A DNA stretch of 64,000 bases from the IMG/VR virus record IMGVR_UViG_2773857663_000001, positions 1 to 64,000 of that record. One strand, given 5' to 3'. The notes below the pieces were generated by a model. The model was not told where the DNA came from. It was given only the letters and a program-made list of their open reading frames with translations, and searched no databases. Below are positions 1 to 64,000 of this stretch, piece by piece. How positions within the stretch are numbered: position 1 is the stretch's first letter; each line of letters opens with the position of its first letter. The stretch is from a virus. Taxonomy: Duplodnaviria > Caudoviricetes. The translations under genes were made by a program, and so were the position numbers.

Positions 1-221
1 CTATTTTTAGAATGATACATTTGGTCTAAAGATTTACTATCAAACCAAAGTTTTAATTAGAGTTTTTTGTTATATAATTTGAGTGATGTTTCATTTAATT
101 TAAGAACATAAGAACGAACGTGTTAATTTCTTTTTAGTATAATTGAATAAGTTCTTTGAAGAAAAATAAGCAAGACTTTAAACTAAACTAGCTTAATATC
201 GTATATCTAAGAGGAGTAGAG

Positions 222-887
222 GTGTTAAATTTGACATTTAGTGTTTTAGCAGAACAGTATCAGTTTGAAAAAAATGATAATTACATATTGATTGAAACTG
301 ACTTTGAATTTATCAGTATAAATAAAACCAATTCCAATAATTACTTCATGGAATGTAGTGATTTAATTCGATTCATATCAAATGATTTTGAAGAAGATGA
401 GTATCAAAGGAGTGATCATAACATTCATGCAGTTTATTTTCTTCCATCACATAAACAAAAAGAATTAATCAAACATATAAATCAGGAAGAGATCATTGAT
501 GAACTCGAAGTTTATTATACACTTGAAATGAAAGAAAGTTTTAGAGTTTCTTACAGTATTAGAAGGGAAGTAGTAAATATTCCTCATAGAGACCGTAGTA
601 GTTGTAGTACATCTTTCTATGGAGTAGACGAAGAGGTAGGTCTTGATGCACTGATCAAAACAGCTGAAGAGTTACTAAAATTAAATGCAATGAAAGACTT
701 CGAAATTGCAGTTGGTACAATTTTTGGTGAAATGGGGCTCTTAGAGAAAGGTCACAAAATAAAAACCGAAAATCCTCAAAGTAAACATTATAATTTTTGG
801 AAGTTTTGTGAAAGGAAAACCGGTAAAAGTTTCTTTGATATAGGTAAAAGTTTTAAGATGATTTCTCGTGAAGAGGTGAGCTTATGA
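222..887 (+). CDS. Hypothetical protein, candidate toxin (C-terminal ADP-ribosyltransferase/RES-like region)
   Basis: 221-aa ORF with SD GAGGAG. C-terminal pattern CSTSFY...IAVGTI...G...SKHYNFW recalls small ART-like proteins; fold is inferred. Confidence 0.4.
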   Translation: MLNLTFSVLAEQYQFEKNDNYILIETDFEFISINKTNSNNYFMECSDLIRFISNDFEEDEYQRSDHNIHAVYFLPSHKQKELIKHINQEEIIDELEVYYTLEMKESFRVSYSIRREVVNIPHRDRSSCSTSFYGVDEEVGLDALIKTAEELLKLNAMKDFEIAVGTIFGEMGLLEKGHKIKTENPQSKHYNFWKFCERKTGKSFFDIGKSFKMISREEVSL

Positions 888-1522
888 ATATAAGGAGTGA
901 AATTACTTTCAATAAAGTTATGAATAGGGAATTTGATTTTATACGTAATATAGAAGTTCTTCTTGAAGTAAATTTCCCTCTAATTTTTAGTTTTGAAGCT
1001 AACGAACGGATGTATCTAGGGTATGTTCTTGATTTCAAAATTAGGAAAAAAATATTAAATATTATGATTGTTGAGACAGACGATGAAACAATATACGGAT
1101 TGTTGGATCAGAAGATTTCATTGAATAGAGCTTTAACTAGAAGAAAACCATATATAATTTATTCAGATAAAGAAGAGATATATCAAGATATTAACAAGGT
1201 GTTGCCTGATGAGAATTTTCTTTTGACAGAATTATTACCTAACAGTGTCGATATAATTGAAAAAAAGAATAGAATTGCATATTTACTAGAATCGAAACAA
1301 AATTATCATTATGATAGCTATATAAAATTTGAGCGAAAAAAAAGTCGTCATTCTAGGGAAATTTATCTTATTTCTGAATCATACATTGATTCTGATATGT
1401 TGAAGAATATTATTGTCAAAGAAAACAAGAATCTAAAAAAAAATGAAGAGGAAAAGTATTTGAATTTCTTAAAGCCTGTTGCAAAAGATGAATATATCAT
1501 AAAATTTGAATTTTATTCTTAA
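884..1522 (+). CDS. DUF6575-like protein, candidate antitoxin
   Basis: ATGA overlap with the upstream gene. N-terminal FPLIF...YLGY...L...KISL..AL...LPDENF pattern; charged low-complexity C-terminal tail. Confidence 0.5.
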   Translation: MNIRSEITFNKVMNREFDFIRNIEVLLEVNFPLIFSFEANERMYLGYVLDFKIRKKILNIMIVETDDETIYGLLDQKISLNRALTRRKPYIIYSDKEEIYQDINKVLPDENFLLTELLPNSVDIIEKKNRIAYLLESKQNYHYDSYIKFERKKSRHSREIYLISESYIDSDMLKNIIVKENKNLKKNEEEKYLNFLKPVAKDEYIIKFEFYS

Positions 1523-1559
1523 AGAAGTTCGCTATGAAAATTCGAAAGTGGAGGATACT

Positions 1560-1994
1560 ATGGGACTTAAAATTGAATATGCAGGTTATATTATTACTGA
1601 ATTGAATTACAGGGTAGTACATGACGATCTTGATGAAACATCACCAATAGAAGAAGAGATTGAACAAAAATCACAAGTGAAACTAGCCATTCACCGGGAT
1701 TTAGAAAAGTGTGTACTAAATTATGAAATTGATTTGGAAACACTTGTAGGTGGAATATTGATAAGAACATTAGAAATGACTGTTCAATTTCAATTTGCTA
1801 TATCTAATTTGGAAGATGGTGTTAGATCAGAAAATAATGAAGTTTTGCTTGAAAGCATAAAAAATTCGTTTTCTTCAGAAAGTATGCATGGCTTAATCAA
1901 AATGCAAGTTAGAGATATAATCAAGCAATTCACAAGCATTGATTATTTTTTACCTATAAACAACACTGAGGATATAATCTTCGAGATAAATTAA
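1560..1994 (+). CDS. SecB-like chaperone (putative)
   Basis: GGAGG SD before ATG 1560. Acidic 144-aa protein with four predicted beta strands, then helix VRDIIKQFTS..Y.LP as in SecB-like folds. Confidence 0.55.
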   Translation: MGLKIEYAGYIITELNYRVVHDDLDETSPIEEEIEQKSQVKLAIHRDLEKCVLNYEIDLETLVGGILIRTLEMTVQFQFAISNLEDGVRSENNEVLLESIKNSFSSESMHGLIKMQVRDIIKQFTSIDYFLPINNTEDIIFEIN

Positions 1995-2208
1995 ATAATT
2001 AGCTGAATTATTTTAATTCCATCTCAGATTTAAGTTATTTAACATGTGAATAAGTAACGTAGCATGTGTACTTACTTAACTCACTATAATTGTAATCAAA
2101 TAAATGTTGAGCGGTTAAATCCAATTTTTAAGTGTTTAGCGGGATTAAATAATGAGACAAAGCTCCTACCAATGAATTAATTTATCTCCATTGTAAGGAG
2201 GAAGCACA

Positions 2209-3510
2209 TTGCAAATTGCTATGTATGAACAGAAGCGAATTTTTCTTACTGAGGAGTTTCCTAAATTCATAAATAGGGAAATAGCTATCGAACAAATCAA
2301 AAAGAGGGGACAAAAAAGAGCGTACACATGTCCTTTTTGTGAAGAATTTTTGACCTTGCGTGCGGGTAGTATGAATGAACCTCACTTTGCTCACATCCGA
2401 GGTAAGTCTTGTTTAATATCTTAAGGCTATGAGCAATATGAAAAACAGATTAAGAGGGAATCCTCCAATCATTCAGTAATTAGAGACGTAATTTATGATG
2501 AACTAAGTGCACAAGGGAAATACAAACTGGATCTTAAAGTCGAACATGGTTTTCAAGCAAAATTAAAAGAAAGTTGGAAAATTGTACCTGATATTGTAGT
2601 CAAAAAAGGATCTCAAGAGTTTGGAATATCTATACTTACAAATGTATATCAGAAGGGTGACGAAAATCTTGTAAAGTTAATTCGAAAAAGGCAAAAATAC
2701 TTTAAAGAAAAAGAACTGGATGTTATCTGGTTTGTTGAGGACAGAGAATTAAGCGTTGATCTAACATATCGTGTATTGTTTCTCTGGGAATCTGAAATTT
2801 CACTTACAAATAAAACTCCCTGGGATTATAAGTGGGAGAGTTTAGTTCATGAACTATCAATTAACGATACATATCCTTTACATGAAGTATTTAATTACCA
2901 CGGAAGAACAGAGCTAACAATTGATGTACGCAGCCTTTATTACGTAAATACTAATCAAGATGAGATAACATTCTCTGTTCATCGAATGATCTTAGATGAG
3001 TTAAAATCACCCTATAGAGCATTTACTATATCAACAGGATACAATATTCAGCTATCGGAAGCCCTTGTAATAGAAGATCAACTACGGTTAGCAAATGATG
3101 ATTTAGAAGAACGTCATATGGCACTTTTTAGATCTGATTTTGCTAATGCCCTCCATATTATGATGCAAGAATACAAAGAAACCTATGTACCAAATATTAT
3201 TCAGAAGTCTGCTTCACTCTTACCCCAAACGACAGTTGCTAAACAGAAAACAGTGAGAAAGATTAAAGAAGATCTGGAAGTGGTTCACTGGGATGATGGT
3301 ACAGTATCTTATCTTATAAATAAATTAAAGAGAGTTTACATCACAGAGGAGGATGTTACAAAGCTAGAATATTATCTGAGACATAACCGAGAACTGGTTG
3401 TTTTTAAAGGATGGGAACTTCGGGATATACAAGCAATGGCAACTTCTGCACTAGGTAGAATAGATGATCCAAAAGTAAGAATTCATTTAGTTGAGATTGA
3501 AGAATTATAA
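2209..3510 (+). pseudogene. CoiA-like nuclease-family gene interrupted by one in-frame stop
   Basis: CPFCEE...L.LRAG...PHFAH zinc-finger start. TAA at 2422-2424, then the same frame continues (NHSVIRD...VPDIVV...IWF) into ORF 2776-3510. Confidence 0.75.
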
Positions 3511-3566
3511 AGTTTATACAGATTTATTGAAGAAATCGTATCAAAATATACTGGATGATGATTTTA

Positions 3567-3597
3567 AAGGGGCCAGGTTAGCCAGGCACCCTTTTTT
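3567..3597 (+). terminator. Possible intrinsic terminator
   Basis: Imperfect hairpin AAAGGG...CCCTTT followed by a T tract. Confidence 0.45.
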
Positions 3598-3752
3598 GTT
3601 GTTAAAAGTTAATGAAAAATTCTGCGAAATTCAATTCTTTATGTATTTTCGCATAAAAAGCATTGACCAATGGTAGAATAATCCATATGATTACCTATAT
3701 AGATAATAAAGACATAAAAAATGGATTTTTATCAGTGGAGGTGAAATCATCC

Positions 3753-5126
3753 TTGGAAGTGATAACTCAACAATCAATTCGGGCAGAGTTGTTAAATTAC
3801 ATAGAAGAAAATCAAATGCTTGTTTATCATTTTGCTGAAATATCGGGTATAAATTCTGGAACTCTTAGTCGCTTTATAAATGGTTCTCAGCTCATTCCGA
3901 TCAAAGCTCTTGATAGAATGACATACACAATGGGACTTGAAGAGGGCACTTTTTATGATTTATATGTAGATGAGCTGCTACTTGATCCATCAACAGATTG
4001 GAGAAGGTTACGGCCGTTTCTAATTAGATGCTCACAGTTAAATAAGCTAACCTGTATTGAAAAAATTGTTGATCTTATGTTGGAGAAGTCTTACTATATT
4101 TCTTCGCTATTTGATTTTGCTGAATCTTTGTATTATGAAGGCAATACAGCAGCATCACTTCTTATCTATAAAAAAGTCTCAGAAGGAGAACGTTACCAAC
4201 ACGCCGAAAGATTGGCTGTGTGCCAGTATAGAATCTTTAAATTATCACTTGGGGATGATCAGCAACACAATTATGAGCTTGCTCTTGTATTTGAGCCTTT
4301 TGTCAAAAGGCTAAGTGAATTTGAACAGTTAGATGCATTGAAAGATCTTGTTAACTTGTATGTTTCTTTGCAGAAGTGGGAAAAGGCAAAACAACTAAGC
4401 ACTGAAATGGGACGAATAGCTAGAATACAATACGATTTAAAACATCAAAGAACAGGCAATAAGGTGAAATTAATTGCTCCCAAGAAAATGCTGTTTGGAT
4501 ATATTTTGTACTCACATTTGATATTAGGTACAGTTGCTGAAGAGTCTCAAAATTTCAATCAAGCTTTTTATCATTTAGAAAAATATGAGGATCACAGTTG
4601 GATCGTTGAAACGGATGATGCTGCTGAACATACTAAGAAACAATTTTTAGTCTGGGCCACTGCTAATAAAATGCTTTATAGAATAATGACAGGGGATATC
4701 GATCTTATTGATAAGTATGTTGATTCTCTAGCTAGCAATGATAACGAAATACTTTTAGGCTTATTCAAAATTGTTAGAGCAGCGTTGAAATATTCCTGTA
4801 ATATCGACCACATTTTAGAGCGTTATCATGAAATGATTCATAATCAGGTAATCTCCCAAAAAGGGGTAGGAACGTACACCTCACAAGTAATTAACGACAG
4901 ATTTGTAATTTTCTTAGCTGATTTAGCTGAATATTATATTAGATCTCTGCGCCCTAGTATTGGTATAATCTTTGTGTTAGATAGTTTGGCAATATCTGCT
5001 AAACTAAATAATGATGCCTATCTGGTCAGATGCTTCTGTTTATTTGAGAAATTGAGGCATTTAGCGACAGAGGATCAACTAGATAAGTATAAAGCAATTT
5101 TAAAGGAGGTAGAATTAGTTATATGA
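3753..5126 (+). CDS. RRNPP-family (AloR-like) HTH-XRE + TPR peptide receptor/transcription regulator
   Basis: SD GGAGGTG before TTG 3753. HTH (FAEISGINSGTLSRFING), DWRRLRPFL motif and helical repeats; followed by a propeptide gene. Confidence 0.85.
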   Translation: MEVITQQSIRAELLNYIEENQMLVYHFAEISGINSGTLSRFINGSQLIPIKALDRMTYTMGLEEGTFYDLYVDELLLDPSTDWRRLRPFLIRCSQLNKLTCIEKIVDLMLEKSYYISSLFDFAESLYYEGNTAASLLIYKKVSEGERYQHAERLAVCQYRIFKLSLGDDQQHNYELALVFEPFVKRLSEFEQLDALKDLVNLYVSLQKWEKAKQLSTEMGRIARIQYDLKHQRTGNKVKLIAPKKMLFGYILYSHLILGTVAEESQNFNQAFYHLEKYEDHSWIVETDDAAEHTKKQFLVWATANKMLYRIMTGDIDLIDKYVDSLASNDNEILLGLFKIVRAALKYSCNIDHILERYHEMIHNQVISQKGVGTYTSQVINDRFVIFLADLAEYYIRSLRPSIGIIFVLDSLAISAKLNNDAYLVRCFCLFEKLRHLATEDQLDKYKAILKEVELVI

Positions 5127-5275
5127 AGAAGATGATGATCGCATCTTTGGCCGTGACTTTAGCAATTTTGGTAATTGCTCCACTTAATCAGGTATCAGCT
5201 GGTAACAACGAAGTTATTCCAAAAAAAGATATTTCCATAATAAAAACGAGCTCACACGGTGCTGGCGGTTGGTAA
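5123..5275 (+). CDS. Secreted signalling propeptide (AloP-like), 50 aa
   Basis: Not in the ORF track. AAGGAGGT SD, ATGA overlap with the receptor. Translates MKKMMIASLAVTLAILVIAPLNQVSAGNNEVIPKKDISIIKTSSHGAGGW. Confidence 0.85.
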   Translation: MKKMMIASLAVTLAILVIAPLNQVSAGNNEVIPKKDISIIKTSSHGAGGW

Positions 5276-5293
5276 AACAGAATAATAATGTCC

Positions 5294-5319
5294 AAAACCT
5301 CCTGGAATGGAGGTTTTTT
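5294..5319 (+). terminator. Intrinsic terminator
   Basis: AAAACCTCC-tggaat-GGAGGTTTT followed by further Ts. Confidence 0.8.
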
Positions 5320-5397
5320 AATTGTCTTTTTTGTATAAATTCACCAGTCTTGAATTTGAATAGAAAGAGATAGGATTAGTTATAGAGGTGATTGGCG

Positions 5398-5565
5398 ATG
5401 TCAACTAATCCTACAATTAAAGAAAAAATAGAACAAGAGAGGTATGTCTTAAACAAGTTAGTTAGCATCCACGGTATTGAACATTCTCTGGTTATCAGTC
5501 AATCCGAACTATTAGATGAATTAATAAATCAACACAACAATGATACAAAAACATCATCCAGTTAG
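5398..5565 (+). CDS. Spo0E-like aspartyl-phosphate phosphatase family protein, 55 aa
   Basis: Not in the ORF track. SD GAGGTG. MSTNPTIKEKIEQERYVLNKLVSIHGIEHSLVISQSELLDELINQH contains the S.xLDxLIN motif. Confidence 0.75.
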   Translation: MSTNPTIKEKIEQERYVLNKLVSIHGIEHSLVISQSELLDELINQHNNDTKTSSS

Positions 5566-5981
5566 ATCCGTCTGGTTAGTGAATTATGATATTAGGTAAT
5601 GGAGCCGTGAGAATCGCGGAACATAGATCTAACTGCGGCTCAGTTTAAAGGATTAAAGCCATAAATAAATTTAAGTGTATTTGTATGAAAGAAAACTATG
5701 ATCCTAAAATGGATAATTACTATTCATGACTTATAAAGGATGGTGAGAAATGATTGATAGTAGTATGGTTAAAAACTCACTACTCATGAATCGTGCAGTT
5801 TATCGTTTGAATATAAGTTCTAATACGGGTCTGATTACATAATTTTAATTGATTCAACGTTTATTGATCCACAAAACTTTCATTCATTTGAAGTATTTAA
5901 GGGTAGGCAAGTTTTTTCATTCATAGCAAAAGTAATGCTCTCATGACTAAATACTAAGCCTGGCAACATGGAGGACAGTAA

Positions 5982-6137
5982 ATGAACAATCACACAATTT
6001 ATTTCCCATGGGATATACAGAAGCGAAGTGCAGAGTGCTATGTCAGAGCAATAATAAAAGAGTTTGAATTACCTTTGCCTGTAAAGATTAATTTAGTCTT
6101 ACCATCAAATGAGTACATTTTAAAGATTGAGCTTTGA
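5982..6137 (+). CDS. Small hypothetical protein (51 aa), possibly truncated
   Basis: GGAGGA SD; MNNHTIYFPWDIQKRSAECYVRAIIKEFELPLP... Confidence 0.4.
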   Translation: MNNHTIYFPWDIQKRSAECYVRAIIKEFELPLPVKINLVLPSNEYILKIEL

Positions 6138-6585
6138 GTTTATAAGCGAAATAACGTTATATATCTAACATGATTCCATATGGAAATTTCAAGGGTTACT
6201 CAAAACATAATATCTCGTACAAGCTTTCGGAGATCGAAGAACTTGTTGCGTTGAGCAAAGCATAATACAGTATAAGATTTCAAAAACCAGATCAAAGACA
6301 GTCAAGAGATTGTGGTCTTGACGTACAACATTCAGATTATAAGTTTTTGATCACATGGCTCCCCGTTAGGAGGTTCCATTGCTAGAAATTCTATGAATTA
6401 GATTAACAAGTATTATTTTTACTTATAAAACCCTAGGACGAGGCTTTTCAGCCGCTGAACCTAGGGTCAGAGATTTCGTTTACGCATTCCAATAGGAGTG
6501 CGACCCATTGATCGGTTCACGCACTTTTACATGCGACCTTTTCTAGGGCATTTATTTTATTTCAGGTCCGTATGCCGTATCGCAA

Positions 6586-6660
6586 TTAACGTCTAAAAAT
6601 AACGATACGGACTGTGAATGTTTTGAACAAAAGTTCAATCTTCAATCTCAGTCGATTCAC
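6586..6660 (-). CDS. Putative 24-aa basic/hydrophobic peptide
   Basis: Upstream GTGACA-17-TACAAT promoter (6720-6692) and purine-rich SD. GTG start; MNRLRLKIELLFKTFTVRIVIFRR. Confidence 0.35.
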   Translation of the reverse strand: MNRLRLKIELLFKTFTVRIVIFRR

Positions 6661-6820
6661 CCGGTTTCACTTCTTTCTTGGAGTAAAGTCTATTGTATAC
6701 CGAAAATAACCATATGTCACAAGGACTAAACCGGAAGGCGTTCTTCAATTGCCCCATAGACGATGTTAAAAGAGGGATATTATTCCTTCCTGTCGAACTA
6801 TCGTATCAAGAGGGAGTTGA

Positions 6821-7234
6821 GTGAAAATGAACAGTTATCATGATTTCAAAAGAGAAATGGGTAGTATCTCGTATGGTGGATATACGAAGATTTTATCAAA
6901 TATTCAAAAATACGTTACCGATGATGAAGTAAGAGCCTTCTATCCCAAAAATTTTTTTACAGATAGTGCAGAAGTTGAGTTTTTTATATTCACAGAAAAA
7001 AGTATTATTCGTTTCAGGCAAAACGCAAGAGCATCTGATGTCATGTATTATAAAAATTTTCAAGTCGAGACGTTAAGGATTATTAAGTCAAATTCGCGCC
7101 AAGAAGAGAGGCAACTTGAAATAAAACTCAGATCAGGAGAGAGTTTTTTCTTTGATTCTAAAGCTGATTCAAATCATCATTGGGAAGATACATACGGGAA
7201 GTACATTGAAAATATCTTTATCGTATTGAAATAA
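6821..7234 (+). CDS. DUF3908-like protein
   Basis: 137 aa, SD GGGAG, FYPKNFF motif, PH-like pattern. Confidence 0.55.
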   Translation: MKMNSYHDFKREMGSISYGGYTKILSNIQKYVTDDEVRAFYPKNFFTDSAEVEFFIFTEKSIIRFRQNARASDVMYYKNFQVETLRIIKSNSRQEERQLEIKLRSGESFFFDSKADSNHHWEDTYGKYIENIFIVLK

Positions 7235-7497
7235 GCTTCGTTTGGGGTTCCTTTTACTATGAGTAAAAAAAAGTGCATCACAGCTTACGAAATAATAGGT
7301 ACTGTCGTCACTAGGAAGAAGAGTACAGTAACGACTACGATGGGCGTGGCTGGCGCAAATAAACTTTCTATCGTAACAGGAGAGACAAACTTACCTGCAC
7401 TGGGTAACGACAGGATCAATTATGTGACGGCTTATGCCCTAGGTCGGCAAAGCAAGAGGAGTTGATACTTAGTTTAAGCTTTGCATAATTGAACAAA

Positions 7498-7537
7498 AAT
7501 AAGACTCTCACGAAACTAAGTCGAAAGAGTCTTATTT
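7498..7537. terminator. Probable bidirectional terminator
   Basis: AATAAGACTCT...AGAGTCTTATT hairpin between convergent genes. Confidence 0.55.
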
Positions 7538-7540
7538 GTC

Positions 7541-8095
7541 TTATCGTGGTAATTCACCTGAACCTACATATTTATCTTTCTTACTATTCCACTTATAGTT
7601 TGCAACTGCGATCTTCCAACCACCTTCTGGATAGTAATTCTTCCACATTTGAATTATTTCCCCGGTTTTCGAAATCTCTATTCCAACATCACCCATAACA
7701 GATAACTTCTTTTTAAGAGTACCATTCTGATATTTATAAACGAGCAGTTCTGTATTTGATGGTAAATAGTCAAGAGTAACAGCTACTTGCTTTTCTTTAG
7801 CCGAAACATTGAGGATATGGATTGTTGGTTCTTCATCGCTATAGTAATTTGTATCTATAAGTACTATGACACCTTTGGAATTAATAAGATAAAAGTTGCC
7901 TGATTCAGTGATCAACAAGTGTTCTTTCTTATTGTCTCCGTTTAGGTCTACTGACTTACTGACTGTTACACGCTCTCTAGGGAATTTCTTTTCTAACAAA
8001 GTCTTTGGATTTACAGTAGCAGCTTCAACGTAAGATGGGCTTAATACGAACCCAAACATCGCCATGGCACAGAATAGAGCTAGTATTCTTTTCAT
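7541..8095 (-). CDS. Secreted hypothetical protein
   Basis: Signal peptide (MKRILALFCAM...VEA) and a DLNGDNKKE Ca-loop-like motif. Confidence 0.8.
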   Translation of the reverse strand: MKRILALFCAMAMFGFVLSPSYVEAATVNPKTLLEKKFPRERVTVSKSVDLNGDNKKEHLLITESGNFYLINSKGVIVLIDTNYYSDEEPTIHILNVSAKEKQVAVTLDYLPSNTELLVYKYQNGTLKKKLSVMGDVGIEISKTGEIIQMWKNYYPEGGWKIAVANYKWNSKKDKYVGSGELPR

Positions 8096-8113
8096 GATGC
8101 TTCTCCTTCGTAT

Positions 8114-8821
8114 TTATTTATCATTTGCGTCGCTAGCACTGAACATTATTCCAATAGCATCAGATCCAGTTATGCTATAACGAATTCCGTTTAGTTCTGT
8201 TGATTCGTTTACAGTTGTCCAATCCACGCCTTCATTAAGGATACCCAGATCATCAAGAACACTACCAACAGCTTTCGATGGTAGGTCTGGATTGGTTGCG
8301 AGTATAACTAAACCAATAGTTAAAACAAGATCTGTTCCAGATGAAAGAGTACCATTACCTTGGCCTATCATCATTACATCACGTAATGATCCGTCTGCTT
8401 TGTTTACTGATCCGGCTATGCCTATGTAATCTGTGGTCATATACTGGAATACATCTTGAGCTGGTCCAGTTTCAATGTTTAATTTCTTGCCAATTTTCAG
8501 TTTGGAGTTATTAAGCACATCTGCGCGTTTATTGAACGATTTACGAAATTCTTCCGGAGTCATTCCCAGAGTTCCTGGTATTTCTGCTATCTTTTCCTTT
8601 TGTTTCTGAACGTCCTCTTTGGCTACCTTAACATCCTGGGTCTTACTAGCAGATTTTTCAGCAACAACAGTTCCCGGCTTGGTTTCAGCAGGAGTGGATA
8701 CTTCGGTTTTCGCAACTTCTTCTTTCTCAGTTTTCTCCTCATCTTTGTTTCCAAAGATACCTCCCACTATAATCACAACTATAAGCCAAAACCACCATTT
8801 TTTCTGAATAGGCTTTTTCAA
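8114..8821 (-). CDS. Membrane-anchored hypothetical protein
   Basis: KKPIQKKWWFW plus one TM segment, E/K-rich linker, globular C-terminal domain. Confidence 0.8.
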   Translation of the reverse strand: MKKPIQKKWWFWLIVVIIVGGIFGNKDEEKTEKEEVAKTEVSTPAETKPGTVVAEKSASKTQDVKVAKEDVQKQKEKIAEIPGTLGMTPEEFRKSFNKRADVLNNSKLKIGKKLNIETGPAQDVFQYMTTDYIGIAGSVNKADGSLRDVMMIGQGNGTLSSGTDLVLTIGLVILATNPDLPSKAVGSVLDDLGILNEGVDWTTVNESTELNGIRYSITGSDAIGIMFSASDANDK

Positions 8822-8936
8822 TCTTCATCCTCCTGATATAGTAATAATTAACAACATGAATAGTCTATCAGACCTAGGTAGTTTTATCTAGGGAGATAGG
8901 TAGGTTTATGGGGAACTTACGAGGAGAGATTGTTAA

Positions 8937-9395
8937 ATGCCGAAATTTTTAGTTTGGATTTTAGTATGTATTGTAGGATCGATATTATTACAAATAATAA
9001 GTGTGGGGTTATTAGAAAGTAGTATTTTAGGCAACTTACCGATACTGGGGAAATTGTTGATGTTTTTTGATATTGGTTTTTTAATTTATTATATGAATGA
9101 TGGGGTGACTGTAAACAATTTGGTAGTATTTACTGCACGAGCAGTTAGTTTGTATGCAACGATATATACAATTATATTCATGAGTAAAATAGAGTATTTT
9201 CAACTGAAGTTAGATTTTGGAAACTCTATTGAAGTTAAGGTAACAATAACCGTAATAGCTATAATAGTAAACTTCGCAATTTTGTTTGTTGCCAGTTCGA
9301 TTGCAATACCAATCGCAGAGCTTTATGAGAAAGCGATTATTAGACTTTATCAAGTAATTGATGAAATGAAATCTCTAACAAATGGATTTGAATAA
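8937..9395 (+). CDS. Integral membrane protein (about 4 TM)
   Basis: SD GAGGAG; four hydrophobic segments. Confidence 0.75.
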   Translation: MPKFLVWILVCIVGSILLQIISVGLLESSILGNLPILGKLLMFFDIGFLIYYMNDGVTVNNLVVFTARAVSLYATIYTIIFMSKIEYFQLKLDFGNSIEVKVTITVIAIIVNFAILFVASSIAIPIAELYEKAIIRLYQVIDEMKSLTNGFE

Positions 9396-9440
9396 TCGTG
9401 TGAATATAATCAAAATACATCCGATCATTAAATCGTCACT

Positions 9441-9647
9441 TTACTCGGATGTATTTTGAAATGGAATAGATACTGAACAGCTGACTATATCTGTAACTGG
9501 AATCCATTCAACTCCATGTTGATGTTTAATCTTAACCCTCTTTTTGTCAGTTGACATCATAATGATTCCTATGTAATTCGAATTATCTTCAAAAACCAAG
9601 CAAACTGAGTATCCCTTATTTTCTGCCAAAAGAAGATCTTTAATCAT
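9441..9647 (-). CDS. Small YolD/Sm-fold-like protein
   Basis: SD GGAGG. Close paralog of 15792-16004 (MIKDLLLA...KHQHG.EW.P); beta-strand pattern like the YolD C-terminus. Confidence 0.7.
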   Translation of the reverse strand: MIKDLLLAENKGYSVCLVFEDNSNYIGIIMMSTDKKRVKIKHQHGVEWIPVTDIVSCSVSIPFQNTSE

Positions 9648-9763
9648 TTCAACCTCCGTATATGGGTCTTTTTATCTACTCATTATAATGCTTATTTACT
9701 ATATAGGGAAGTTCTGAGATAATGTTGTAGTACAAGACTAAAATAGTACTAAGGAGGAAGAAA

Positions 9764-10417
9764 ATGAGATTTAAGAAAATGGGATTACTATTATTGGCAT
9801 TCTTGATGGTTGGAGGAACAGGGGCGTACGCCGCATCAAAGAGTAAGACAGTTCAGGCAACAATAAGCAATTTCAAGTATGTTTTGAATGGTAGTAATTG
9901 GACCCCTCAGTCAAAAACACAACCAGTAGTAATCAATGGACAAACGTACATACCAGTTAGTCTAGCAAAAGAAGCAACGAAGACCAACATAACTGTCGAC
10001 GCCAAATCAGGCAAAATGAGTTTCGGTGAAAAACTTGCTAAAACTCCTTTTGATAAAGAAAGAATTTACTATTTTTCAACATATGCTGGCCTTTCAAGAG
10101 ATTCGAAATATACGGAGAATAAATACAAAGAAGTCGTTACAATTAAGAATTTAGGTTATATCGTGCTCTATCCTAATAATAAGTATCAGACCTTGGTTCT
10201 TGATCTAAAACTAGCAGATGGATCTGGACAAATATTATTGAAAGATGAAGATACAGGTGAGCATATCAAATCGTTATTTTTAGAAGAAGGTAAGCAAGAA
10301 AGTGTAGAAATTAATGTAACAGGTATTAGTAATAAAGGAGTTAAACTTTATATGGAGGCAGACGACTATAAAAAAGAGACAGTACTAGTGGTACAGCCAA
10401 CTTCGCATTATAAGTAA
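9764..10417 (+). CDS. Secreted protein with copper-amine-oxidase N-terminal (stalk)-like domain
   Basis: Signal peptide; PVVINGQTYIPV motif. Confidence 0.75.
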   Translation: MRFKKMGLLLLAFLMVGGTGAYAASKSKTVQATISNFKYVLNGSNWTPQSKTQPVVINGQTYIPVSLAKEATKTNITVDAKSGKMSFGEKLAKTPFDKERIYYFSTYAGLSRDSKYTENKYKEVVTIKNLGYIVLYPNNKYQTLVLDLKLADGSGQILLKDEDTGEHIKSLFLEEGKQESVEINVTGISNKGVKLYMEADDYKKETVLVVQPTSHYK

Positions 10418-10423
10418 CATACT

Positions 10424-10465
10424 AAAGAATCCTGGACATATTGTCAGGGTTCTTTCTTTTTTTTT
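10424..10465 (+). terminator. Intrinsic terminator
   Basis: AAAGAATCCTG...CAGGGTTCTTT followed by a long T tract. Confidence 0.7.
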
Positions 10466-10511
10466 GATAAAGGTGTCACCACTTGATAGTTGAATTATCA
10501 ATTAGGGTGAT

Positions 10512-10724
10512 TTGATGCATCATACATACAGAGTATTATCTACAGATATGGATTTCCTCACAGCAGCCTTAACTGAGGTACGCGTATCCGTCTGGCATGT
10601 TCTGGATGATCACGAGCACATCATTGACTATGGCGGTCCGGTGGTGGAGTACAGCACAGTATCCATTAAGATATTGGGGGAAAGATACTTTCGTGATACG
10701 TTTGAGTTTAGGGTACAAAAATAG
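10512..10724 (+). CDS. Small hypothetical protein
   Basis: 70 aa, SD AGGGTG, IIDYGG motif. Confidence 0.6.
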   Translation: MMHHTYRVLSTDMDFLTAALTEVRVSVWHVLDDHEHIIDYGGPVVEYSTVSIKILGERYFRDTFEFRVQK

Positions 10725-10746
10725 GAGCCACTATATGGCCACTAGG

Positions 10747-11088
10747 TTACCAATCTCTTAAAAACTCTATGAAACCCAATATAAGTAATATACCACCAGC
10801 CAGCGAAACAATTCCTGCTAGAAAACTGCCTATTATAGAATTAGCGACTACATTTATTTCTCCAAAATTATCCCCACAATAAGGACATATAATAGCAGTT
10901 TTAGATACCGAATTTCCGCAAGATCGGCAAGGTTCCATACTTGATTTGTTACCTTTAATGGCTGCTCTGATATTTCGGAACGTAGCAAGAAACAAACCAG
11001 CTGCTAAACCGAATATCACCAGAATAAAGCTTGAAAATAAAATTATTCCAATAATAAAAGCTATTTTTTCTTCCATACATTCCTCCAA
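10747..11088 (-). CDS. Zinc-ribbon membrane protein
   Basis: Two TM segments flanking CRSCG...CPYCG. Confidence 0.75.
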   Translation of the reverse strand: MEECMEEKIAFIIGIILFSSFILVIFGLAAGLFLATFRNIRAAIKGNKSSMEPCRSCGNSVSKTAIICPYCGDNFGEINVVANSIIGSFLAGIVSLAGGILLILGFIEFLRDW

Positions 11089-11187
11089 CTATGTAATCAA
11101 TCTAAAATAGTCTATCAGACCTATTTGGTTTTTTCCATATATTTTTGTAAAGAAAAGACTCCGTGCAATAAGCACAGAGCCGTGTAA

Positions 11188-12000
11188 TTAGTTGGTCGTA
11201 TATTCACTTACTTCAAACGTTAAAATCTTATCAAATATCACGTAATCTGTACGCTTGCTGAATGGACCTTTGTTGTTGCTGTATTTGTTGATGGCAAATT
11301 TAGCTGGGCCAGTTCCTACATCACGAGCATCGTACCAGTTTAGGAATGCATTTACATCACTCATTGGAAGATCATATTCTTTCTCCAAACCAGTTGTCAT
11401 GGTAACTACGAGTATTGCCCTACCTACAGGCGGTTGCTCAGGATCTGGAGTGGTCGGTACTTCAGGTTCTACATAATTAAAGTCTACTAAAGATCCATCA
11501 ATATCAATAGCATCAAATCTATAATCGTATGTTACAACATTTTCTGAAGGGGTCTCAGTCCATATAATCACTTCATGGATTCCATATTTAAGATCCAATT
11601 TCTCATACCCAACTATTTGATGAATCCAAGTTTCATTATTTGCAGAAAAGTATTCAACTTTTCCATCAATACTTATGGCAACTTTTTTTGAATAGCTGTG
11701 CGATTTGTTTATTATTAATCTAATCTTTGATCCTTCGAATTTAAATTTAATTTCACTCTTTTTTTTATGTTTAGCACCGAGTACTGTTTGATTGTAATCA
11801 GCAGCTGTCACATCATATTTAAGCAATTCCCAATCATCCTTTGAATAAACTAACTCAGGGGCTCTATCATCAAAACGAGTCCAACCCTCTTCAGGTGCCT
11901 TAAGTACACTATCTACAGTTGCCGCATATGTACTTGTCGAGAAGCTTAATAGAAGAACTAAGGTAAATAATGTAGTAATAATCATTTTTAACTTTTGCAT
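11188..12000 (-). CDS. Secreted protein, carbohydrate-binding-like domain plus conserved C-terminal domain
   Basis: Signal peptide; GWTRFDD...FKFEGSKIR domain; Pro linker; C-terminal AILVVTMTTGLEKEYDL...TFEVSEY shared with 13033-14031. Confidence 0.8.
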   Translation of the reverse strand: MQKLKMIITTLFTLVLLLSFSTSTYAATVDSVLKAPEEGWTRFDDRAPELVYSKDDWELLKYDVTAADYNQTVLGAKHKKKSEIKFKFEGSKIRLIINKSHSYSKKVAISIDGKVEYFSANNETWIHQIVGYEKLDLKYGIHEVIIWTETPSENVVTYDYRFDAIDIDGSLVDFNYVEPEVPTTPDPEQPPVGRAILVVTMTTGLEKEYDLPMSDVNAFLNWYDARDVGTGPAKFAINKYSNNKGPFSKRTDYVIFDKILTFEVSEYTTN

Positions 12001-12148
12001 TGTGATCTCCTTATAATGTTTTTTTATTACATAAGAATAAATTATTATTAGTTACATGTCTAAACAATTAAACCTATATATTCAAGTAAGTGTTAGATGT
12101 AATAAAAAAGCTTTACCGACCTTTCTAAGTCGATAAAGCTAATAATTT

Positions 12149-12820
12149 CTATCCTATCTCTTTCAGCAATCCTTCATTGTTATTCCGCACGTTGCCGACT
12201 TCTTTAGGTACTTCATATGATCTCATCTCTGAAGCTTGATATGGCTTGAGCAAGCCAAGCAGCGATTGGACATCATCATTGTCTCTTCCGAGCCACTCAG
12301 CTTCATCCTCAGGGCGCAAGATAACCGGCATACGATTATGAATGTCTTCCATAAGGCTATTTGGTTCAGTAGTAATGATAGTGCATGTGCTCAACTTGTT
12401 ACCGTCCGGATCTGTCCAGGTATCGTACAGGCCTGCCAAAGAAAAGATGCTATCATCCTTCATCAGAATTCGCATAGGCTGCTTAGCAGATCCTTCTTTC
12501 TTCCACTCATAAAATCCCGAGCATGGGATAATACAACGTTTGGAACTGATCAGCCGTTTAAATGCTGGCTTCTCTGCAATCGTTTCTGCCCGAGCGTTAA
12601 TCATCTTATTCCCGATCTTGTCATCCTTGGCCCAAACGGGCACTAAACCCCAACGGAGTGAGCCCAGTCTATTGCCGTCTTTGCTACCAATAATGGTGGG
12701 AATGTATTGCATAGGTGCAGCGTTGTAATTGGGCTTGTACTCAAATCCTTCAGCAATGGATGCATAGTACCTGTCCATAATAGCGTCTATGGGGTCGGTA
12801 ATTGTAAATCTTCCGCACAT
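12149..12820 (-). CDS. yoqW: SOS response-associated peptidase (SRAP/HMCES, YoqW/YedK family)
   Basis: N-terminal MCGRF, plus WGL.P.W, INARAET, GFYEW and IHNRMPVIL motifs. Confidence 0.95.
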   Translation of the reverse strand: MCGRFTITDPIDAIMDRYYASIAEGFEYKPNYNAAPMQYIPTIIGSKDGNRLGSLRWGLVPVWAKDDKIGNKMINARAETIAEKPAFKRLISSKRCIIPCSGFYEWKKEGSAKQPMRILMKDDSIFSLAGLYDTWTDPDGNKLSTCTIITTEPNSLMEDIHNRMPVILRPEDEAEWLGRDNDDVQSLLGLLKPYQASEMRSYEVPKEVGNVRNNNEGLLKEIG

Positions 12821-13032
12821 AGTGATGCCTCCTTTGAGACTCTATACTATGTAATTTTACTCAAATATTTAAGAATAGAAACGGGTAATTTGTGGAGAAA
12901 CGCATCCAATATAAAATAAAAATGCAATAAATTAGATGATATTTATAGATCAGCAAGTTTATGTTTAGACAGAGTTTGTTGGCTTGGTTATTATTGGATT
13001 TAAATTAAAAACATTATTCAGGGGGAAGAATA

Positions 13033-14031
13033 GTGAAAATCTATTCAAAAAAAGTTTCGTTCATTTTATCAGTTTTAGTTTTATTTTTAGTTATTAATGT
13101 TCTTCCAGTCAGTGCCGCAGTTAATTATTCAGGAGGGTACCTGGATGGAAAAGAATCTTCATTATATTTTGGGAGCGAAAAAAAATCGGGACCTTACTCT
13201 CAAGTTACGGATAACGATGAAACTACTTTTGTCACTGTCAATAGAAGTACCGTTAGTACAGGGAATACTGTTCATTTTAGGGACTTTGGGAATCTAAGTA
13301 TAACTGGTTTACGCCTTAAATCCGATCTAACTAATTTCACCCTTTTACTAAGAGATATGAACGGTGAGATAACAACGATTAACGGAACATCGTTACTAAA
13401 AAATGGTGAATTAAATGCCCTTAATTATGAAAATATAACCCGGATTTCAATTGTTAATAATAGTTCAGTGGATGGGAAAGTTTATGAATTTAATATTTAT
13501 GGTGAAATTGAACTAGTTAATCTCCAAGCAGACAGTGGAGATGGTCAAGCATATTTATCGTGGAACCAAGTACAAAATGCTGAAAGTTACATAGTCAGTT
13601 ACGGCACTGAGCCTGGTAAGTACACAGAATCCGTTACAGCTACTAAAGATGAATATGGTAATTTTGTTGTTCCAGGATTGACGAATGGGACTACTTATTA
13701 TTTTGTGGTGAACTCTGTAGTTAGTGGAGTTAAATCCGAATACTCCAATGAAGCCTCTGCAACTCCTCAAGGATCAATCGTAGAACCAGAAGAGCCATCA
13801 GGTAATCACGCGATCCTGGTCGTTACAATGACAACTGGGCTTGAGAAAGAATACGACCTGAGTATGCAAGAAGTTAACAGCTTTATCGATTGGTACGAAG
13901 CAAAACAAGCCGGAAGCGGGAAAGCATCTTATGCAATTGACAAACATGATAATAACAAGGGGCCATTCAAAAGCCGCAAGGACTATATCCTGTTTGATCG
14001 AGTTCTTACGTTTGAAGTGAGTGAATACTAA
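13033..14031 (+). CDS. Secreted fibronectin type III domain protein with conserved C-terminal domain
   Basis: Signal peptide; LSW...Y.V.YGT.PG.Y...GLTNGTTYYFVV Fn3 motif; C-terminus shared with 11188-12000. Confidence 0.85.
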   Translation: MKIYSKKVSFILSVLVLFLVINVLPVSAAVNYSGGYLDGKESSLYFGSEKKSGPYSQVTDNDETTFVTVNRSTVSTGNTVHFRDFGNLSITGLRLKSDLTNFTLLLRDMNGEITTINGTSLLKNGELNALNYENITRISIVNNSSVDGKVYEFNIYGEIELVNLQADSGDGQAYLSWNQVQNAESYIVSYGTEPGKYTESVTATKDEYGNFVVPGLTNGTTYYFVVNSVVSGVKSEYSNEASATPQGSIVEPEEPSGNHAILVVTMTTGLEKEYDLSMQEVNSFIDWYEAKQAGSGKASYAIDKHDNNKGPFKSRKDYILFDRVLTFEVSEY

Positions 14032-14043
14032 GCAATCAATACA

Positions 14044-14076
14044 AAAGGCTCCGCAATTCAACGCGGAGCCTTTTTT
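14044..14076 (+). terminator. Intrinsic terminator
   Basis: AAAAGGCTCCGC-aattcaac-GCGGAGCCTTTTTT. Confidence 0.85.
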
Positions 14077-14084
14077 GCATTATC

Positions 14085-14160
14085 TCAGAAAATAAATTGA
14101 TCAAACACAGGTATACGCAGTAAGCCGGATTTTGTCCAATTCCTCATTTTGACCCTGGCC
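14085..14160 (-). pseudogene. 3' remnant of an ATP-dependent DNA ligase
   Basis: Minus-strand translation ARVKMRNWTKSGLLRIPVFDQFIF* matches the WT..G.LR.P.F ligase OB-fold terminus; the rest of the gene is absent. Confidence 0.7.
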
Positions 14161-14252
14161 GGTGCTGTTGCAAGTAACATTGGGCTGATAAACATAAAAA
14201 CACCTCAAATTTACTACAATAGATAGAGGCGGTAAGTTGTGGAATTGACATC

Positions 14253-14536
14253 TTAATTCTGCGATGATTTTTCAATGAGCTGTTCTAAAGTTAAATCTTT
14301 GTTATTAATCCACCAAGCTGCAGAAGTCTTTTCTTGGAGTGGACCTAAGCTCACCAGAGTAAGATCTTTGTCATAAGCCTGATTGAAAATCTGATTCTGA
14401 TATCTCTCGCCCATTTAATCTGAGCTACAGAACCCTTGAGGTCTGGTATGTTATAGTGGCTTTCGATTTCATTTGCTAAGTTATTTAAATAATCTTCCAT
14501 CTCTTTAGAGCGTACAATCTTTACCAGGATAATCAC
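14253..14536 (-). pseudogene. Frameshifted phage-type hypothetical gene
   Basis: PDLKGSVAQIKWARDIR in one frame continues as KTSAAWWINNK...SSQN* in another. Confidence 0.55.
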
Positions 14537-14741
14537 CTCGTATTTAGTTTATAAGGAATATTTGTATTGTTTAGAAGAGTTTCTTCACACTGAATAGCCT
14601 ATTTTTTTATAGAAAATCTTTTTCATTCTTCTTTCACCTGTTATAGTAATAATTAACAACAAAACATAGTCTATCAGACCTAGGTAATTTATGCTAGGTA
14701 AATAGGGTGTATGTGGAGAACTTATGGGAAGAGGGTGTTAT

Positions 14742-15030
14742 ATGCCAAAATTTTTAATTTGGGTTGTAGTTAGTATTTTAGGCTCCATAGTGTTACAACT
14801 GATAAGTGTGGGAGTTTATATGCAACAGTTCGAAAAATGATATTTATGAGCGAAGCACAGTATTTTCGACACAAGATCGATTTATGCGATTCTACTGAGG
14901 TTCGAGTGGTACTAGTTATACTAGCAATAATAGTGAACTTTATATTTTGTATATTGCTAGCTCACTTGTAATTATTAGGTTTAATCAATTAACTAATGAA
15001 ATGAATTCTTTAACAAATGGATTAAGAATC
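14742..15030 (+). pseudogene. Decayed paralog of membrane gene 8937-9395
   Basis: Collinear blocks MPKFLIWVVVSILGSIVLQLISVG, IFMSEAQYF...LAIIVNF and EMNSLTNG, separated by deletions and frameshifts. Confidence 0.8.
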
Positions 15031-15074
15031 AAGTTGTGGATAAATAAGAATGAATTAGAGAGGTACAGGGCGAA

Positions 15075-15743
15075 GTGATTAACAAAGATGAATTATTGCA
15101 ACGGGTTATGGAATTCAGTGAGACAGCTTACGAGTATGAAGAAATTGGTGTTTTACTAATAAAGAGGTGTCAGAAACTCTATTTGAAAATAAATTCAACA
15201 GATCCACAGAACTATAAGAAATTAATAAAAATGAAGTTTGAAATAGATGAATTAGATTTAGCTTTAAAGCAACATAAATTAAAAATAAGTGATGCGCACG
15301 GTAAACTTGTGTCTAATTATGCTTTCAATGTAGCTTACTACGGATTTATTATGCTCGTACTTATTTATTCCTTTTTGTATATTGTTGTAGCCAGTGTTGA
15401 TCCTTCAGTTTCAGGAAATACAGAAAGTAGCCTATTGGACCGAAACATGATTGTTTACATGAAATATCTTATTCTAAGTGTAATGGGAGTTATGTTTTAT
15501 TATGTAACGAATTATCTTATAAAATTTGGTGAGATTCAGACAAGGCTTTTTGTGGCCTGTTTCATTCCTGTCTTACTGACAGGAGTGGTTTTTACACTTG
15601 AGAATGGGAACCTTTCTTTCTCAGGAAGTCAGTCTCTTGTGTTTTTGTTAGGATATAACACTAACTTAGTAATTTCTATATTGAGAATAGGAAATGATAA
15701 AATCAAAGCTAGTATAGAAGGTAAGAAGACAGAAGGTGCTTAA
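15075..15743 (+). CDS. Membrane protein (coiled-coil N-terminus, about 4 TM)
   Basis: 222-aa ORF; hydrophobic C-terminal half with FLLGYN. Confidence 0.7.
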   Translation: MINKDELLQRVMEFSETAYEYEEIGVLLIKRCQKLYLKINSTDPQNYKKLIKMKFEIDELDLALKQHKLKISDAHGKLVSNYAFNVAYYGFIMLVLIYSFLYIVVASVDPSVSGNTESSLLDRNMIVYMKYLILSVMGVMFYYVTNYLIKFGEIQTRLFVACFIPVLLTGVVFTLENGNLSFSGSQSLVFLLGYNTNLVISILRIGNDKIKASIEGKKTEGA

Positions 15744-15791
15744 TTAAAAAGAGCCACTCGATTTTTAGAGTGACCTTAAAATCCTATCTTT

Positions 15792-16004
15792 CTATTGGGG
15801 AGTAATTGGAATAGAGAGAGAATAGCTAGATATTTCATTCAATGGAACCCACTCAATTCCGTGTTGATGTTTTACTTTTACCCATTTTTTGTCCTCAGAC
15901 ATTGAAATCTGTCCTATGTATTTCGATTCATCATTGAAAACTAGAAGTACGGAATATTGTTTTGAATCTGCTAGAAGTAGGTCTTTAATCATATAATCCT
16001 CCAC
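15792..16004 (-). CDS. Small YolD/Sm-fold-like protein
   Basis: Paralog of 9441-9647; true start is probably the second Met (15992). Confidence 0.7.
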   Translation of the reverse strand: MEDYMIKDLLLADSKQYSVLLVFNDESKYIGQISMSEDKKWVKVKHQHGIEWVPLNEISSYSLSIPITPQ

Positions 16005-16098
16005 TATAAATCTATTTAATCTAATTATTATATATCTTTATAGTTTATTTGGGAAGTTATAGCAAAAAAATAGGAAGTAAAGAAAACTGGAGGTATAT

Positions 16099-16983
16099 AT
16101 GTTCACGAAATCTAGTCTACTAAATTTTTATGTTTTTTGTGTTAATGTTAACAAGAAGGCGGCTTTCTTGAAAAAATGGATATGGATAGTTATGTTTATA
16201 TCCGTATTTTTATCTTTAGTTGGTTTGTATGTCACCAATCTTCAGATCATAAAGTCCGGATTATATATCATAATCCCAGCTGCTGTAGTATATATAGTTC
16301 TTTTTGCATTGATGCCGGCTAGTGTTATTATTATTGGCAGTAAAAATACTGAATTTAAATATTCGTCTGGAGGCGAATTAAGTGACTGGTATGAACCCAC
16401 ATATCTCTATAATAAAAATATAGATTGGTTAGAAACGGTTCTGAAAAATTTGCAAACCAAGGGATTGAGTTTGCAATCTAATGTTATACTAAGCCCTTCA
16501 GCCAATAAAGGAAAGTATGAGTACGAGATTTCAAAAAAGTTCCCGAACTCAACAGTTATTGCGACTGATATTTTTGTACCGAATGGCCATGTTACTTCAG
16601 AAAATAATTTTACATATTTATCTGGGAATAACAATGCTATAGATGCTCGTCATTATCTCAAGTCAAATAATATCGTTAAAGTTGATTTGATTTTCGATAT
16701 TAAAGGCGCTCTTTGGCACTCTGGAAATGATAAGAATTTGAAACGGATTCTTGAAGAATACTATTCCATTCTTAACAAAGGAGGAACTATAGTATTTGAT
16801 GCGTATGACTATTCTTATAAGTATAATTTCAGAATGAATCCAAAAAGCGAGGGATATCGAGAGAATTCAACTCTTTCTAAAATTGAAAAAATGTTGAATA
16901 AATCCGAATGGATTAATAAACATTTTGATATTATTCCCGCTGGTAAAGGTGAAACAAAGGTAGCGATATTAAGAAAGAAATAG
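16099..16983 (+). CDS. Membrane-anchored class I SAM-dependent methyltransferase-like protein
   Basis: Two N-terminal TM segments; VIATDI, VDLIFD and YSILNKGGTIVFD motifs; motif I is degenerate (SANKG). Confidence 0.55.
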   Translation: MFTKSSLLNFYVFCVNVNKKAAFLKKWIWIVMFISVFLSLVGLYVTNLQIIKSGLYIIIPAAVVYIVLFALMPASVIIIGSKNTEFKYSSGGELSDWYEPTYLYNKNIDWLETVLKNLQTKGLSLQSNVILSPSANKGKYEYEISKKFPNSTVIATDIFVPNGHVTSENNFTYLSGNNNAIDARHYLKSNNIVKVDLIFDIKGALWHSGNDKNLKRILEEYYSILNKGGTIVFDAYDYSYKYNFRMNPKSEGYRENSTLSKIEKMLNKSEWINKHFDIIPAGKGETKVAILRKK

Positions 16984-17118
16984 AGAGTGTTATGAGGTGC
17001 CCAACTCTACAGATGAATACAAAATAGAATAACGGGAGATAATAGTAAAACTCTCTCCCATGAGTTCTACTATAAATGTACCTGGTCCAAACGACTGGGT
17101 ATTTTTGTTGTTGATAAA

Positions 17119-17132
17119 AGAACGTATGTTCG
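17119..17132 (+). promoter_or_regulatory. LexA/DinR SOS box inside a SigA-like promoter
   Basis: aGAACgtatGTTCg lies between TTGATA (17111) and TATAAT (17135). Confidence 0.85.
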
Positions 17133-17158
17133 CATATAATGATGAAGAGGTGATTTAC

Positions 17159-17443
17159 ATGTTAACGGATTATCAAAGGAAAGTCCTTCGGATCTTATAT
17201 AACTACAAAGGTGGGCGGCGTAGGTTTCCCACAATTCACGAACTAACGGTTAAAACAGGGAAGCATAAGCCAGATGTCATGGCTGCTTTGGACGCTCTTA
17301 TAGCTGCGGAATACATACATTGGGATGACAAATCGGATACGTTTAACATAGTGATTTTGGAAGGTTGGGAGCGTGAGGGTGAACGACCTAAGGTCGACCA
17401 CATGCCACCTCCGGGGAACATCGACTATTGGACTGAATATTAA
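17159..17443 (+). CDS. Small winged-HTH protein (LexA DNA-binding-domain-like), partner of yolD
   Basis: SD GAGGTG before ATG 17159; LTDYQRKVLRIL...FPTIHEL. Confidence 0.75.
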   Translation: MLTDYQRKVLRILYNYKGGRRRFPTIHELTVKTGKHKPDVMAALDALIAAEYIHWDDKSDTFNIVILEGWEREGERPKVDHMPPPGNIDYWTEY

Positions 17444-17455
17444 GGAGGCGATATT

Positions 17456-17791
17456 ATGGCTAGCAAATTGACGGCTAACGGCATATACGAGGGATCGCGT
17501 ATAATTCTTCCTGAACATCGAGAAGCATTTTTAAGGGATCAGAAGCAACAAGAGAGGAAGGGGAAGCCTGTCTTAGATGAACAGGAAATGCAGCTCATTG
17601 AAGAAGCGATCCTGGAATCTTACCAAGAATGCCGATCTATCACGCTGACTGTATTTAATGCGTTTGATGACGAGGGGCTGCGGGGCGTTGTCACAGCTAT
17701 TGATAAGCAAAATAGGAGAATCAAACTTGTACGCGGTGATGAGGATTACAGTTGGATCAAGATCGAAGAAATCACTGCGGCAAGCCGATAA
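17456..17791 (+). CDS. yolD: YolD-like protein
   Basis: SRIILPEHRE...KPVLDEQE...GVVTAID motifs. Confidence 0.9.
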   Translation: MASKLTANGIYEGSRIILPEHREAFLRDQKQQERKGKPVLDEQEMQLIEEAILESYQECRSITLTVFNAFDDEGLRGVVTAIDKQNRRIKLVRGDEDYSWIKIEEITAASR

Positions 17792-17797
17792 TTGATA

Positions 17798-17827
17798 GAG
17801 CCCCAAATCCAGGGGCTCAGTTTTTTT
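17798..17827 (+). terminator. Intrinsic terminator
   Basis: GAGCCCC-aaatcca-GGGGCTC followed by T7. Confidence 0.8.
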
Positions 17828-17901
17828 CCTTCTATTATATAGGGTTGTTTCAGACATATGATTTGTATTCCATCGGAGCTGTACTGACGGTTCATTTGAA
17901 G

Positions 17902-17945
17902 TTTGGGGGGGCATCCCCCAAAACGTCCCCCAAACATCCCCCAAG
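17902..17945. repeat. Three tandem CRTCCCCCAA repeats plus one inverted copy (candidate integrase arm sites)
   Basis: Copies start at 17912, 17924 and 17935; TTTGGGGG at 17902; about 105 bp inside the glnA fragment. Confidence 0.65.
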
Positions 17946-18049
17946 TCGTGAAAAGCTATGATTATATACGAACGTTAGTTTCTGTTGAGTGTCGTATATA
18001 GTGCATATATATTTAAAGAATCAATAATATGAAGCGATCGTACATAAAC

Positions 18050-18100
18050 CGTACACAAGTCCACCAATGGGAACGCGATCAATATATCACGTTGTACTAA
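18050..18100 (+). other. glnA: Displaced 3' end of glutamine synthetase gene (att-like site)
   Basis: Translates RTQVHQWERDQYITLY*, matching the Bacillales GlnA C-terminus (RTQVHPWEREQYMSQY in B. subtilis); no upstream glnA body. Confidence 0.85.
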
Positions 18101-18106
18101 TCCCCG

Positions 18107-18139
18107 AATCCCTTGCGCCACATGGCGTGAGGGATTTTT
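18107..18139 (+). terminator. Terminator after the glnA 3' end
   Basis: AATCCCTTGCGCCA-ca-TGGCGTGAGGGATT followed by Ts. Confidence 0.8.
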
Positions 18140-18141
18140 CT

Positions 18142-18194
18142 TTATGCACTAATCTTTACTTCACAAAATAAATGAAGTTAAGATTAGTGCATAA
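18142..18194. repeat. 22-bp inverted repeat (1 mismatch, 9-nt loop)
   Basis: TTATGCACTAATCTTTACTTCA-caaaataaa-TGAAGTTAAGATTAGTGCATAA. Confidence 0.85.
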
Positions 18195-18239
18195 CTTAAA
18201 AATGAACATAAAATTCCATTAAATTAAGAGAGCATACGG

Positions 18240-18311
18240 TCGAAAAGGTTGGTAACGCACCAACATCTACGGTATTTCACACCGCCGCTAATCTATTTCA
18301 GCTACTTCCCG
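18240..18311 (-). tRNA. Phage-type tRNA-Phe(GAA), atypical or decaying
   Basis: Acceptor CGGGAAG/CTTTTCG; anticodon arm GCGGT-GTGAAAT-ACCGT; T arm GTTGG-TGCGTTA-CCAAC (non-canonical loop); ends ACCG instead of ACCA. Confidence 0.6.
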
Positions 18312-18312
18312 A

Positions 18313-18389
18313 TGGTCGGAATGGCAGGACTTGAACCTGCGTTCTCTTGCTCCCAAGCAAGCGAGAACTCCAAACTTTTCCACATCCCG
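18313..18389 (-). tRNA. tRNA-Pro-like pseudogene (6-nt anticodon loop)
   Basis: CGGGATG/CATTCCG-ACCA acceptor; GCAGG-TTCAAGT-CCTGC T arm; anticodon arm CTTGC-TTGGGA-GCAAG is one base short. Confidence 0.7.
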
Positions 18390-18395
18390 ATATGC

Positions 18396-18460
18396 TGGTC
18401 TTGACGGGAATTGAACCCTTGAGAAGCGGCGTATGAGACCGCTCTGAGAATCAACACGCG
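18396..18460 (-). pseudogene. tRNA-Met(CAT) remnant
   Basis: GCGGT-CTCATAC-GCCGC anticodon arm and GGG-TTCAATT-CCC T loop; 5' half not recognisable. Confidence 0.55.
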
Positions 18461-18521
18461 CCCCCGCATTGGCACGGGTCCGTCTGTGCTCACCGCATAT
18501 TTAACTCTAGCAACCCCCACA

Positions 18522-18564
18522 CAAGTTCACAGCCTTGAACGTTTACTATTTCGCCACGAACACC
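18522..18564 (-). pseudogene. tRNA-His(GTG) 5' remnant
   Basis: GGTGTTCG-TG-GCGAAATAGTAAACG...CAAGG-CTGTGAA-CTTG; T arm lost. Confidence 0.45.
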
Positions 18565-18791
18565 AAGTCTTTCACACTAGTCAATTTCGAGAATGGTCAG
18601 TTGGCTTGCACATGATTGATATGTACGTCTAGGAGTGTACTTTCTAGTTAATAAAACTTTTTCAATTATTTCACTAGGTTGCTCTATACATTTTCAGCAG
18701 TCGAGCCATCTACGTGAAAGGTTGCGTCTAGTACGTACAAAAAGTTTAAGTACGAACAAACCTACCTATATTGGTAAATGAGGTGGTCATA

Positions 18792-19013
18792 TTGAAATGC
18801 GGTTGCGGAAGGTTTATTACGCAGAATGCAAAGGCTCTAGCCACTATCTATGAGACGGAAGGCAGTAAATGTATCCACTGTCTATCGGATACCTTGAATG
18901 TTCCTTATCAAGAGTTAGTGGATAGGTACATGGGAATTTACGAGTGCCGACCTTGTGCTAAAGATAAGAAGAAAGCGGAGATACGGAGAAAATTACTTGG
19001 ACTAGGGGGATAA
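18792..19013 (+). CDS. Small Cys-rich (zinc-binding) protein
   Basis: SD GAGGTG before TTG 18792; CGCG, CIHC and CRPC motifs. Confidence 0.65.
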   Translation: MKCGCGRFITQNAKALATIYETEGSKCIHCLSDTLNVPYQELVDRYMGIYECRPCAKDKKKAEIRRKLLGLGG

Positions 19014-19116
19014 CAATGAAATACCTGAAATCAGGTTTTACCGCCCCAACGGTGAAGAACTTGAATTTACACTTGACTCTTTCCGGTAAGAAGTCGAACA
19101 AAGGGATTGACGTAAA

Positions 19117-19377
19117 GTGGATTCGCTAATCAAGTGCATTAAGTGCGAGTTCAGGTACGTCACAGATAAAGCAAGGGAGAACTTTGTTGCTGAAGGGCTT
19201 CAAGGAGAACCGCTGCTTTGTCTCCATTGTATCGGTAAAATTACAGGAAAAGTCATGAACCGATATGGCTACTTGGTCTTGCCTGAAGAGTTAGATGATT
19301 CTAACCAGCGGATGCAAGTTCTGCCAAAAACACTCACTGGCTGTAGACCGTGTATGAAGAAGAGAGGGTTATCGTGA
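19117..19377 (+). CDS. Small Cys-rich (zinc-binding) protein, paralog of the previous gene
   Basis: CIKC, CLHC and CRPC motifs in the same order. Confidence 0.65.
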   Translation: MDSLIKCIKCEFRYVTDKARENFVAEGLQGEPLLCLHCIGKITGKVMNRYGYLVLPEELDDSNQRMQVLPKTLTGCRPCMKKRGLS

Positions 19378-19526
19378 TGAAAACAGAGAGGATCTACTTG
19401 AGAACAACTCCAGAGAATAAAAAGTATTTGCAGGAGGTGGCTGACCACTATTTTGAGGGAAACCTGTCTGCCGTTTTCGAGTTTATGATTGAACGTTTTG
19501 ATATGCACTTAGAAGGGATGGATTGA
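19377..19526 (+). CDS. Ribbon-helix-helix-like DNA-binding protein, 49 aa
   Basis: Not in the ORF track. MKTERIYLRTTPENKKYLQEVADHYFEGNLSAVFEFMIERF; coupled to the upstream stop. Confidence 0.55.
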   Translation: MKTERIYLRTTPENKKYLQEVADHYFEGNLSAVFEFMIERFDMHLEGMD

Positions 19527-19527
19527 T

Positions 19528-19700
19528 ATAGCTGAATTTGCCGATTCGGAAGAGATGTACAAGTACAAGCAGGGACAAGACCCTGAGTTTCCAGAGATAA
19601 TGTCATCTATCGGGTATCGAGGGAAATCAACCCGAACATCAAATGGGAAGACTTGAACATGGACTTTGCAAAAGACCCTGAAGAACTGGAACACTGGCCA
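19528..19700 (+). pseudogene. Possible terminase large subunit remnant
   Basis: ATA at the expected start. Second-frame fragment EINPNIKWEDLNMDFAKDPE resembles the WE.NP...D....F..DPE segment of large-phage terminases (from memory). Confidence 0.35.
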
Positions 19701-19753
19701 ATGCCTTCCCTCATGGGGGGCATCCAGAAACTAAAGACAAAGCCACAGGCAAC

Positions 19754-20169
19754 TTACGCCGTGGCTCTGTTTCTTTTGGTATAAACGTAGACCAGTAGTC
19801 CGCAATCCTCCAAAGCCTGTAACGATATGACAACTGTTTTCCTGCTCAGTTTAGTCAGCTTTACGATTTCTTCTTGCAACGGGAACTCCTTCCTACCATC
19901 GCTCAGAAGCTTCGTCACCCAAGGTATGTGGTAATAGCCGAAGCATTCAACCCTCTCTCGAATAGGTCAGCCGCCAGATACGTACTGCATGTTATGTCTG
20001 AAGTGTACAGTTTACCATTCAGGTCTGAAGTGTATGGTTTACCATACAGACCCATATGAAGTGTAAAAAGTGCATTTGTTGTGAGTTCTGTATTGTAAAG
20101 TTTACACCGTATAAAGAGATATAAAAGATTAAGAGATATAAAAGAAAGATATATAGAATAATAAAACAT
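19754..20169 (-). pseudogene. Frameshifted HTH replication-initiator-like gene
   Basis: ...LFERGLNASAITTYLG shifts frame into EFPLQEEIVKLTKLSRKTVVISLQALEDCGLL (winged-HTH pattern). Confidence 0.55.
19996..20045. repeat. Two 23-bp direct repeats, period 27 (iteron-like)
   Basis: GTCTGAAGTGTACAGTTTACCAT and GTCTGAAGTGTATGGTTTACCAT; partial third copy near 20057; A-rich tract 20110-20165. Confidence 0.7.
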
Positions 20170-20501
20170 GGCAAGGGGTAGTGAAAATACTCACTGAGTA
20201 AAACTATGGCAAAGCTTGGCGTTACCCTGCAGGTCACGCTATTTGTTTTTGAAAGCTTTCGGTTAAAGCGAGACTCCACCTACCTATAATGTATTTACAG
20301 CAGGTAAATACGACCTACTTTAAGTTAACGAAAGGTCTACACCCTATAATGACTTGTGACAAAGATAGAAAAGTGGTAAGAAGTTTGGGATGCTGAAAGA
20401 ACATGTTTACCCGTCTGAACACAAGTCTGGTCAGAAATTAGTGGACGACTTTTTACTTGGTTTGAATTATTACATATCACAATGAGGGGAGCGTTTTAAA
20501 A

Positions 20502-20840
20502 ATGACAGGAACAACAAACAAACGGAAGAGGACTCCTAAAGCCCCTGAGAAAGAGACTGAAACGGTTAGCCTAGATGGATTGAAGGGCGACGTAGTAGCA
20601 GAGTTTACCCAACAACTTTCTATCATGGGTCAGTTCATTTATAACGCTCAAGAAGAAGATACCACCTTGATTGTCGAGAACTTGGGCTTCGGAGATATCT
20701 ATGTCAGTGACAAACCGAATCTCCGAGTGGGCAATGAAGATCAACGTTTGCTTTTCAAGGAGCAAAAGGCGTTCAAGGCTCGGAAGCTATTTATGACTTC
20801 GGGTAGCCAGCCTGTGGCATCCATTATCGAAATCAAGTAA
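20502..20840 (+). CDS. Hypothetical phage protein
   Basis: 112 aa, SD GAGGGGG. Confidence 0.7.
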   Translation: MTGTTNKRKRTPKAPEKETETVSLDGLKGDVVAEFTQQLSIMGQFIYNAQEEDTTLIVENLGFGDIYVSDKPNLRVGNEDQRLLFKEQKAFKARKLFMTSGSQPVASIIEIK

Positions 20841-20850
20841 AGAAGTACGC

Positions 20851-21129
20851 TTGGGATGGAAGGTCCTCGATAGAACACACACCAGCCACTTAGCTTCTAA
20901 AAACCTATGGGCAGTGGGTAGACTTGGCGACAACATCCATGAGTTCAACGTCAGGAGCTCTCCTAATAGAATGAAAAAGAACCATTTAGGTATAGATTCC
21001 ACCGTCTCACTGTTCGAATATAGCCTTAATGAATTCATTTCAATGGTGGACAACGCAGTACGCAGGGCGGTTAGAAATATACCCATTTCAACTTATATTG
21101 GTATACGAAGCATTCATAAGAGGATGTGA
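20851..21129 (+). pseudogene. Probable 5'-truncated phage neck/tail-completion gene
   Basis: No SD. The 3' end is coupled to the next gene; it sits where neck genes are expected. Confidence 0.35.
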
Positions 21130-21133
21130 TGAT

Positions 21134-21595
21134 GTGGGAAAGATCAGCGTCTCTGATATTTACGCCTATATTCATTCCACGCTTCGTCAAGATCCTGAGA
21201 TTTTTGCCATGCTAGGGCTGGCGGCAGACACTTATCTGGAAGATTTGGGAACGAAGATTCAGAAGAGGAAGAAGCCACAGGACTTAGTTCAGCACAACTT
21301 GCCCTTGATTACGTTCTACAAAAATCCCGGCGCAAGAGGCGAGAATCACCTTGAGTATAGGTTCATCGTTGACTTCGATATCTATACACAGGATGACGTG
21401 GAACTGGCAGTGAACATCGCTGACCGTATTTGCCAAATTTTTGACGATCATTACTTTTGGATGCCGAAAGGAAGTGTGTTCAAAGGTGAGTATGTCACTA
21501 GTGCTGAAGACGACATCGATCTAGAGAACACCTACAAGTATTTCACCCAAATATGCTTCACCATTGGGATAGATGAATATAAGGAGGTTTTCTGA
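21134..21595 (+). CDS. Tail terminator/completion-like protein
   Basis: Directly before the tail tube gene; PLITFY...FIVDFDIY...IADRI..IF pattern; GTG start after AAGAGG. Confidence 0.6.
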   Translation: MGKISVSDIYAYIHSTLRQDPEIFAMLGLAADTYLEDLGTKIQKRKKPQDLVQHNLPLITFYKNPGARGENHLEYRFIVDFDIYTQDDVELAVNIADRICQIFDDHYFWMPKGSVFKGEYVTSAEDDIDLENTYKYFTQICFTIGIDEYKEVF

Positions 21596-22654
21596 ATGAG
21601 TAAGATTACTAAGAACAAAAAAATGTTGATTAAGGGCGCTGGTAAGTTTATGGCGAAAATCCCGAACTGTGACGACCTCGTTACAATCGGTACGCTAAAC
21701 AACATGCGTCTGGATATTCAGCTGGACATGCAGGACATTGAGGGCGGTGACTCTAGCGTAGCACTGGATACGTTGCTTCGTAAGAAGACAATTGATATCA
21801 CAGCGGAATCTGCTAAGTTCGACCTTAACCTTGTACGTTTGGCTACTGGCTCGAAACTCCGTGAAGGAATTTCTGGTTCGGCGTACAGTATGGTCACTGA
21901 GACCTTTGTAGTCCCTTCCGCTTCTCCGTATCAAGCGAAACTTACTCAAGTCGCTCTTGCTTCTCCAACTCCTAAGTCTTTCGAGGGTGCAGTGGGCGGC
22001 GCTGACCTGAGTGCAGACGTTACGGTAACTGGTCAGGATGTCGTATTCGATATGGCGCTGGCAGGTAAAACGGTTGTTATCGTTTACGCTGCGGCACTGG
22101 CTGGGATTACACCAGATCCTGACGGCTTCGTGTGGGTGCTGGAAGAAAAGCACACGGTTAAACAGAACGGCTCAGACTTTACTGTTGATCTTGTGTACGG
22201 AGCATCCCTGAACGTTGACCCTCAGATTTCTGTTCGTACTCTGCAAGGTAACAAATTGCTTAAGAAAACGACTAGCTCTACTCCTACTGAAGACCAGTAC
22301 GTAGTAAGTGGCGGCATTCTGAAGTTCAACTCGGCCCTCAATGATGTAAACATTTACGTCAACTACAAGCGGAACGAAGTTGTTGATATCCTCGATATCA
22401 CAACCAAAGACATGCCGTTGACAGTACACGTTGTTCACGATGGTCAGTTCGAGCAGAAGGACGGTACAATCCAAGGTTATCAAACGGAGTTGTTCCAATG
22501 CCGTGTGAAGTCCAACTTCACTCTCGACGCACAACGTCAACAAGCGTCCACGCATAGCGTAACGCTAACTGTAATCGACCCTGAACGTCCGGATGGTAAG
22601 CTTGGTTCTATCAAGCGTTACGAAGTTGGTTCTATATCTGCGGAAGATTGCTAA
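21596..22654 (+). CDS. Major tail tube protein (siphovirus-like)
   Basis: IKGAGKF...IGTL N-terminus, strong SD, own terminator; position before chaperone and tape measure genes. Confidence 0.75.
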   Translation: MSKITKNKKMLIKGAGKFMAKIPNCDDLVTIGTLNNMRLDIQLDMQDIEGGDSSVALDTLLRKKTIDITAESAKFDLNLVRLATGSKLREGISGSAYSMVTETFVVPSASPYQAKLTQVALASPTPKSFEGAVGGADLSADVTVTGQDVVFDMALAGKTVVIVYAAALAGITPDPDGFVWVLEEKHTVKQNGSDFTVDLVYGASLNVDPQISVRTLQGNKLLKKTTSSTPTEDQYVVSGGILKFNSALNDVNIYVNYKRNEVVDILDITTKDMPLTVHVVHDGQFEQKDGTIQGYQTELFQCRVKSNFTLDAQRQQASTHSVTLTVIDPERPDGKLGSIKRYEVGSISAEDC

Positions 22655-22659
22655 TCACT

Positions 22660-22683
22660 AGACTCCCTTCGGGGAGTCTTTTT
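22660..22683 (+). terminator. Intrinsic terminator
   Basis: AGACTCCC-TTCG-GGGAGTCT followed by Ts. Confidence 0.9.
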
Positions 22684-22814
22684 ACATACCTAATGTTAGA
22701 TTCTAGGTTTACTTACTTAGAATGTTCTGTGAGTTGATTGCAGGGACTTCCCCCGCTCTGTGGTCAATTCGATTCACTATTCTTGGGGGAGAAATATAAA
22801 GGGGGCTATTTAAA

Positions 22815-23273
22815 ATGAGTGAACGAGATTTAGTTATCCCAAAAGCTGGCGGCATCGCTGAAGAAGTAGCCAATCAAGTTGAAGAGCAGACTCCACAGGT
22901 AACGGCTGAAGAAGATAAGAAACCACTGACCCAAGAGGAAGCTGACATTCGTGAAAAAGTATTCTTCGAGACAGATGAACAGGTTCGTTTACGTGACGGT
23001 AAGACTTATTACATCCCACCACTAGGGTTGCTTGATGCTCGAAGATTGATGAAGAGACTTAATACGATTGATTCCGGTGTAATCATCGCTAACCTTATCC
23101 CTGAAGACGAGGAAGATAGATTTGAAGAATTGCTTGAAGTACTTCTTATGGCATTTAAGCCATATTACAAACACATGACGGTCGAGCATCTTGGAGAATA
23201 CGTTGATTTGGAGACGGCTAAACAGATTATCGATTGCATGATTGGTCTCAATGGGCTAAAAAAGTCCATGTAA
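22815..23273 (+). CDS. Tail assembly chaperone (gpG-like)
   Basis: Acidic 152-aa ORF between tube and tape measure genes; ends just after a slippery heptamer. Confidence 0.8.
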   Translation: MSERDLVIPKAGGIAEEVANQVEEQTPQVTAEEDKKPLTQEEADIREKVFFETDEQVRLRDGKTYYIPPLGLLDARRLMKRLNTIDSGVIIANLIPEDEEDRFEELLEVLLMAFKPYYKHMTVEHLGEYVDLETAKQIIDCMIGLNGLKKSM

Positions 23274-23602
23274 CCACTCAGGAGGAGGAAGAAGACTATG
23301 ACAGTCAGCCGCCTGTCGATTGGGCTAACATCTTCTTCAAACTTGCCCACTATTGCCACTTGAAAAAGCATGATGTGTGGCAGTTAACCTTACCTCAGTT
23401 AGGTTACTACTTGGAACAATGCAACGAACACATTCAGTTTACGATCAAGGTTTCTACCATGTCGCTTGGCGGTCTGTTCGGCGGAAGCGTTCCTGCTGGT
23501 GATTCAACCAGTGAAGAGGAAGTAACAACTGACGGTAAATACGTGAATGGTTATAAAGTAGCCGATGCGGAAGACATGAATTTCCTTGCACAGCTATTAT
23601 AA
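23258..23602 (+). CDS. gpT-like extension reached by -1 programmed frameshift
   Basis: In-frame A AAA AAG at 23258-23264; the -1 frame is open to 23602 with VWQLTLPQL. Confidence 0.8.
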   Translation, partial: KKVHVTTQEEEEDYDSQPPVDWANIFFKLAHYCHLKKHDVWQLTLPQLGYYLEQCNEHIQFTIKVSTMSLGGLFGGSVPAGDSTSEEEVTTDGKYVNGYKVADAEDMNFLAQLL

Positions 23603-23604
23603 AT

Positions 23605-23649
23605 CCTCCTGCTCTGCTTCCTTCTAGGGAGGGGCAGGAGTTTTATTTT
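23605..23649 (+). terminator. Terminator/attenuator before the tape measure gene
   Basis: CTCCTGCTCT...AGGGGCAGGAG followed by Ts. Confidence 0.6.
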
Positions 23650-23666
23650 ATGAGGGTGGTGAGACT

Positions 23667-26600
23667 ATGAACAACAAAATCCAAACTGACGTGATTTTAG
23701 AGTTGCAGAAATCCATAGATCATATGGCTCGATATGGGCAGGAGATGGAAACTCTCGATTCTCGTTTTGGTAGATTGGACCAGCGGATTGACGCAATGCG
23801 TTCGTCCCTGTCCGGTTTGCAATCGCAGGTATCACGTGAGTCTGGAAGCAATCTCCGTCAGTCGTTGACAAATGAACTCAACAATCTCATCGCAAGGAAC
23901 GGGATTGTTCTTGAGCAGTTAGGTTCGGCTGGGCTTGCGGTTAAACCTGAGACTCTTCAAGATATCTTGGGCAAAGTAGAAAATGAAATCAACGAAGAGT
24001 TGCGGGCGCACGTTCGTAACATGCACATTGAAATTGACCCTAACTACGCCAGCGGACAGAAGCTTCCTATCACTAAAGATGGATTTGACGAGATTAATAA
24101 AGAAGTAGCCAAGGTCATCAATCTGCAAATTCGCAACCTTGTCAGTGCTATCCAGAAGCAAAAATCCAATCTGATGAAATCGGAAACTCTTGACCGTTTA
24201 CAGATTACGATTGGCAAGGAAACGGTTATGGCTTTCGTAAATAAAATCAAACAAAAGATTGTGAGTATGCTTCAGAACCCTGACGTAGCCGATGCCGGCG
24301 ACATGGAAATTTCCAAGGCAGATTTGAACAAGGTAATCAAGGAAGCTAAGGAAAAATTGTTGAAGGCACTAGATGTTGAAATTCCTGACATGAGCGGAAT
24401 GGAAGTTGCGGACAAGGTAAAGAGAATCCCTAACGAACTTGAACAAAGCCTGAATGAATACGTCAACAAAACCGTTGCAGGCATTAACACTGCAATGGCG
24501 GGCAAGATGCAGATTCCATTAGGCGACCTAAGCAAGAAGGTCAAGAAGATTCTTGCTCAGGAACTTGACACTACGGTGGACAAGCTGGAAGCGCTCGGCA
24601 CGGTCGATTTAGGATCTATTCGCGGCGCTGGATTGAAGGCTCAACTTGAACGAGTGGCAAAGGCTCTTGACAAGAAATTGAGCAACAATGTTCAGGAAGA
24701 GATTGACCAATTAATAACGGCAATAAATGATGTGCAAATCACCCCTGAACCTAAGCTGAAGCATCACCTCATGAATCAGATTAACCGCATCAACAATGCG
24801 TTGATTAACAAAATCCGTGAGCAGGTAAACGTTCAGGTGCAGTCGATCATCCAAGAGATTAATAAGGTTCAATCCGGACCAGGTGGACTTAACAGTGATA
24901 CTCAGATTCGGAATGCAGGAGGACTTGGCCTTTCTACTCCTCGTTCTGGTTCATCTTCTTCTGACAGTCAAAACAACGGTGGAGGAACTGCATCCAAAGG
25001 AGGCAGTAGCAGTGAAAAGGATAGTGGGTCGGGAGCGGTTAACGCCGAAGCTGTACAAGGGGCAATCATCAACATCATACGTCAAAGAATTTCGGGAGCC
25101 TTCGATAATGCTCTTATGATGGCGATGTCTAAAGCGGTTGAGGCATTTAAGAATATTCAGCCTGAAAAGCTTAAAATGATGCAGAACTTGAAGCAGAAGG
25201 ACGAATACAACCAAGACAAAGACGGCAACCCTCTTGGAACGACGAACATGGCTGGCGTGGAGAGTGCGGTCAGCGATCTGCAAAACTTTATCAGACAGCA
25301 GTCTATGTTTTACGGTACAGATTACAAACAGCTTTATCAAGTAGGGGGCCTCGCTTCTGGTTTGCTTGATGACCCTGTAGAGATGAAGGAGTTTGTCCGC
25401 GTAACTGCACAGTTGAATGCACTGGCTCCTGGAAGTAGTCCTGGCAATATCGCCAATGGTCTTGCCTCAACGAAGGCTCAGTTTGGACTTGGGGTGGCTG
25501 ATCTGGAGGATAGAATTGCACAACCTTTGGCGGTTGTATCCGACGTGACAAAAGCAAGTATTGAGCAAATTATTGATACACTGAAAAGTTCAGGTTCCAA
25601 AGTTGACCCTGAAACGTCAATCGTTATGGCGGGTACAACCCTCCAAGCAAAATCACTTGAAGGGGCGAATGTCAGTAACTTCTACAACTCCATTCTGAAC
25701 AGATTACAGTCTCCTAGTGCACTGAACAAGATGGATAAATCACAGGTTGATCCATACTTCGGCGAAGACAGTGCAGAAGTAGCCAACAGACTTCAATCTC
25801 CTGAAGCTATGAAAAAATTGCAGGAACTGGGTCTAGCGAAAGTTGATGACACAGGAGCAAAGATTCTTGTTCCAGCGGAGGAATTGTTTAAGTCTATTGC
25901 CGAGAAGTTGTCCGGTGCAGACAGCTCTACCGTCCGCAATACCAATGATGCTTTGTTTGGTACGTACCAATCCTCCAAAGGTGCGGCTACGATGCACGAA
26001 ATTATGAACACGTTCGTTAAGGTCATGGAGGTTAGTGGAAACTTTGATAAATCTAAATATGAGAACATGGTTAAGTCATCTGTAGACAACCCACTCGTCA
26101 ACACTAAACGGGCAGGGCAAAGCATAACCATTGCCTTTGATGCTCTTGTTCAGGAGATGACCCCTACCATCAATAAAGTGTCCTACGCACTTATGAACAT
26201 GGCAGAAAACGTGACTAAGAATGCTCAATTGTTCGTCAAGTTAGGAGACGTGTTATCTAACGTATTGCTTGGGATGATGCTACTTAAGGGAATCAAGTGG
26301 GGCGCTGAGAAACTTAGACCCAACTTCGAGAGAGAGACTGCACGCACTGCATTCCTGGAGAACGTATCGGGCATGAATGTTGATAATTCTATCAAGAACA
26401 TGAAGCGTAAAGAGGTCGGGGAGATGCAGAAAGACCCATTGCTAGGTGGTTATGTACGTGAACTGAACGGGATGACGAAAGAGCAAAGCGACCATTTTAA
26501 GAACTACCTGAAGTCTAATAAGATAGAGGTTAAAGACTTGCCGACTCTATTTAGCACGATGGGCGAAGCCAAAAATTGGAATCCGGGCAAGGAGTTGACG

Positions 26601-28868
26601 GATGATGAAAAATTCGACCGAACGAAGCAGTACAACAGCCGCCTAAGTACCCGAACTGAATTGGCTTCCGTCATTACCCCTACCCTCCTGACCGCCCTGA
26701 ACAGCAGCACCGCCAGTCGGGGAGTGTTTGATACACAAAGAGCAAGCGATACCAATTACTCTGAACTGTCCAATAGGATGTCCCAAATGTCTCAAGGAGA
26801 ATTCCAGGGATTTGAAGACCACTTGGTGGACAGGCAGCGGAACGGATTACCTCCGATTGACGATATCCAAAAGCTGAATAATGCGATGGATGATTACGAG
26901 CAGACCCAGCGGGAAGCCGCTGCTTCTGCTCGACAAGCCTCCCCTGCCTTCGGAGATCTGTCCAACGCTGTACGAGGCATGAACTCCTCAATGTCTTCTA
27001 CGGCGTCCCTCAAGAATGGGTTCAAGCAGTTCTTGAAGGATATTCCTGATTTGGGCAAGGGAGCTCTGGTTTCTGTTAAGAATTTAGCGGGAGGTTTCGC
27101 TAAGATGGCGCTGGAGATTGCCGGGGCAATCGGTCTCGCTCAAGCGGCTAAAGGATTGGCAGAGTCTTACATGTCAACAGATGAAGAAAGGTTACTTGCT
27201 CAGGCTGACGACCGTGACAACGACCTGAAAGGCATGGCTAACAAGATTAATGCGCAGGCTAAAGGTGGTTGGAGTTGGGGGCTGAATGAGGCTACAGGGT
27301 TTTATTACTCTACAATGAACGGGATATCGAAATTAACCAATGGAACTCCATCCAACTTCGGCTTATATGAAGGCGACGCCATGCTGGACGAGATGATGAA
27401 TTATTTCAATTTCTCGGGAAGTCGTGAAGACTTTTCAAAATATCTCAAACAACGGGAAGCTGTCGGCGGACAGACAGTAGAGGAAGCCGTTGCTGAGTTT
27501 AATGCAAAGTCTGGACGTGCTGCAGAAACAGAAAAGATGCGACAGGAAGCCATCAGCAAGCAGTACGAAGCAACAAAGCTTAAAGAGGCAGAGGATAAGA
27601 GAATTCAAGAGAATGCGGAGAAGGAATATGACGACAAGTACAAGGAAGGTGCGGCCCAGTTCTCTTCCATCGACTCTGGCTCTGTTCTAAGCCGTGTCTC
27701 TGACCGTATCAATGAGATTAAAGACACCAGCCAAATTGACACGCTTCGTGCGCTCATGGGCGGAATGAAGACTGATTCCGACGAGTACATTGCACTTCGT
27801 AAGAAGCAGACTGAATCCATGCGACAGGTATTGAATGAAGAACTGGCTATCATTGACAAGTATATCGCCAACGCCAAGGCGGTCATGGACAGCGCTGACC
27901 CTGAGTCGCAAGAGTACGCCGATGCCAAAACTGCTTATGATAACCTTACTTCGACAAGAGATAAAGTGGCATCCGAAGGGGAAGTTGACATTCTTCAGCA
28001 AGAGTGGAACACAAAACAAGAAACGTATCAAGGTCAGGTTCGTAAGGTTAACACCAGCTTGTCTCGCATTGACCTTATTGCTCAAGCAAAAGAATTGGCG
28101 GCTGCGTACAACATGGACACTCAGTCTCAAGAATACTTGGACACCATGAAGAAGATTACACTGAATAAGCTATCTCAGATGAAAAATGAGCTAGCAAACC
28201 TTCAAGCAATCCAAGCCATCGGAGACCTTTCCGAAGACCAAGCAACGCAGGTTTTACAGCTACAGAATACAATTGCCAATGAGCAAGCCCTGATTAAAGA
28301 GTACAACCTTGCTTCCATCGGAATTGGCAGGGCTAAGATTCAGGACAACAGTTCTGAACGTGAGAATGAGTTGCTGGAACTCAAGTTACGGACCGGAAAC
28401 CCTGATGACTCCTCGCCTATCCTTCGTAACAAGCGGATTGCCAATGCCAAGGAAGAGGTATCTGAAATCAATCAAGTCATTGCCGATCTGAGAGCTAAAC
28501 TTCCTGCAGCGGGAGCGGACGAAACAACTAAGATTAACGCCGAAATCCGTGACTTGCAAAAGCAATCTTTACAGGCTCAGTTGGGCATCTTGGATGAAAT
28601 GAAATCCACAGCGGGAACGTTCAACATGCCTAATGGAGTAAGTGCTATGAGCCGCTACGAGTACCTTACCCGTGGCAACACTCATAACACGACAACGATC
28701 GGTACAGGAGATGTCACCGTCAACATCACTCTTCCTAACATCACCAACGGCATGACAAACCGCCAGTTGCAACAAGTCGGACAGTCCATTGGACAAGGCT
28801 TGTCTGTTGGGCGGGTAGGAAGCCTTCGTAGCCAACAGGCGATGAATCCTAGCAACTACCGAAGTTAG
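23667..28868 (+). CDS. Tail tape measure protein
   Basis: 1733 aa, helical/coiled-coil Ala-Leu-Glu-Lys-rich, TP901-like central region, canonical position. Confidence 0.85.
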   Translation: MNNKIQTDVILELQKSIDHMARYGQEMETLDSRFGRLDQRIDAMRSSLSGLQSQVSRESGSNLRQSLTNELNNLIARNGIVLEQLGSAGLAVKPETLQDILGKVENEINEELRAHVRNMHIEIDPNYASGQKLPITKDGFDEINKEVAKVINLQIRNLVSAIQKQKSNLMKSETLDRLQITIGKETVMAFVNKIKQKIVSMLQNPDVADAGDMEISKADLNKVIKEAKEKLLKALDVEIPDMSGMEVADKVKRIPNELEQSLNEYVNKTVAGINTAMAGKMQIPLGDLSKKVKKILAQELDTTVDKLEALGTVDLGSIRGAGLKAQLERVAKALDKKLSNNVQEEIDQLITAINDVQITPEPKLKHHLMNQINRINNALINKIREQVNVQVQSIIQEINKVQSGPGGLNSDTQIRNAGGLGLSTPRSGSSSSDSQNNGGGTASKGGSSSEKDSGSGAVNAEAVQGAIINIIRQRISGAFDNALMMAMSKAVEAFKNIQPEKLKMMQNLKQKDEYNQDKDGNPLGTTNMAGVESAVSDLQNFIRQQSMFYGTDYKQLYQVGGLASGLLDDPVEMKEFVRVTAQLNALAPGSSPGNIANGLASTKAQFGLGVADLEDRIAQPLAVVSDVTKASIEQIIDTLKSSGSKVDPETSIVMAGTTLQAKSLEGANVSNFYNSILNRLQSPSALNKMDKSQVDPYFGEDSAEVANRLQSPEAMKKLQELGLAKVDDTGAKILVPAEELFKSIAEKLSGADSSTVRNTNDALFGTYQSSKGAATMHEIMNTFVKVMEVSGNFDKSKYENMVKSSVDNPLVNTKRAGQSITIAFDALVQEMTPTINKVSYALMNMAENVTKNAQLFVKLGDVLSNVLLGMMLLKGIKWGAEKLRPNFERETARTAFLENVSGMNVDNSIKNMKRKEVGEMQKDPLLGGYVRELNGMTKEQSDHFKNYLKSNKIEVKDLPTLFSTMGEAKNWNPGKELTDDEKFDRTKQYNSRLSTRTELASVITPTLLTALNSSTASRGVFDTQRASDTNYSELSNRMSQMSQGEFQGFEDHLVDRQRNGLPPIDDIQKLNNAMDDYEQTQREAAASARQASPAFGDLSNAVRGMNSSMSSTASLKNGFKQFLKDIPDLGKGALVSVKNLAGGFAKMALEIAGAIGLAQAAKGLAESYMSTDEERLLAQADDRDNDLKGMANKINAQAKGGWSWGLNEATGFYYSTMNGISKLTNGTPSNFGLYEGDAMLDEMMNYFNFSGSREDFSKYLKQREAVGGQTVEEAVAEFNAKSGRAAETEKMRQEAISKQYEATKLKEAEDKRIQENAEKEYDDKYKEGAAQFSSIDSGSVLSRVSDRINEIKDTSQIDTLRALMGGMKTDSDEYIALRKKQTESMRQVLNEELAIIDKYIANAKAVMDSADPESQEYADAKTAYDNLTSTRDKVASEGEVDILQQEWNTKQETYQGQVRKVNTSLSRIDLIAQAKELAAAYNMDTQSQEYLDTMKKITLNKLSQMKNELANLQAIQAIGDLSEDQATQVLQLQNTIANEQALIKEYNLASIGIGRAKIQDNSSERENELLELKLRTGNPDDSSPILRNKRIANAKEEVSEINQVIADLRAKLPAAGADETTKINAEIRDLQKQSLQAQLGILDEMKSTAGTFNMPNGVSAMSRYEYLTRGNTHNTTTIGTGDVTVNITLPNITNGMTNRQLQQVGQSIGQGLSVGRVGSLRSQQAMNPSNYRS

Positions 28869-28875
28869 TGAAACC

Positions 28876-28910
28876 ACTCCCCGTCTTATAATGAGATGGG
28901 GAGTTATTTT
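28876..28910 (+). terminator. Terminator hairpin with TATAAT in the loop
   Basis: ACTCCCCGTCT-tataatg-AGATGGGGAGT-TATTTT. Confidence 0.7.
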
Positions 28911-28926
28911 ATAAGGAGGTACGACC

Positions 28927-29547
28927 ATGACACAACAAAATAACCTCTTGTCAGAGGATTCGGTGTATAAGAAGAAACTGTTTTACGACAACGGAGTCCA
29001 CTTTATTCAGGTCAAAGCAAAGCTGATTACGGAGTACAAACCACCGACGCCTTACCTGAAGACCCATGTCAACCAGACCTTGGCATCTTCTGCGGGACTT
29101 GTGCAGAACGGAACGTCTCATTATAACGCTACCCTAACCATGCTGTTTTATTCTAAGAAGGAATATGCCGACTGGCTTCAGTTCATCGGCTCTCAACATA
29201 AGTATTACGACGAGAAAGGTACAGTTTACATCGGCATCGTAACTGGAGAACCCGATATTAAAACCGCTGAGATGGAAACGAAGTACATCGTAACCATCGG
29301 CATGTCTCTCGTCCGCAAGCAAGATTTTGAGTACAAGTACAAGACAGAGTTCATTGATATCGAAAATCATTGGGCAAACAAGTATATCGACAATATGCAG
29401 CAGCTTGGACTTATCGCAACGAACTGGGAAGCAGACGGGGAGTCTGTGGTTTACTTCCGTCCGGACGAAGCGGCGACAAGAGCAGAATCCATTACGTTCC
29501 TTATGCGGACATATCGACACGTAGACAAGTTGCTGAGGGGGTACTAA
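28927..29547 (+). CDS. Distal-tail-position protein with C-terminal SLH domain
   Basis: Directly after the tape measure gene; FIDIENHWA..YI..M...GLI...FRPDEAATRAE...FLMR. Confidence 0.75.
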   Translation: MTQQNNLLSEDSVYKKKLFYDNGVHFIQVKAKLITEYKPPTPYLKTHVNQTLASSAGLVQNGTSHYNATLTMLFYSKKEYADWLQFIGSQHKYYDEKGTVYIGIVTGEPDIKTAEMETKYIVTIGMSLVRKQDFEYKYKTEFIDIENHWANKYIDNMQQLGLIATNWEADGESVVYFRPDEAATRAESITFLMRTYRHVDKLLRGY

Positions 29548-29550
29548 GAA

Positions 29551-30594
29551 ATGAAAAGATGGATTGACGTAGATCCGCTGGACTGGTATTACCGTGACAC
29601 ACTTGAAATTACCCGTATGAGAACGGATTTGACGGGTGACGTAGAAGTCTTAAGCGGCATGACGTACAACGTATTCAAAGAAGGGTACGAGCGAATGGTC
29701 AAGCGGTTCGTGACCGTAAGCGGACAGCAAGAGTTTCTTGTACCTGATTACAAATACCACGTGAACAATCCGGTGTTCGTCATCGTAAATGGGGTGGAGG
29801 TTCTTCCTGAGAAGGTAGAGAACGGAAAAGTAACCATGACCAACCCGCTGTCGGCGGGCATCGAAGTCGTGGTCATTGCTTATGGCATCCCTGACCGGAA
29901 AGATATCGGGTGTGTCAATACCCCTTACAATGGAGTAGGCGACTACCGGATGCCACACGCAACCCTGAAGTATGCTTCAACATACCATTTCAGCTACAGC
30001 AACCAACCGGAGTCTTGTACAGTCCTTGGGGTGAAGCTGAAGAGACTTCTCGTCACCGTTGGCGCAGGAAGTGATGCAGGCGTGGTCATCCGGAACACGA
30101 TCGGATTTCAGCGTGACGTGTTTGTCATTCATAAGGGTGAAGTTTACTTGCCATACATGTACAATGGCTTCCCTGCTGTCATAGGGTATAACGCCGTAAT
30201 TAAAGGGGTGAGTAGACGTACAAGTGAAACGGTCGTCGTGGAATCAGGGCGAGTGACGTACAACGACAGATTTTTCGGAGACGTTCGTATTCGTCGCGGA
30301 GACTTCTTCTCACTTATGAGCCGTATTTACGAGAATCTGCATAATCGGTACACCGATCGTGCGTTCACATACAATGATACGCCGCTGAGACCGATTGTGG
30401 ATAAGGATGTTATCCTTTCCAAATGGTACTCGAACGACGTACTGACCCTGTTGGATGAAAAATTCCATGACGGGTGTTATGTGTTCCCGCTTTATGAAGA
30501 TGGTCAGTTTGAACCGGAAGCATGTATTACAAGAGCAGAAGCTGTAACCTTCCTTAACAGATTGATCGAGTGGATTACGGAGAAATATAGATAA
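29551..30594 (+). CDS. Baseplate-region protein with SLH motifs
   Basis: WIDVDPLDWYY, IRRGDFFSLMSR, KDV...KWY and YEDGQFEPEACITRAEAVTFLNR. Confidence 0.75.
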   Translation: MKRWIDVDPLDWYYRDTLEITRMRTDLTGDVEVLSGMTYNVFKEGYERMVKRFVTVSGQQEFLVPDYKYHVNNPVFVIVNGVEVLPEKVENGKVTMTNPLSAGIEVVVIAYGIPDRKDIGCVNTPYNGVGDYRMPHATLKYASTYHFSYSNQPESCTVLGVKLKRLLVTVGAGSDAGVVIRNTIGFQRDVFVIHKGEVYLPYMYNGFPAVIGYNAVIKGVSRRTSETVVVESGRVTYNDRFFGDVRIRRGDFFSLMSRIYENLHNRYTDRAFTYNDTPLRPIVDKDVILSKWYSNDVLTLLDEKFHDGCYVFPLYEDGQFEPEACITRAEAVTFLNRLIEWITEKYR

Positions 30595-30599
30595 GGCAG

Positions 30600-33500
30600 G
30601 TGGCTGAAGTGGCTTATGTATCTAACGTTAATTACCCTTCAAGGCAGTTGCTACAAGGCATCATGGAGCGTGTAAACGCGCTAGGGAACGAGCCGAAGGT
30701 AATCGTAGAGTTGGACAAAACATCATACGTGCGGGGATTCCGTAGAAAATACGATGCAGTCCAGTACGTGGTAGACAGTGCAGTGAATGATATGCTGTCC
30801 ATCGACAAAGCGGAGAAGATTACGAACTACGTTGACGGTACGCTGATTGATACCAGCACCGACCTGAGAAACGCAGACTTCTCCATGCCAATAAAAGCAA
30901 GTTCAACGATGCACGGGAAGGAGAATGGGGAGCGTACCATCAACGGGATGTATATCACCGACTGGTTCGAGACAGACCCTCGCTGTTCCCGTAAGGAGCA
31001 TAAAGGAATTGACCTTGATCTTGCGATGAACGACCCAGTATACGCTGTGTGGGCAGGTACAGTAACCATTGCCAGCACCTTGAGAGGATACGGTAAAGTG
31101 GTCTATGTCAATCACGGAAACGGGTGGGAGACAAGGTATGCCCACTTAAACAAAATCAGTGTAAGTGTGGGTGATAAGGTTAACGCAGGTGGCCTTGTAG
31201 GTCTTGGCGGCAATACCGGACACTCCATCTCCAGTGGTGGCGGTGACGGAACACACTTACACTTTGAAGTACGATTTAACAACGTACCACAAAATCCTGA
31301 ACCGTACCTGCGGGGCAAGAGAACTATTCAGACAGCAAGCAAGAGAATTGATAAAAGGAACATTCAGGATGCTTCCGTCTTAATGGACGCTTCAGGGGTA
31401 ATGGCAGACTCGACCTCCTACGTGGAATACAACATGGAAGCAACGGCATATGTAGCAGACTGCCCCGGCTGTATTGGAATCACACGGGGCGGTACAGACG
31501 TTCGTACATGGAAGAACTGGAAGATTATTGCGGTAGATCCCTCTGTTATCCCTTTAAAGAGCAAAGTGGAACTGATTGTCAATGGAACGAGTTGGGGAGA
31601 GTATCTCGCGGATGACACGGGCGGAGCTATCAAAGGCAATCGGATTGACATTCTTTATGATACGAAGGCGAATGCCCTCAAGTTTGGAAGGCAGCCCGTT
31701 GTTGTAAGAGTAAAGTCTTGGGGCGATGGTAAACCAAGAACGGCAGACTCGGCGGGAGATGCCAGCATCGATAAGGAAATCGTCACGTACCAATACAACA
31801 GGACGACCACCAAACAAACCTACTTCAAGGATTTTACAACCAAGAAGACTACACTTGATGTCAAGAAGTACACAGAGACAAACGGTGCAGTGCAAATGAC
31901 CGTTGTTGATGACAAGACTTCGATGAACGTCCTCGGATTTAACGGAACGGGAGGGGCAGGTCAGGCTAAGACGCTGGTTTTCGAGCACGATTGGTTTAAG
32001 GCAGGAAACCTTGGCTGGGCATACTTCTCTGATCTTGAACTGGATGACACGATTATCGTCACAGTTAATGATTACGAAGTAGTGCGTATCAACGGGGTGA
32101 GCGCTAAAAACGGAGTGGCATACCCACCTTCCATACCGATGCCAAAAGGACATAACGTGGTGAAATTCACTTTCGCCAATTCCTCGAAAGCATCGAGAGG
32201 AAAGTTCGGTATCCTGTGGCTCAGAGCGAAAGAGTTCGATGTAGAGACCGTTGAGTCGAAGGCAATGTGGGACTTTGAAGATGGAATGAACAGTGCCAAC
32301 AATTGGACTCCCTACAGCACAGTCGTACAGAAGGACAAAGGAGATTACCAAGCAATCTCAACCAGCGGAGGCGAAGCAGGTATCGAGCGGTTAGGTAAAA
32401 TCAAGAAGTTTCCGTTTACGATTCACTTTAGCCTGAAGACAGCCGCGGGTACCAGCGGCAAGTTAGTTATTAGTGATGGAACGAAGGGGTTTCTTCTGAA
32501 CATCAAGGATGACCAAATTTATACTTCTGGTGGCGGAACGTTTAAGCTAAACACGACTTCTGATTTTATCGAGTACACTGTAGTCTGCCATGACCAAACG
32601 GATATCGATGTATATGTGAAGATAAATGATGTCTGGGTTAACACCGGAATCCGTGGGGCGGCATTCGACTATCCGTACCAAAGCAGAATTCTGTTTGCAG
32701 TGACGGATGGAACGATGTATCTCGACAGTGTGAAGTACGCTGCCAACGACTATGCCATCGAGCAACTAGCTACTGCCATCGGTGACACGTATGACGAGAA
32801 GTGGTATGAAGTTGGGGACTTCGTTTATGAAGACATGTACACCATTGAGAAAGATGTAATGAGTTGGGAAATCAACACCCACCTTGATACGACTATCAGC
32901 ACCGCACGGCTAACACTGGACAACTCTTCGGGTATTTATTCTCCATCTTGGGAGCGTAGACCAGAGTTCCCTGACTCATTTAAGACGGACAAGTCTCCGT
33001 TGAGCTATTACGAAGAAGGAGAACTGCGACATGTTATTAGCGAGTACACTCCAATCAGGATTTATGCGGGATACGGGGAAGAAGTTGTCCGTGTATTCAC
33101 TGGAATGATTAAAGGCGAAATTACGGAGAACTCTGACGAGAAGACCGTCTCGTTTAGCTGTGTGGACAGGTACGACATGCTTGAGGAATTTATCTTCTAC
33201 AAGCCTATGCAGTACCCGCCGGAAGAAGCTTATGCAGGAGATGGCGGGGCATTCTCCTGGATTAAATCAAGCATTGTAGAAGACATTGTTGTCCATGCAG
33301 GAATGAGCGCTTGGAAGTTTCATTCGGAGGATATGAGCAACCCTGACTACGTGATTGAGGACACAGTTTACATCGACGTGAACAAAGGGAAGAACACCTT
33401 CATGAAATTTAATAAGGAGAGCGGAGAACTTGAGGCCGTGACTCAGGAGAATATTATGGAAGTTGGCGGCTGGCAGAATCCGTTCGTGGCAAGTGTATCC

Positions 33501-34097
33501 TTCCCAATAGGTACGAACGCTTCAGATGCCGTACAGTCCCTTATTCAAGATATTCCTTACCGTGCCTACTGCGACAGGTATGGGACGTTTCGAATGGAGA
33601 AGATGGACTTCCTCGATTCACCAGACTGGGCTATGGTAGCGGGCATGAAGTGGGAGTTCATTGATGGAGAGAATCTACTGGAAGTTACTTCTTCTACCGA
33701 TTACTCCCGTGTCAGAAATCACTTGATGATTTCCGGTACAGCGGGTATCGTGGAACACTTCTTCGACAAGTCTCTGATTATCGCAACTAAGGGTAATATC
33801 CGCACGGCGGGCGCTCAGTTGGACTGGATTGAAGAGATCGATGGAAACTCCTTGAGAGACTTGAAGGAGGACGTAGCCAATAAGATTTTCTTTGATTACA
33901 AACGTCAGGCAAGGACGAAGAACGTAGTCGTCAAAGGTAATCCGTTAATCGAACTGCTTGACTCTGTTTACGTATACGATTCCAAGACGTTCACTTCCAA
34001 TTACTTCCTGGTTAAGGGGAACAGAATCGTCGGTAACAGCGATGGCATCGTCAATTACCTCGAGTTGACGTGGCAGTCTTTATCAGAATTAGGATAA
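30600..34097 (+). CDS. Baseplate hub/tail-associated lysin with M23 peptidase and 3D domains
   Basis: HKGID, YAHL and HLHFE (M23); ATAY, IAVDP.VIPL and DTGGAIKGNRID (3D); C-terminal hub-like TARLTLDN...VFTG.I...NPLIEL.D. Confidence 0.85.
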   Translation: MAEVAYVSNVNYPSRQLLQGIMERVNALGNEPKVIVELDKTSYVRGFRRKYDAVQYVVDSAVNDMLSIDKAEKITNYVDGTLIDTSTDLRNADFSMPIKASSTMHGKENGERTINGMYITDWFETDPRCSRKEHKGIDLDLAMNDPVYAVWAGTVTIASTLRGYGKVVYVNHGNGWETRYAHLNKISVSVGDKVNAGGLVGLGGNTGHSISSGGGDGTHLHFEVRFNNVPQNPEPYLRGKRTIQTASKRIDKRNIQDASVLMDASGVMADSTSYVEYNMEATAYVADCPGCIGITRGGTDVRTWKNWKIIAVDPSVIPLKSKVELIVNGTSWGEYLADDTGGAIKGNRIDILYDTKANALKFGRQPVVVRVKSWGDGKPRTADSAGDASIDKEIVTYQYNRTTTKQTYFKDFTTKKTTLDVKKYTETNGAVQMTVVDDKTSMNVLGFNGTGGAGQAKTLVFEHDWFKAGNLGWAYFSDLELDDTIIVTVNDYEVVRINGVSAKNGVAYPPSIPMPKGHNVVKFTFANSSKASRGKFGILWLRAKEFDVETVESKAMWDFEDGMNSANNWTPYSTVVQKDKGDYQAISTSGGEAGIERLGKIKKFPFTIHFSLKTAAGTSGKLVISDGTKGFLLNIKDDQIYTSGGGTFKLNTTSDFIEYTVVCHDQTDIDVYVKINDVWVNTGIRGAAFDYPYQSRILFAVTDGTMYLDSVKYAANDYAIEQLATAIGDTYDEKWYEVGDFVYEDMYTIEKDVMSWEINTHLDTTISTARLTLDNSSGIYSPSWERRPEFPDSFKTDKSPLSYYEEGELRHVISEYTPIRIYAGYGEEVVRVFTGMIKGEITENSDEKTVSFSCVDRYDMLEEFIFYKPMQYPPEEAYAGDGGAFSWIKSSIVEDIVVHAGMSAWKFHSEDMSNPDYVIEDTVYIDVNKGKNTFMKFNKESGELEAVTQENIMEVGGWQNPFVASVSFPIGTNASDAVQSLIQDIPYRAYCDRYGTFRMEKMDFLDSPDWAMVAGMKWEFIDGENLLEVTSSTDYSRVRNHLMISGTAGIVEHFFDKSLIIATKGNIRTAGAQLDWIEEIDGNSLRDLKEDVANKIFFDYKRQARTKNVVVKGNPLIELLDSVYVYDSKTFTSNYFLVKGNRIVGNSDGIVNYLELTWQSLSELG

Positions 34098-34106
34098 CCA
34101 CATAGG

Positions 34107-34150
34107 CAGGGAGCACTTACGCTTACGGCGCTAATTGTTCCCTGCTTTTT
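34107..34150 (+). terminator. Intrinsic terminator
   Basis: GCAGGGAGCA...TGTTCCCTGC followed by TTTTT. Confidence 0.7.
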
Positions 34151-34599
34151 CTTATAATGCTATGGAAGGTGAGGTGTATACTCTGGACACTAGGAACTTT
34201 GTAAACTCGAATGAAATCTATCCCATACTCGATTTAATTCGGAGGGAGATGAAGAAATCCGGTCTTTACACTGGCGGCGATGAATTAACTGACATGGATG
34301 CACTTGTAGAACCGAATGTAATTAACGTGGAAGCCCGCAGAGAATTGGCAGGTTATTCTGCTCTCGTAACCTCTGTAGTATACACGTACGATAACGGTGT
34401 AATCGAAATTCTGACCCTTGAGAGGGATGCCAATTTAATTGTGGAAGGCTTCCTGATAGAGATTACATATCCTTCCTTGGTCAATGAGGAATTAGAAGAG
34501 GAAACGGATATCGCATCTTTCAGCACAGTTAGAGGGACTATTATTAGAGAGAACGGATTATTTAAGAATCTGGAACTCGAATATATTAAGGCGGTGTAG
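34135..34599 (+). CDS. Hypothetical structural protein (start uncertain, likely near 34174)
   Basis: Acidic ORF in the operon. Confidence 0.65.
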   Translation: MFPAFSYNAMEGEVYTLDTRNFVNSNEIYPILDLIRREMKKSGLYTGGDELTDMDALVEPNVINVEARRELAGYSALVTSVVYTYDNGVIEILTLERDANLIVEGFLIEITYPSLVNEELEEETDIASFSTVRGTIIRENGLFKNLELEYIKAV

Positions 34600-34602
34600 T
34601 GA

Positions 34603-34989
34603 ATGTCTAGCGGAGCAAATTTTGCAAGTTATCTGGTAGGCGGTAGACTCGACCCTCCTTTTATGCCTACCAAAACGAACCCGTACATTGAAGGGATTAT
34701 GATAGAGTCCCCAATGTCGGGCAAGGTCGAACACAAGCTGACCATTCAAGAGGATTGTGAGTTGCTTTCCGTTGCAGTCGGCGTATCCAACTACGAAGCA
34801 AGGGACTATTGGAACTTGTACGTAGGGGAACGGCTGGTGTGTAAGAACATTTACACGAAGGATTTACCGGAGGGTATGTACCTGACGGCGATTATTCCAT
34901 GTAAGCAGGGAACACAACTTCACTTTGAGTTCTTCAATGAGGGCGGCAAGCCTAAGGTAGTATGGGCAAACTACCAAACGCTCAAATAG
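34603..34989 (+). CDS. Hypothetical structural protein
   Basis: 128-aa beta-rich ORF coupled to its neighbours. Confidence 0.75.
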   Translation: MSSGANFASYLVGGRLDPPFMPTKTNPYIEGIMIESPMSGKVEHKLTIQEDCELLSVAVGVSNYEARDYWNLYVGERLVCKNIYTKDLPEGMYLTAIIPCKQGTQLHFEFFNEGGKPKVVWANYQTLK

Positions 34990-35004
34990 AAAGGAGGTGA
35001 TTAA

Positions 35005-37665
35005 ATGGCAGATACGTCATACCAGCCAACGCCTTGGCTCGACACGACCATAAATGAAGAGTTCCTGCTAGAAGGGCTTGCTGGTATCATGACAACCAAC
35101 GGCTGGTCAAAGGTAGCGGAGTTTACTAAGGTAACCTACTCCAACAAGCTGACCAAGCCAACAATCAAGCGTTTCTACCTTCCGATGGCTAACCCTGAAA
35201 TAGACTTGCCTAAGGTACTTAACGATGATTACTACATCTTCCTTGATGGAGAGATTGCTCCAACATCCTATTACACAGCGGTCAAGAACACTGACGAAAC
35301 CACCACGATTACCTTTGAAGCAGGGGTATCCGGTCAGGTAGCGATTTACTACAGCACGGTCGGGTCAGGGGACACCTTCGACTTTTATGTGACCAAGCAC
35401 ATCGTCGTCAAAAATATATCGGGAAACCTGTTTGGCATGGCAATGCTGGCTCACATTAATGAGCAGATTGGACGGACGGACTGTAAAGTACCATTCGCAA
35501 TCTATGACAAAAATGCCGATTACGGTACTCAGTTAACACCGCAGGACAGCGGCGTATTCTCTTGGGCGATTCAGAAGGCTAACGAAGATGCCCTCTTTGA
35601 GAGGCATACGCTTTACTTCTACCAGCTTGAGAAGTGGATTGGAAACGGGAAGATGTTGGTTGGGTGGGAGAACGTTAATGAACTGAAGCGGGTGGCTTTG
35701 GATGTTGAGGTGCAGACAAGCATGTGGGGGCTGGACGACAATACGAACGCTCTTCAGTCACGAATTACTGATTCCTTCCCTCAGATGTACCAGTCGCCAA
35801 TAGTCACGTCCCGTACAAGAATCCCTCAGCTTGAGCACACAGAGAAGATTGCCTTTGTTGACGTGAAATTTACGAACTGGTGGGATGACAGTAAGGTGTT
35901 CGTCAAAGGGTTCGTGGACGGTAAGTCGCTCATGCTGATTATCGTTGCGGACACTGCTCCCGTTTGGGATGACAACGCCGTACCTGCGATTCCTCTCTAC
36001 ATGGGAGACTTCGATGTTAACGGCTTGACAGAAGAGGTTATTAATCGGGATATCACGTTCGACTTCTACCGGAAGCAGACGAAGACTTCCACGATCATCT
36101 CAGGTAAGCCGATGGTCAATGCAGGGTCGTATGTAAAGGTATGGCTAATGGGTGACACGGACGGCGACATGCCTGACGAAGCTGTCACGCTGACCATCGC
36201 AGGTCAAGAGATTGGAAAGTTCAATACCATCGGGGCGGTAGAGCCGACAAGTAACAGGAACGATGCTCAGTTGATGGGGCAGTTCGATATTACGGGGATC
36301 GAGGGCATGTCATCTGTGACCATTGAAGCAGTGAGTGGAGATGGAGTGAGTGGTTACACCCCGGTATCCGGTCGGATGTTTCTTGAGGTTCATATTGAGA
36401 CTAATCGGAATACTGAAGGCGCACCGTCTGCCTTATTCTCAGGAACTGCGTACAACAAGGATGGGGCTACCGTAGAAGCTTCTCTCAAGCAGTCCGGTCA
36501 GTTCGATTATGACGATGCAAACATCAAGCAAGAGGTTCTACTTCCTGTTATGAAGGAGTATCCGCACTACCCAAGTAACGGTATTGACTCCATTATGGTC
36601 AAGCGAAATAAGTTCGGTGCAAGGTATCAGGCGCATTACCTGTCTTGGAATGTTCCTTCTAATTCTATGCCACCGCTAAGGGAAAATGCTGACAACCATA
36701 AGCACCCAAGGGCTTGGAAAGATTACATGAACGAGCAATACAAGTACCAGTTCAGTCCGTCAAGGTACAGCGGGAAAGCCCATTCATCCCGTGCACTTCT
36801 GGTTCATCCTGAAGATGGTACGTTCGGAACACTGCGAAACGTTATTTTAACCTCGCCCTTAACTATAATGAATGGTGACGAGTTAAAGGCTGTGAGAGAT
36901 TACTGTGACGACGAGAACAGGTATGAGGTTTACTCTTACTACTTGGTCGAAGGGATTTCGCCACTGACAAAGAGACCTGCAACGCCATACAGACCTGCCG
37001 CTCTCGGCATTCTGAAGGCGGGGTACACTCTTCCTGAGATTCCTCCTGCACCGCCTGAATCTCCAGCTCTGATTCTGTCAATCGACCCTGGTTATTCAAG
37101 CATAGACGAGGACACGTCAATCAAGTTCACATCGCTGTACAGCAAGCACTCCCCTATTACGAATTACAAGTGGGAAGTGGCGAGTGACGTGAAAAAGGGC
37201 TTGTATACAGTCGATCATGCAACGTTTACATTCAGCAATGTCGGCACGTATTCGGTCAAGCTTACGGTGTGGAATGAATTAGGTCAGCAGGCAACGGCCA
37301 CGGCAACCATAATGGTAACTGCCAAGTACGTGCCCCCACCACCTCCACCACCCCCACCGGCTAATACATTGCAGTGCGGTAAGCTGAACGATTCTGGCGG
37401 CGGGGCTTATACGGAGAAACTGCATGAGATGGGCAATTCGTCTGGACGAGTCGTTATCACCTACAACATGTATGGGGTAGCTGACCGTATGGATGTTTAC
37501 TATCAGAACCAGTTGCTTGCCAGCACCAACATGGAAGTATCTAACGGAGGTTCACTCCAATTCCAATACAGTCCTGTTGGCGGCGTAACACAAATAAAGG
37601 TGGTCATGTCCTCCAGTTCGGGGTCAAGTTCGTCGTGGGAATACCTGGTAAACTGTCCTGTGTAA
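35005..37665 (+). CDS. Structural protein with PKD domain and poly-Pro linker
   Basis: Core shared with the next two genes (NWW.DS, FSPSRYSGKAH, VHPEDG); ITNYKW...FSNVGTYSVKLTV is PKD-like. Confidence 0.8.
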   Translation: MADTSYQPTPWLDTTINEEFLLEGLAGIMTTNGWSKVAEFTKVTYSNKLTKPTIKRFYLPMANPEIDLPKVLNDDYYIFLDGEIAPTSYYTAVKNTDETTTITFEAGVSGQVAIYYSTVGSGDTFDFYVTKHIVVKNISGNLFGMAMLAHINEQIGRTDCKVPFAIYDKNADYGTQLTPQDSGVFSWAIQKANEDALFERHTLYFYQLEKWIGNGKMLVGWENVNELKRVALDVEVQTSMWGLDDNTNALQSRITDSFPQMYQSPIVTSRTRIPQLEHTEKIAFVDVKFTNWWDDSKVFVKGFVDGKSLMLIIVADTAPVWDDNAVPAIPLYMGDFDVNGLTEEVINRDITFDFYRKQTKTSTIISGKPMVNAGSYVKVWLMGDTDGDMPDEAVTLTIAGQEIGKFNTIGAVEPTSNRNDAQLMGQFDITGIEGMSSVTIEAVSGDGVSGYTPVSGRMFLEVHIETNRNTEGAPSALFSGTAYNKDGATVEASLKQSGQFDYDDANIKQEVLLPVMKEYPHYPSNGIDSIMVKRNKFGARYQAHYLSWNVPSNSMPPLRENADNHKHPRAWKDYMNEQYKYQFSPSRYSGKAHSSRALLVHPEDGTFGTLRNVILTSPLTIMNGDELKAVRDYCDDENRYEVYSYYLVEGISPLTKRPATPYRPAALGILKAGYTLPEIPPAPPESPALILSIDPGYSSIDEDTSIKFTSLYSKHSPITNYKWEVASDVKKGLYTVDHATFTFSNVGTYSVKLTVWNELGQQATATATIMVTAKYVPPPPPPPPPANTLQCGKLNDSGGGAYTEKLHEMGNSSGRVVITYNMYGVADRMDVYYQNQLLASTNMEVSNGGSLQFQYSPVGGVTQIKVVMSSSSGSSSSWEYLVNCPV

Positions 37666-37713
37666 CAGCAGGACTTGCTATATAAAGCTAATAAGTAAAG
37701 GGGTGCTATTTAA

Positions 37714-39192
37714 ATGCCATTTATCGACACAACTCCTGCATCGTTTACCCCGAAAGTAACGGAACAGGATATTCAACCTCGGTTAGGAGACCTACTTGCT
37801 ACTCAAGGATGGGAAACAGTCGCTAACTTTAAGAAAGTGGTTTTTGACGCAGGTATTATGCGAAGCACGTACACTGGTCAAGATACGGTCGACATTCCAA
37901 TCTACGTGGCGGAGCACTTCATTTACAAGAACACTACGGGCAAGATGTTTGGCGTTGCTGTTCTTGGTACATGGAATCAGAACCTTGGTCAACTTCGGAA
38001 GCTAAACAAGTCACCTGATTCTAAAGCTCCGGCTCCTGCAACACTTGCGGTGTTCTCAGAATGGGCTACAAACGAGTTCCGTAAGTATCGTTCCCCTCAG
38101 ACTCTGTACTTCTATATGGTCGAGAATTTGGCGGGACTTATGCCTAACTACTCTGACGTAACACTGCCTTGGATTAACTCGGGCGACCTTAAACGGGCGG
38201 CTCTGGATATTGAAGTAGAAGCTGCAGGTTGGGTAGGCACAGGCTCGACGGCTACCTTCACTGTATCTAAAGCTGAAGGGAATCGGATGCAATCTCCAAT
38301 CATGCAAGCAGGTCTTCGCACCAACCTTTTGGAAAAATACCACGACGACGATATCAACTATGCGATTCAAAATACGAACTGGTGGGCTGACTCAGAAATC
38401 TCTATTAAAGGTCACTTGAACGGAGATAGCCTGTTTTTCATCATCCAATGTGACAACGTACCTGCACCGGAAGGAAACCTTGTTCCAATCATTCCTCTCT
38501 ACTTCGGTAAGCTGGATGCCATTGAAGAAGGTGATGATGCCTACGCAATGTTCGCAGGTAGTGTACCTATCGTGACACAGACAGGTTCAGCGGGGTTGAC
38601 TGCTATCGCTGAGTACGACTTCGATGATACGACGAAGAGACAACCGAACATCATGCCGCTGATGAAAACCTACCCTAAGAATCCTGCGAACGGATTGGAC
38701 AACGTTATGGTCAGCCGTGGTAAACTCGGTGCTCGATATCAGGCGTACTACCTGTCTTGGAACGCACCAGCCAATGCCATCCCTCCAATGCGTACTTCGC
38801 AGGATGGCAAGCGAGACTATCCGCGGGCTTGGAACAACGCTGAGAATCCTCTTTACAAGTATTCCTTTAACCCTTCCCGATACAGCGGTAAGGTTCACAC
38901 TTCCAAGCTGTACGTGGTTCATCCAGAAGAAGGGGTGCGGGGAGCACTGAAAGACACCATCGCATTATCGGCGCTGTCCTTTAACGCAAACAAACTGCGT
39001 GTGAAGAAGGATCACTGCCCAGATGAATTCGATGTATTCCGTTACTTCTTGATTGAGGGTGTGTCCCCACTGACAAGTAAGCCGGGAACTCAGTACCGTC
39101 CAGCGGGTATTGGATTGTACTTAAATACTGTAGATGATGAAGGCGTGGAGGTCACTCCGACACCTACACCGACACAGCCTACAACCCCATAA
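37714..39192 (+). CDS. Structural protein, paralog of 35005-37665
   Basis: NWWADS, GARYQAYYLSW, FNPSRYSGKVH, VHPEEG and EGVSPLT. Confidence 0.8.
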   Translation: MPFIDTTPASFTPKVTEQDIQPRLGDLLATQGWETVANFKKVVFDAGIMRSTYTGQDTVDIPIYVAEHFIYKNTTGKMFGVAVLGTWNQNLGQLRKLNKSPDSKAPAPATLAVFSEWATNEFRKYRSPQTLYFYMVENLAGLMPNYSDVTLPWINSGDLKRAALDIEVEAAGWVGTGSTATFTVSKAEGNRMQSPIMQAGLRTNLLEKYHDDDINYAIQNTNWWADSEISIKGHLNGDSLFFIIQCDNVPAPEGNLVPIIPLYFGKLDAIEEGDDAYAMFAGSVPIVTQTGSAGLTAIAEYDFDDTTKRQPNIMPLMKTYPKNPANGLDNVMVSRGKLGARYQAYYLSWNAPANAIPPMRTSQDGKRDYPRAWNNAENPLYKYSFNPSRYSGKVHTSKLYVVHPEEGVRGALKDTIALSALSFNANKLRVKKDHCPDEFDVFRYFLIEGVSPLTSKPGTQYRPAGIGLYLNTVDDEGVEVTPTPTPTQPTTP

Positions 39193-39280
39193 CAATATAG
39201 CCCTGGCATTAATTCCTATTAAATAAGTATATTTAGTCAGGATAACCAGCAGGGTAATTCCAAACGAGAGGTGATTTATC

Positions 39281-41101
39281 GTGAGTTGGTTTGATGGAGA
39301 TTCCACGATTCAGCTATTCCCTAAAGACCTTGAAGCACTGTTTAACTCCAAGGGATGGGATACATTCATAAAGTACCGCTCCGTATCTCAAGACGGTCAG
39401 AAGTTCGCAGATGTCCGCTTGTTCCGGTCTCTCGGCTCGGACAACCAAATGCGGAACTTCGGCATGGTTTACGGATACGGCAAGAAAAGCAATCCAACCT
39501 TGGGCGAGCAAGAGTTTATTTCTCAGAACTCCGTACTTGGTGCGTTGATTGTAAACGAAACATTAAACACGAAGTTTCACTTCCAAGTGTTCCCTGTACT
39601 AAAAGATTCTGTCATCGTCTATAAGAACGGTAACGCTGTTGCTTCGACAGACTACGTTCTTGATGAAACGAACGGTATCATCACATTCACGTCCGCACCG
39701 TTGTCTACTGACGCAATTACAGCGAACTACTCCCCATCTCCAATCGCACCTCAGCCAGTGAAGCGTATGTACTTCTTCACATTCGATGATGTGCGGGGCG
39801 AACGAATCGTACAAGGCGTTAGCGGTTCTGTAGTCGTTGGTGACCCTGAATCCATTTTACCGGATGGTGATGGAACTCGTAAGTTGTTCCAGATCCCAAC
39901 GGTGGCGACGATTAAAGCGGATACTGTAAGGGTTTATGTGAATCAGGTTGAACAGGATTCAACGTTATACACAGTTGACTACACTAATAATAGTGTAACG
40001 TTCGTTGGCAAAGCACCAGACGCAGGCGCAGAATTACACGCTTCCTACATCAGAATTCTGAATGCCACTGGAAACGAAACACTGAATTACGGTGATATCA
40101 CAGTCAAGAACTTTGACCCCGATAAACCGAATGATCTAATGAACGCTGTTTACTCTTCCATTTACTACATCTACCCATCCCTACCAACGGCATTGTCATT
40201 CACTCCATTGCAGAACTTTGATAGAGGATGGCAACGTGATAGTACGATGTACTATTGGGGGAATGTAACCAAAGACCGAATCGTAATGTTTTTCCGTCCA
40301 GATCCTACTCCGGGCGCTGAGAATACTTACTTCGCTCCATTGTACATCGGGCGGCTAACGACTCTTGGTAAGTCCCCTCGCAAAAACAATGTCATTATTT
40401 CTGGTTGTCGGGAAGCAGACGAAGTTGTATGGAAGAAAGACATGAAGTTGGGTGCGATTTACGTCGACTACGGTAACAACACATCCAACGGAAACCGCGG
40501 GGTACAGCTTCAACAGTCCATCGGTGGTACATACTACCAACAGCATTACCTCGCGTTCATAACGCACGATAAGAACGTTGATGCGGGTGAGTCCCGATTT
40601 AATCCATCGGTTTATAGTGGTAAGTATCACATCTCCCCGATGTACATTGTTCACCCGAATGATGGTTTTGTAGGTAAGCTGGATGAATGTTATGCCGTAC
40701 ACCCTAAGAACATTTCCCAACTCGATGAACTTGAGGTTGTGGAGACATCCGACCATGAGGAATTAGGCAAGGGTACTGGTTTTAACAAAGTATTCCATAT
40801 GGCGCACTCACCTTCGCTGAAGGATGACGGAACTCCGTTTAAGTTGGAAGTTCAGGTGGATTGCGTAGACCAAGTACTCGGCACAGACTATACGGTTGAT
40901 ATCGAGACGAAGACAATTAACTTCCTTGAAGGAAAAGCACCTGCGGCCGAATCGGAAGTCCTTGCTACTTATGAGTACAAGCAACTATACCGCTACACGT
41001 TAGCAGACACACCTGTCAGCCCGTTCACGCTGGCTAACATGTCACCGTTTGCTCCAATCGGTCTAGGCATCCTGAAAGAAACGTTGAAAAAGAATTCGTA
41101 A
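39281..41101 (+). CDS. Structural protein with DUF2460-like beta modules, distant paralog
   Basis: FNPSVYSGKYH and VHPNDG; three GDG...V.VN....Y.VD...ITF...P modules. Confidence 0.8.
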   Translation: MSWFDGDSTIQLFPKDLEALFNSKGWDTFIKYRSVSQDGQKFADVRLFRSLGSDNQMRNFGMVYGYGKKSNPTLGEQEFISQNSVLGALIVNETLNTKFHFQVFPVLKDSVIVYKNGNAVASTDYVLDETNGIITFTSAPLSTDAITANYSPSPIAPQPVKRMYFFTFDDVRGERIVQGVSGSVVVGDPESILPDGDGTRKLFQIPTVATIKADTVRVYVNQVEQDSTLYTVDYTNNSVTFVGKAPDAGAELHASYIRILNATGNETLNYGDITVKNFDPDKPNDLMNAVYSSIYYIYPSLPTALSFTPLQNFDRGWQRDSTMYYWGNVTKDRIVMFFRPDPTPGAENTYFAPLYIGRLTTLGKSPRKNNVIISGCREADEVVWKKDMKLGAIYVDYGNNTSNGNRGVQLQQSIGGTYYQQHYLAFITHDKNVDAGESRFNPSVYSGKYHISPMYIVHPNDGFVGKLDECYAVHPKNISQLDELEVVETSDHEELGKGTGFNKVFHMAHSPSLKDDGTPFKLEVQVDCVDQVLGTDYTVDIETKTINFLEGKAPAAESEVLATYEYKQLYRYTLADTPVSPFTLANMSPFAPIGLGILKETLKKNS

Positions 41102-41127
41102 TAAATAGCAAGGGAGGTTGGCGGTGA

Positions 41128-44100
41128 ATGATGAACGGTAAGAAATCTTACCTGATCAGCTTCACCGCCCTTTTTTCTAGAAAGGGCTATGAACTGACAA
41201 TTGGGTTTGAGCAGATTATCAATGCTAATAATCAATATCACCTGACCGCTCCCGTTAACAGTACCTATCGAACACTGATTGAAGATACCATGAAGAGTAC
41301 AAATAAAGTACCTCACTCGGCTACCGGATTATTCGGGCGGCTAGGGAGTGCTGGATACGTCACTCAGTATGACGGCTTTGAGGCGGAGACTGTGGTTGCT
41401 TCTATTGTATCGTACCTGTCGGGCATCCATAAGTACTTTAACGGCGAAACAGTCCCGGACGTAACAACAGAAGAACAACAGAGCGTACGTAGACTAGAAC
41501 AGCTGTTTGATGCTGAAGGTACGGGGGTGAGCAAAGGCAGTCGTACAGACCATCTGGCACTTCTTGACGAATTATCCTCAAGTGATCTTTATGACGTGAA
41601 GGTCTCCATTGAGGAAGGGAACAGAGTATCCATTTCACTATCTAATAAGCAGAGTGTTATTCATGCTTTGGAGTCCAATACCTCAGGAATATCAGCGGAC
41701 GCTCAAAAGTCAGGCTTCGACACGGCTGAGAATGGGGTTCGCCTTAATGCGGAAAAAGGTCGGGCGGTTTTGTCGAACATTGTAAGAAACATCTTGGACG
41801 GGGAGATTGCTTTACTGAGCACTGTTACCCATGACCCTAACATCACGATGCAAGGAGAAACTGCCCGTTTCAAGTCAGCAGAGGTTGGTATGTACAGGGC
41901 AGACGGAGAATCCTATCCGTTTGAGTATGCAATCATTGTGAGTGAAAGTAAGGAGTTCGGTTACGAACTTGCTGAGATTAGTACCAAGGATTCTTCCCTT
42001 AAAGGGTACGAATTGGCTGATACAAGGCAAGAGGGACCTCTTGAAAATATCGAAGAAGCACGGCGGCTGGAAGTCACGGAGGACGCATTTCTGTCACAGA
42101 CAGAGAACGCAGTATCCGACATGGCTTTTGATGCACAAGACGTAGCGTATATTCATGCAGAGAAGCAGAATGAAGCAGACCTGACGCTAACTACGCTGAC
42201 AGATACTTACGGCGGCGGGGATGCAGAGGTAAACGAGAGCATTGTAACAGAGACGCTTTACCATGACCCGACGATGCTGAGTGAATTTATCATGGTAGAC
42301 ACGCACAAGGATACTCACCTTGAGACTTTTACCCAAATGTACACCTATCAGAATGTTGATGTGCAGGAGTTTGGGCAGACAGATACGGTCATGCAAGCCA
42401 GCCAGCAGGATACGATGACAGGCGACCTCATTCACCCCCTCTATGAAGGGGGGATTGATGGGGTGCTCACTCAAGGCGAGACCGTACACGATTCTAATTT
42501 ACATGAGAGCATTGCCTACGAAACGTTGGTTCATGAGCCTGCACACCTTGACTTGTATACCGAATCGACAACCCGTGAGGACGTTTACATCATGGAGTCG
42601 TCCAGTCAAGCTACCAAACATGTCAAGGATGCTAGAATCGAAACCACGCAGACCGTGGACAAAAGGGCAACAGCAGAACTTCAGGAGTTCTTTACGTATG
42701 AGACAAGGCGGGACGGGCAGTTTGAGACCATTGAAGTAACTGACAGCCAGTCGGGTTCGTTTCTGGAAATTGACCGGATAAGCACTGCTGACACTCTGCA
42801 GGAGGGCGGGGTCATCCCTGCATTGGAGAGTGGCAAGGTAGAGATGGACTACGATGCAAGAACAGATGGATTAGAACAATCGTTCTACTTCGATAAGGGC
42901 GGTGCAATCACCTTCTTTACAGGCGCATCGAGCATTGCAAACGGTGCTGAGAATCGTCTTGAGTCGGCAGAGTACACTTCGGACGCATGGGAAAATGAGA
43001 ACATTACAAAAGCTTCCAGCGACTCTGAAGCCGAAGGTAGACTAGAGTTCTCTTCACAGGCAGTAGTCAATCAGGCGTACGCCGCTGACATGGAGACGGA
43101 GACAGATGCCGAACACCTCATAAGCAGTAGTAGTGATATCCAACTTGTGACCAACGCTGAGATTTATGTGGGCGGCGACCCACTGGTAGATAGATTCATG
43201 AGCGCAGATCATGTCAGCGACTGGACGGACGCAGAGGTAGAAGAGATGACGGGTGCAGAAGTCACGGAGCGTATGCAAGCTGAAGTCCAATCCTTGGTTA
43301 CGTTCGAGCAGATACAAGGCGTGATTGCGGAGTCTCCTGAAATCCTTAAGACTGTGCGTCTCATGGAGATTATGTATGGCTCGAAAGCTGTCGATTTAAT
43401 CGAAGCTGGCATGGAGAACATCATCCAAGACAGCATCACTCAAGGCTTTACTCAAGCCGACTTCCCTGCCATCACACAAGCTGTGATTGAAAGAATGAAA
43501 CAGGCGGGCGCAGGTGTGACGGTCGTCGCCACCAATCAGGATGAAGTACAGGCAGAGCATAACAAAGGGGCAGAACTTGCTATAGAAAATCCTTCTACTG
43601 GACGGTACATCAACGAACCGGAAGGAACGATGCCGCGGGAATTGTCAGGAGCATCTTTATTCGACTTCCACCGGACAGCAGACGTGTCTGAGATTGGTCG
43701 GGCTATCTCTGAAGCGAACAAGCACATCGGCATTATGCAGACGATTGAATCGGCAGAGCAGACTACATTCGGAGAAGGGCTGAGACCGAACACGTTGACT
43801 GCTGCAGAGTCTGACATTACCAAGGACGGCGTAGAACATTTCCCTGAGACAGCAGTATCCGACCCAACCGCTGAAGGCGTGGTCGCAGGGATTGAGACAG
43901 GTTGGGCGGACATGGAGTATGACGGGGTGATGGAAAGACCGGAAACGGCTGACCATATGACCAGTGCAGAAGGTCTCATGCAGGAGACGGTGACAGCAGA
44001 GCAGTCAGATGCCAAGCAGGTCGGCTATGAGCACAAACCGGAGACTGCAGTCAATGAAACAGGCAGAGACGGAGTATGGTTCGGCATTGAGTTAGCTGAA

Positions 44101-44997
44101 CAGCGGGCGGACAAAGAAGGCGTGACCCATGAAATCGCAGGCGCTCGAATTAGTGACGGAAACTCTCCATCTATCCTCCATGAAATTGAAGGTGCTTGGC
44201 AGAGCGATGCGGCAAGAGAGTCCGTTTTACACGAACTGGAATCAGTAACCTACGGTGACAGAGAGTACGAGATGGAAGAGGCCAAACTGGAAGGGGCAAC
44301 GCAGAACAAGTCTACAGATGCAGTGCTGTCTGAGATTGAAGGGGCAACATCCTTTACTTCAGAGGAAGCTGGCGTTCTCGGGTTAGAATCCGCAGATTAC
44401 CCTGACGGTTCTACAGAGGGCGTTATTCATGAGGTTGAGTCGGCTTATCTTGATGATAGCAGGAATGTCGGAACTATTTCGGAAATGGAGACAGCAACAT
44501 CGACAACCAATGCGGAAGCCATCGTCCATAAATCTGAGCAAGCTACGAGCGGCAAGGAGATGAACGCCGTTATTCAGGAAGAAGAACTCGCTGACTACAG
44601 TTCGTATCAAAACGAATCGGTCATCGAGGAACTGGATTCGGCCACACGGAAGAGGAAACAGCTTGTGACCGATATTCATGACGACACTGAATCTGTGAAT
44701 AACCGTGAACCTATCGAGACGAACATCGCTGAACCGGAAGAAGCCGCTAGACCAACCAAGGCGGTAGAGATCGGTATTGAGAAGTCAGAAGAAGCCGACA
44801 GACCTAAGCGTGTCTTTGAAGTCGATATTGAGAAAGCGGAAGGCGCGACACGACCTAAACGTGAAATTGAGACGACGATTGAGAGAACGGAGGGCGGCAT
44901 CCTGAAGACTCCTGAAGAACCGAAGAAACCTCGCATCTGGCTCATTCTTGGTAAGATCGCTTCTTGGAGTATCTGGAACTGGAAGAAAACAAGGTAG
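41128..44997 (+). CDS. Very acidic repetitive protein, 1289 aa
   Basis: E/D/T/S-rich quasi-repeats; 17-aa repeats near the end; basic Trp-rich C-terminus. Confidence 0.8.
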   Translation: MMNGKKSYLISFTALFSRKGYELTIGFEQIINANNQYHLTAPVNSTYRTLIEDTMKSTNKVPHSATGLFGRLGSAGYVTQYDGFEAETVVASIVSYLSGIHKYFNGETVPDVTTEEQQSVRRLEQLFDAEGTGVSKGSRTDHLALLDELSSSDLYDVKVSIEEGNRVSISLSNKQSVIHALESNTSGISADAQKSGFDTAENGVRLNAEKGRAVLSNIVRNILDGEIALLSTVTHDPNITMQGETARFKSAEVGMYRADGESYPFEYAIIVSESKEFGYELAEISTKDSSLKGYELADTRQEGPLENIEEARRLEVTEDAFLSQTENAVSDMAFDAQDVAYIHAEKQNEADLTLTTLTDTYGGGDAEVNESIVTETLYHDPTMLSEFIMVDTHKDTHLETFTQMYTYQNVDVQEFGQTDTVMQASQQDTMTGDLIHPLYEGGIDGVLTQGETVHDSNLHESIAYETLVHEPAHLDLYTESTTREDVYIMESSSQATKHVKDARIETTQTVDKRATAELQEFFTYETRRDGQFETIEVTDSQSGSFLEIDRISTADTLQEGGVIPALESGKVEMDYDARTDGLEQSFYFDKGGAITFFTGASSIANGAENRLESAEYTSDAWENENITKASSDSEAEGRLEFSSQAVVNQAYAADMETETDAEHLISSSSDIQLVTNAEIYVGGDPLVDRFMSADHVSDWTDAEVEEMTGAEVTERMQAEVQSLVTFEQIQGVIAESPEILKTVRLMEIMYGSKAVDLIEAGMENIIQDSITQGFTQADFPAITQAVIERMKQAGAGVTVVATNQDEVQAEHNKGAELAIENPSTGRYINEPEGTMPRELSGASLFDFHRTADVSEIGRAISEANKHIGIMQTIESAEQTTFGEGLRPNTLTAAESDITKDGVEHFPETAVSDPTAEGVVAGIETGWADMEYDGVMERPETADHMTSAEGLMQETVTAEQSDAKQVGYEHKPETAVNETGRDGVWFGIELAEQRADKEGVTHEIAGARISDGNSPSILHEIEGAWQSDAARESVLHELESVTYGDREYEMEEAKLEGATQNKSTDAVLSEIEGATSFTSEEAGVLGLESADYPDGSTEGVIHEVESAYLDDSRNVGTISEMETATSTTNAEAIVHKSEQATSGKEMNAVIQEEELADYSSYQNESVIEELDSATRKRKQLVTDIHDDTESVNNREPIETNIAEPEEAARPTKAVEIGIEKSEEADRPKRVFEVDIEKAEGATRPKREIETTIERTEGGILKTPEEPKKPRIWLILGKIASWSIWNWKKTR

Positions 44998-45007
44998 GTG
45001 ATAATAA

Positions 45008-46090
45008 TTGGGAATCTATAAAAAGTCGAGTGGCTTAATCTTCGATGATAGGTTCGATAGCGGGAGCATCCATTCCCGCTATACCCTTTCACCTAGTGAT
45101 GCTATTTCAATCGACAATACTTTGGGTCAGGTCATTATGCCGCACACAGACAACGATACTTCTATCATGTTTGACGTTCCTGAAGAGCAGACCGTTTTAA
45201 TGGAAGTGACAGCAGACTATGTGCCTACGGAACTTCTCGATGAAGGCGGTATTATCATCTGGGAAGATGGATACCACCGCTTGGAGTTTCTTGAGAGTAA
45301 GGACACAACCACAAGAGAGTACAGCAAATGGCGGGCTTTGAAGAAAGGAAATAAGTGGACGTTCTATGCAGACCGCGGAAGTGGGTGGGAGATATTCGAC
45401 ACCGCTCCTATGGTAGCTGAGAAGATGGGAGTCATCCTGAAGAATCGTGAGCAGGATAACTTCGATACGATTAATCTTGATAGAGTCGTAGTCTGCAAGA
45501 GTGACAAGATTACAGTAGGTAATCTACCAATGGGGTACTCTGTTTACCTTTGTGACCCTGATGGTAATTCGGTGGCTTCGGCTGTAGTCGAACCAAACTG
45601 GACGGGGTGTGAGATTGAACTACCCGCTGTCCCGTACAACGGCATTATTAGAGTCTATGATACGCAAGGGACGCTCCTGTCCAGCCTTGGTGCTTTCGAT
45701 ATCTATGGTGGCGATATTTACCTGTTCGGTACAGAACTGAAGGTCGTCTGGAATGGTAAAGAACTTAACAAGGAGACCGACACGTATCTTGGAACTATGT
45801 ACGACAATCAGATTCTTGTTCAGATGATACTACAGAACCCTTCCAAGGAGAAGCCTGCAAAAACTATATCCCTTGGTATCCTAAAGTATATGGAGACGTT
45901 TGGGTATGAGTGGGCAGATATTTGCCATGATGATGGAGCAGATATGCCGACAGGAGCGTTCTCGAAGCTATTGGATATGGGTAACTTGCCACCGCTAGGA
46001 GAACGCAAGTTCTGGATGAAAGTAGAGAGAATGGAAGACCGATTCCAGATTAAACCCCTGCACTTCATTCTGGACATTAACCACACGTAA
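45008..46090 (+). CDS. Lectin-like (ConA-type) structural protein
   Basis: GLIFDDRF...K.GNKWTFY....G.GW domain plus C-terminal Ig-like domain. Confidence 0.7.
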   Translation: MGIYKKSSGLIFDDRFDSGSIHSRYTLSPSDAISIDNTLGQVIMPHTDNDTSIMFDVPEEQTVLMEVTADYVPTELLDEGGIIIWEDGYHRLEFLESKDTTTREYSKWRALKKGNKWTFYADRGSGWEIFDTAPMVAEKMGVILKNREQDNFDTINLDRVVVCKSDKITVGNLPMGYSVYLCDPDGNSVASAVVEPNWTGCEIELPAVPYNGIIRVYDTQGTLLSSLGAFDIYGGDIYLFGTELKVVWNGKELNKETDTYLGTMYDNQILVQMILQNPSKEKPAKTISLGILKYMETFGYEWADICHDDGADMPTGAFSKLLDMGNLPPLGERKFWMKVERMEDRFQIKPLHFILDINHT

Positions 46091-46104
46091 GGAGGTGAGC
46101 GTGG

Positions 46105-46944
46105 ATGGCAGGAACTAAGATGACCCTTCGCCGCTACGGTGGCGGGGAGTTTCAGTATTGGGACGAGCAGGAAATCATTGTGGACGAGCAGTACCTTGCG
46201 TTAGAGCGTGGATTATTCCTTTACCTTGATTATGAATACCGGATGGGTACGAAGCAGTTGGATGTTTACTTTAACGGAGCACACTTGCTGGAAGGCGGCG
46301 GCTACGAAGAGATTGACTCGACAACTATCCGTCTGGACCTGGGCAAGTATCAAGGAGACACGCCGTATGCTGGACAGACTGTACAGCTACAGGTTGGCGA
46401 TGAAATCCTTATCAGGATTTGGAAACCGGAATACCGCCAAGGAAATGGCAACATTGATGGGTTCAGGTTCTTGGCTCTGGAAGAAGAGGTACATAAGGCT
46501 AGGCAATACAAGGACGGACATGTCCCCTTCAATAGCCTTGACGACCGTCTCGATTCTATTGAGCGGCGGGCTGAATCAAAGACAATGGTGTTCGTCCTGA
46601 GTCGGGTATTTGATGGTATAGCCAAGCTAGTCATGAGATTCCCGTATGAGGGAGATATCACTGAGGTTTATGCTTCCACTTCCCGTGAAGGGATAGCAGA
46701 CACCGCATTCCAGATTGAAAAGTGTTCTCAGGAAAGCTATGACAGCGCAACCCCTGTGTGGGAGACAATCTTCCATACCAACCTTGTCGTGGATGGGGAT
46801 GAGCGTTCAAGTAGAACGTCAAGTAGACCTTATGCTGTATCCGTTCCTCGAATTAATAAGGATGATCATTTTCGCGTTAACGTGGTCGAACGGGGCGAAG
46901 GCATTGAAGGCGTCACTATAGAACTAGTGATTCGGCTGAGGTAG
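46105..46944 (+). CDS. Hypothetical tail/fibre protein
   Basis: Strong SD; LDVYFNG....G.GYEEID.TTI module; SLDDRLD coiled segment. Confidence 0.75.
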   Translation: MAGTKMTLRRYGGGEFQYWDEQEIIVDEQYLALERGLFLYLDYEYRMGTKQLDVYFNGAHLLEGGGYEEIDSTTIRLDLGKYQGDTPYAGQTVQLQVGDEILIRIWKPEYRQGNGNIDGFRFLALEEEVHKARQYKDGHVPFNSLDDRLDSIERRAESKTMVFVLSRVFDGIAKLVMRFPYEGDITEVYASTSREGIADTAFQIEKCSQESYDSATPVWETIFHTNLVVDGDERSSRTSSRPYAVSVPRINKDDHFRVNVVERGEGIEGVTIELVIRLR

Positions 46945-47047
46945 TACCTTAGTCTACCATCTATCAATAAAATGTGGGATTACTTGCTTATAATGTATCT
47001 GCGGTAAAGGAAGACACCGCAAAATGATAATAAGAGAGGTGAAAGAT

Positions 47048-48277
47048 ATGGCAGGAACTAGAGGTATTGCAAGATTCCGTGGCGAGCAGTTGAACAACAA
47101 GTTGATGCGTAACAACCACTTCGATGTTGCCAACAAAATCAATGAGAAGTACGTAGACATTGATTTCCACGCTCACCGTGAGATTTTGGAAGATACGAAG
47201 ATTGACGTATTGGTGCAGAAGAATGGGGCGGTTGTCGGTGCGGGTGTAAACTTTATCGACATTACGAATGACATTCTGAACACGAACGTAGCTGTCGATT
47301 CCAGTACCGAAGGTACGGTTGTCGGCGTAGCTATTCAACTCCGTAAGAACGGGACGGAAGACTTCCCACTTATCGATGAAGACGGGGATAGAGTTTACGG
47401 TAAGGTACGTGAAACAACAGGTAAATACTTCTTAGACTTCTTCAGTGAAGTTAATGGAGCAGAAGTCGCTTACACGTTCACTGAAGCTGAAACAATCGAC
47501 TTCAAGTACATTACACGTACTAACCTGTCTGTAATCCCAGTGGATGCTATTGTTAACGGCGGGGCAGGTTTTGTAGCCGATGCAGTCGATGCAGAAGCAT
47601 ACATGAACCTTCGCCAGTTAATGAAGGACATTTATGGCGGTGCTGGTACACTGGATAACGATGGAAACGCTAACCTTGGCACATCCGTTGTTACCCAAAT
47701 TGCTAACGAAGTACAAGCTCGGACGGACGCCGATACATTGATTCGTAGTGACCTTGCTTCTACTGCAGCACTGAAGGGCGCAAGCCTTGTAGGTGTTATT
47801 GTGGATGCTAATTACACCGGCGTAACGGTGCAAGCGGTTCTATCTAATCTGGCTTCCCGACTGAAATCCACAGAAGACCTAACCTCCGGTATTGCTGACC
47901 GTGAAGCGGACTCCGCTAACGGTTACTTCCAAGCTGGTGACTTTGGCACGGCTGAGGGTCGTATCGTTGACCTTGAGGCGGTAGCTGACGCAGAGTTTAA
48001 GGCTCAGGCTGACCGCTTGGATAAACTGGAAGGGGAGGAAGAAGAGGTAGTCTATGAAGCAGTTGGTGGCGAGACTGAGTATGTGTTCTTGAACGGCTTG
48101 GCTAAACCAAAGACTGTGCTTCTTTTCATCAACGGTCAGGTTCAAACTCCGGGCATCAACTTCGAGTACTTGACTAATGCCGACGGGGAGATTCGGGGCG
48201 TTAACTTTGCACCTGAAACCCTGAAGGTTGTTGAAGGAACTCCTGACGTTCTGTACATCAAGTACAAGCGTCTGTAA
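47048..48277 (+). CDS. Hypothetical fibre protein with coiled-coil shaft
   Basis: SD GAGGTG before ATG 47048; EVQAR..AD and GASLVG...TVQAVL fibre motifs; C-terminal FING.VQ..G module. Confidence 0.75.
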   Translation: MAGTRGIARFRGEQLNNKLMRNNHFDVANKINEKYVDIDFHAHREILEDTKIDVLVQKNGAVVGAGVNFIDITNDILNTNVAVDSSTEGTVVGVAIQLRKNGTEDFPLIDEDGDRVYGKVRETTGKYFLDFFSEVNGAEVAYTFTEAETIDFKYITRTNLSVIPVDAIVNGGAGFVADAVDAEAYMNLRQLMKDIYGGAGTLDNDGNANLGTSVVTQIANEVQARTDADTLIRSDLASTAALKGASLVGVIVDANYTGVTVQAVLSNLASRLKSTEDLTSGIADREADSANGYFQAGDFGTAEGRIVDLEAVADAEFKAQADRLDKLEGEEEEVVYEAVGGETEYVFLNGLAKPKTVLLFINGQVQTPGINFEYLTNADGEIRGVNFAPETLKVVEGTPDVLYIKYKRL

Positions 48278-48278
48278 T

Positions 48279-48303
48279 AAAAAGACCCCAACTGGGGTTT
48301 TTT
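48279..48303 (+). terminator. Intrinsic terminator
   Basis: AAAAGACCCCA-ac-TGGGGTTTTTT. Confidence 0.75.
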
Positions 48304-48446
48304 ATTTGCAACTTTATATAAACGTAGACCGACAACTATAGAGACAGTGCATTACACAGCAATTGTTAAGGTTTCACCTGATCAACCTATATTGATTATA
48401 GCTTGACAGAACGAGTCGAGAACTAACAATTAAGGGAGGAAACAAA

Positions 48447-48914
48447 ATGCCAGCACCAGTTGTATCTTGGTATTCTGAAGACAATACGTCCCAAGTAACA
48501 CAGTGGGATATCGGAACGGTTGACGCAGGTTCTACTTCACCATCTAAGACAGTGCTCATTTGGAATAACCGTGGACAAGCCACTCCGGTTTCAGACATGA
48601 CGGCTTGCACAATTACGACTAAGGATAGCGCAGGTGGTAACACAGGCGAGTTGGTTACGAACACTTGGATTCAAGTGCGTGTTGATTCTCTTGCTGAATC
48701 TTCCTTCACTTCCATCGGAGGTACGGTAACGAAAGATATCCGTGCAACCGACCAAACCGTAGGGGCGGGCGTAATCTCTGGTGCAGTAAACGGTGGCGAC
48801 CACAACGTAGATAAGAAGAATTTTTCACAAGTGACTCTTCGTGCATATGTACCGCCAACAGCGACCGCAGGTCTTGTCAACTTCTTGACACGTGTCTCCT
48901 ACCAGTACGTGTAA
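48447..48914 (+). CDS. Small Ig-like structural protein (155 aa)
   Basis: Strong SD AAGGGAGG; WDIGTVDAG..S...LIWNN motif. Confidence 0.8.
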   Translation: MPAPVVSWYSEDNTSQVTQWDIGTVDAGSTSPSKTVLIWNNRGQATPVSDMTACTITTKDSAGGNTGELVTNTWIQVRVDSLAESSFTSIGGTVTKDIRATDQTVGAGVISGAVNGGDHNVDKKNFSQVTLRAYVPPTATAGLVNFLTRVSYQYV

Positions 48915-48948
48915 GATTTTATTTTCAATGTGATAGGGGGCAACGAAA

Positions 48949-49554
48949 ATGTCATTCCAGCAATACAATCGTTCCCCTGTAGGTCAGGACTACATTTGGA
49001 TGGGTGAGTACAATGACGGTACTCACCTATCTGAGTTTAACTTTGACACACAGGCTGAGAATAGCTTCTATGATATCGACAAAAGCAGGCTTGCAAGGTT
49101 TGGGCTAGTCGGTCACGGGATGAAGCTGTTCTTTGAGAAGGACGGCATCTTTAACTTGAACGGTACTCCGGTAGAAGTTATCTACCGTGTGGGCGATAAG
49201 GACTATCCCCTGACTGGCAGGTTCGGTCAATACAAGGATATCATTACCTACAAAGATGCAGAAGCCACGCTGGTTCTTGGAAGCCAGGGAGCACAAGGCG
49301 GGGCATTGAATCCAACAATCCAGCAGTACAATTTTGGTTATAAGTCCACTCTCGAAGCGGACGGAATCACCTTTAAATTCAAGGCGGTCTGCACCGTACC
49401 ATACGGAAGGCAGATGTTCATGAATTTCCGGTTGGTTGCTGACGAGAAATTGGACGGGCAGTTGGTCATTCTCCGTAATGGTCAAACTGAAGTCAATTTA
49501 GAAGCACCTCTTAAAAAGGGCGTAGGTGGAGAAGTCAACTGGATTGTAGGTTAA
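48949..49554 (+). CDS. Hypothetical protein
   Basis: 201-aa ORF with SD AGGGGG. Confidence 0.75.
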   Translation: MSFQQYNRSPVGQDYIWMGEYNDGTHLSEFNFDTQAENSFYDIDKSRLARFGLVGHGMKLFFEKDGIFNLNGTPVEVIYRVGDKDYPLTGRFGQYKDIITYKDAEATLVLGSQGAQGGALNPTIQQYNFGYKSTLEADGITFKFKAVCTVPYGRQMFMNFRLVADEKLDGQLVILRNGQTEVNLEAPLKKGVGGEVNWIVG

Positions 49555-49603
49555 TCAGATGGCGGATAACACCCGCCCTTTTTATTATAAGTGAGGTGAG
49601 AGT

Positions 49604-52600
49604 ATGGGATTGAGAATCGGAGACATTGAACTAGTAGCACCTAAAGGAACAGACGTGACTAATATTCCTGCGGGAACTCAAGGCGTGTATGCTACTGATG
49701 TTCTGGTAGGGATTAACCATGTGTATGTTCTTGCGGGGAATATGAACACGGTAGCACAATACAATAAAAATCCAGATGGGACGATTGGTTCTTTTATTCG
49801 GACGATAAACTGGTACACCAACGATACCACCATAGCCAGCATCTGTGCCAACACCAGTTCCGTGCCGTACTCCTACGCTCTTTACGTACAAGGTGGGGTA
49901 GAGTACCTAGTCGGGTGGGGCTTAGGCTCTCTAATATATCACTGGACAATCACACCAGCAACAGGGGCAATCTCCGGACGGGCATCCTACACCGCCCCTA
50001 TTGCAATGAGTCCCTACAGCCGTGCAGGTTGGGATGGCGGCAGTTACATTTACTTTGCACGTATGCCACGTAGCGGAAGCCCAAGAAGCGCTGATATTTA
50101 TCGTTGGGACTTAACGACCCCTACAGTACAACCAGTGCTTGTTGTCAATATTCCTGACACATTCAGCATGGACTCAAGCTATACAGGTAGCGGTTTGATT
50201 GTCAAGGGAAGCACCATCTATTGGGGTTCGGGGGCTAACCAGACCAATGGGTTCTTAGGGGGCTTTGACCTGACCACAGGTCTTCCGGTAACTCCTTCAG
50301 GTACAGCTAATCCAATTAAATCGGCTGACCTTCAGTCTATTGGAGTATCTGTGATTGGAGCGGAGCGTGGCAACATCTCGTTAAGTGCGTTGCATCCGAC
50401 CACTGCCTACTACACGGCTACTGCCGTAGCTAAGATTACCCATATTGATGTGTCTTACAATATGAGGTTCAAGGACAAGGTTGCTCCTGCGGATAACATA
50501 TATAAACGTGATTTTACCTTCAGCGGAACGATTGAACATGACCAAGGGTCGCAGGTGAAGTATAGAATCAGAGTAGACAATACAGTGCTCAGGGATTGGA
50601 CAGGATTTGCTAACTCCCCCGTAAGTATTAGTGAGACGTTAGCAAATGACCTGTTCCCGATTGGGACTAGCAACCTGATAATCGAAGCCGTTGACTCGGA
50701 CGGGATGACGTTTACTGAGTACACTTTAATCACGAAGACGAACGTAGCCCCAAAGATTACGAACAATTCTACGCTTCGTATTCACAGAGACGACTTCGTT
50801 CTGAAGGCATCTTTAACGGACACAGACATGGGGATGTTGTCGTATAGGGTTCTTGTTGGCGGGGTGCAGAAGTCCCCTGAGAACGGATGGACGGATTATG
50901 CACCAGCACCTACCAATATCGAAGTCCCTTTGTCGAATGACATGTTCGCTGTAGGGAGTACGACAGTCCGGTTAGAGATTAGGGACGACTGGTTTACGCC
51001 TGTCGTAACCGCACTGAACATGACCGTCACAAAGGCTACTTATACACCTACCTTGGCATCCAGTGTATTCGATAGAACTACTCTACATAAAGAGGATGTT
51101 ACGTACACTGCTACGATAACAGATCAAGACATAGACGATAAGGTGTCCTATCGTATTTTGATAAACGGGGTTGAAGTCATTCCGTGGTCAGAGTATCAGG
51201 GAGTGCCCACAACCCTAACTCATACGTTCCCGCACACAGCTTTCAGAATTGGCTCAAATACGTTCTTGTTACAGTTCACCGACGATTATCAAACCCCTGC
51301 GGCAAATTCGTCACAGACAACAATCACCAAGACGAACTCGAATGCAAGCGTTGTTCAGCCAGCGGCGGTCACTATTCATGGAGAGGACTTGACATACAGG
51401 GCAACTATCAATGATGCACAAGGCGACCCTGTGCAGTATCGTATGTTCCTTAACAACGTTCAGGTTTACCCTGAAAACGGAGACTTCTCAGAGCCATTCC
51501 CGTCACCGATTGCAGTGGCAAGGATGTTCAGGAACAGCGAACTAATCATCGGAGCGAACGCCATCAAGATTGAAGCAAAAGATGATATGCAAGCTTCCGC
51601 AACTTCTTCGACCTATACGGTAACTAAGAATAGTGTAGCCCCTACGGTTACTGTGCCAGATATCAAAGGTTGGGTAGTCAGGGCTACCGTGAATGACGGT
51701 AATAGCGACAAGGTAGGTTACCGAATTTCTTACGGCGGTGTGCAGATTTACCCTGCGAGTGGTTACACGGAACTAGCCCCTACTCCGTTCGATATTGAGT
51801 ACGCAATCCCTGCGGACAAGGTTTCTATTGGAGTGTCTAAGGCACTGTTAATTGAGTTGATTGACGAGTACGGGGTTGTTGGCTCTCGAAGCACCAACGT
51901 AATCCTGCAAAATAGTGGCTTGGTTCTTTCGCCAGTGCCTTGGGGATACGTACAGTCTACCACGAACGGTCACTACATCCGTTACGCCAACAACGCACTT
52001 AACAACCTAAGCCGCACAGGACAAATGACAATAGAAGGCTGGTTTTGTAAGACTGGTCAGGGTGCGACAAACCCACGGGCTATTCCTGTATCAAAAGGTT
52101 CGACCTACATTGACATTGGCTACAACGGTGGCATCCTGATTTCAGTGGTCATCGCTGGTACTCAGAGGACGTTCCCTGTAGCTTACGCGCCAAAAATGAA
52201 CGTATGGGAGCATTACGCTTTCACCTACGATGGGACTGAGGTTAAGTTCTATGCTAACGGTGAGTATATCCCTGCAACGTTCACGAACTACCAAGGGGCT
52301 GTTACTAACACTAACGTAATAGATATTGGACGGTTCTTTAATGGTAGTTACAACTTTGTGGGCGGTATTACCGAAGTTCGGATGTGGGATATTGCAAGAA
52401 CGGAAGAAGAAATTCGTTCCACCTTATATGACCCACTAACAGGCAAGGAGGAAGGTCTTGTATTCTACCCTGACCTTGGTACACCTAACCGACCAACCGC
52501 TACTACAGTATCCGACCTGACAGGACAAGCCGTAGGGACAATGACTGGCTCTCTGCCATATAGCGATGCCTTGACACCTACGTTCACAGCAGGAGACGGT

Positions 52601-52924
52601 ACGATTGTTTCTAATGTGGACTTAGGGAGAGTAGTGGCTACCAATTCTAGCGCACCAGTCAGAGTGTGCCTGAGAAACTTCAGCGGCTACTGCATTGAGA
52701 ACATACGAATCACCTCAGAGCAGTGGGAACTAGACCCTGTGAGTGAAGTGGTCGAACTCAGTTATAGTAACGAGCCATTCGTTCCCTTGAAAGAGTTGGT
52801 TATTAACGACTACGTAGACCACACGCAGTACACTAAGTTTTGGGTTAGGGTCAATGCTGGCGCTGATGCTTTAGGTGGCGGGTTATGCAAACTGCATGTC
52901 AAAGCAGACATTACGTTTACTTAA
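49604..52924 (+). CDS. Multidomain adhesin/fibre: propeller-like N-terminus, Ig-like repeats, LamG domain
   Basis: Five D.D...V.YR...NG-type repeats; TIEGW, WEHYAFTYDG, FYANG and G.ITEVRMW (LamG). Confidence 0.8.
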   Translation: MGLRIGDIELVAPKGTDVTNIPAGTQGVYATDVLVGINHVYVLAGNMNTVAQYNKNPDGTIGSFIRTINWYTNDTTIASICANTSSVPYSYALYVQGGVEYLVGWGLGSLIYHWTITPATGAISGRASYTAPIAMSPYSRAGWDGGSYIYFARMPRSGSPRSADIYRWDLTTPTVQPVLVVNIPDTFSMDSSYTGSGLIVKGSTIYWGSGANQTNGFLGGFDLTTGLPVTPSGTANPIKSADLQSIGVSVIGAERGNISLSALHPTTAYYTATAVAKITHIDVSYNMRFKDKVAPADNIYKRDFTFSGTIEHDQGSQVKYRIRVDNTVLRDWTGFANSPVSISETLANDLFPIGTSNLIIEAVDSDGMTFTEYTLITKTNVAPKITNNSTLRIHRDDFVLKASLTDTDMGMLSYRVLVGGVQKSPENGWTDYAPAPTNIEVPLSNDMFAVGSTTVRLEIRDDWFTPVVTALNMTVTKATYTPTLASSVFDRTTLHKEDVTYTATITDQDIDDKVSYRILINGVEVIPWSEYQGVPTTLTHTFPHTAFRIGSNTFLLQFTDDYQTPAANSSQTTITKTNSNASVVQPAAVTIHGEDLTYRATINDAQGDPVQYRMFLNNVQVYPENGDFSEPFPSPIAVARMFRNSELIIGANAIKIEAKDDMQASATSSTYTVTKNSVAPTVTVPDIKGWVVRATVNDGNSDKVGYRISYGGVQIYPASGYTELAPTPFDIEYAIPADKVSIGVSKALLIELIDEYGVVGSRSTNVILQNSGLVLSPVPWGYVQSTTNGHYIRYANNALNNLSRTGQMTIEGWFCKTGQGATNPRAIPVSKGSTYIDIGYNGGILISVVIAGTQRTFPVAYAPKMNVWEHYAFTYDGTEVKFYANGEYIPATFTNYQGAVTNTNVIDIGRFFNGSYNFVGGITEVRMWDIARTEEEIRSTLYDPLTGKEEGLVFYPDLGTPNRPTATTVSDLTGQAVGTMTGSLPYSDALTPTFTAGDGTIVSNVDLGRVVATNSSAPVRVCLRNFSGYCIENIRITSEQWELDPVSEVVELSYSNEPFVPLKELVINDYVDHTQYTKFWVRVNAGADALGGGLCKLHVKADITFT

Positions 52925-52940
52925 GAAGGAGGTGAGATGA

Positions 52941-54494
52941 ATGTCAACAAAGAGCATAATGAACACTAACGGCAATAACACTTCGTTCACGTTCCCTCGT
53001 ATCCCGTCTGCCCGTTCCCTTAAGTTTTACGGGACGGGTGCAGTATATGGGCACGGTGGAACTACTTACGTAGATGTTTATGACGATGACACCAAGACGT
53101 GGGTAAACATCAAAGCCTTGACAGGCAACCCTTACCTTGTCCAGCAGTTCGGGACAATTACGTTTACCAAGCGATCAATCTCCGGTGTGCGGTGGAGAAC
53201 TACTGCTCACTGGCACGGTACTCACAGTGCTATGGGCATTACGGTAGACTACCAGGCGGCAGTTGTAGGTGGGGTGAACCTGACTGCTTCAATCCATAAA
53301 CAAGACTTTAGCTACTACGGTCAAATGTCCCATGAAGATGGGCTACAGGCTCAGTGGAAGATTCTTGTTAATGGCATACAGAAGTACCCTGCCAGTGGGT
53401 ACACCACGTTAACTAGCGTACCGTTCAACTTCGGTAAGAATCTTCCTCACACTGATTTTAATATTGGTACTAACACGGTGCAGATTGAGACAAGGGATTC
53501 AGGCGGCAATATCGAGACGTTTGCCTACACCATGACCAAGGTAAATGCCACACCAACGGTGGTGGCTCAGTTGTCTGCTAAGGTGATTCACGGTCAAGAT
53601 ATAAAGCTTAATACTACATTTAATGATGCCAACACCGATGACAAGGTTCAGTACAGGGTACTCCTGAACAACGTCCAGCGATTCCCGAGTTCTGGATTTT
53701 CAGCCCTTGAGAATGTACCTGCTACGCTTTCTATTGTCTTCAGTAACTCCGAACTGAATGTGGGAACAAACACTGTCAGAGTAGAGTTCAAAGATGATTG
53801 GGGGGCGGCAGGAACTTGGACAGAGACAATAACGAAGCTTAATGCCGTACCTACATTGACAGGAAACATGTCAGGACTGACCCTAAACGCCACAATTAAC
53901 GACACAGACGGCGATGACGTTAGATATCGAATCCTGATTAATGGGATTCAGGTGTTCCCTGAAAGTAACTATACGACATTGCTAAATGTACCTTTAGAAA
54001 TAAAGTATACTCTGTCAAGTCATCAGGTTAACATCGGAAGCACCAACTTAATTAGGGTCGAGTACGTAGATTCTATCGGCAGTATCGGGGCTTGGGAGAA
54101 ACCCTTCATTGCCGACTTTGCAGGACTCATGTTCTGTGATGAAGCTGAGACCTACTACTCTACAGATTTGGGGGAGATTCTGAAGTACCTTGACTTCGGT
54201 ACAATTGTGGCTGGTCAGACCTCAACCGCTGAACGTGTATGGCTGAAGAACACGCTAGGGTATCCGGTAGAGGAAATCCAGTTATGGAACACGCAAGGGG
54301 AATTGGATGGCGTGAATGCCAAGGCTGAAATCAGCTATTCGACAGCACCGTTCGAAGCAATGGATGTTCTGGAATTTGCTGACCAACTGAACCACGGCGA
54401 GAAGATTCCATTATATGTACGAATTGTCACAAATAGGTTTGCGGCATACGGCGGCATGTTCGATATTTACGTTAAGGCAGACCCCGTATTGTAA
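52941..54494 (+). CDS. Ig-like repeat protein, paralog of 49604-52924
   Basis: Three of the same repeats; C-terminal LDFGTIVAGQTS domain. Confidence 0.8.
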   Translation: MSTKSIMNTNGNNTSFTFPRIPSARSLKFYGTGAVYGHGGTTYVDVYDDDTKTWVNIKALTGNPYLVQQFGTITFTKRSISGVRWRTTAHWHGTHSAMGITVDYQAAVVGGVNLTASIHKQDFSYYGQMSHEDGLQAQWKILVNGIQKYPASGYTTLTSVPFNFGKNLPHTDFNIGTNTVQIETRDSGGNIETFAYTMTKVNATPTVVAQLSAKVIHGQDIKLNTTFNDANTDDKVQYRVLLNNVQRFPSSGFSALENVPATLSIVFSNSELNVGTNTVRVEFKDDWGAAGTWTETITKLNAVPTLTGNMSGLTLNATINDTDGDDVRYRILINGIQVFPESNYTTLLNVPLEIKYTLSSHQVNIGSTNLIRVEYVDSIGSIGAWEKPFIADFAGLMFCDEAETYYSTDLGEILKYLDFGTIVAGQTSTAERVWLKNTLGYPVEEIQLWNTQGELDGVNAKAEISYSTAPFEAMDVLEFADQLNHGEKIPLYVRIVTNRFAAYGGMFDIYVKADPVL

Positions 54495-54596
54495 CGCACC
54501 ACCTAATAATTATGAAGCCCTCCGACCTATAATGTAGGGGAGGGTTTCTTAATAGATTCGACAATTCCAATACAATGGGAATGGAAGTGATTTTCA

Positions 54597-57500
54597 GTGG
54601 CATATTTAACATATTACTTTACCAATGCAGGTGTCACTGGACGGACGGGCGGCACACAGGCTCAGTTTGACTCCGCATATAGCAACTCCCTGCTTAAAGG
54701 ACAGGTAACGGTATACTCCGGTATTCAGGAATGGGTCGTTCCTCTAGCGGGCACGTATCAATTAGAAGCTTGGGGCGCACAAGGTAGCGGAGGTAACGGT
54801 AACACAACTTCCGGTGGTAAAGGCGCATATGTAAAATCCGAAGTGTTCCTTAACGCAGGAGACATTCTTTACATCTTGGTCGGTCAGGCAGGAACGTACA
54901 ACGGTGCTTCCGTAAGTGATGGTTCTGGTGGTGGCGGTGGCGGTGCTTCCATTATCGCACGTAAGCTGGTGGCTGGCGGCTACAACATGACCGTAACAGG
55001 TCTTAGCGGAACTAGGGTTGAGCCTTTGATTGTGGCGGCAGGTGGCGGTGGCTCGAATGACGGTAGATACCGTAGCCCTATTAACGGAACATCGGGTGTA
55101 GGTACTCCTTACGGTGGCAACCTTGCGAATCAGAACTTGTTTACTACATCCTTCCTAAATGGCGGGGGAGGTACAACATACTCCCGTGGCGGGAGTACAG
55201 GTAATGGTGGTTTCGGTGGTGGTACGGTAGCCGATGATAACCAAAGTCCCGGCGGTGGCTGGTATCAAGCAAGCTTTACTGCTTACTCTTACTACACAGG
55301 GGATAACGTAGTAACTTCCAACGGCAACCGTTCAGGTCAAGGTGCTGTAACAATTACAAGACTGAATACTCCACCGATGATTACGGGCGAATTGAAAGAT
55401 GGGCATGTAGTAAAAGCTACCATTCAAGAAGTTGATGGACATGAAGTCAGCTACCGCATCTTGGTTAACAGAGAGCAAGTCTTCCCTAAAAACAAAGAGT
55501 GGACGGATTTTGCACTTGCGCCAGTTGAAATAGAGTTTGACATTACGGGGATTATGTTGACCAATAGCGGCAGTAACATGATCACTATAGAGTACAAGGA
55601 TACCATAGAGACAGGCACTCCCTTATACCTCCTGATTCCTCAATATAACATGGTATCGAGCATCGACGCTAAACAGATTAACGAGATTCCAAGTTCCCTT
55701 GAGATTTTGAACAAGGACGACTTCGACGGCGTGGTTGATATTTATACCCCAAACAAGTGGTATGAGGGTGGCTACATCGTCAACGACCAATCGACCGTCC
55801 TGAACTGGACTAGAGGTACTGTCTCTAACGGTCAGTGGACGGACTCAATCGGGGCAAGCACGGTAACAGCAACGTACAGATACCCTTGGCAGTATGTGCA
55901 AGGTACTCCGATTGAACTTGAGTTCCATTACAACGTAGCGTCCTACGGGTCGAACTACTACGCCGAATTGAACATGGGTCTTCTTCACATTTATTTCCAC
56001 CGTGATATTGACGACTTCATTCAGGTACGTAGCGGCACTGGCTGGATTAAACACATCGTAGCGGCTAACTTCACGAAGGGTAACAACATATGGAAGCTGG
56101 TTTACGGTAAAGAGGGAGATTACACGGTATACCGGAACGGCGAGTTTGTAGTATCCGGTAAAGCAGTTCCCCCTGCCACCATGAACGTGACACCTACCTC
56201 TGTGATAAACAATGAGCAAGTTTACATTGATTACTTCACAGTGAAGGCATTGCCTTACGGGTTATACGATGCACGTTCTAGTGTTTACCCGCTGTACCGT
56301 TCTGACATGGACACGTACTACGATGTAGTCAGTGACTACGGTTACGATGATCAAAGGTACTTAGTATTCAACGGCTCGAACACGGAGATCACGTTCGCTA
56401 AGGATTGGGGAACTACCGGACAAGGTATCGACCCAATTACTGTCGAAGGATGGTTCTGGTTCGATAGCGGCAGAACGACAAACTGTATTTGGGGTCACAA
56501 CACGGCATCTGGTGCGAACACACTCCTGTTAGGTGTTTGGGGTGGGCAGTATAACATTGATACGAACAACGGAATGACTACAACCTATGGAGACAGAGCG
56601 TTCTCACTTTACAACCAGTGGGTACACATTGCGTTCTCTATGGATGGTACAGTCGCTTCCATCTACGAGAACGGTGTTCTTAGATGGAAAGGCATAGTCG
56701 GAGCACGTGGCACTTATAACCGTAATCCGCAGATTGGTCAGGATTACGACAACTCGTCTAAGACTGACTACTTCAAAGGACGTATGCGTGACTTCCGTGT
56801 CTGGAATGAAGCCCGAACAGAAGAGCAAGTGAACCGCTACATGAACACTTGGGTCATGGGTATCGAGCCGCACTTGATGGTAAATCTTCCATTCAATGAC
56901 GCCACAGGTTCGGTAGTCAAAGACAAAACTCGTAGAGCGTACAACGGGACGGTTTTGGGTACACCTGTTTGGGGTGGAAACTACGCATACACCCATAAGC
57001 TCCGTTCGTCTATTAATGTCGTTATTCGTGGTGACGCATCTCTCAATAGTAGCTTGACGGTTAACCCTAACCCGAACTACATGAAAGAGTTTACCGACCC
57101 CGACAACCGTGTGGACATTACTCCTACAATGAGCGCTGACACAGTAGGTGCGTATAGGGTAGTTGCTTCGTCCGTGTTGAGCACCACCTACTCTGCATTT
57201 AAAGCCTTTAACCATACAGTGACTGGCACAGGAGACTCATGGCTTACTCCGGTGGCAAATATGCCAGCTACGCTGGACTTTTACTTCCCTGAAGGAGAGT
57301 TAAATCAGGTAACGGGCTACGCTATCAACATGACTCGCTCGTATACAGAAGCACCGAAGAGTTGGACAATCGAAGCGTCTCATGACCGTGGGGCTACGTG
57401 GAGAGTCATTCATGCAGTGGTGGATGACGCTCGGACAACGACAGGGTGGAGATACTACAACGTCCCTGCCCAATACGAAGGCTACAATGCTCTTCGTATT

Positions 57501-60500
57501 AAAGTTACCAACAACATGGGGAGCAACAGCTACGTAAGCATTAATGAGATGTACTACTTCGCTTCTGATTATCGTTACGGTTATCAGATGCCATCCAGTG
57601 CTATTGTTTCTGAGAGAAGTAATTTGTCCAGTTGGCTGTACGCCAATACAGGTACTTCCTATGATGGAGAAAAGTACGGGAGTGAGAGAACATCTTACAT
57701 CACTGCACGGCAGGGTGTAAACAACGACATTAAATCCCGTGTCGCTGTAACATTAGGTAACACAGCCATCGGTGAAGTTGAGATTATCGGGTTACTTCAT
57801 GACTACCTGCCATCCTCTATCCAAGTCAACGAGATTACAGAATTTGAGGGAAGCATCAAGGCAAGGCAGACAGAGTACGATGAAATCGACAGTAGCCTGA
57901 CAGTCGTTCGGTACGACGACTCGGAAATCAAGGGTTGGATTCAGACCCGATACAATAATGATGTACCTTCAGCCCTGAAGATTCGTGCGGGCAACAAAAT
58001 GTCGGCTTTGGTCAACATCGCACAGCCAATTTCTACAACGGTGAAGTACAATCCTCTCCGGGACGCATTCGTTCGTTCGGCATTACCTAAAATCAACTAC
58101 GGTAGTGAGCAGTCATTAGTGGCTGGCTTCGGAGCATCTAGGAACGAGATTTACAGGTCGCTATTTGCGTTCGACGTTTCCCCTGTGGTTAACCTGCCTG
58201 AAGGGTTTGAGGTATCCAAGGCTGAACTGAGATTGAAATATGCGAAAGGTTCTGCGAAGCCTACGAAGGACTTGAGACTGTACACAGCCCTAGCTGAGTG
58301 GGCAGAACTTGGTGTGACGTGGGATAACAGACCGGAGATGGGCGAAGAGGTTGACGGGGCAGGCACATACACCGTTAATGAAGCCGATGCCTATATCGCA
58401 TTCAACTTGACAGACCTGATTGTCGGTAAGCGTGATGAACAAGACCCAAGCGTAAACCTTTACCTGAAAGCGGTGGAAGAGATTGGGCAAGCCCTGTACT
58501 TCTACTCGAAGGAAATGGGAGTTGATTACTCCCCTGAGTTAGTCGTTACCTACATTGACTACCGTATCTGGAGTTACGACAAGTCTGAGATTACGGCAAG
58601 TATTTACCCTAAGAAACGTGCTAATAAAGACGTGAAGTCCTTCCTGAAGGTTAAAGGTATTGCAGGAACTTTGGAATTACCTTCCTCCCTGCACGTTTTA
58701 CAGCCGGGGGAACGGGAAAGTAGTATTGCAGTTAACCGACCTGACATGTCAACGTCTATCGAAATCAGGCAGTCTGATAAGGACATAATCAACTCTAGCC
58801 TGACCATTCGAGAAGTAGGTATTTTCGACTTCGCAGATATTGTGGTGATGGTCACTCAGCCGAACATGCACGGTACAATCATCGTTCCTCACCATAAAGA
58901 CACACCTGCCAGCTTGTCTGTAAGGTTGGATGGGTACGATGAAATCATCACTTGGATGACTGCCAGCCAGCCTTCGATGGTCTCCACGATTTACGTAACT
59001 CCTTACGTAGACTGGGCGGGGTCAGTGACAGTAAGGCACTCGGATGAATCTTTGATTGATGGAAATATGGTGGTCAGTACACCGGACAGAGCGGGTATGG
59101 TATTCGTCCCTTACACTGAAGACTTGGCTTCGAGCATCATAGTCAAAAATACAACTGACTTTGACACGCCATCGACATTCATGGTGTCGAGAGACTTTAT
59201 CTTCAACACGATAGAGGTCCTGAATCGCTATGATAAAGTTTCCAAGATTCGAGCAAGACGGGAAGATGAATCTGAAATTTGCGGGGCGCTCAACGTATCG
59301 TGGAGACGAATCCCATCAAGCATCTTCGTAAGAGGGCGCAACGATATCACTTCTACCTTAACAGTTCGTAACGAAGACCATGCTGAAGCAGATAGTTTGA
59401 TTGTTATTAGCCGACCAGACTTCGCAGGAGGGATTCAACCAAGAATCTTCATTGAACTGCAAGGAACGGCTAGTGTTCAACGTACAGAGGGCGACGACCA
59501 GAACAGCAGTCTTTATGTTTTAGAGCGGAAGAATATTCCTTCAAAGATGGATATCGTCGGAGCGAGTATGATTCCTTCGAGCATTCATGTGCTCTCAGGA
59601 TATCTAAACTCCCATATCCGTGTTCCTAACTACGGGCATAGTGATATACCGTCCAGCCTGACGCCAAGGCTTAGAGGGGCATCTGATATCCCTACAACTA
59701 TTTTCGTAGTGTCAAACTCCAATCTGCCTTCGACAGTGATCGCGAGACGTAAAGAAGTCTCCGACATTCCGACACAGGTTGTGGCAAGACAGAACGAAGA
59801 CGATGACATTCCTTCGACCATCAACACGTTGCAGTTTAGTTTGATTGACGGAAGCATCGCGGTTAGAAGGGAAGCTTCAGATGACGTACCATCGAGCACA
59901 TACATCCTTCATCACAAGGAAATTAAGGGTAGGCTCTTCGTAAGAGGGTACAGCAACCTTCCGTCCAGCATTCTAGCAGTGATTCGAGATAACTATGACG
60001 TTCCGTCCAGTATTTATCCTAAATCACGGGATGTTAGTGATATCCCGACAGCGCTTGACATTAAATTCCGTGGTAAAAGCGGCCTGAAAGCAAAAGTGGG
60101 CGTTTCGTATACCGGACGAATGAAAGCCATTGTGGATGTTACACCTCCTAAAAGAACGACTCACTTTGCAACGGCAGTTAAAGACGCATATGTCCGCGAG
60201 GGCATCCCAACACTAAACTACGGTGCTGAAGCATCTCTCGTAATCGGTAGCAAGGTTAGCGGTGGTGATAGATTCAGAACCCTATTGGGGTTTGATATCT
60301 CCCAAGTTCCGCAACACCAAGATGTAGAGAGTGTAGTTCTGAAGCTTCATTACTCTCCGTCGAGTCCAGCACCCACTAAAAAATACCGTGTGCTTGTGAC
60401 CAAAGACTTCGATGAATACGGCGTAACATGGAAGAACCAGCCATCCGTTATCAGAGAAGTTACCCTGGATAGTAATAACTATGCTGTTAACAGTCAAGAA

Positions 60501-63110
60501 CACTTTATCACGTTCGACATTACGGAGTACGTGAATGATGCGTACCTGACCCGTAATACAGATTTGAGGTTCTATGTAGTCTCTATGGACGAGACTGAGG
60601 GTGGGGAGACATGGTACTTCTCAAGGGAGTCTGGAAAGGAAGTCACACCGAAGGTTGAGGTTACTTACTTCGACAGCACTCCGGTAAGCTACGGTCGCTC
60701 CGAGCTGCCTTCCTCCATCGGGATTATCAGTTCCGTTGTCAAGCACGACACGCCATCGAAGATTAAAGTCGTTCCACCACTGGATTGGATTTTGGTTGAC
60801 AGACCGAACATCACTCTCCACGCTTGGGATAACGGGGCTCAAGACGGCGATATTGTTAACATCTACATTACCAACAGCAAGTACCCTGAGCGTAAGTTGC
60901 TCAAGGAAAACTGGCTCATGCACATCCCTGCTAACATCAATATCATGGACTACCTTGACATTGAATTAGAAGAAGGCATGAACACCATCTACTACGAAGG
61001 TGTATCGAACGGTAGTGCAGGTTCGGCGCTTACGTCCGCTATAAGGTGGCAGGAGTACGGAAGCAGAATCCATAACGCAGCATTCCCACCACTCATGGTG
61101 AAAGATGTAGGTAGCCACTGGATTCCAAGAACCAGCAACGAGTTTGAAGCCAGCATTGCCGCAACTTCAGGTACTATTGTTAACGGTAGATGGCAAGACC
61201 CTAAACCTTATCGCACATGGAAGATTGTACGTCCGTCTCATAGAGATGTGCCTTCTAGCCTTGAGGTTACACGGAACAACTGGTTAGCGTCGAGCATGAC
61301 GGTTTCTACCCCTGATAAACAGAGTAATCTGACTGTACGGCGTAGTAGCCTATCGGAAATCCCATCGAGCATTAATGCAAGAAGCTTGAACTTTATTGAA
61401 CTGGAAGGTCTGGTTGCGGTATCGAGACCTGACCTTGGCGCTTCGCTGTATGTCAATAACAGATACGATATTCCGTCCACGATTCGTCCAAGGGTAGTAG
61501 GGGAAGCGGAACTGCAAACGTTCATCCAAGTCTCTAGGGGCGACATGGGCGGCTCGGTAGTGGTAACTCCTGCTTATAGCGTGGATTCCAGTGTTATCGT
61601 AAGGGTAGCAAGAGATTCGGATATCTTGTCTTTGATTGCGGTAAGCAAGCCTGACATTGAGGGGTCAATCGACATTCTGGAACGGAATGACCTTCCTTCC
61701 ACCATCACTGTCTCGACCAAAATCCATAAAGATACCGCTGGCGTGATTATCGTAAACAGCCCTAACCTTGTGTCTGACGTTTACGTTCTCAATAGATTCG
61801 ACATTCTGTCTGTAATCGGTGTTCCTTTCAACGAAGAGGATATGCTGGCGGGGAGCATCGTAGTCAGTCGCCCAGACCTGATCGAAACCATCTATGTCTT
61901 GTACAGAGATGACATTGACGGTAGAGTTAGGGTTAAGGCGGCACGAGATAATGATATTCCTTTCTCTATTCATGTTCGTGACCGTTATGATAAACTATCT
62001 AGCCTTGAAGTCATTGGGGCAAGCATGTTACCGTCCAGTATCCAAGTTCTATCCGGTTGGCTTGCAAGTACAATCAAAGTACCAACGTACATGTATGACG
62101 ACCTCGACAGCGTAATCACGGTACGCTGGTCGCAAGAGGAAGACATTGAATCGGTAATCAATGTTACACACCGATTTGATACGCCGTCAATGGTTATCGT
62201 AAAGAGGGAAGACAGCAGTGATACTGATGGGGACCTGACGGTTCGTAGAACTGATTGGGATGAAGTACCATCGACCATCTTTGTTCGTCAGTTGCTTGAC
62301 ACACCGTCCACGGTTGTAGCTAGACAGTCCGATTTGTACGACATTCCTGCGAACCTGTGGGTACTCGAACGGGGCGATCTGCCAGGGACAGTTTATGTGC
62401 GGTATCGCTCGGACTTGACCGGAAGTATTACGGTAAGACGTAGTGACATTTCTGATATCCCTGCAAACGTCCATGCACGGGGCAGAATGGTTAGCAACAT
62501 CCCTTCGAGCATCAACGTAATGTATAGAGGAAACTCTGACCTACGTTCTCGGATTGCAGTACCGCCACACAACAAGATGACGGCTAAGGTCTTCATTATC
62601 CCTGTGGGCGACTCGGACATTGTGTGCTCCATCACCGTTCGTCAGTTCGGAGACAGTGACCTGCTTTCGAGCATCGCCGTTAGAAGAACAGACAACTACG
62701 ATATGGTCAGCACCATCACCGTAAGACATACGGACAACAGCGATATTCCTTCTACGATTGATGTATGGGAGAAGTCCTTGCTTCCTTCTGAAGTAGCCGT
62801 AAGGCGAACAGAGTACAGCGACCTTCCTACATTCATCACCGTACACGAAGTGAGTGACCTGCCAAGTACGATTACGGCGAGACGCACAGAGTGGAGTGAA
62901 ATCCCAAGTACCATCGTCGCAAGGCAGTTCGGTGACAGTGACCTCAAGTCCTCCATCAGAGTTGCCCAATCTGTAAATGTTGACCTCCCTAGTACAATTG
63001 ACGTTTGGTATTTTAGAACTATCCCATCCAGTATTTATGTACTATACCACGCTGACGTTACTGGTTCTATTGAGGTAATCGCAGACTACGGATACTGCTT
63101 CATTATGTAA
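54597..63110 (+). CDS. Giant fibre protein (2837 aa): Gly-rich domain, LamG, discoidin-like, two DNRLRE/CBM96-like domains, short beta repeats
   Basis: EAWGAQG...GGKGA; WVHIAFS...YENG; APKSWTIEAS; two RDA.VR...P..NYG.E..L...E.GVTW domains; many D(I/L)PS(S/T)I.V repeats. Confidence 0.85.
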   Translation: MAYLTYYFTNAGVTGRTGGTQAQFDSAYSNSLLKGQVTVYSGIQEWVVPLAGTYQLEAWGAQGSGGNGNTTSGGKGAYVKSEVFLNAGDILYILVGQAGTYNGASVSDGSGGGGGGASIIARKLVAGGYNMTVTGLSGTRVEPLIVAAGGGGSNDGRYRSPINGTSGVGTPYGGNLANQNLFTTSFLNGGGGTTYSRGGSTGNGGFGGGTVADDNQSPGGGWYQASFTAYSYYTGDNVVTSNGNRSGQGAVTITRLNTPPMITGELKDGHVVKATIQEVDGHEVSYRILVNREQVFPKNKEWTDFALAPVEIEFDITGIMLTNSGSNMITIEYKDTIETGTPLYLLIPQYNMVSSIDAKQINEIPSSLEILNKDDFDGVVDIYTPNKWYEGGYIVNDQSTVLNWTRGTVSNGQWTDSIGASTVTATYRYPWQYVQGTPIELEFHYNVASYGSNYYAELNMGLLHIYFHRDIDDFIQVRSGTGWIKHIVAANFTKGNNIWKLVYGKEGDYTVYRNGEFVVSGKAVPPATMNVTPTSVINNEQVYIDYFTVKALPYGLYDARSSVYPLYRSDMDTYYDVVSDYGYDDQRYLVFNGSNTEITFAKDWGTTGQGIDPITVEGWFWFDSGRTTNCIWGHNTASGANTLLLGVWGGQYNIDTNNGMTTTYGDRAFSLYNQWVHIAFSMDGTVASIYENGVLRWKGIVGARGTYNRNPQIGQDYDNSSKTDYFKGRMRDFRVWNEARTEEQVNRYMNTWVMGIEPHLMVNLPFNDATGSVVKDKTRRAYNGTVLGTPVWGGNYAYTHKLRSSINVVIRGDASLNSSLTVNPNPNYMKEFTDPDNRVDITPTMSADTVGAYRVVASSVLSTTYSAFKAFNHTVTGTGDSWLTPVANMPATLDFYFPEGELNQVTGYAINMTRSYTEAPKSWTIEASHDRGATWRVIHAVVDDARTTTGWRYYNVPAQYEGYNALRIKVTNNMGSNSYVSINEMYYFASDYRYGYQMPSSAIVSERSNLSSWLYANTGTSYDGEKYGSERTSYITARQGVNNDIKSRVAVTLGNTAIGEVEIIGLLHDYLPSSIQVNEITEFEGSIKARQTEYDEIDSSLTVVRYDDSEIKGWIQTRYNNDVPSALKIRAGNKMSALVNIAQPISTTVKYNPLRDAFVRSALPKINYGSEQSLVAGFGASRNEIYRSLFAFDVSPVVNLPEGFEVSKAELRLKYAKGSAKPTKDLRLYTALAEWAELGVTWDNRPEMGEEVDGAGTYTVNEADAYIAFNLTDLIVGKRDEQDPSVNLYLKAVEEIGQALYFYSKEMGVDYSPELVVTYIDYRIWSYDKSEITASIYPKKRANKDVKSFLKVKGIAGTLELPSSLHVLQPGERESSIAVNRPDMSTSIEIRQSDKDIINSSLTIREVGIFDFADIVVMVTQPNMHGTIIVPHHKDTPASLSVRLDGYDEIITWMTASQPSMVSTIYVTPYVDWAGSVTVRHSDESLIDGNMVVSTPDRAGMVFVPYTEDLASSIIVKNTTDFDTPSTFMVSRDFIFNTIEVLNRYDKVSKIRARREDESEICGALNVSWRRIPSSIFVRGRNDITSTLTVRNEDHAEADSLIVISRPDFAGGIQPRIFIELQGTASVQRTEGDDQNSSLYVLERKNIPSKMDIVGASMIPSSIHVLSGYLNSHIRVPNYGHSDIPSSLTPRLRGASDIPTTIFVVSNSNLPSTVIARRKEVSDIPTQVVARQNEDDDIPSTINTLQFSLIDGSIAVRREASDDVPSSTYILHHKEIKGRLFVRGYSNLPSSILAVIRDNYDVPSSIYPKSRDVSDIPTALDIKFRGKSGLKAKVGVSYTGRMKAIVDVTPPKRTTHFATAVKDAYVREGIPTLNYGAEASLVIGSKVSGGDRFRTLLGFDISQVPQHQDVESVVLKLHYSPSSPAPTKKYRVLVTKDFDEYGVTWKNQPSVIREVTLDSNNYAVNSQEHFITFDITEYVNDAYLTRNTDLRFYVVSMDETEGGETWYFSRESGKEVTPKVEVTYFDSTPVSYGRSELPSSIGIISSVVKHDTPSKIKVVPPLDWILVDRPNITLHAWDNGAQDGDIVNIYITNSKYPERKLLKENWLMHIPANINIMDYLDIELEEGMNTIYYEGVSNGSAGSALTSAIRWQEYGSRIHNAAFPPLMVKDVGSHWIPRTSNEFEASIAATSGTIVNGRWQDPKPYRTWKIVRPSHRDVPSSLEVTRNNWLASSMTVSTPDKQSNLTVRRSSLSEIPSSINARSLNFIELEGLVAVSRPDLGASLYVNNRYDIPSTIRPRVVGEAELQTFIQVSRGDMGGSVVVTPAYSVDSSVIVRVARDSDILSLIAVSKPDIEGSIDILERNDLPSTITVSTKIHKDTAGVIIVNSPNLVSDVYVLNRFDILSVIGVPFNEEDMLAGSIVVSRPDLIETIYVLYRDDIDGRVRVKAARDNDIPFSIHVRDRYDKLSSLEVIGASMLPSSIQVLSGWLASTIKVPTYMYDDLDSVITVRWSQEEDIESVINVTHRFDTPSMVIVKREDSSDTDGDLTVRRTDWDEVPSTIFVRQLLDTPSTVVARQSDLYDIPANLWVLERGDLPGTVYVRYRSDLTGSITVRRSDISDIPANVHARGRMVSNIPSSINVMYRGNSDLRSRIAVPPHNKMTAKVFIIPVGDSDIVCSITVRQFGDSDLLSSIAVRRTDNYDMVSTITVRHTDNSDIPSTIDVWEKSLLPSEVAVRRTEYSDLPTFITVHEVSDLPSTITARRTEWSEIPSTIVARQFGDSDLKSSIRVAQSVNVDLPSTIDVWYFRTIPSSIYVLYHADVTGSIEVIADYGYCFIM

Positions 63111-63118
63111 TGAAGAAG

Positions 63119-63149
63119 CCCCTACCTTACTCGGTAGGGGTTATTTTTT
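63119..63149 (+). terminator. Intrinsic terminator
   Basis: CCCCTACC-ttactc-GGTAGGGG-TTATTTTTT. Confidence 0.8.
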
Positions 63150-63161
63150 GCCCAAAATTAC

Positions 63162-64000
63162 CTATATTGTAGTTGCAAGAGGATGGAACTTCCTAAATGT
63201 TTCCTGCTTATTTTTCTGAGATACCTTGGCATAAATCTTGGTTGTGGCGATTCCGCGTGACCAAGATACTCCTGAACGAGAGCCATGTCGCAACCAGCGT
63301 TAAGCATGTGAGTAGTAAAGCTGTGACGGAAGACGTGGGGGCTGACGTTCTTAGAGTCAACACCTGACCGTGCGGCGATTCTCTTAACAATCTTGTAGAT
63401 GCTCTTCCTAGACATAGGGACAGTCTTATCAAGCTTGCTAGGAAGCAACCATCCCGATGTAATGCCGTTCTTCTTCATGAACATCTTGACTCTGATAAGG
63501 GTGTTATCGTGGATAGGGTTGATCCACTCAACATCGCCTTTACCTTCGATGCGAATACTCTTTGGCTCGAAGTCCATGTTCTCTAACTGGTTGGGGGCAG
63601 TCTCGCTGACACGGAATCCAAGACCGTACAGGAGTTCAAGAATCATTTGGTCTATCAGTCGATGCTCGGACGCTGTGTCGATCAAGGCAGTTACCTCAGC
63701 TTCAGAGAATGCTTTAGATAGAGACTTTTCTTTTTCACCGCACTTTACTTGGGCGGCTGGTGACACCTGAATAACTCTCTCGATTTCTACGAGAAACTTG
63801 AAGAAGGATTTCAGGGCACACAACATTCTATTAATAGTAGACCTTGCACTACCAAGAACGTCGAGATGCGCTATTTATTTTCTAATATGGGATGACTCGG
63901 TGGCTGTAATGTCAGAAGGAGTTGTTTCGACAGAAAGAAAGCCTTTGATATTCCGTTCGTAACTTTCTAGGGTCAATTCGGATGAGTTCTTATCTGTGTG
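63162..64000 (-). pseudogene. XerC/D-like tyrosine recombinase pseudogene (5' end outside the window)
   Basis: LYGLGFRVSE, GKG, SPHVFRHSF and LGH motifs. In-frame TAA at 63875-63877; frameshift after LGHA moves IATTKIY (catalytic Tyr) out of frame. Confidence 0.9.

Follow-up and report, generated by a model that had tools for sequence, protein, structure and literature searches.

A headless relative of phage Jenst in Paenibacillus that probably makes a large, F-type-like non-contractile tailocin

How can a long run of phage tail genes remain intact when the head that such a tail would serve is gone? We met this question in a window of 64,000 nucleotides (positions 1 to 64,000 of the IMG/VR virus record IMGVR_UViG_2773857663_000001), in which a preliminary description, made from the sequence without database searches, had noted a headless and apparently domesticated 42-kb non-contractile tail and fibre machine. 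A megablast of the 20-44 kb region against GenBank phages found no match; a protein-level search revealed Brevibacillus phage Jenst (Jenstvirus; NC_028805), a siphovirus of 126,341 bp. At the level of protein comparison, the gene order of the element is that of Jenst except for the head block. The headless element occupies the window from 18.1 to 64 kb and extends further along the record, itself a fragment (CheckV completeness 64%), reaching 84.16 kb or beyond. We consider it probable that the element descends from a 126-kb siphovirus of the Jenst type, is now chromosomal and without its head, and makes an F-type-like tailocin.

The correspondence with Jenst is close over much of the element. 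Orthologues follow in the same order from gp176 through the endolysin, most tail proteins being 52-84% identical (the 1289-aa protein 34%), and the two have in common the SLH protein, the M23 hub, RCC1-like fibres, the position of the integrase, replisome genes and sigma factors. Up to position 46944, and again for gp143 and gp142, ORF lengths equal those of the Jenst orthologues end to end (element vs Jenst: tape measure 1733 vs 1738 aa; 1165 vs 1159 aa; 606 vs 605 aa). Beyond 47024 several proteins are mosaic: a 417-aa ORF resembles Jenst gp144 in its C-terminal part only, and three distal fibre proteins align to Jenst in part only. Jenst differs in its intact head block (terminase, portal, capsid, head completion), its six tRNAs and its genes for thymidine kinase, RNR and ligase, and it has some 40 kb more of early genes; its early block lies on the opposite strand, and its PolA is split around an endonuclease gene, whereas the element's record holds PolA as a single 863-aa ORF. 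Jenst and the contig L009 are the head-bearing close relatives, and comparison with them shows which genes the element lost. A full TerL, portal and capsid module and an intact recombinase, as a functional temperate phage of Jenstvirus would have, are missing from it.

The left part of the element, from its junction with host sequence to the last of the head-gene remnants, holds the following features.

18048-18101, plus strand: last 17 codons of host glnA, read from the sequence; the element's left junction
18106-18137, plus strand: terminator hairpin (terminator scan)
18240-18311 and 18316-18389, minus strand: two tRNA-like genes (Rfam RF00005, 40.1 and 43.3 bits)
18771-19013, plus strand: gp176-like small ORF, conserved (PHROG match)
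19117-19377, plus strand: gp174-like small ORF, conserved (PHROG match, tblastn)
19555-19682, plus strand: large-terminase relic 1, residues 248-290 of a 558-aa TerL (tblastn with the L009 and Jenst TerL, blastn)
19674-19718, plus strand: large-terminase relic 2, residues 540-554 of 558 (tblastn)
20414-20473, plus strand: portal relic, residues 123-142 of 490 (tblastn)
20502-20840, plus strand: gp164-like head-completion remnant, first ~45 residues missing (tblastn)
20923-21126, plus strand: gp161-like head-completion remnant, C-terminal third (tblastn)

In G078, a closed chromosome, and in L020, a full 451-aa glutamine synthetase terminates at this same glnA junction (Pfam, tblastn, blastn). 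The tRNA-like pair occupies the place of Jenst's six-tRNA block (Jenst 7177-8575); ARAGORN recognises one of the two, with an abnormal anticodon loop, which agrees with their initial reading as tRNA relics. Within the window's clade the element is found in two circularly permuted insertion forms, one on the glnA side (the window, G078 and L020) and one with the early block first (G002 and L022). Both carry the same head-deletion scars, and therefore the element may have moved after the head was lost. Two contigs bearing the species label of the best holder (X21 and X23) match only 18048-18101 and 18050-18115, with unlike sequence following on both sides; given partial contig cover, the position after glnA seems to be vacant there. 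The right end of the G078 element carried no direct repeat matching the segment at the glnA end, so no att pair is defined. A scan for LexA (Cheo) boxes gave a single match with one mismatch, at chance level and outside the element, and identified no induction signal; promoter-like sites also occurred at chance level.

Where Jenst has its head module, the terminase, portal, scaffold-region and capsid genes of the element have shrunk to relics of 15-43 codons. Several deletions took out TerL, the portal, two genes between portal and capsid, and the major capsid protein, together with most of the head-completion genes. The terminase earlier suspected of being broken thus survives as two relics, and the portal, which like the capsid and sheath had escaped recognition, as one. 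The two small ORFs ahead of the relics (PHROG 32445 and 29009) are conserved, and at 20 of the 21 headless loci the gp174-like one has been retained immediately ahead of the tube gene or of whatever head-completion relics remain. A sheath protein, the mark of an R-type tailocin or contractile injection system, is also missing: Phage_sheath_1 matched nothing in six frames of the record, with positive controls, and the scanned ORFs were likewise negative. Nor are there head genes with which to form the DNA-packaging capsids of a PBSX-like element or GTA.

Might cognate head genes reside elsewhere? No Jenst-type head gene lies on the 84-kb record. None of 93 genomes of the genus had the Jenst-type capsid, nor did any in two further sets of carrier or relative genomes (0 of 5 and 0 of 4), and the Jenst-type portal and TerL were found in 0 of 4 carrier genomes; in G078 all three are absent genome-wide. 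The positive control, G095, matched the capsid, portal and TerL queries alike. In a family sample, capsid matches turned up in 2 of 401 genomes, at just 25% identity; neither of the two has the tube gene. The search for head and packaging genes that had been proposed as a check, beyond 64 kb or elsewhere, therefore found none on the record or in the relatives' genomes. Pfam HK97 capsid and portal families also gave no match on the record, a result that counts for little, since the capsid, portal and gp167 of Jenst itself are without a Pfam match. The relics prove that the head genes proper to this tail were lost by deletion at their own site.

The tail block follows directly.

21134-21595, plus strand: gp160-like protein, intact (76% identity to Jenst gp160, full length; PHROG 32412)
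From 21596, plus strand: tail tube protein, 352 aa (83% identity to Jenst gp159, 'virion structural protein')
22660-22679, plus strand: strong terminator-like hairpin directly after the tube gene (terminator scan)
22815-23273 and 23234-23602, plus strand: chaperone pair of G/GT type, frames 0 and -1 (orthologues of Jenst gp158 and gp157)
23667-28868, plus strand: tape measure, 1733 aa (PHROG 32382 'tail length tape measure protein', 1989 bits; 52% identity to Jenst gp156, full length)
28927-29547, plus strand: SLH-domain protein, 206 aa (Pfam SLH, E 2e-4; PHROG full-length match)
To 30594, plus strand: 347-aa protein after the SLH protein (PHROG full-length match)
30600-34097, plus strand: protein with peptidase M23 and 3D (cell-wall hydrolase) domains, 1165 aa (Pfam M23 8e-28, 3D 3e-12; PHROG 36429)
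34135-39192, plus strand: four virion proteins of 154, 128, 886 (PKD domain) and 492 aa (PHROG 5955, 9258 'virion structural protein'; Pfam PKD)
39281-44997, plus strand: 606-aa DUF2460 protein and 1289-aa protein (Pfam DUF2460 2e-13; PHROG 11431, 28065)
45008-49554, plus strand: five tail-tip proteins of 360, 279, 417, 155 and 201 aa (PHROG; orthologues of Jenst gp146-gp142)
49604-63110, plus strand: three distal fibre or receptor-binding proteins, a variable cassette (Pfam, PHROG)

An unbroken plus-strand run of 24 ORFs extends from 20502 to 63110. From 21134 onwards there are 22 of these, or the 21 co-oriented intact ORFs first counted if the chaperone pair is taken as one, and with a tube, a frameshifted chaperone pair, a tape measure, a tip and fibres, but no sheath, they make up the siphovirus-type tail module that had been recognised from the letters. 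The gp160-like gene (dN/dS 0.25-0.33) is, by its position, a candidate for the tail-completion or terminator protein. The tube assignment is favoured by the place of the gene, with the chaperone pair and tape measure next in line, by the identity to the Jenst protein and by an Atlas lead (nearest clusters carry PF27173 YomU_Tube, score 0.98), but not by a confident fold, since the AF2 model is poor (pLDDT 57.7 from an 18-row alignment, confident in an inserted central domain only) and a profile search of PDB sequences gave no match. In the chaperone pair, a canonical -1 slippery heptamer, A_AAA_AAG, is found at 23258-23264, 7 nt (two codons) upstream of the stop of the first ORF.

Beyond the tape measure, the SLH protein and its 347-aa neighbour match PHROG 32188 and 29574; Pfam finds SLH in one protein only, so the plural 'SLH proteins' of the preliminary description is not borne out. 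The M23/3D protein is a candidate for the wall-piercing enzyme of the tail tip, judging from its domains. The 886-aa and 492-aa virion proteins are paralogues, and the 606-aa and 1289-aa proteins are probably the baseplate or hub core, the hub role being one that we infer. The distal fibres comprise proteins of 1106 aa (RCC1-like and LamG), 517 aa (RCC1-like) and 2837 aa (a glycine-rich domain, LamG and two CBM96 domains). This cassette is only 31-47% identical in amino acids to those of G078 and G002 and cannot be aligned by megablast, whereas neighbouring genes are 90-99% identical; to judge by this pattern, fibre cassettes have clearly been exchanged between elements. As for tail length, the first estimate of about 250 nm was a reasonable one: the 1738-aa tape measure of Jenst goes with a tail listed as 286 nm (PMC4909266, Table 2), and for the element we predict ~260-290 nm.

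At the right edge of the window the tail block gives way to a damaged recombinase and, just past the edge in the same record, to lysis genes.

63158-64000, with homology to 64033, minus strand: tyrosine recombinase pseudogene (Pfam Phage_integrase on a 222-aa ORF)
64100-64447: hol-like ORF
64449-64790: second small ORF (weak holin-family match)
64808-65587: amidase endolysin (Amidase_2)

The recombinase is 62% identical to the Jenst integrase over 261 aa, extending past the ORF, and the two lesions attributed to it were both located: its N-terminal part is interrupted by an in-frame stop, and a frameshift puts the segment with the catalytic Tyr out of frame. Erosion has gone further in G078, and G002 has no orthologue at that position. 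The three ORFs beyond are orthologues of Jenst gp137-gp135. The impression that holin and endolysin are lacking was thus mistaken, the genes lying immediately outside the window, and the record does carry a lysis cassette as expected of an F-type tailocin. Past 64 kb there is also a full replication module (dN/dS of its genes 0.15), and phage sigma factors are retained. Decay has reached the early region as well, leaving relics of a ligase, a RecB-like gene and a transglycosylase; all recognised lesions lie outside the 42-kb tail block.

A separate observation concerns a gp075-like 'virion structural protein' at 77964-79082 of the contig. Its AF2 model (pLDDT 84.7) combines a beta-sandwich with a helical domain and has an invariant HExxH motif. 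Foldseek returned nothing at E <= 0.001; among its weak rows were zinc metallopeptidase chains (TM ~0.26) and, with TM lower still, several viral coat proteins of the jelly-roll type as well as two entries for phage capsids. Model and search together lend no support to this protein as a hidden major capsid.

Is the tail block merely a recent leftover, or has it been maintained since the head was lost? The deletion junction between the portal and gp164, with its neighbours, is contiguous and common to the window, G078 and G002, and therefore head loss is older than their split. Relatives with these common scars differ by dS 0.14-0.21. The tail genes give dN/dS 0.12 between the window and G002 (14 ORFs, 6772 codons, dS 0.21) and 0.15 between the window and G078 (16 ORFs), where the aggregates exclude ORF pairs with dS > 0.8 or undefined (4 of 18 pairs for window-G002, 3 of 19 for window-G078 and, for the second clade described below, 1 of 26 for G080-G023). 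Neutral simulation at 0.1 substitutions per site yields a mean of 94 stops and breaks ~17 of 18 ORFs; we observe zero. Some tail segments have dS > 1 and fibres are swapped, and therefore part of the 'purifying' signal could come from functional phages. Allowing for such gene flow, these comparisons support a tail maintained by selection in the host lineage. The claim of selective retention is upheld by the shared scars, by dN/dS well below 1 after the loss and by the recurrence of the headless layout, and neutral evolution of the tail genes, named as a possible refutation, is contradicted by dN/dS values of 0.12-0.19.

This recurrence is seen across the genus. Among 28 related loci the layout is headless at 21, the head is present at 6, and 1 is ambiguous; the headless loci include those of 11 named Paenibacillus genomes, together with a genome labelled Bacillus sp. 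and a Brevibacillus laterosporus genome, and two of the loci with less than 900 nt upstream (L010 and L013) were counted via their identical genome counterparts (L031 and L026). Of the 93 genomes of the genus, 35 carry the tube gene, 14 of them at 69-99% identity, as do 13 of the 401 in the family sample. In a tree of this single gene the headless forms are not one clade: there are 4 label changes, at least 2 of them forced by well-supported branches. The nearest relative is G078, with a tube 99% identical, whose element spans glnA to an IS transposase and maps block by block to Jenst late or early genes, none to head genes. A further, more distant tail-only cluster adjoins rib/scpA genes. Two sequencing runs (X14 and X16, the RNA label being a guess) cover 20 kb evenly, non-coding relic region included; their reads are probably DNA, and they are therefore uninformative on expression.

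A second clade (the G080 group) carries a smaller element at one syntenic site in 5 species, with the element and both flanks collinear across them; the comparison covered 5 of the clade's 9 genomes, those with single large contigs. This element has no replication genes and a tape measure of 286 aa, and its 25 ORFs give dN/dS 0.19; of the lysis genes only the hol-like one was found, and a Jenst-type endolysin was not recognised. Its dS of 0.31 is half the 0.70 of its flanks, so gene flow is likely and strict co-divergence is not borne out. While all six head-bearing relatives have tape measures of 1738-1768 aa, several headless lineages have shortened ones (1614, 1524, 1495, 1481, 1133 and 286 aa). 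Because a living head-bearing phage relative, a headless form that has both head-gene relics and a replisome, and a reduced, syntenic, fixed form coexist in one genus, the order of losses can be read directly: the head went first, the integrase second and the replisome third, and the tape measure was shortened last. The word 'domesticated' suits the second clade much better; the window's clade, with its two insertion points, better fits a recently mobile element than a long-settled organ of the host.

What, then, does the tail do? The head is lost, while selection has left the genes for tail, lysis and control intact, and the most likely product is a tail-only killing particle. On our best reading of the genes, the element would be a tailocin of F-type-like, non-contractile build, roughly three times the size of any that we found described. 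Selection appears to have kept the tube, the G/GT chaperones, the 1733-aa tape measure, the wall-hydrolase hub and ~15 tip or fibre proteins, along with the hol-like gene, the second small ORF, the amidase, the phage sigma factors and, in the window's clade, the replisome. Upon induction, the late operon would be transcribed under the sigma factors, headless, flexible, non-contractile tails of the predicted length would assemble, and the producer would be lysed through the holin-like and amidase genes. With their exchangeable LamG/CBM96 fibres the free tails could then attach to carbohydrates in the walls of related strains, the M23/3D protein would cut peptidoglycan, and killing might follow by membrane puncture or depolarisation, as with an F-type tailocin. 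Several points count against the tailocin reading: the two insertion forms, which suit a mobile element, the signs of gene flow, a tube-gene tree in which the headless forms are not one clade, a second clade in which the endolysin was not recognised, a tube fold that lacks confident support, and a full replisome under purifying selection, which is not a feature of described tailocins.

The last of these leads to the alternatives. Element-encoded tails might join foreign heads, in a still-mobile element that has its own replisome and lysis genes and depends on another phage or island for capsids and packaging. Capsid-forming islands that borrow helper tails are the mirror image of such an arrangement; of a helper-dependent headless tail element we know no precedent. 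Intact replication genes, two permuted insertion forms with the same scars and a kept, constrained gp160-like gene beside the tube, possibly a head-tail joining part, speak for helper dependence, but the integrase is broken, a small terminase or pac function was not recognised, the head-completion genes are eroded here and wholly lost in other lineages, and the second clade keeps its tail at a fixed locus without replication genes, so that we rate it as rather unlikely. A broader version, which we think unlikely, makes the window's clade not yet a host organ but a self-replicating headless derivative, with replisome, sigma factors, lysis genes and tail, that still moves between chromosomal sites and strains, borrowing capsids or supplying tails, and makes Paenibacillus a stage series from phage to tailocin; the members of that series would be the window's clade, the fixed replisome-free clade with its short tape measure, and the tail-only cluster on the rib/scpA side.

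Could the tail serve something other than killing, as an SLH-anchored surface or spore adhesion appendage, or as a standing stock of tail and fibre genes that incoming Jenst-like phages could recombine with? An SLH domain protein within the tail module, the many carbohydrate-binding domains and the exchange of fibre cassettes would suit such roles, which we nevertheless find distinctly unlikely: lysis genes are kept beside the tail, the free phage Jenst carries an SLH protein too, so that this protein belongs to the tail and is no newly gained anchor, and the 286-aa tape measure of the fixed clade would hardly be useful to a 126-kb phage. It is very unlikely that we are looking at a decaying, functionless cryptic prophage whose tail is intact by chance or because of recent loss. 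Head relics, a broken integrase and the early-region relics are what decay would leave, and Jenst-like regions are tabulated as ordinary 'intact' prophages (PMC12643537); against this, the lesions all lie outside the tail block, the common scars sit at dS 0.14-0.21 with tail dN/dS 0.12-0.15 where neutrality would predict tens of stops, and there are 21 headless loci and synteny across 5 species in the second clade. That the phage is complete, with head genes past the end of the record or in a non-homologous module, is barely credible, even though the record is a fragment and Pfam, having no families for Jenst head proteins, gives weak negatives; the closed G078 element lacks a head block from glnA to the IS transposase, and that genome lacks the Jenst-type capsid, portal and TerL altogether.

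Returning to the tailocin, how does it compare with known systems? The F-type pyocins of Pseudomonas aeruginosa resemble it in having a headless non-contractile tail with tube, chaperones, tape measure, tip, exchangeable fibres and lysis genes. Their cluster is far smaller than the element. They also differ in being Gram-negative and lambda-like, with no sequence relation to the element seen, and in lacking a replisome, phage sigma factors and a wall-hydrolase hub of the element's kind. Their tape measure is described as an assembly scaffold (bioRxiv 10.64898/2026.02.24.707460). Gram-positive non-contractile tailocins are few in the literature searched, namely the monocins of Listeria and the efagins of Enterococcus faecalis, described as chromosomal headless non-contractile clusters that are intact across strains, with lysis genes and carbohydrate-targeting binding domains (bioRxiv 10.64898/2025.12.13.693970). 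The same source gives the efagin locus as 14.6 kb and the particle as 160 nm; the element has a tail and lysis block of ~46 kb, a predicted tail of 260-290 nm, 22 tail ORFs and a 2837-aa fibre, and the window's version, unlike monocins and efagins, still carries a replisome and head-gene relics. No PHROG or Pfam match pointed to monocins or efagins. PBSX-like elements, including the Brevibacillus laterosporus bacteriocin (Babar et al. 2022), are inducible defective Bacillales prophages that kill related strains; they are described as contractile, with the sheath protein XkdK, and as keeping capsid and terminase genes (PMC9406221), whereas the element has no sheath family match and no head genes. 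The Atlas match of the tube protein to YomU_Tube clusters is a lead, no more, towards SPbeta-type tails. SPbeta has a very long tape measure and an M23 wall hydrolase in its tail and, unlike the element, is a complete phage.

Our search of the literature outside subscription journals found no paper on a non-contractile tail-only element in Paenibacillus. The efagin authors write that missing intermediates obscure the origin of such machines (bioRxiv 10.64898/2025.12.13.693970), and the element shows intermediate steps in the taming of phages by bacteria, in a machine about three times the size of the efagin locus and with exchangeable carbohydrate-binding fibres. The P. polymyxa group is used in crop biocontrol, and a prophage-tool table lists Jenst-like regions in its genomes as ordinary prophages, 'intact' being what prophage finders currently call them (PMC12643537). 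If those regions are the headless element, it could shape strain competition and the performance of inoculants.

A last observation concerns the sequence to the left of the glnA junction.

1-18047: low-GC island, 28-38% GC, outside the tail element (GC profile and Pfam)

Its proteins include SRAP, YolD-like, DnaD/HTH-like, Cu_amine_oxidN1 and fn3 families by Pfam, and the LexA-box match mentioned above falls within it. The 'HTH replication gene' counted earlier among the broken phage functions belongs to this separate island and is an intact ORF (17060-17443). The island has no counterpart in G078, G002, G004 or G080, except for three ORF fragments (11188-12000, 13033-14031 and 13798-14061) that match G002 some 18 kb beyond its element, and two Paenibacillus plasmids give 82% matches over 7% and 2% of its length.

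A protein-level search finds Brevibacillus phage Jenst, a head-bearing siphovirus of 126,341 bp, which we compare with the whole record (hereafter the contig) using the Jenst annotation and tblastn of every Jenst ORF. The contig is 84,160 nt long, with the window as its first 64,000 nt; it holds no N and no terminal repeat, and IMG/VR types this virus record as linear, with an estimated completeness of 64% (CheckV). By tblastn, Jenst 8.7-60.8 kb is collinear with contig 18.7-65.9 kb and Jenst 108.6-70.5 kb, inverted, matches contig 66.3-84.1 kb, many early genes being missing from the contig. The late-region block that is also missing comprises Jenst gp175, gp173-171, the large terminase, gp169, the portal, gp167, gp166, the major head protein, gp163, gp162 and the first two thirds of gp161. 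Relics of this region are left in the contig:

19555-19682, terminase relic, aa 248-290
19674-19718, terminase relic, aa 540-554
20414-20473, portal relic, aa 123-142
gp164 relic, starting at about residue 46
gp161 relic, the last third

The relics imply at least five separate deletions within roughly 9 kb of head genes, and none is seen in the neighbouring 42 kb. The "recombinase with two lesions" of the preliminary description is an integrase homologue (64033-63158, minus strand), and both lesions are there: an in-frame stop, and a frameshift that puts the catalytic-tyrosine segment out of frame.

On the plus strand, 24 ORFs run without interruption from 20502 to 63110. The run of co-oriented ORFs previously reported from 21134 is indeed uninterrupted, with a count of 22 in place of 21. 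Pfam and PHROG scans of the window ORFs identify the following:

Plus strand, tape measure of 1733 aa (PHROG 32382, 1989 bits)
Plus strand, SLH protein
Plus strand, 1165-aa protein with peptidase M23 and 3D domains
Plus strand, DUF2460 protein
Plus strand, PKD, LamG and RCC1-like parts
Plus strand, 2837-aa protein with a glycine-rich domain, LamG and two CBM96 modules

Ahead of the tape measure, a pair of ORFs overlaps in frames 0 and -1 and contains a canonical slippery site, A_AAA_AAG, at 23258-23264. The gene of the predicted tube protein, whose family name (YomU_Tube) is a lead from the Atlas, is followed by a strong hairpin with a T-run. Neither ORF scans nor a six-frame search of the contig finds a sheath.

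Past the window, the contig carries lysis and early genes:

64100-64447, hol-like gene
64449-64790, small ORF with a weak holin-family match
64808-65587, endolysin (Amidase_2)
73176-75767 (L001:9176-11767), family-A DNA polymerase, a single intact 863-aa ORF
77964-79082 (L001:13964-15082), gp075-like protein of 372 aa, orthologue of Jenst gp075 "virion structural protein"

Further genes here encode replication proteins (DnaD-like, DnaC-like loader, DnaB helicase, primase) and a sigma factor. In Jenst the polymerase gene is split into three parts around a gene for an endonuclease; the contig copy is unbroken. The preliminary description had recognised no portal, capsid, sheath, holin or endolysin; this stands for the first three, but a hol-like gene and an endolysin adjoin the window. 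The gp075-like protein (dN/dS 0.06-0.11) is present in the fuller headless forms examined (genomes G078, G002 and G004) and is a fragment of about 160 aa in the clade of genome G080. Its predicted model shows a beta-sandwich at the N terminus and a C-terminal domain in which an HExxH motif is invariant; it matches no Pfam family, and its structural matches are weak, zinc metallopeptidases among them.

Could the head genes lie elsewhere? Pfam scans and Jenst tblastn find no head genes of any kind in the final 20 kb of the contig. The Jenst capsid is found in 0 of 93 genomes of the genus around P. amylolyticus and 0 of 5 in a further set, and portal and terminase in none of four carrier genomes; all three are detected in the control genome, G095 (E 6e-152 or better). 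The search for cognate head genes, in the contig beyond 64 kb and in the genomes of relatives, agrees with the headless state first described. Across a family sample of 401 genomes the tube occurs in 13 and the capsid in two, at 25% identity, both without the tube gene. Within the genus, the tube protein matches 35 of the 93 genomes, at 96-99% (n=4), 83% (n=1), 69-71% (n=9) or about 41% identity (n=21).

The headless state is not peculiar to the window record. With the tube protein as query we collected loci with 10-kb flanks from 14 viral contigs and from representative genomes of 14 species, and tested all 28 loci with 19 Jenst proteins (tblastn). The full head block is present in six (Jenst, L009, L016, L017, L018 and the Bacillus tequilensis contig L033), one (L032) is unclear, and the TerL-to-capsid block is absent from 21, in which the tube gene adjoins a gp174-like gene or gp164/gp160 remnants. 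These 21 include 11 named Paenibacillus genomes, Bacillus sp. FJAT-27264 (as labelled) and one B. laterosporus chromosome.

The deletion junctions of the window recur in the closed chromosome G078, whose tube is 99% identical, and in P. amylolyticus G002; each of the three has also eroded slightly further. Head loss therefore predates their divergence. We aggregated dN/dS since then, dropping ORF pairs with dS above 0.8 or undefined. For tail genes it is 0.12 against G002 (14 ORFs, 6772 codons, dS 0.21) and 0.15 against G078 (16 ORFs, 8422 codons, dS 0.14), which supports the selective retention proposed earlier for the tail; for lysis and early genes it is 0.15 against G002 (18 ORFs, 4286 codons, dS 0.24). 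Neutral simulation of 18 tail ORFs (21134-49554; 0.1 substitutions per site, 30 runs) gives a mean of 94 stop codons (minimum 77) and breaks about 17 of the 18 ORFs, against zero stops observed. Gene flow may inflate this signal of constraint. Genes at 41-49 kb have dS > 1 against G002, which indicates recombination tracts, and the three distal fibre genes (49604-63110) are only 31-47% identical among elements otherwise 90-99% identical (window, G078, G002). This is wholesale cassette exchange, as in receptor-binding genes of phages and tailocins.

A reduced form of the element occurs in the 70% group. In five closed genomes (G080, G071, G023, G081, G082) it is collinear together with both flanks, with a PTS/antiterminator operon on one side and an M24 aminopeptidase gene on the other. 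It retains a gp174-like gene, tube, chaperones, SLH protein, hub and fibres, as well as a hol-like gene and two phage sigma factors (element coordinates 52-56 kb, L046) and the gp075-like fragment; replication genes and a Jenst-type endolysin were not found in it. Between G080 and G023 the element has dN/dS 0.19 and dS 0.31 (25 ORFs), and the flanks dS 0.70 (41 ORFs). Its tape measure is only 286 aa. All six relatives that bear heads have tape measures of 1738-1768 aa, and several headless lineages have shorter ones (1614, 1524, 1495, 1481, 1133 or 286 aa), which suggests that a constraint tied to the complete virion was lifted.

In its set of parts the element matches a non-contractile tailocin that has late regulators and lysis genes of its own, and we consider this, with reasonable though not strong confidence, the most likely function; induction, assembly, release and killing would each be steps of it. 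Scaled from Jenst, whose tail measures 286 nm with a tape measure of 1738 aa (Table 2 of PMC4909266), the tail would be about 260-290 nm long, close to the roughly 250 nm first estimated. The replisome may have been kept to raise the copy number of the locus ahead of lysis, or it may be the sign of continuing mobility. This lends some weight to the main alternative, a headless element that still moves with a helper, which we judge improbable. The fuller headless element lies at different sites. In G078 and P. vandeheii (L020) it begins directly after glnA, in G004 glnA follows it at a distance of about 6 kb downstream, and in G002 and L022 the early block is upstream of the tail. In G002 the two ends of the G078-form element meet to within about 12 nt (G002 L034-L038, L080-L081; G078 L039-L043). 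The two forms are circular permutations of one map at different chromosomal sites, yet have the head scars in common, and the simplest reading would be reinsertion of an already headless circular molecule. In the tube-protein tree, head-bearing L009 lies beside the window's clade (support 94/87, under the strict threshold), and the head label changes four times, at least two changes being forced by well-supported branches; a single origin of headlessness is therefore not established, and repeated head loss or recombination with phages is possible.

GC content is 28-38% in the first 18 kb of the contig and 42-51% in all that follows, and therefore two different things are joined at about 18.05 kb:

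1-18047, unrelated low-GC island with SRAP (SOS-response peptidase), YolD-like and DnaD/HTH-like genes, Cu_amine_oxidN1 and fn3 proteins
18048-18137, the last 17 codons of glnA, all that the window retains of it, and the glnA terminator

Parts of the island are 82% identical to two Paenibacillus plasmids, and it resembles another mobile element, one that inserted beside the tail element on its glnA side.

We found no description in the literature of a non-contractile tail-only element in Paenibacillus. The prophage table of PMC12643537 labels Jenst-like regions in several P. polymyxa-group genomes "intact", and that table does not remark on missing heads. The phage tail-like bacteriocin of B. 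laterosporus (Babar et al.; PMC9406221) is described as PBSX-like and contractile, and is thus a different thing. Efagins of E. faecalis are reported as a 14.6-kb, 160-nm headless non-contractile system, with monocins as their Listeria counterpart (bioRxiv 10.64898/2025.12.13.693970).

A third, more distant tail-only cluster, of the tube class at about 41% identity (21 of 93 genomes), is seen in genomes G007 (L074-L076) and G010 (L077-L079), with no head genes seen upstream. It encodes a 277-aa tube (about 41% identity), a 1291-aa tape measure, an SLH-like protein, a hub and proteins of 1906 and 1551 aa, and lies a few kb downstream of host genes, namely gerA, a lysA-like decarboxylase, ribD, ribBA and scpA. 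In G010 several ORFs are shortened and may be broken; the cluster is syntenic in the two species, with dN/dS 0.01-0.28.
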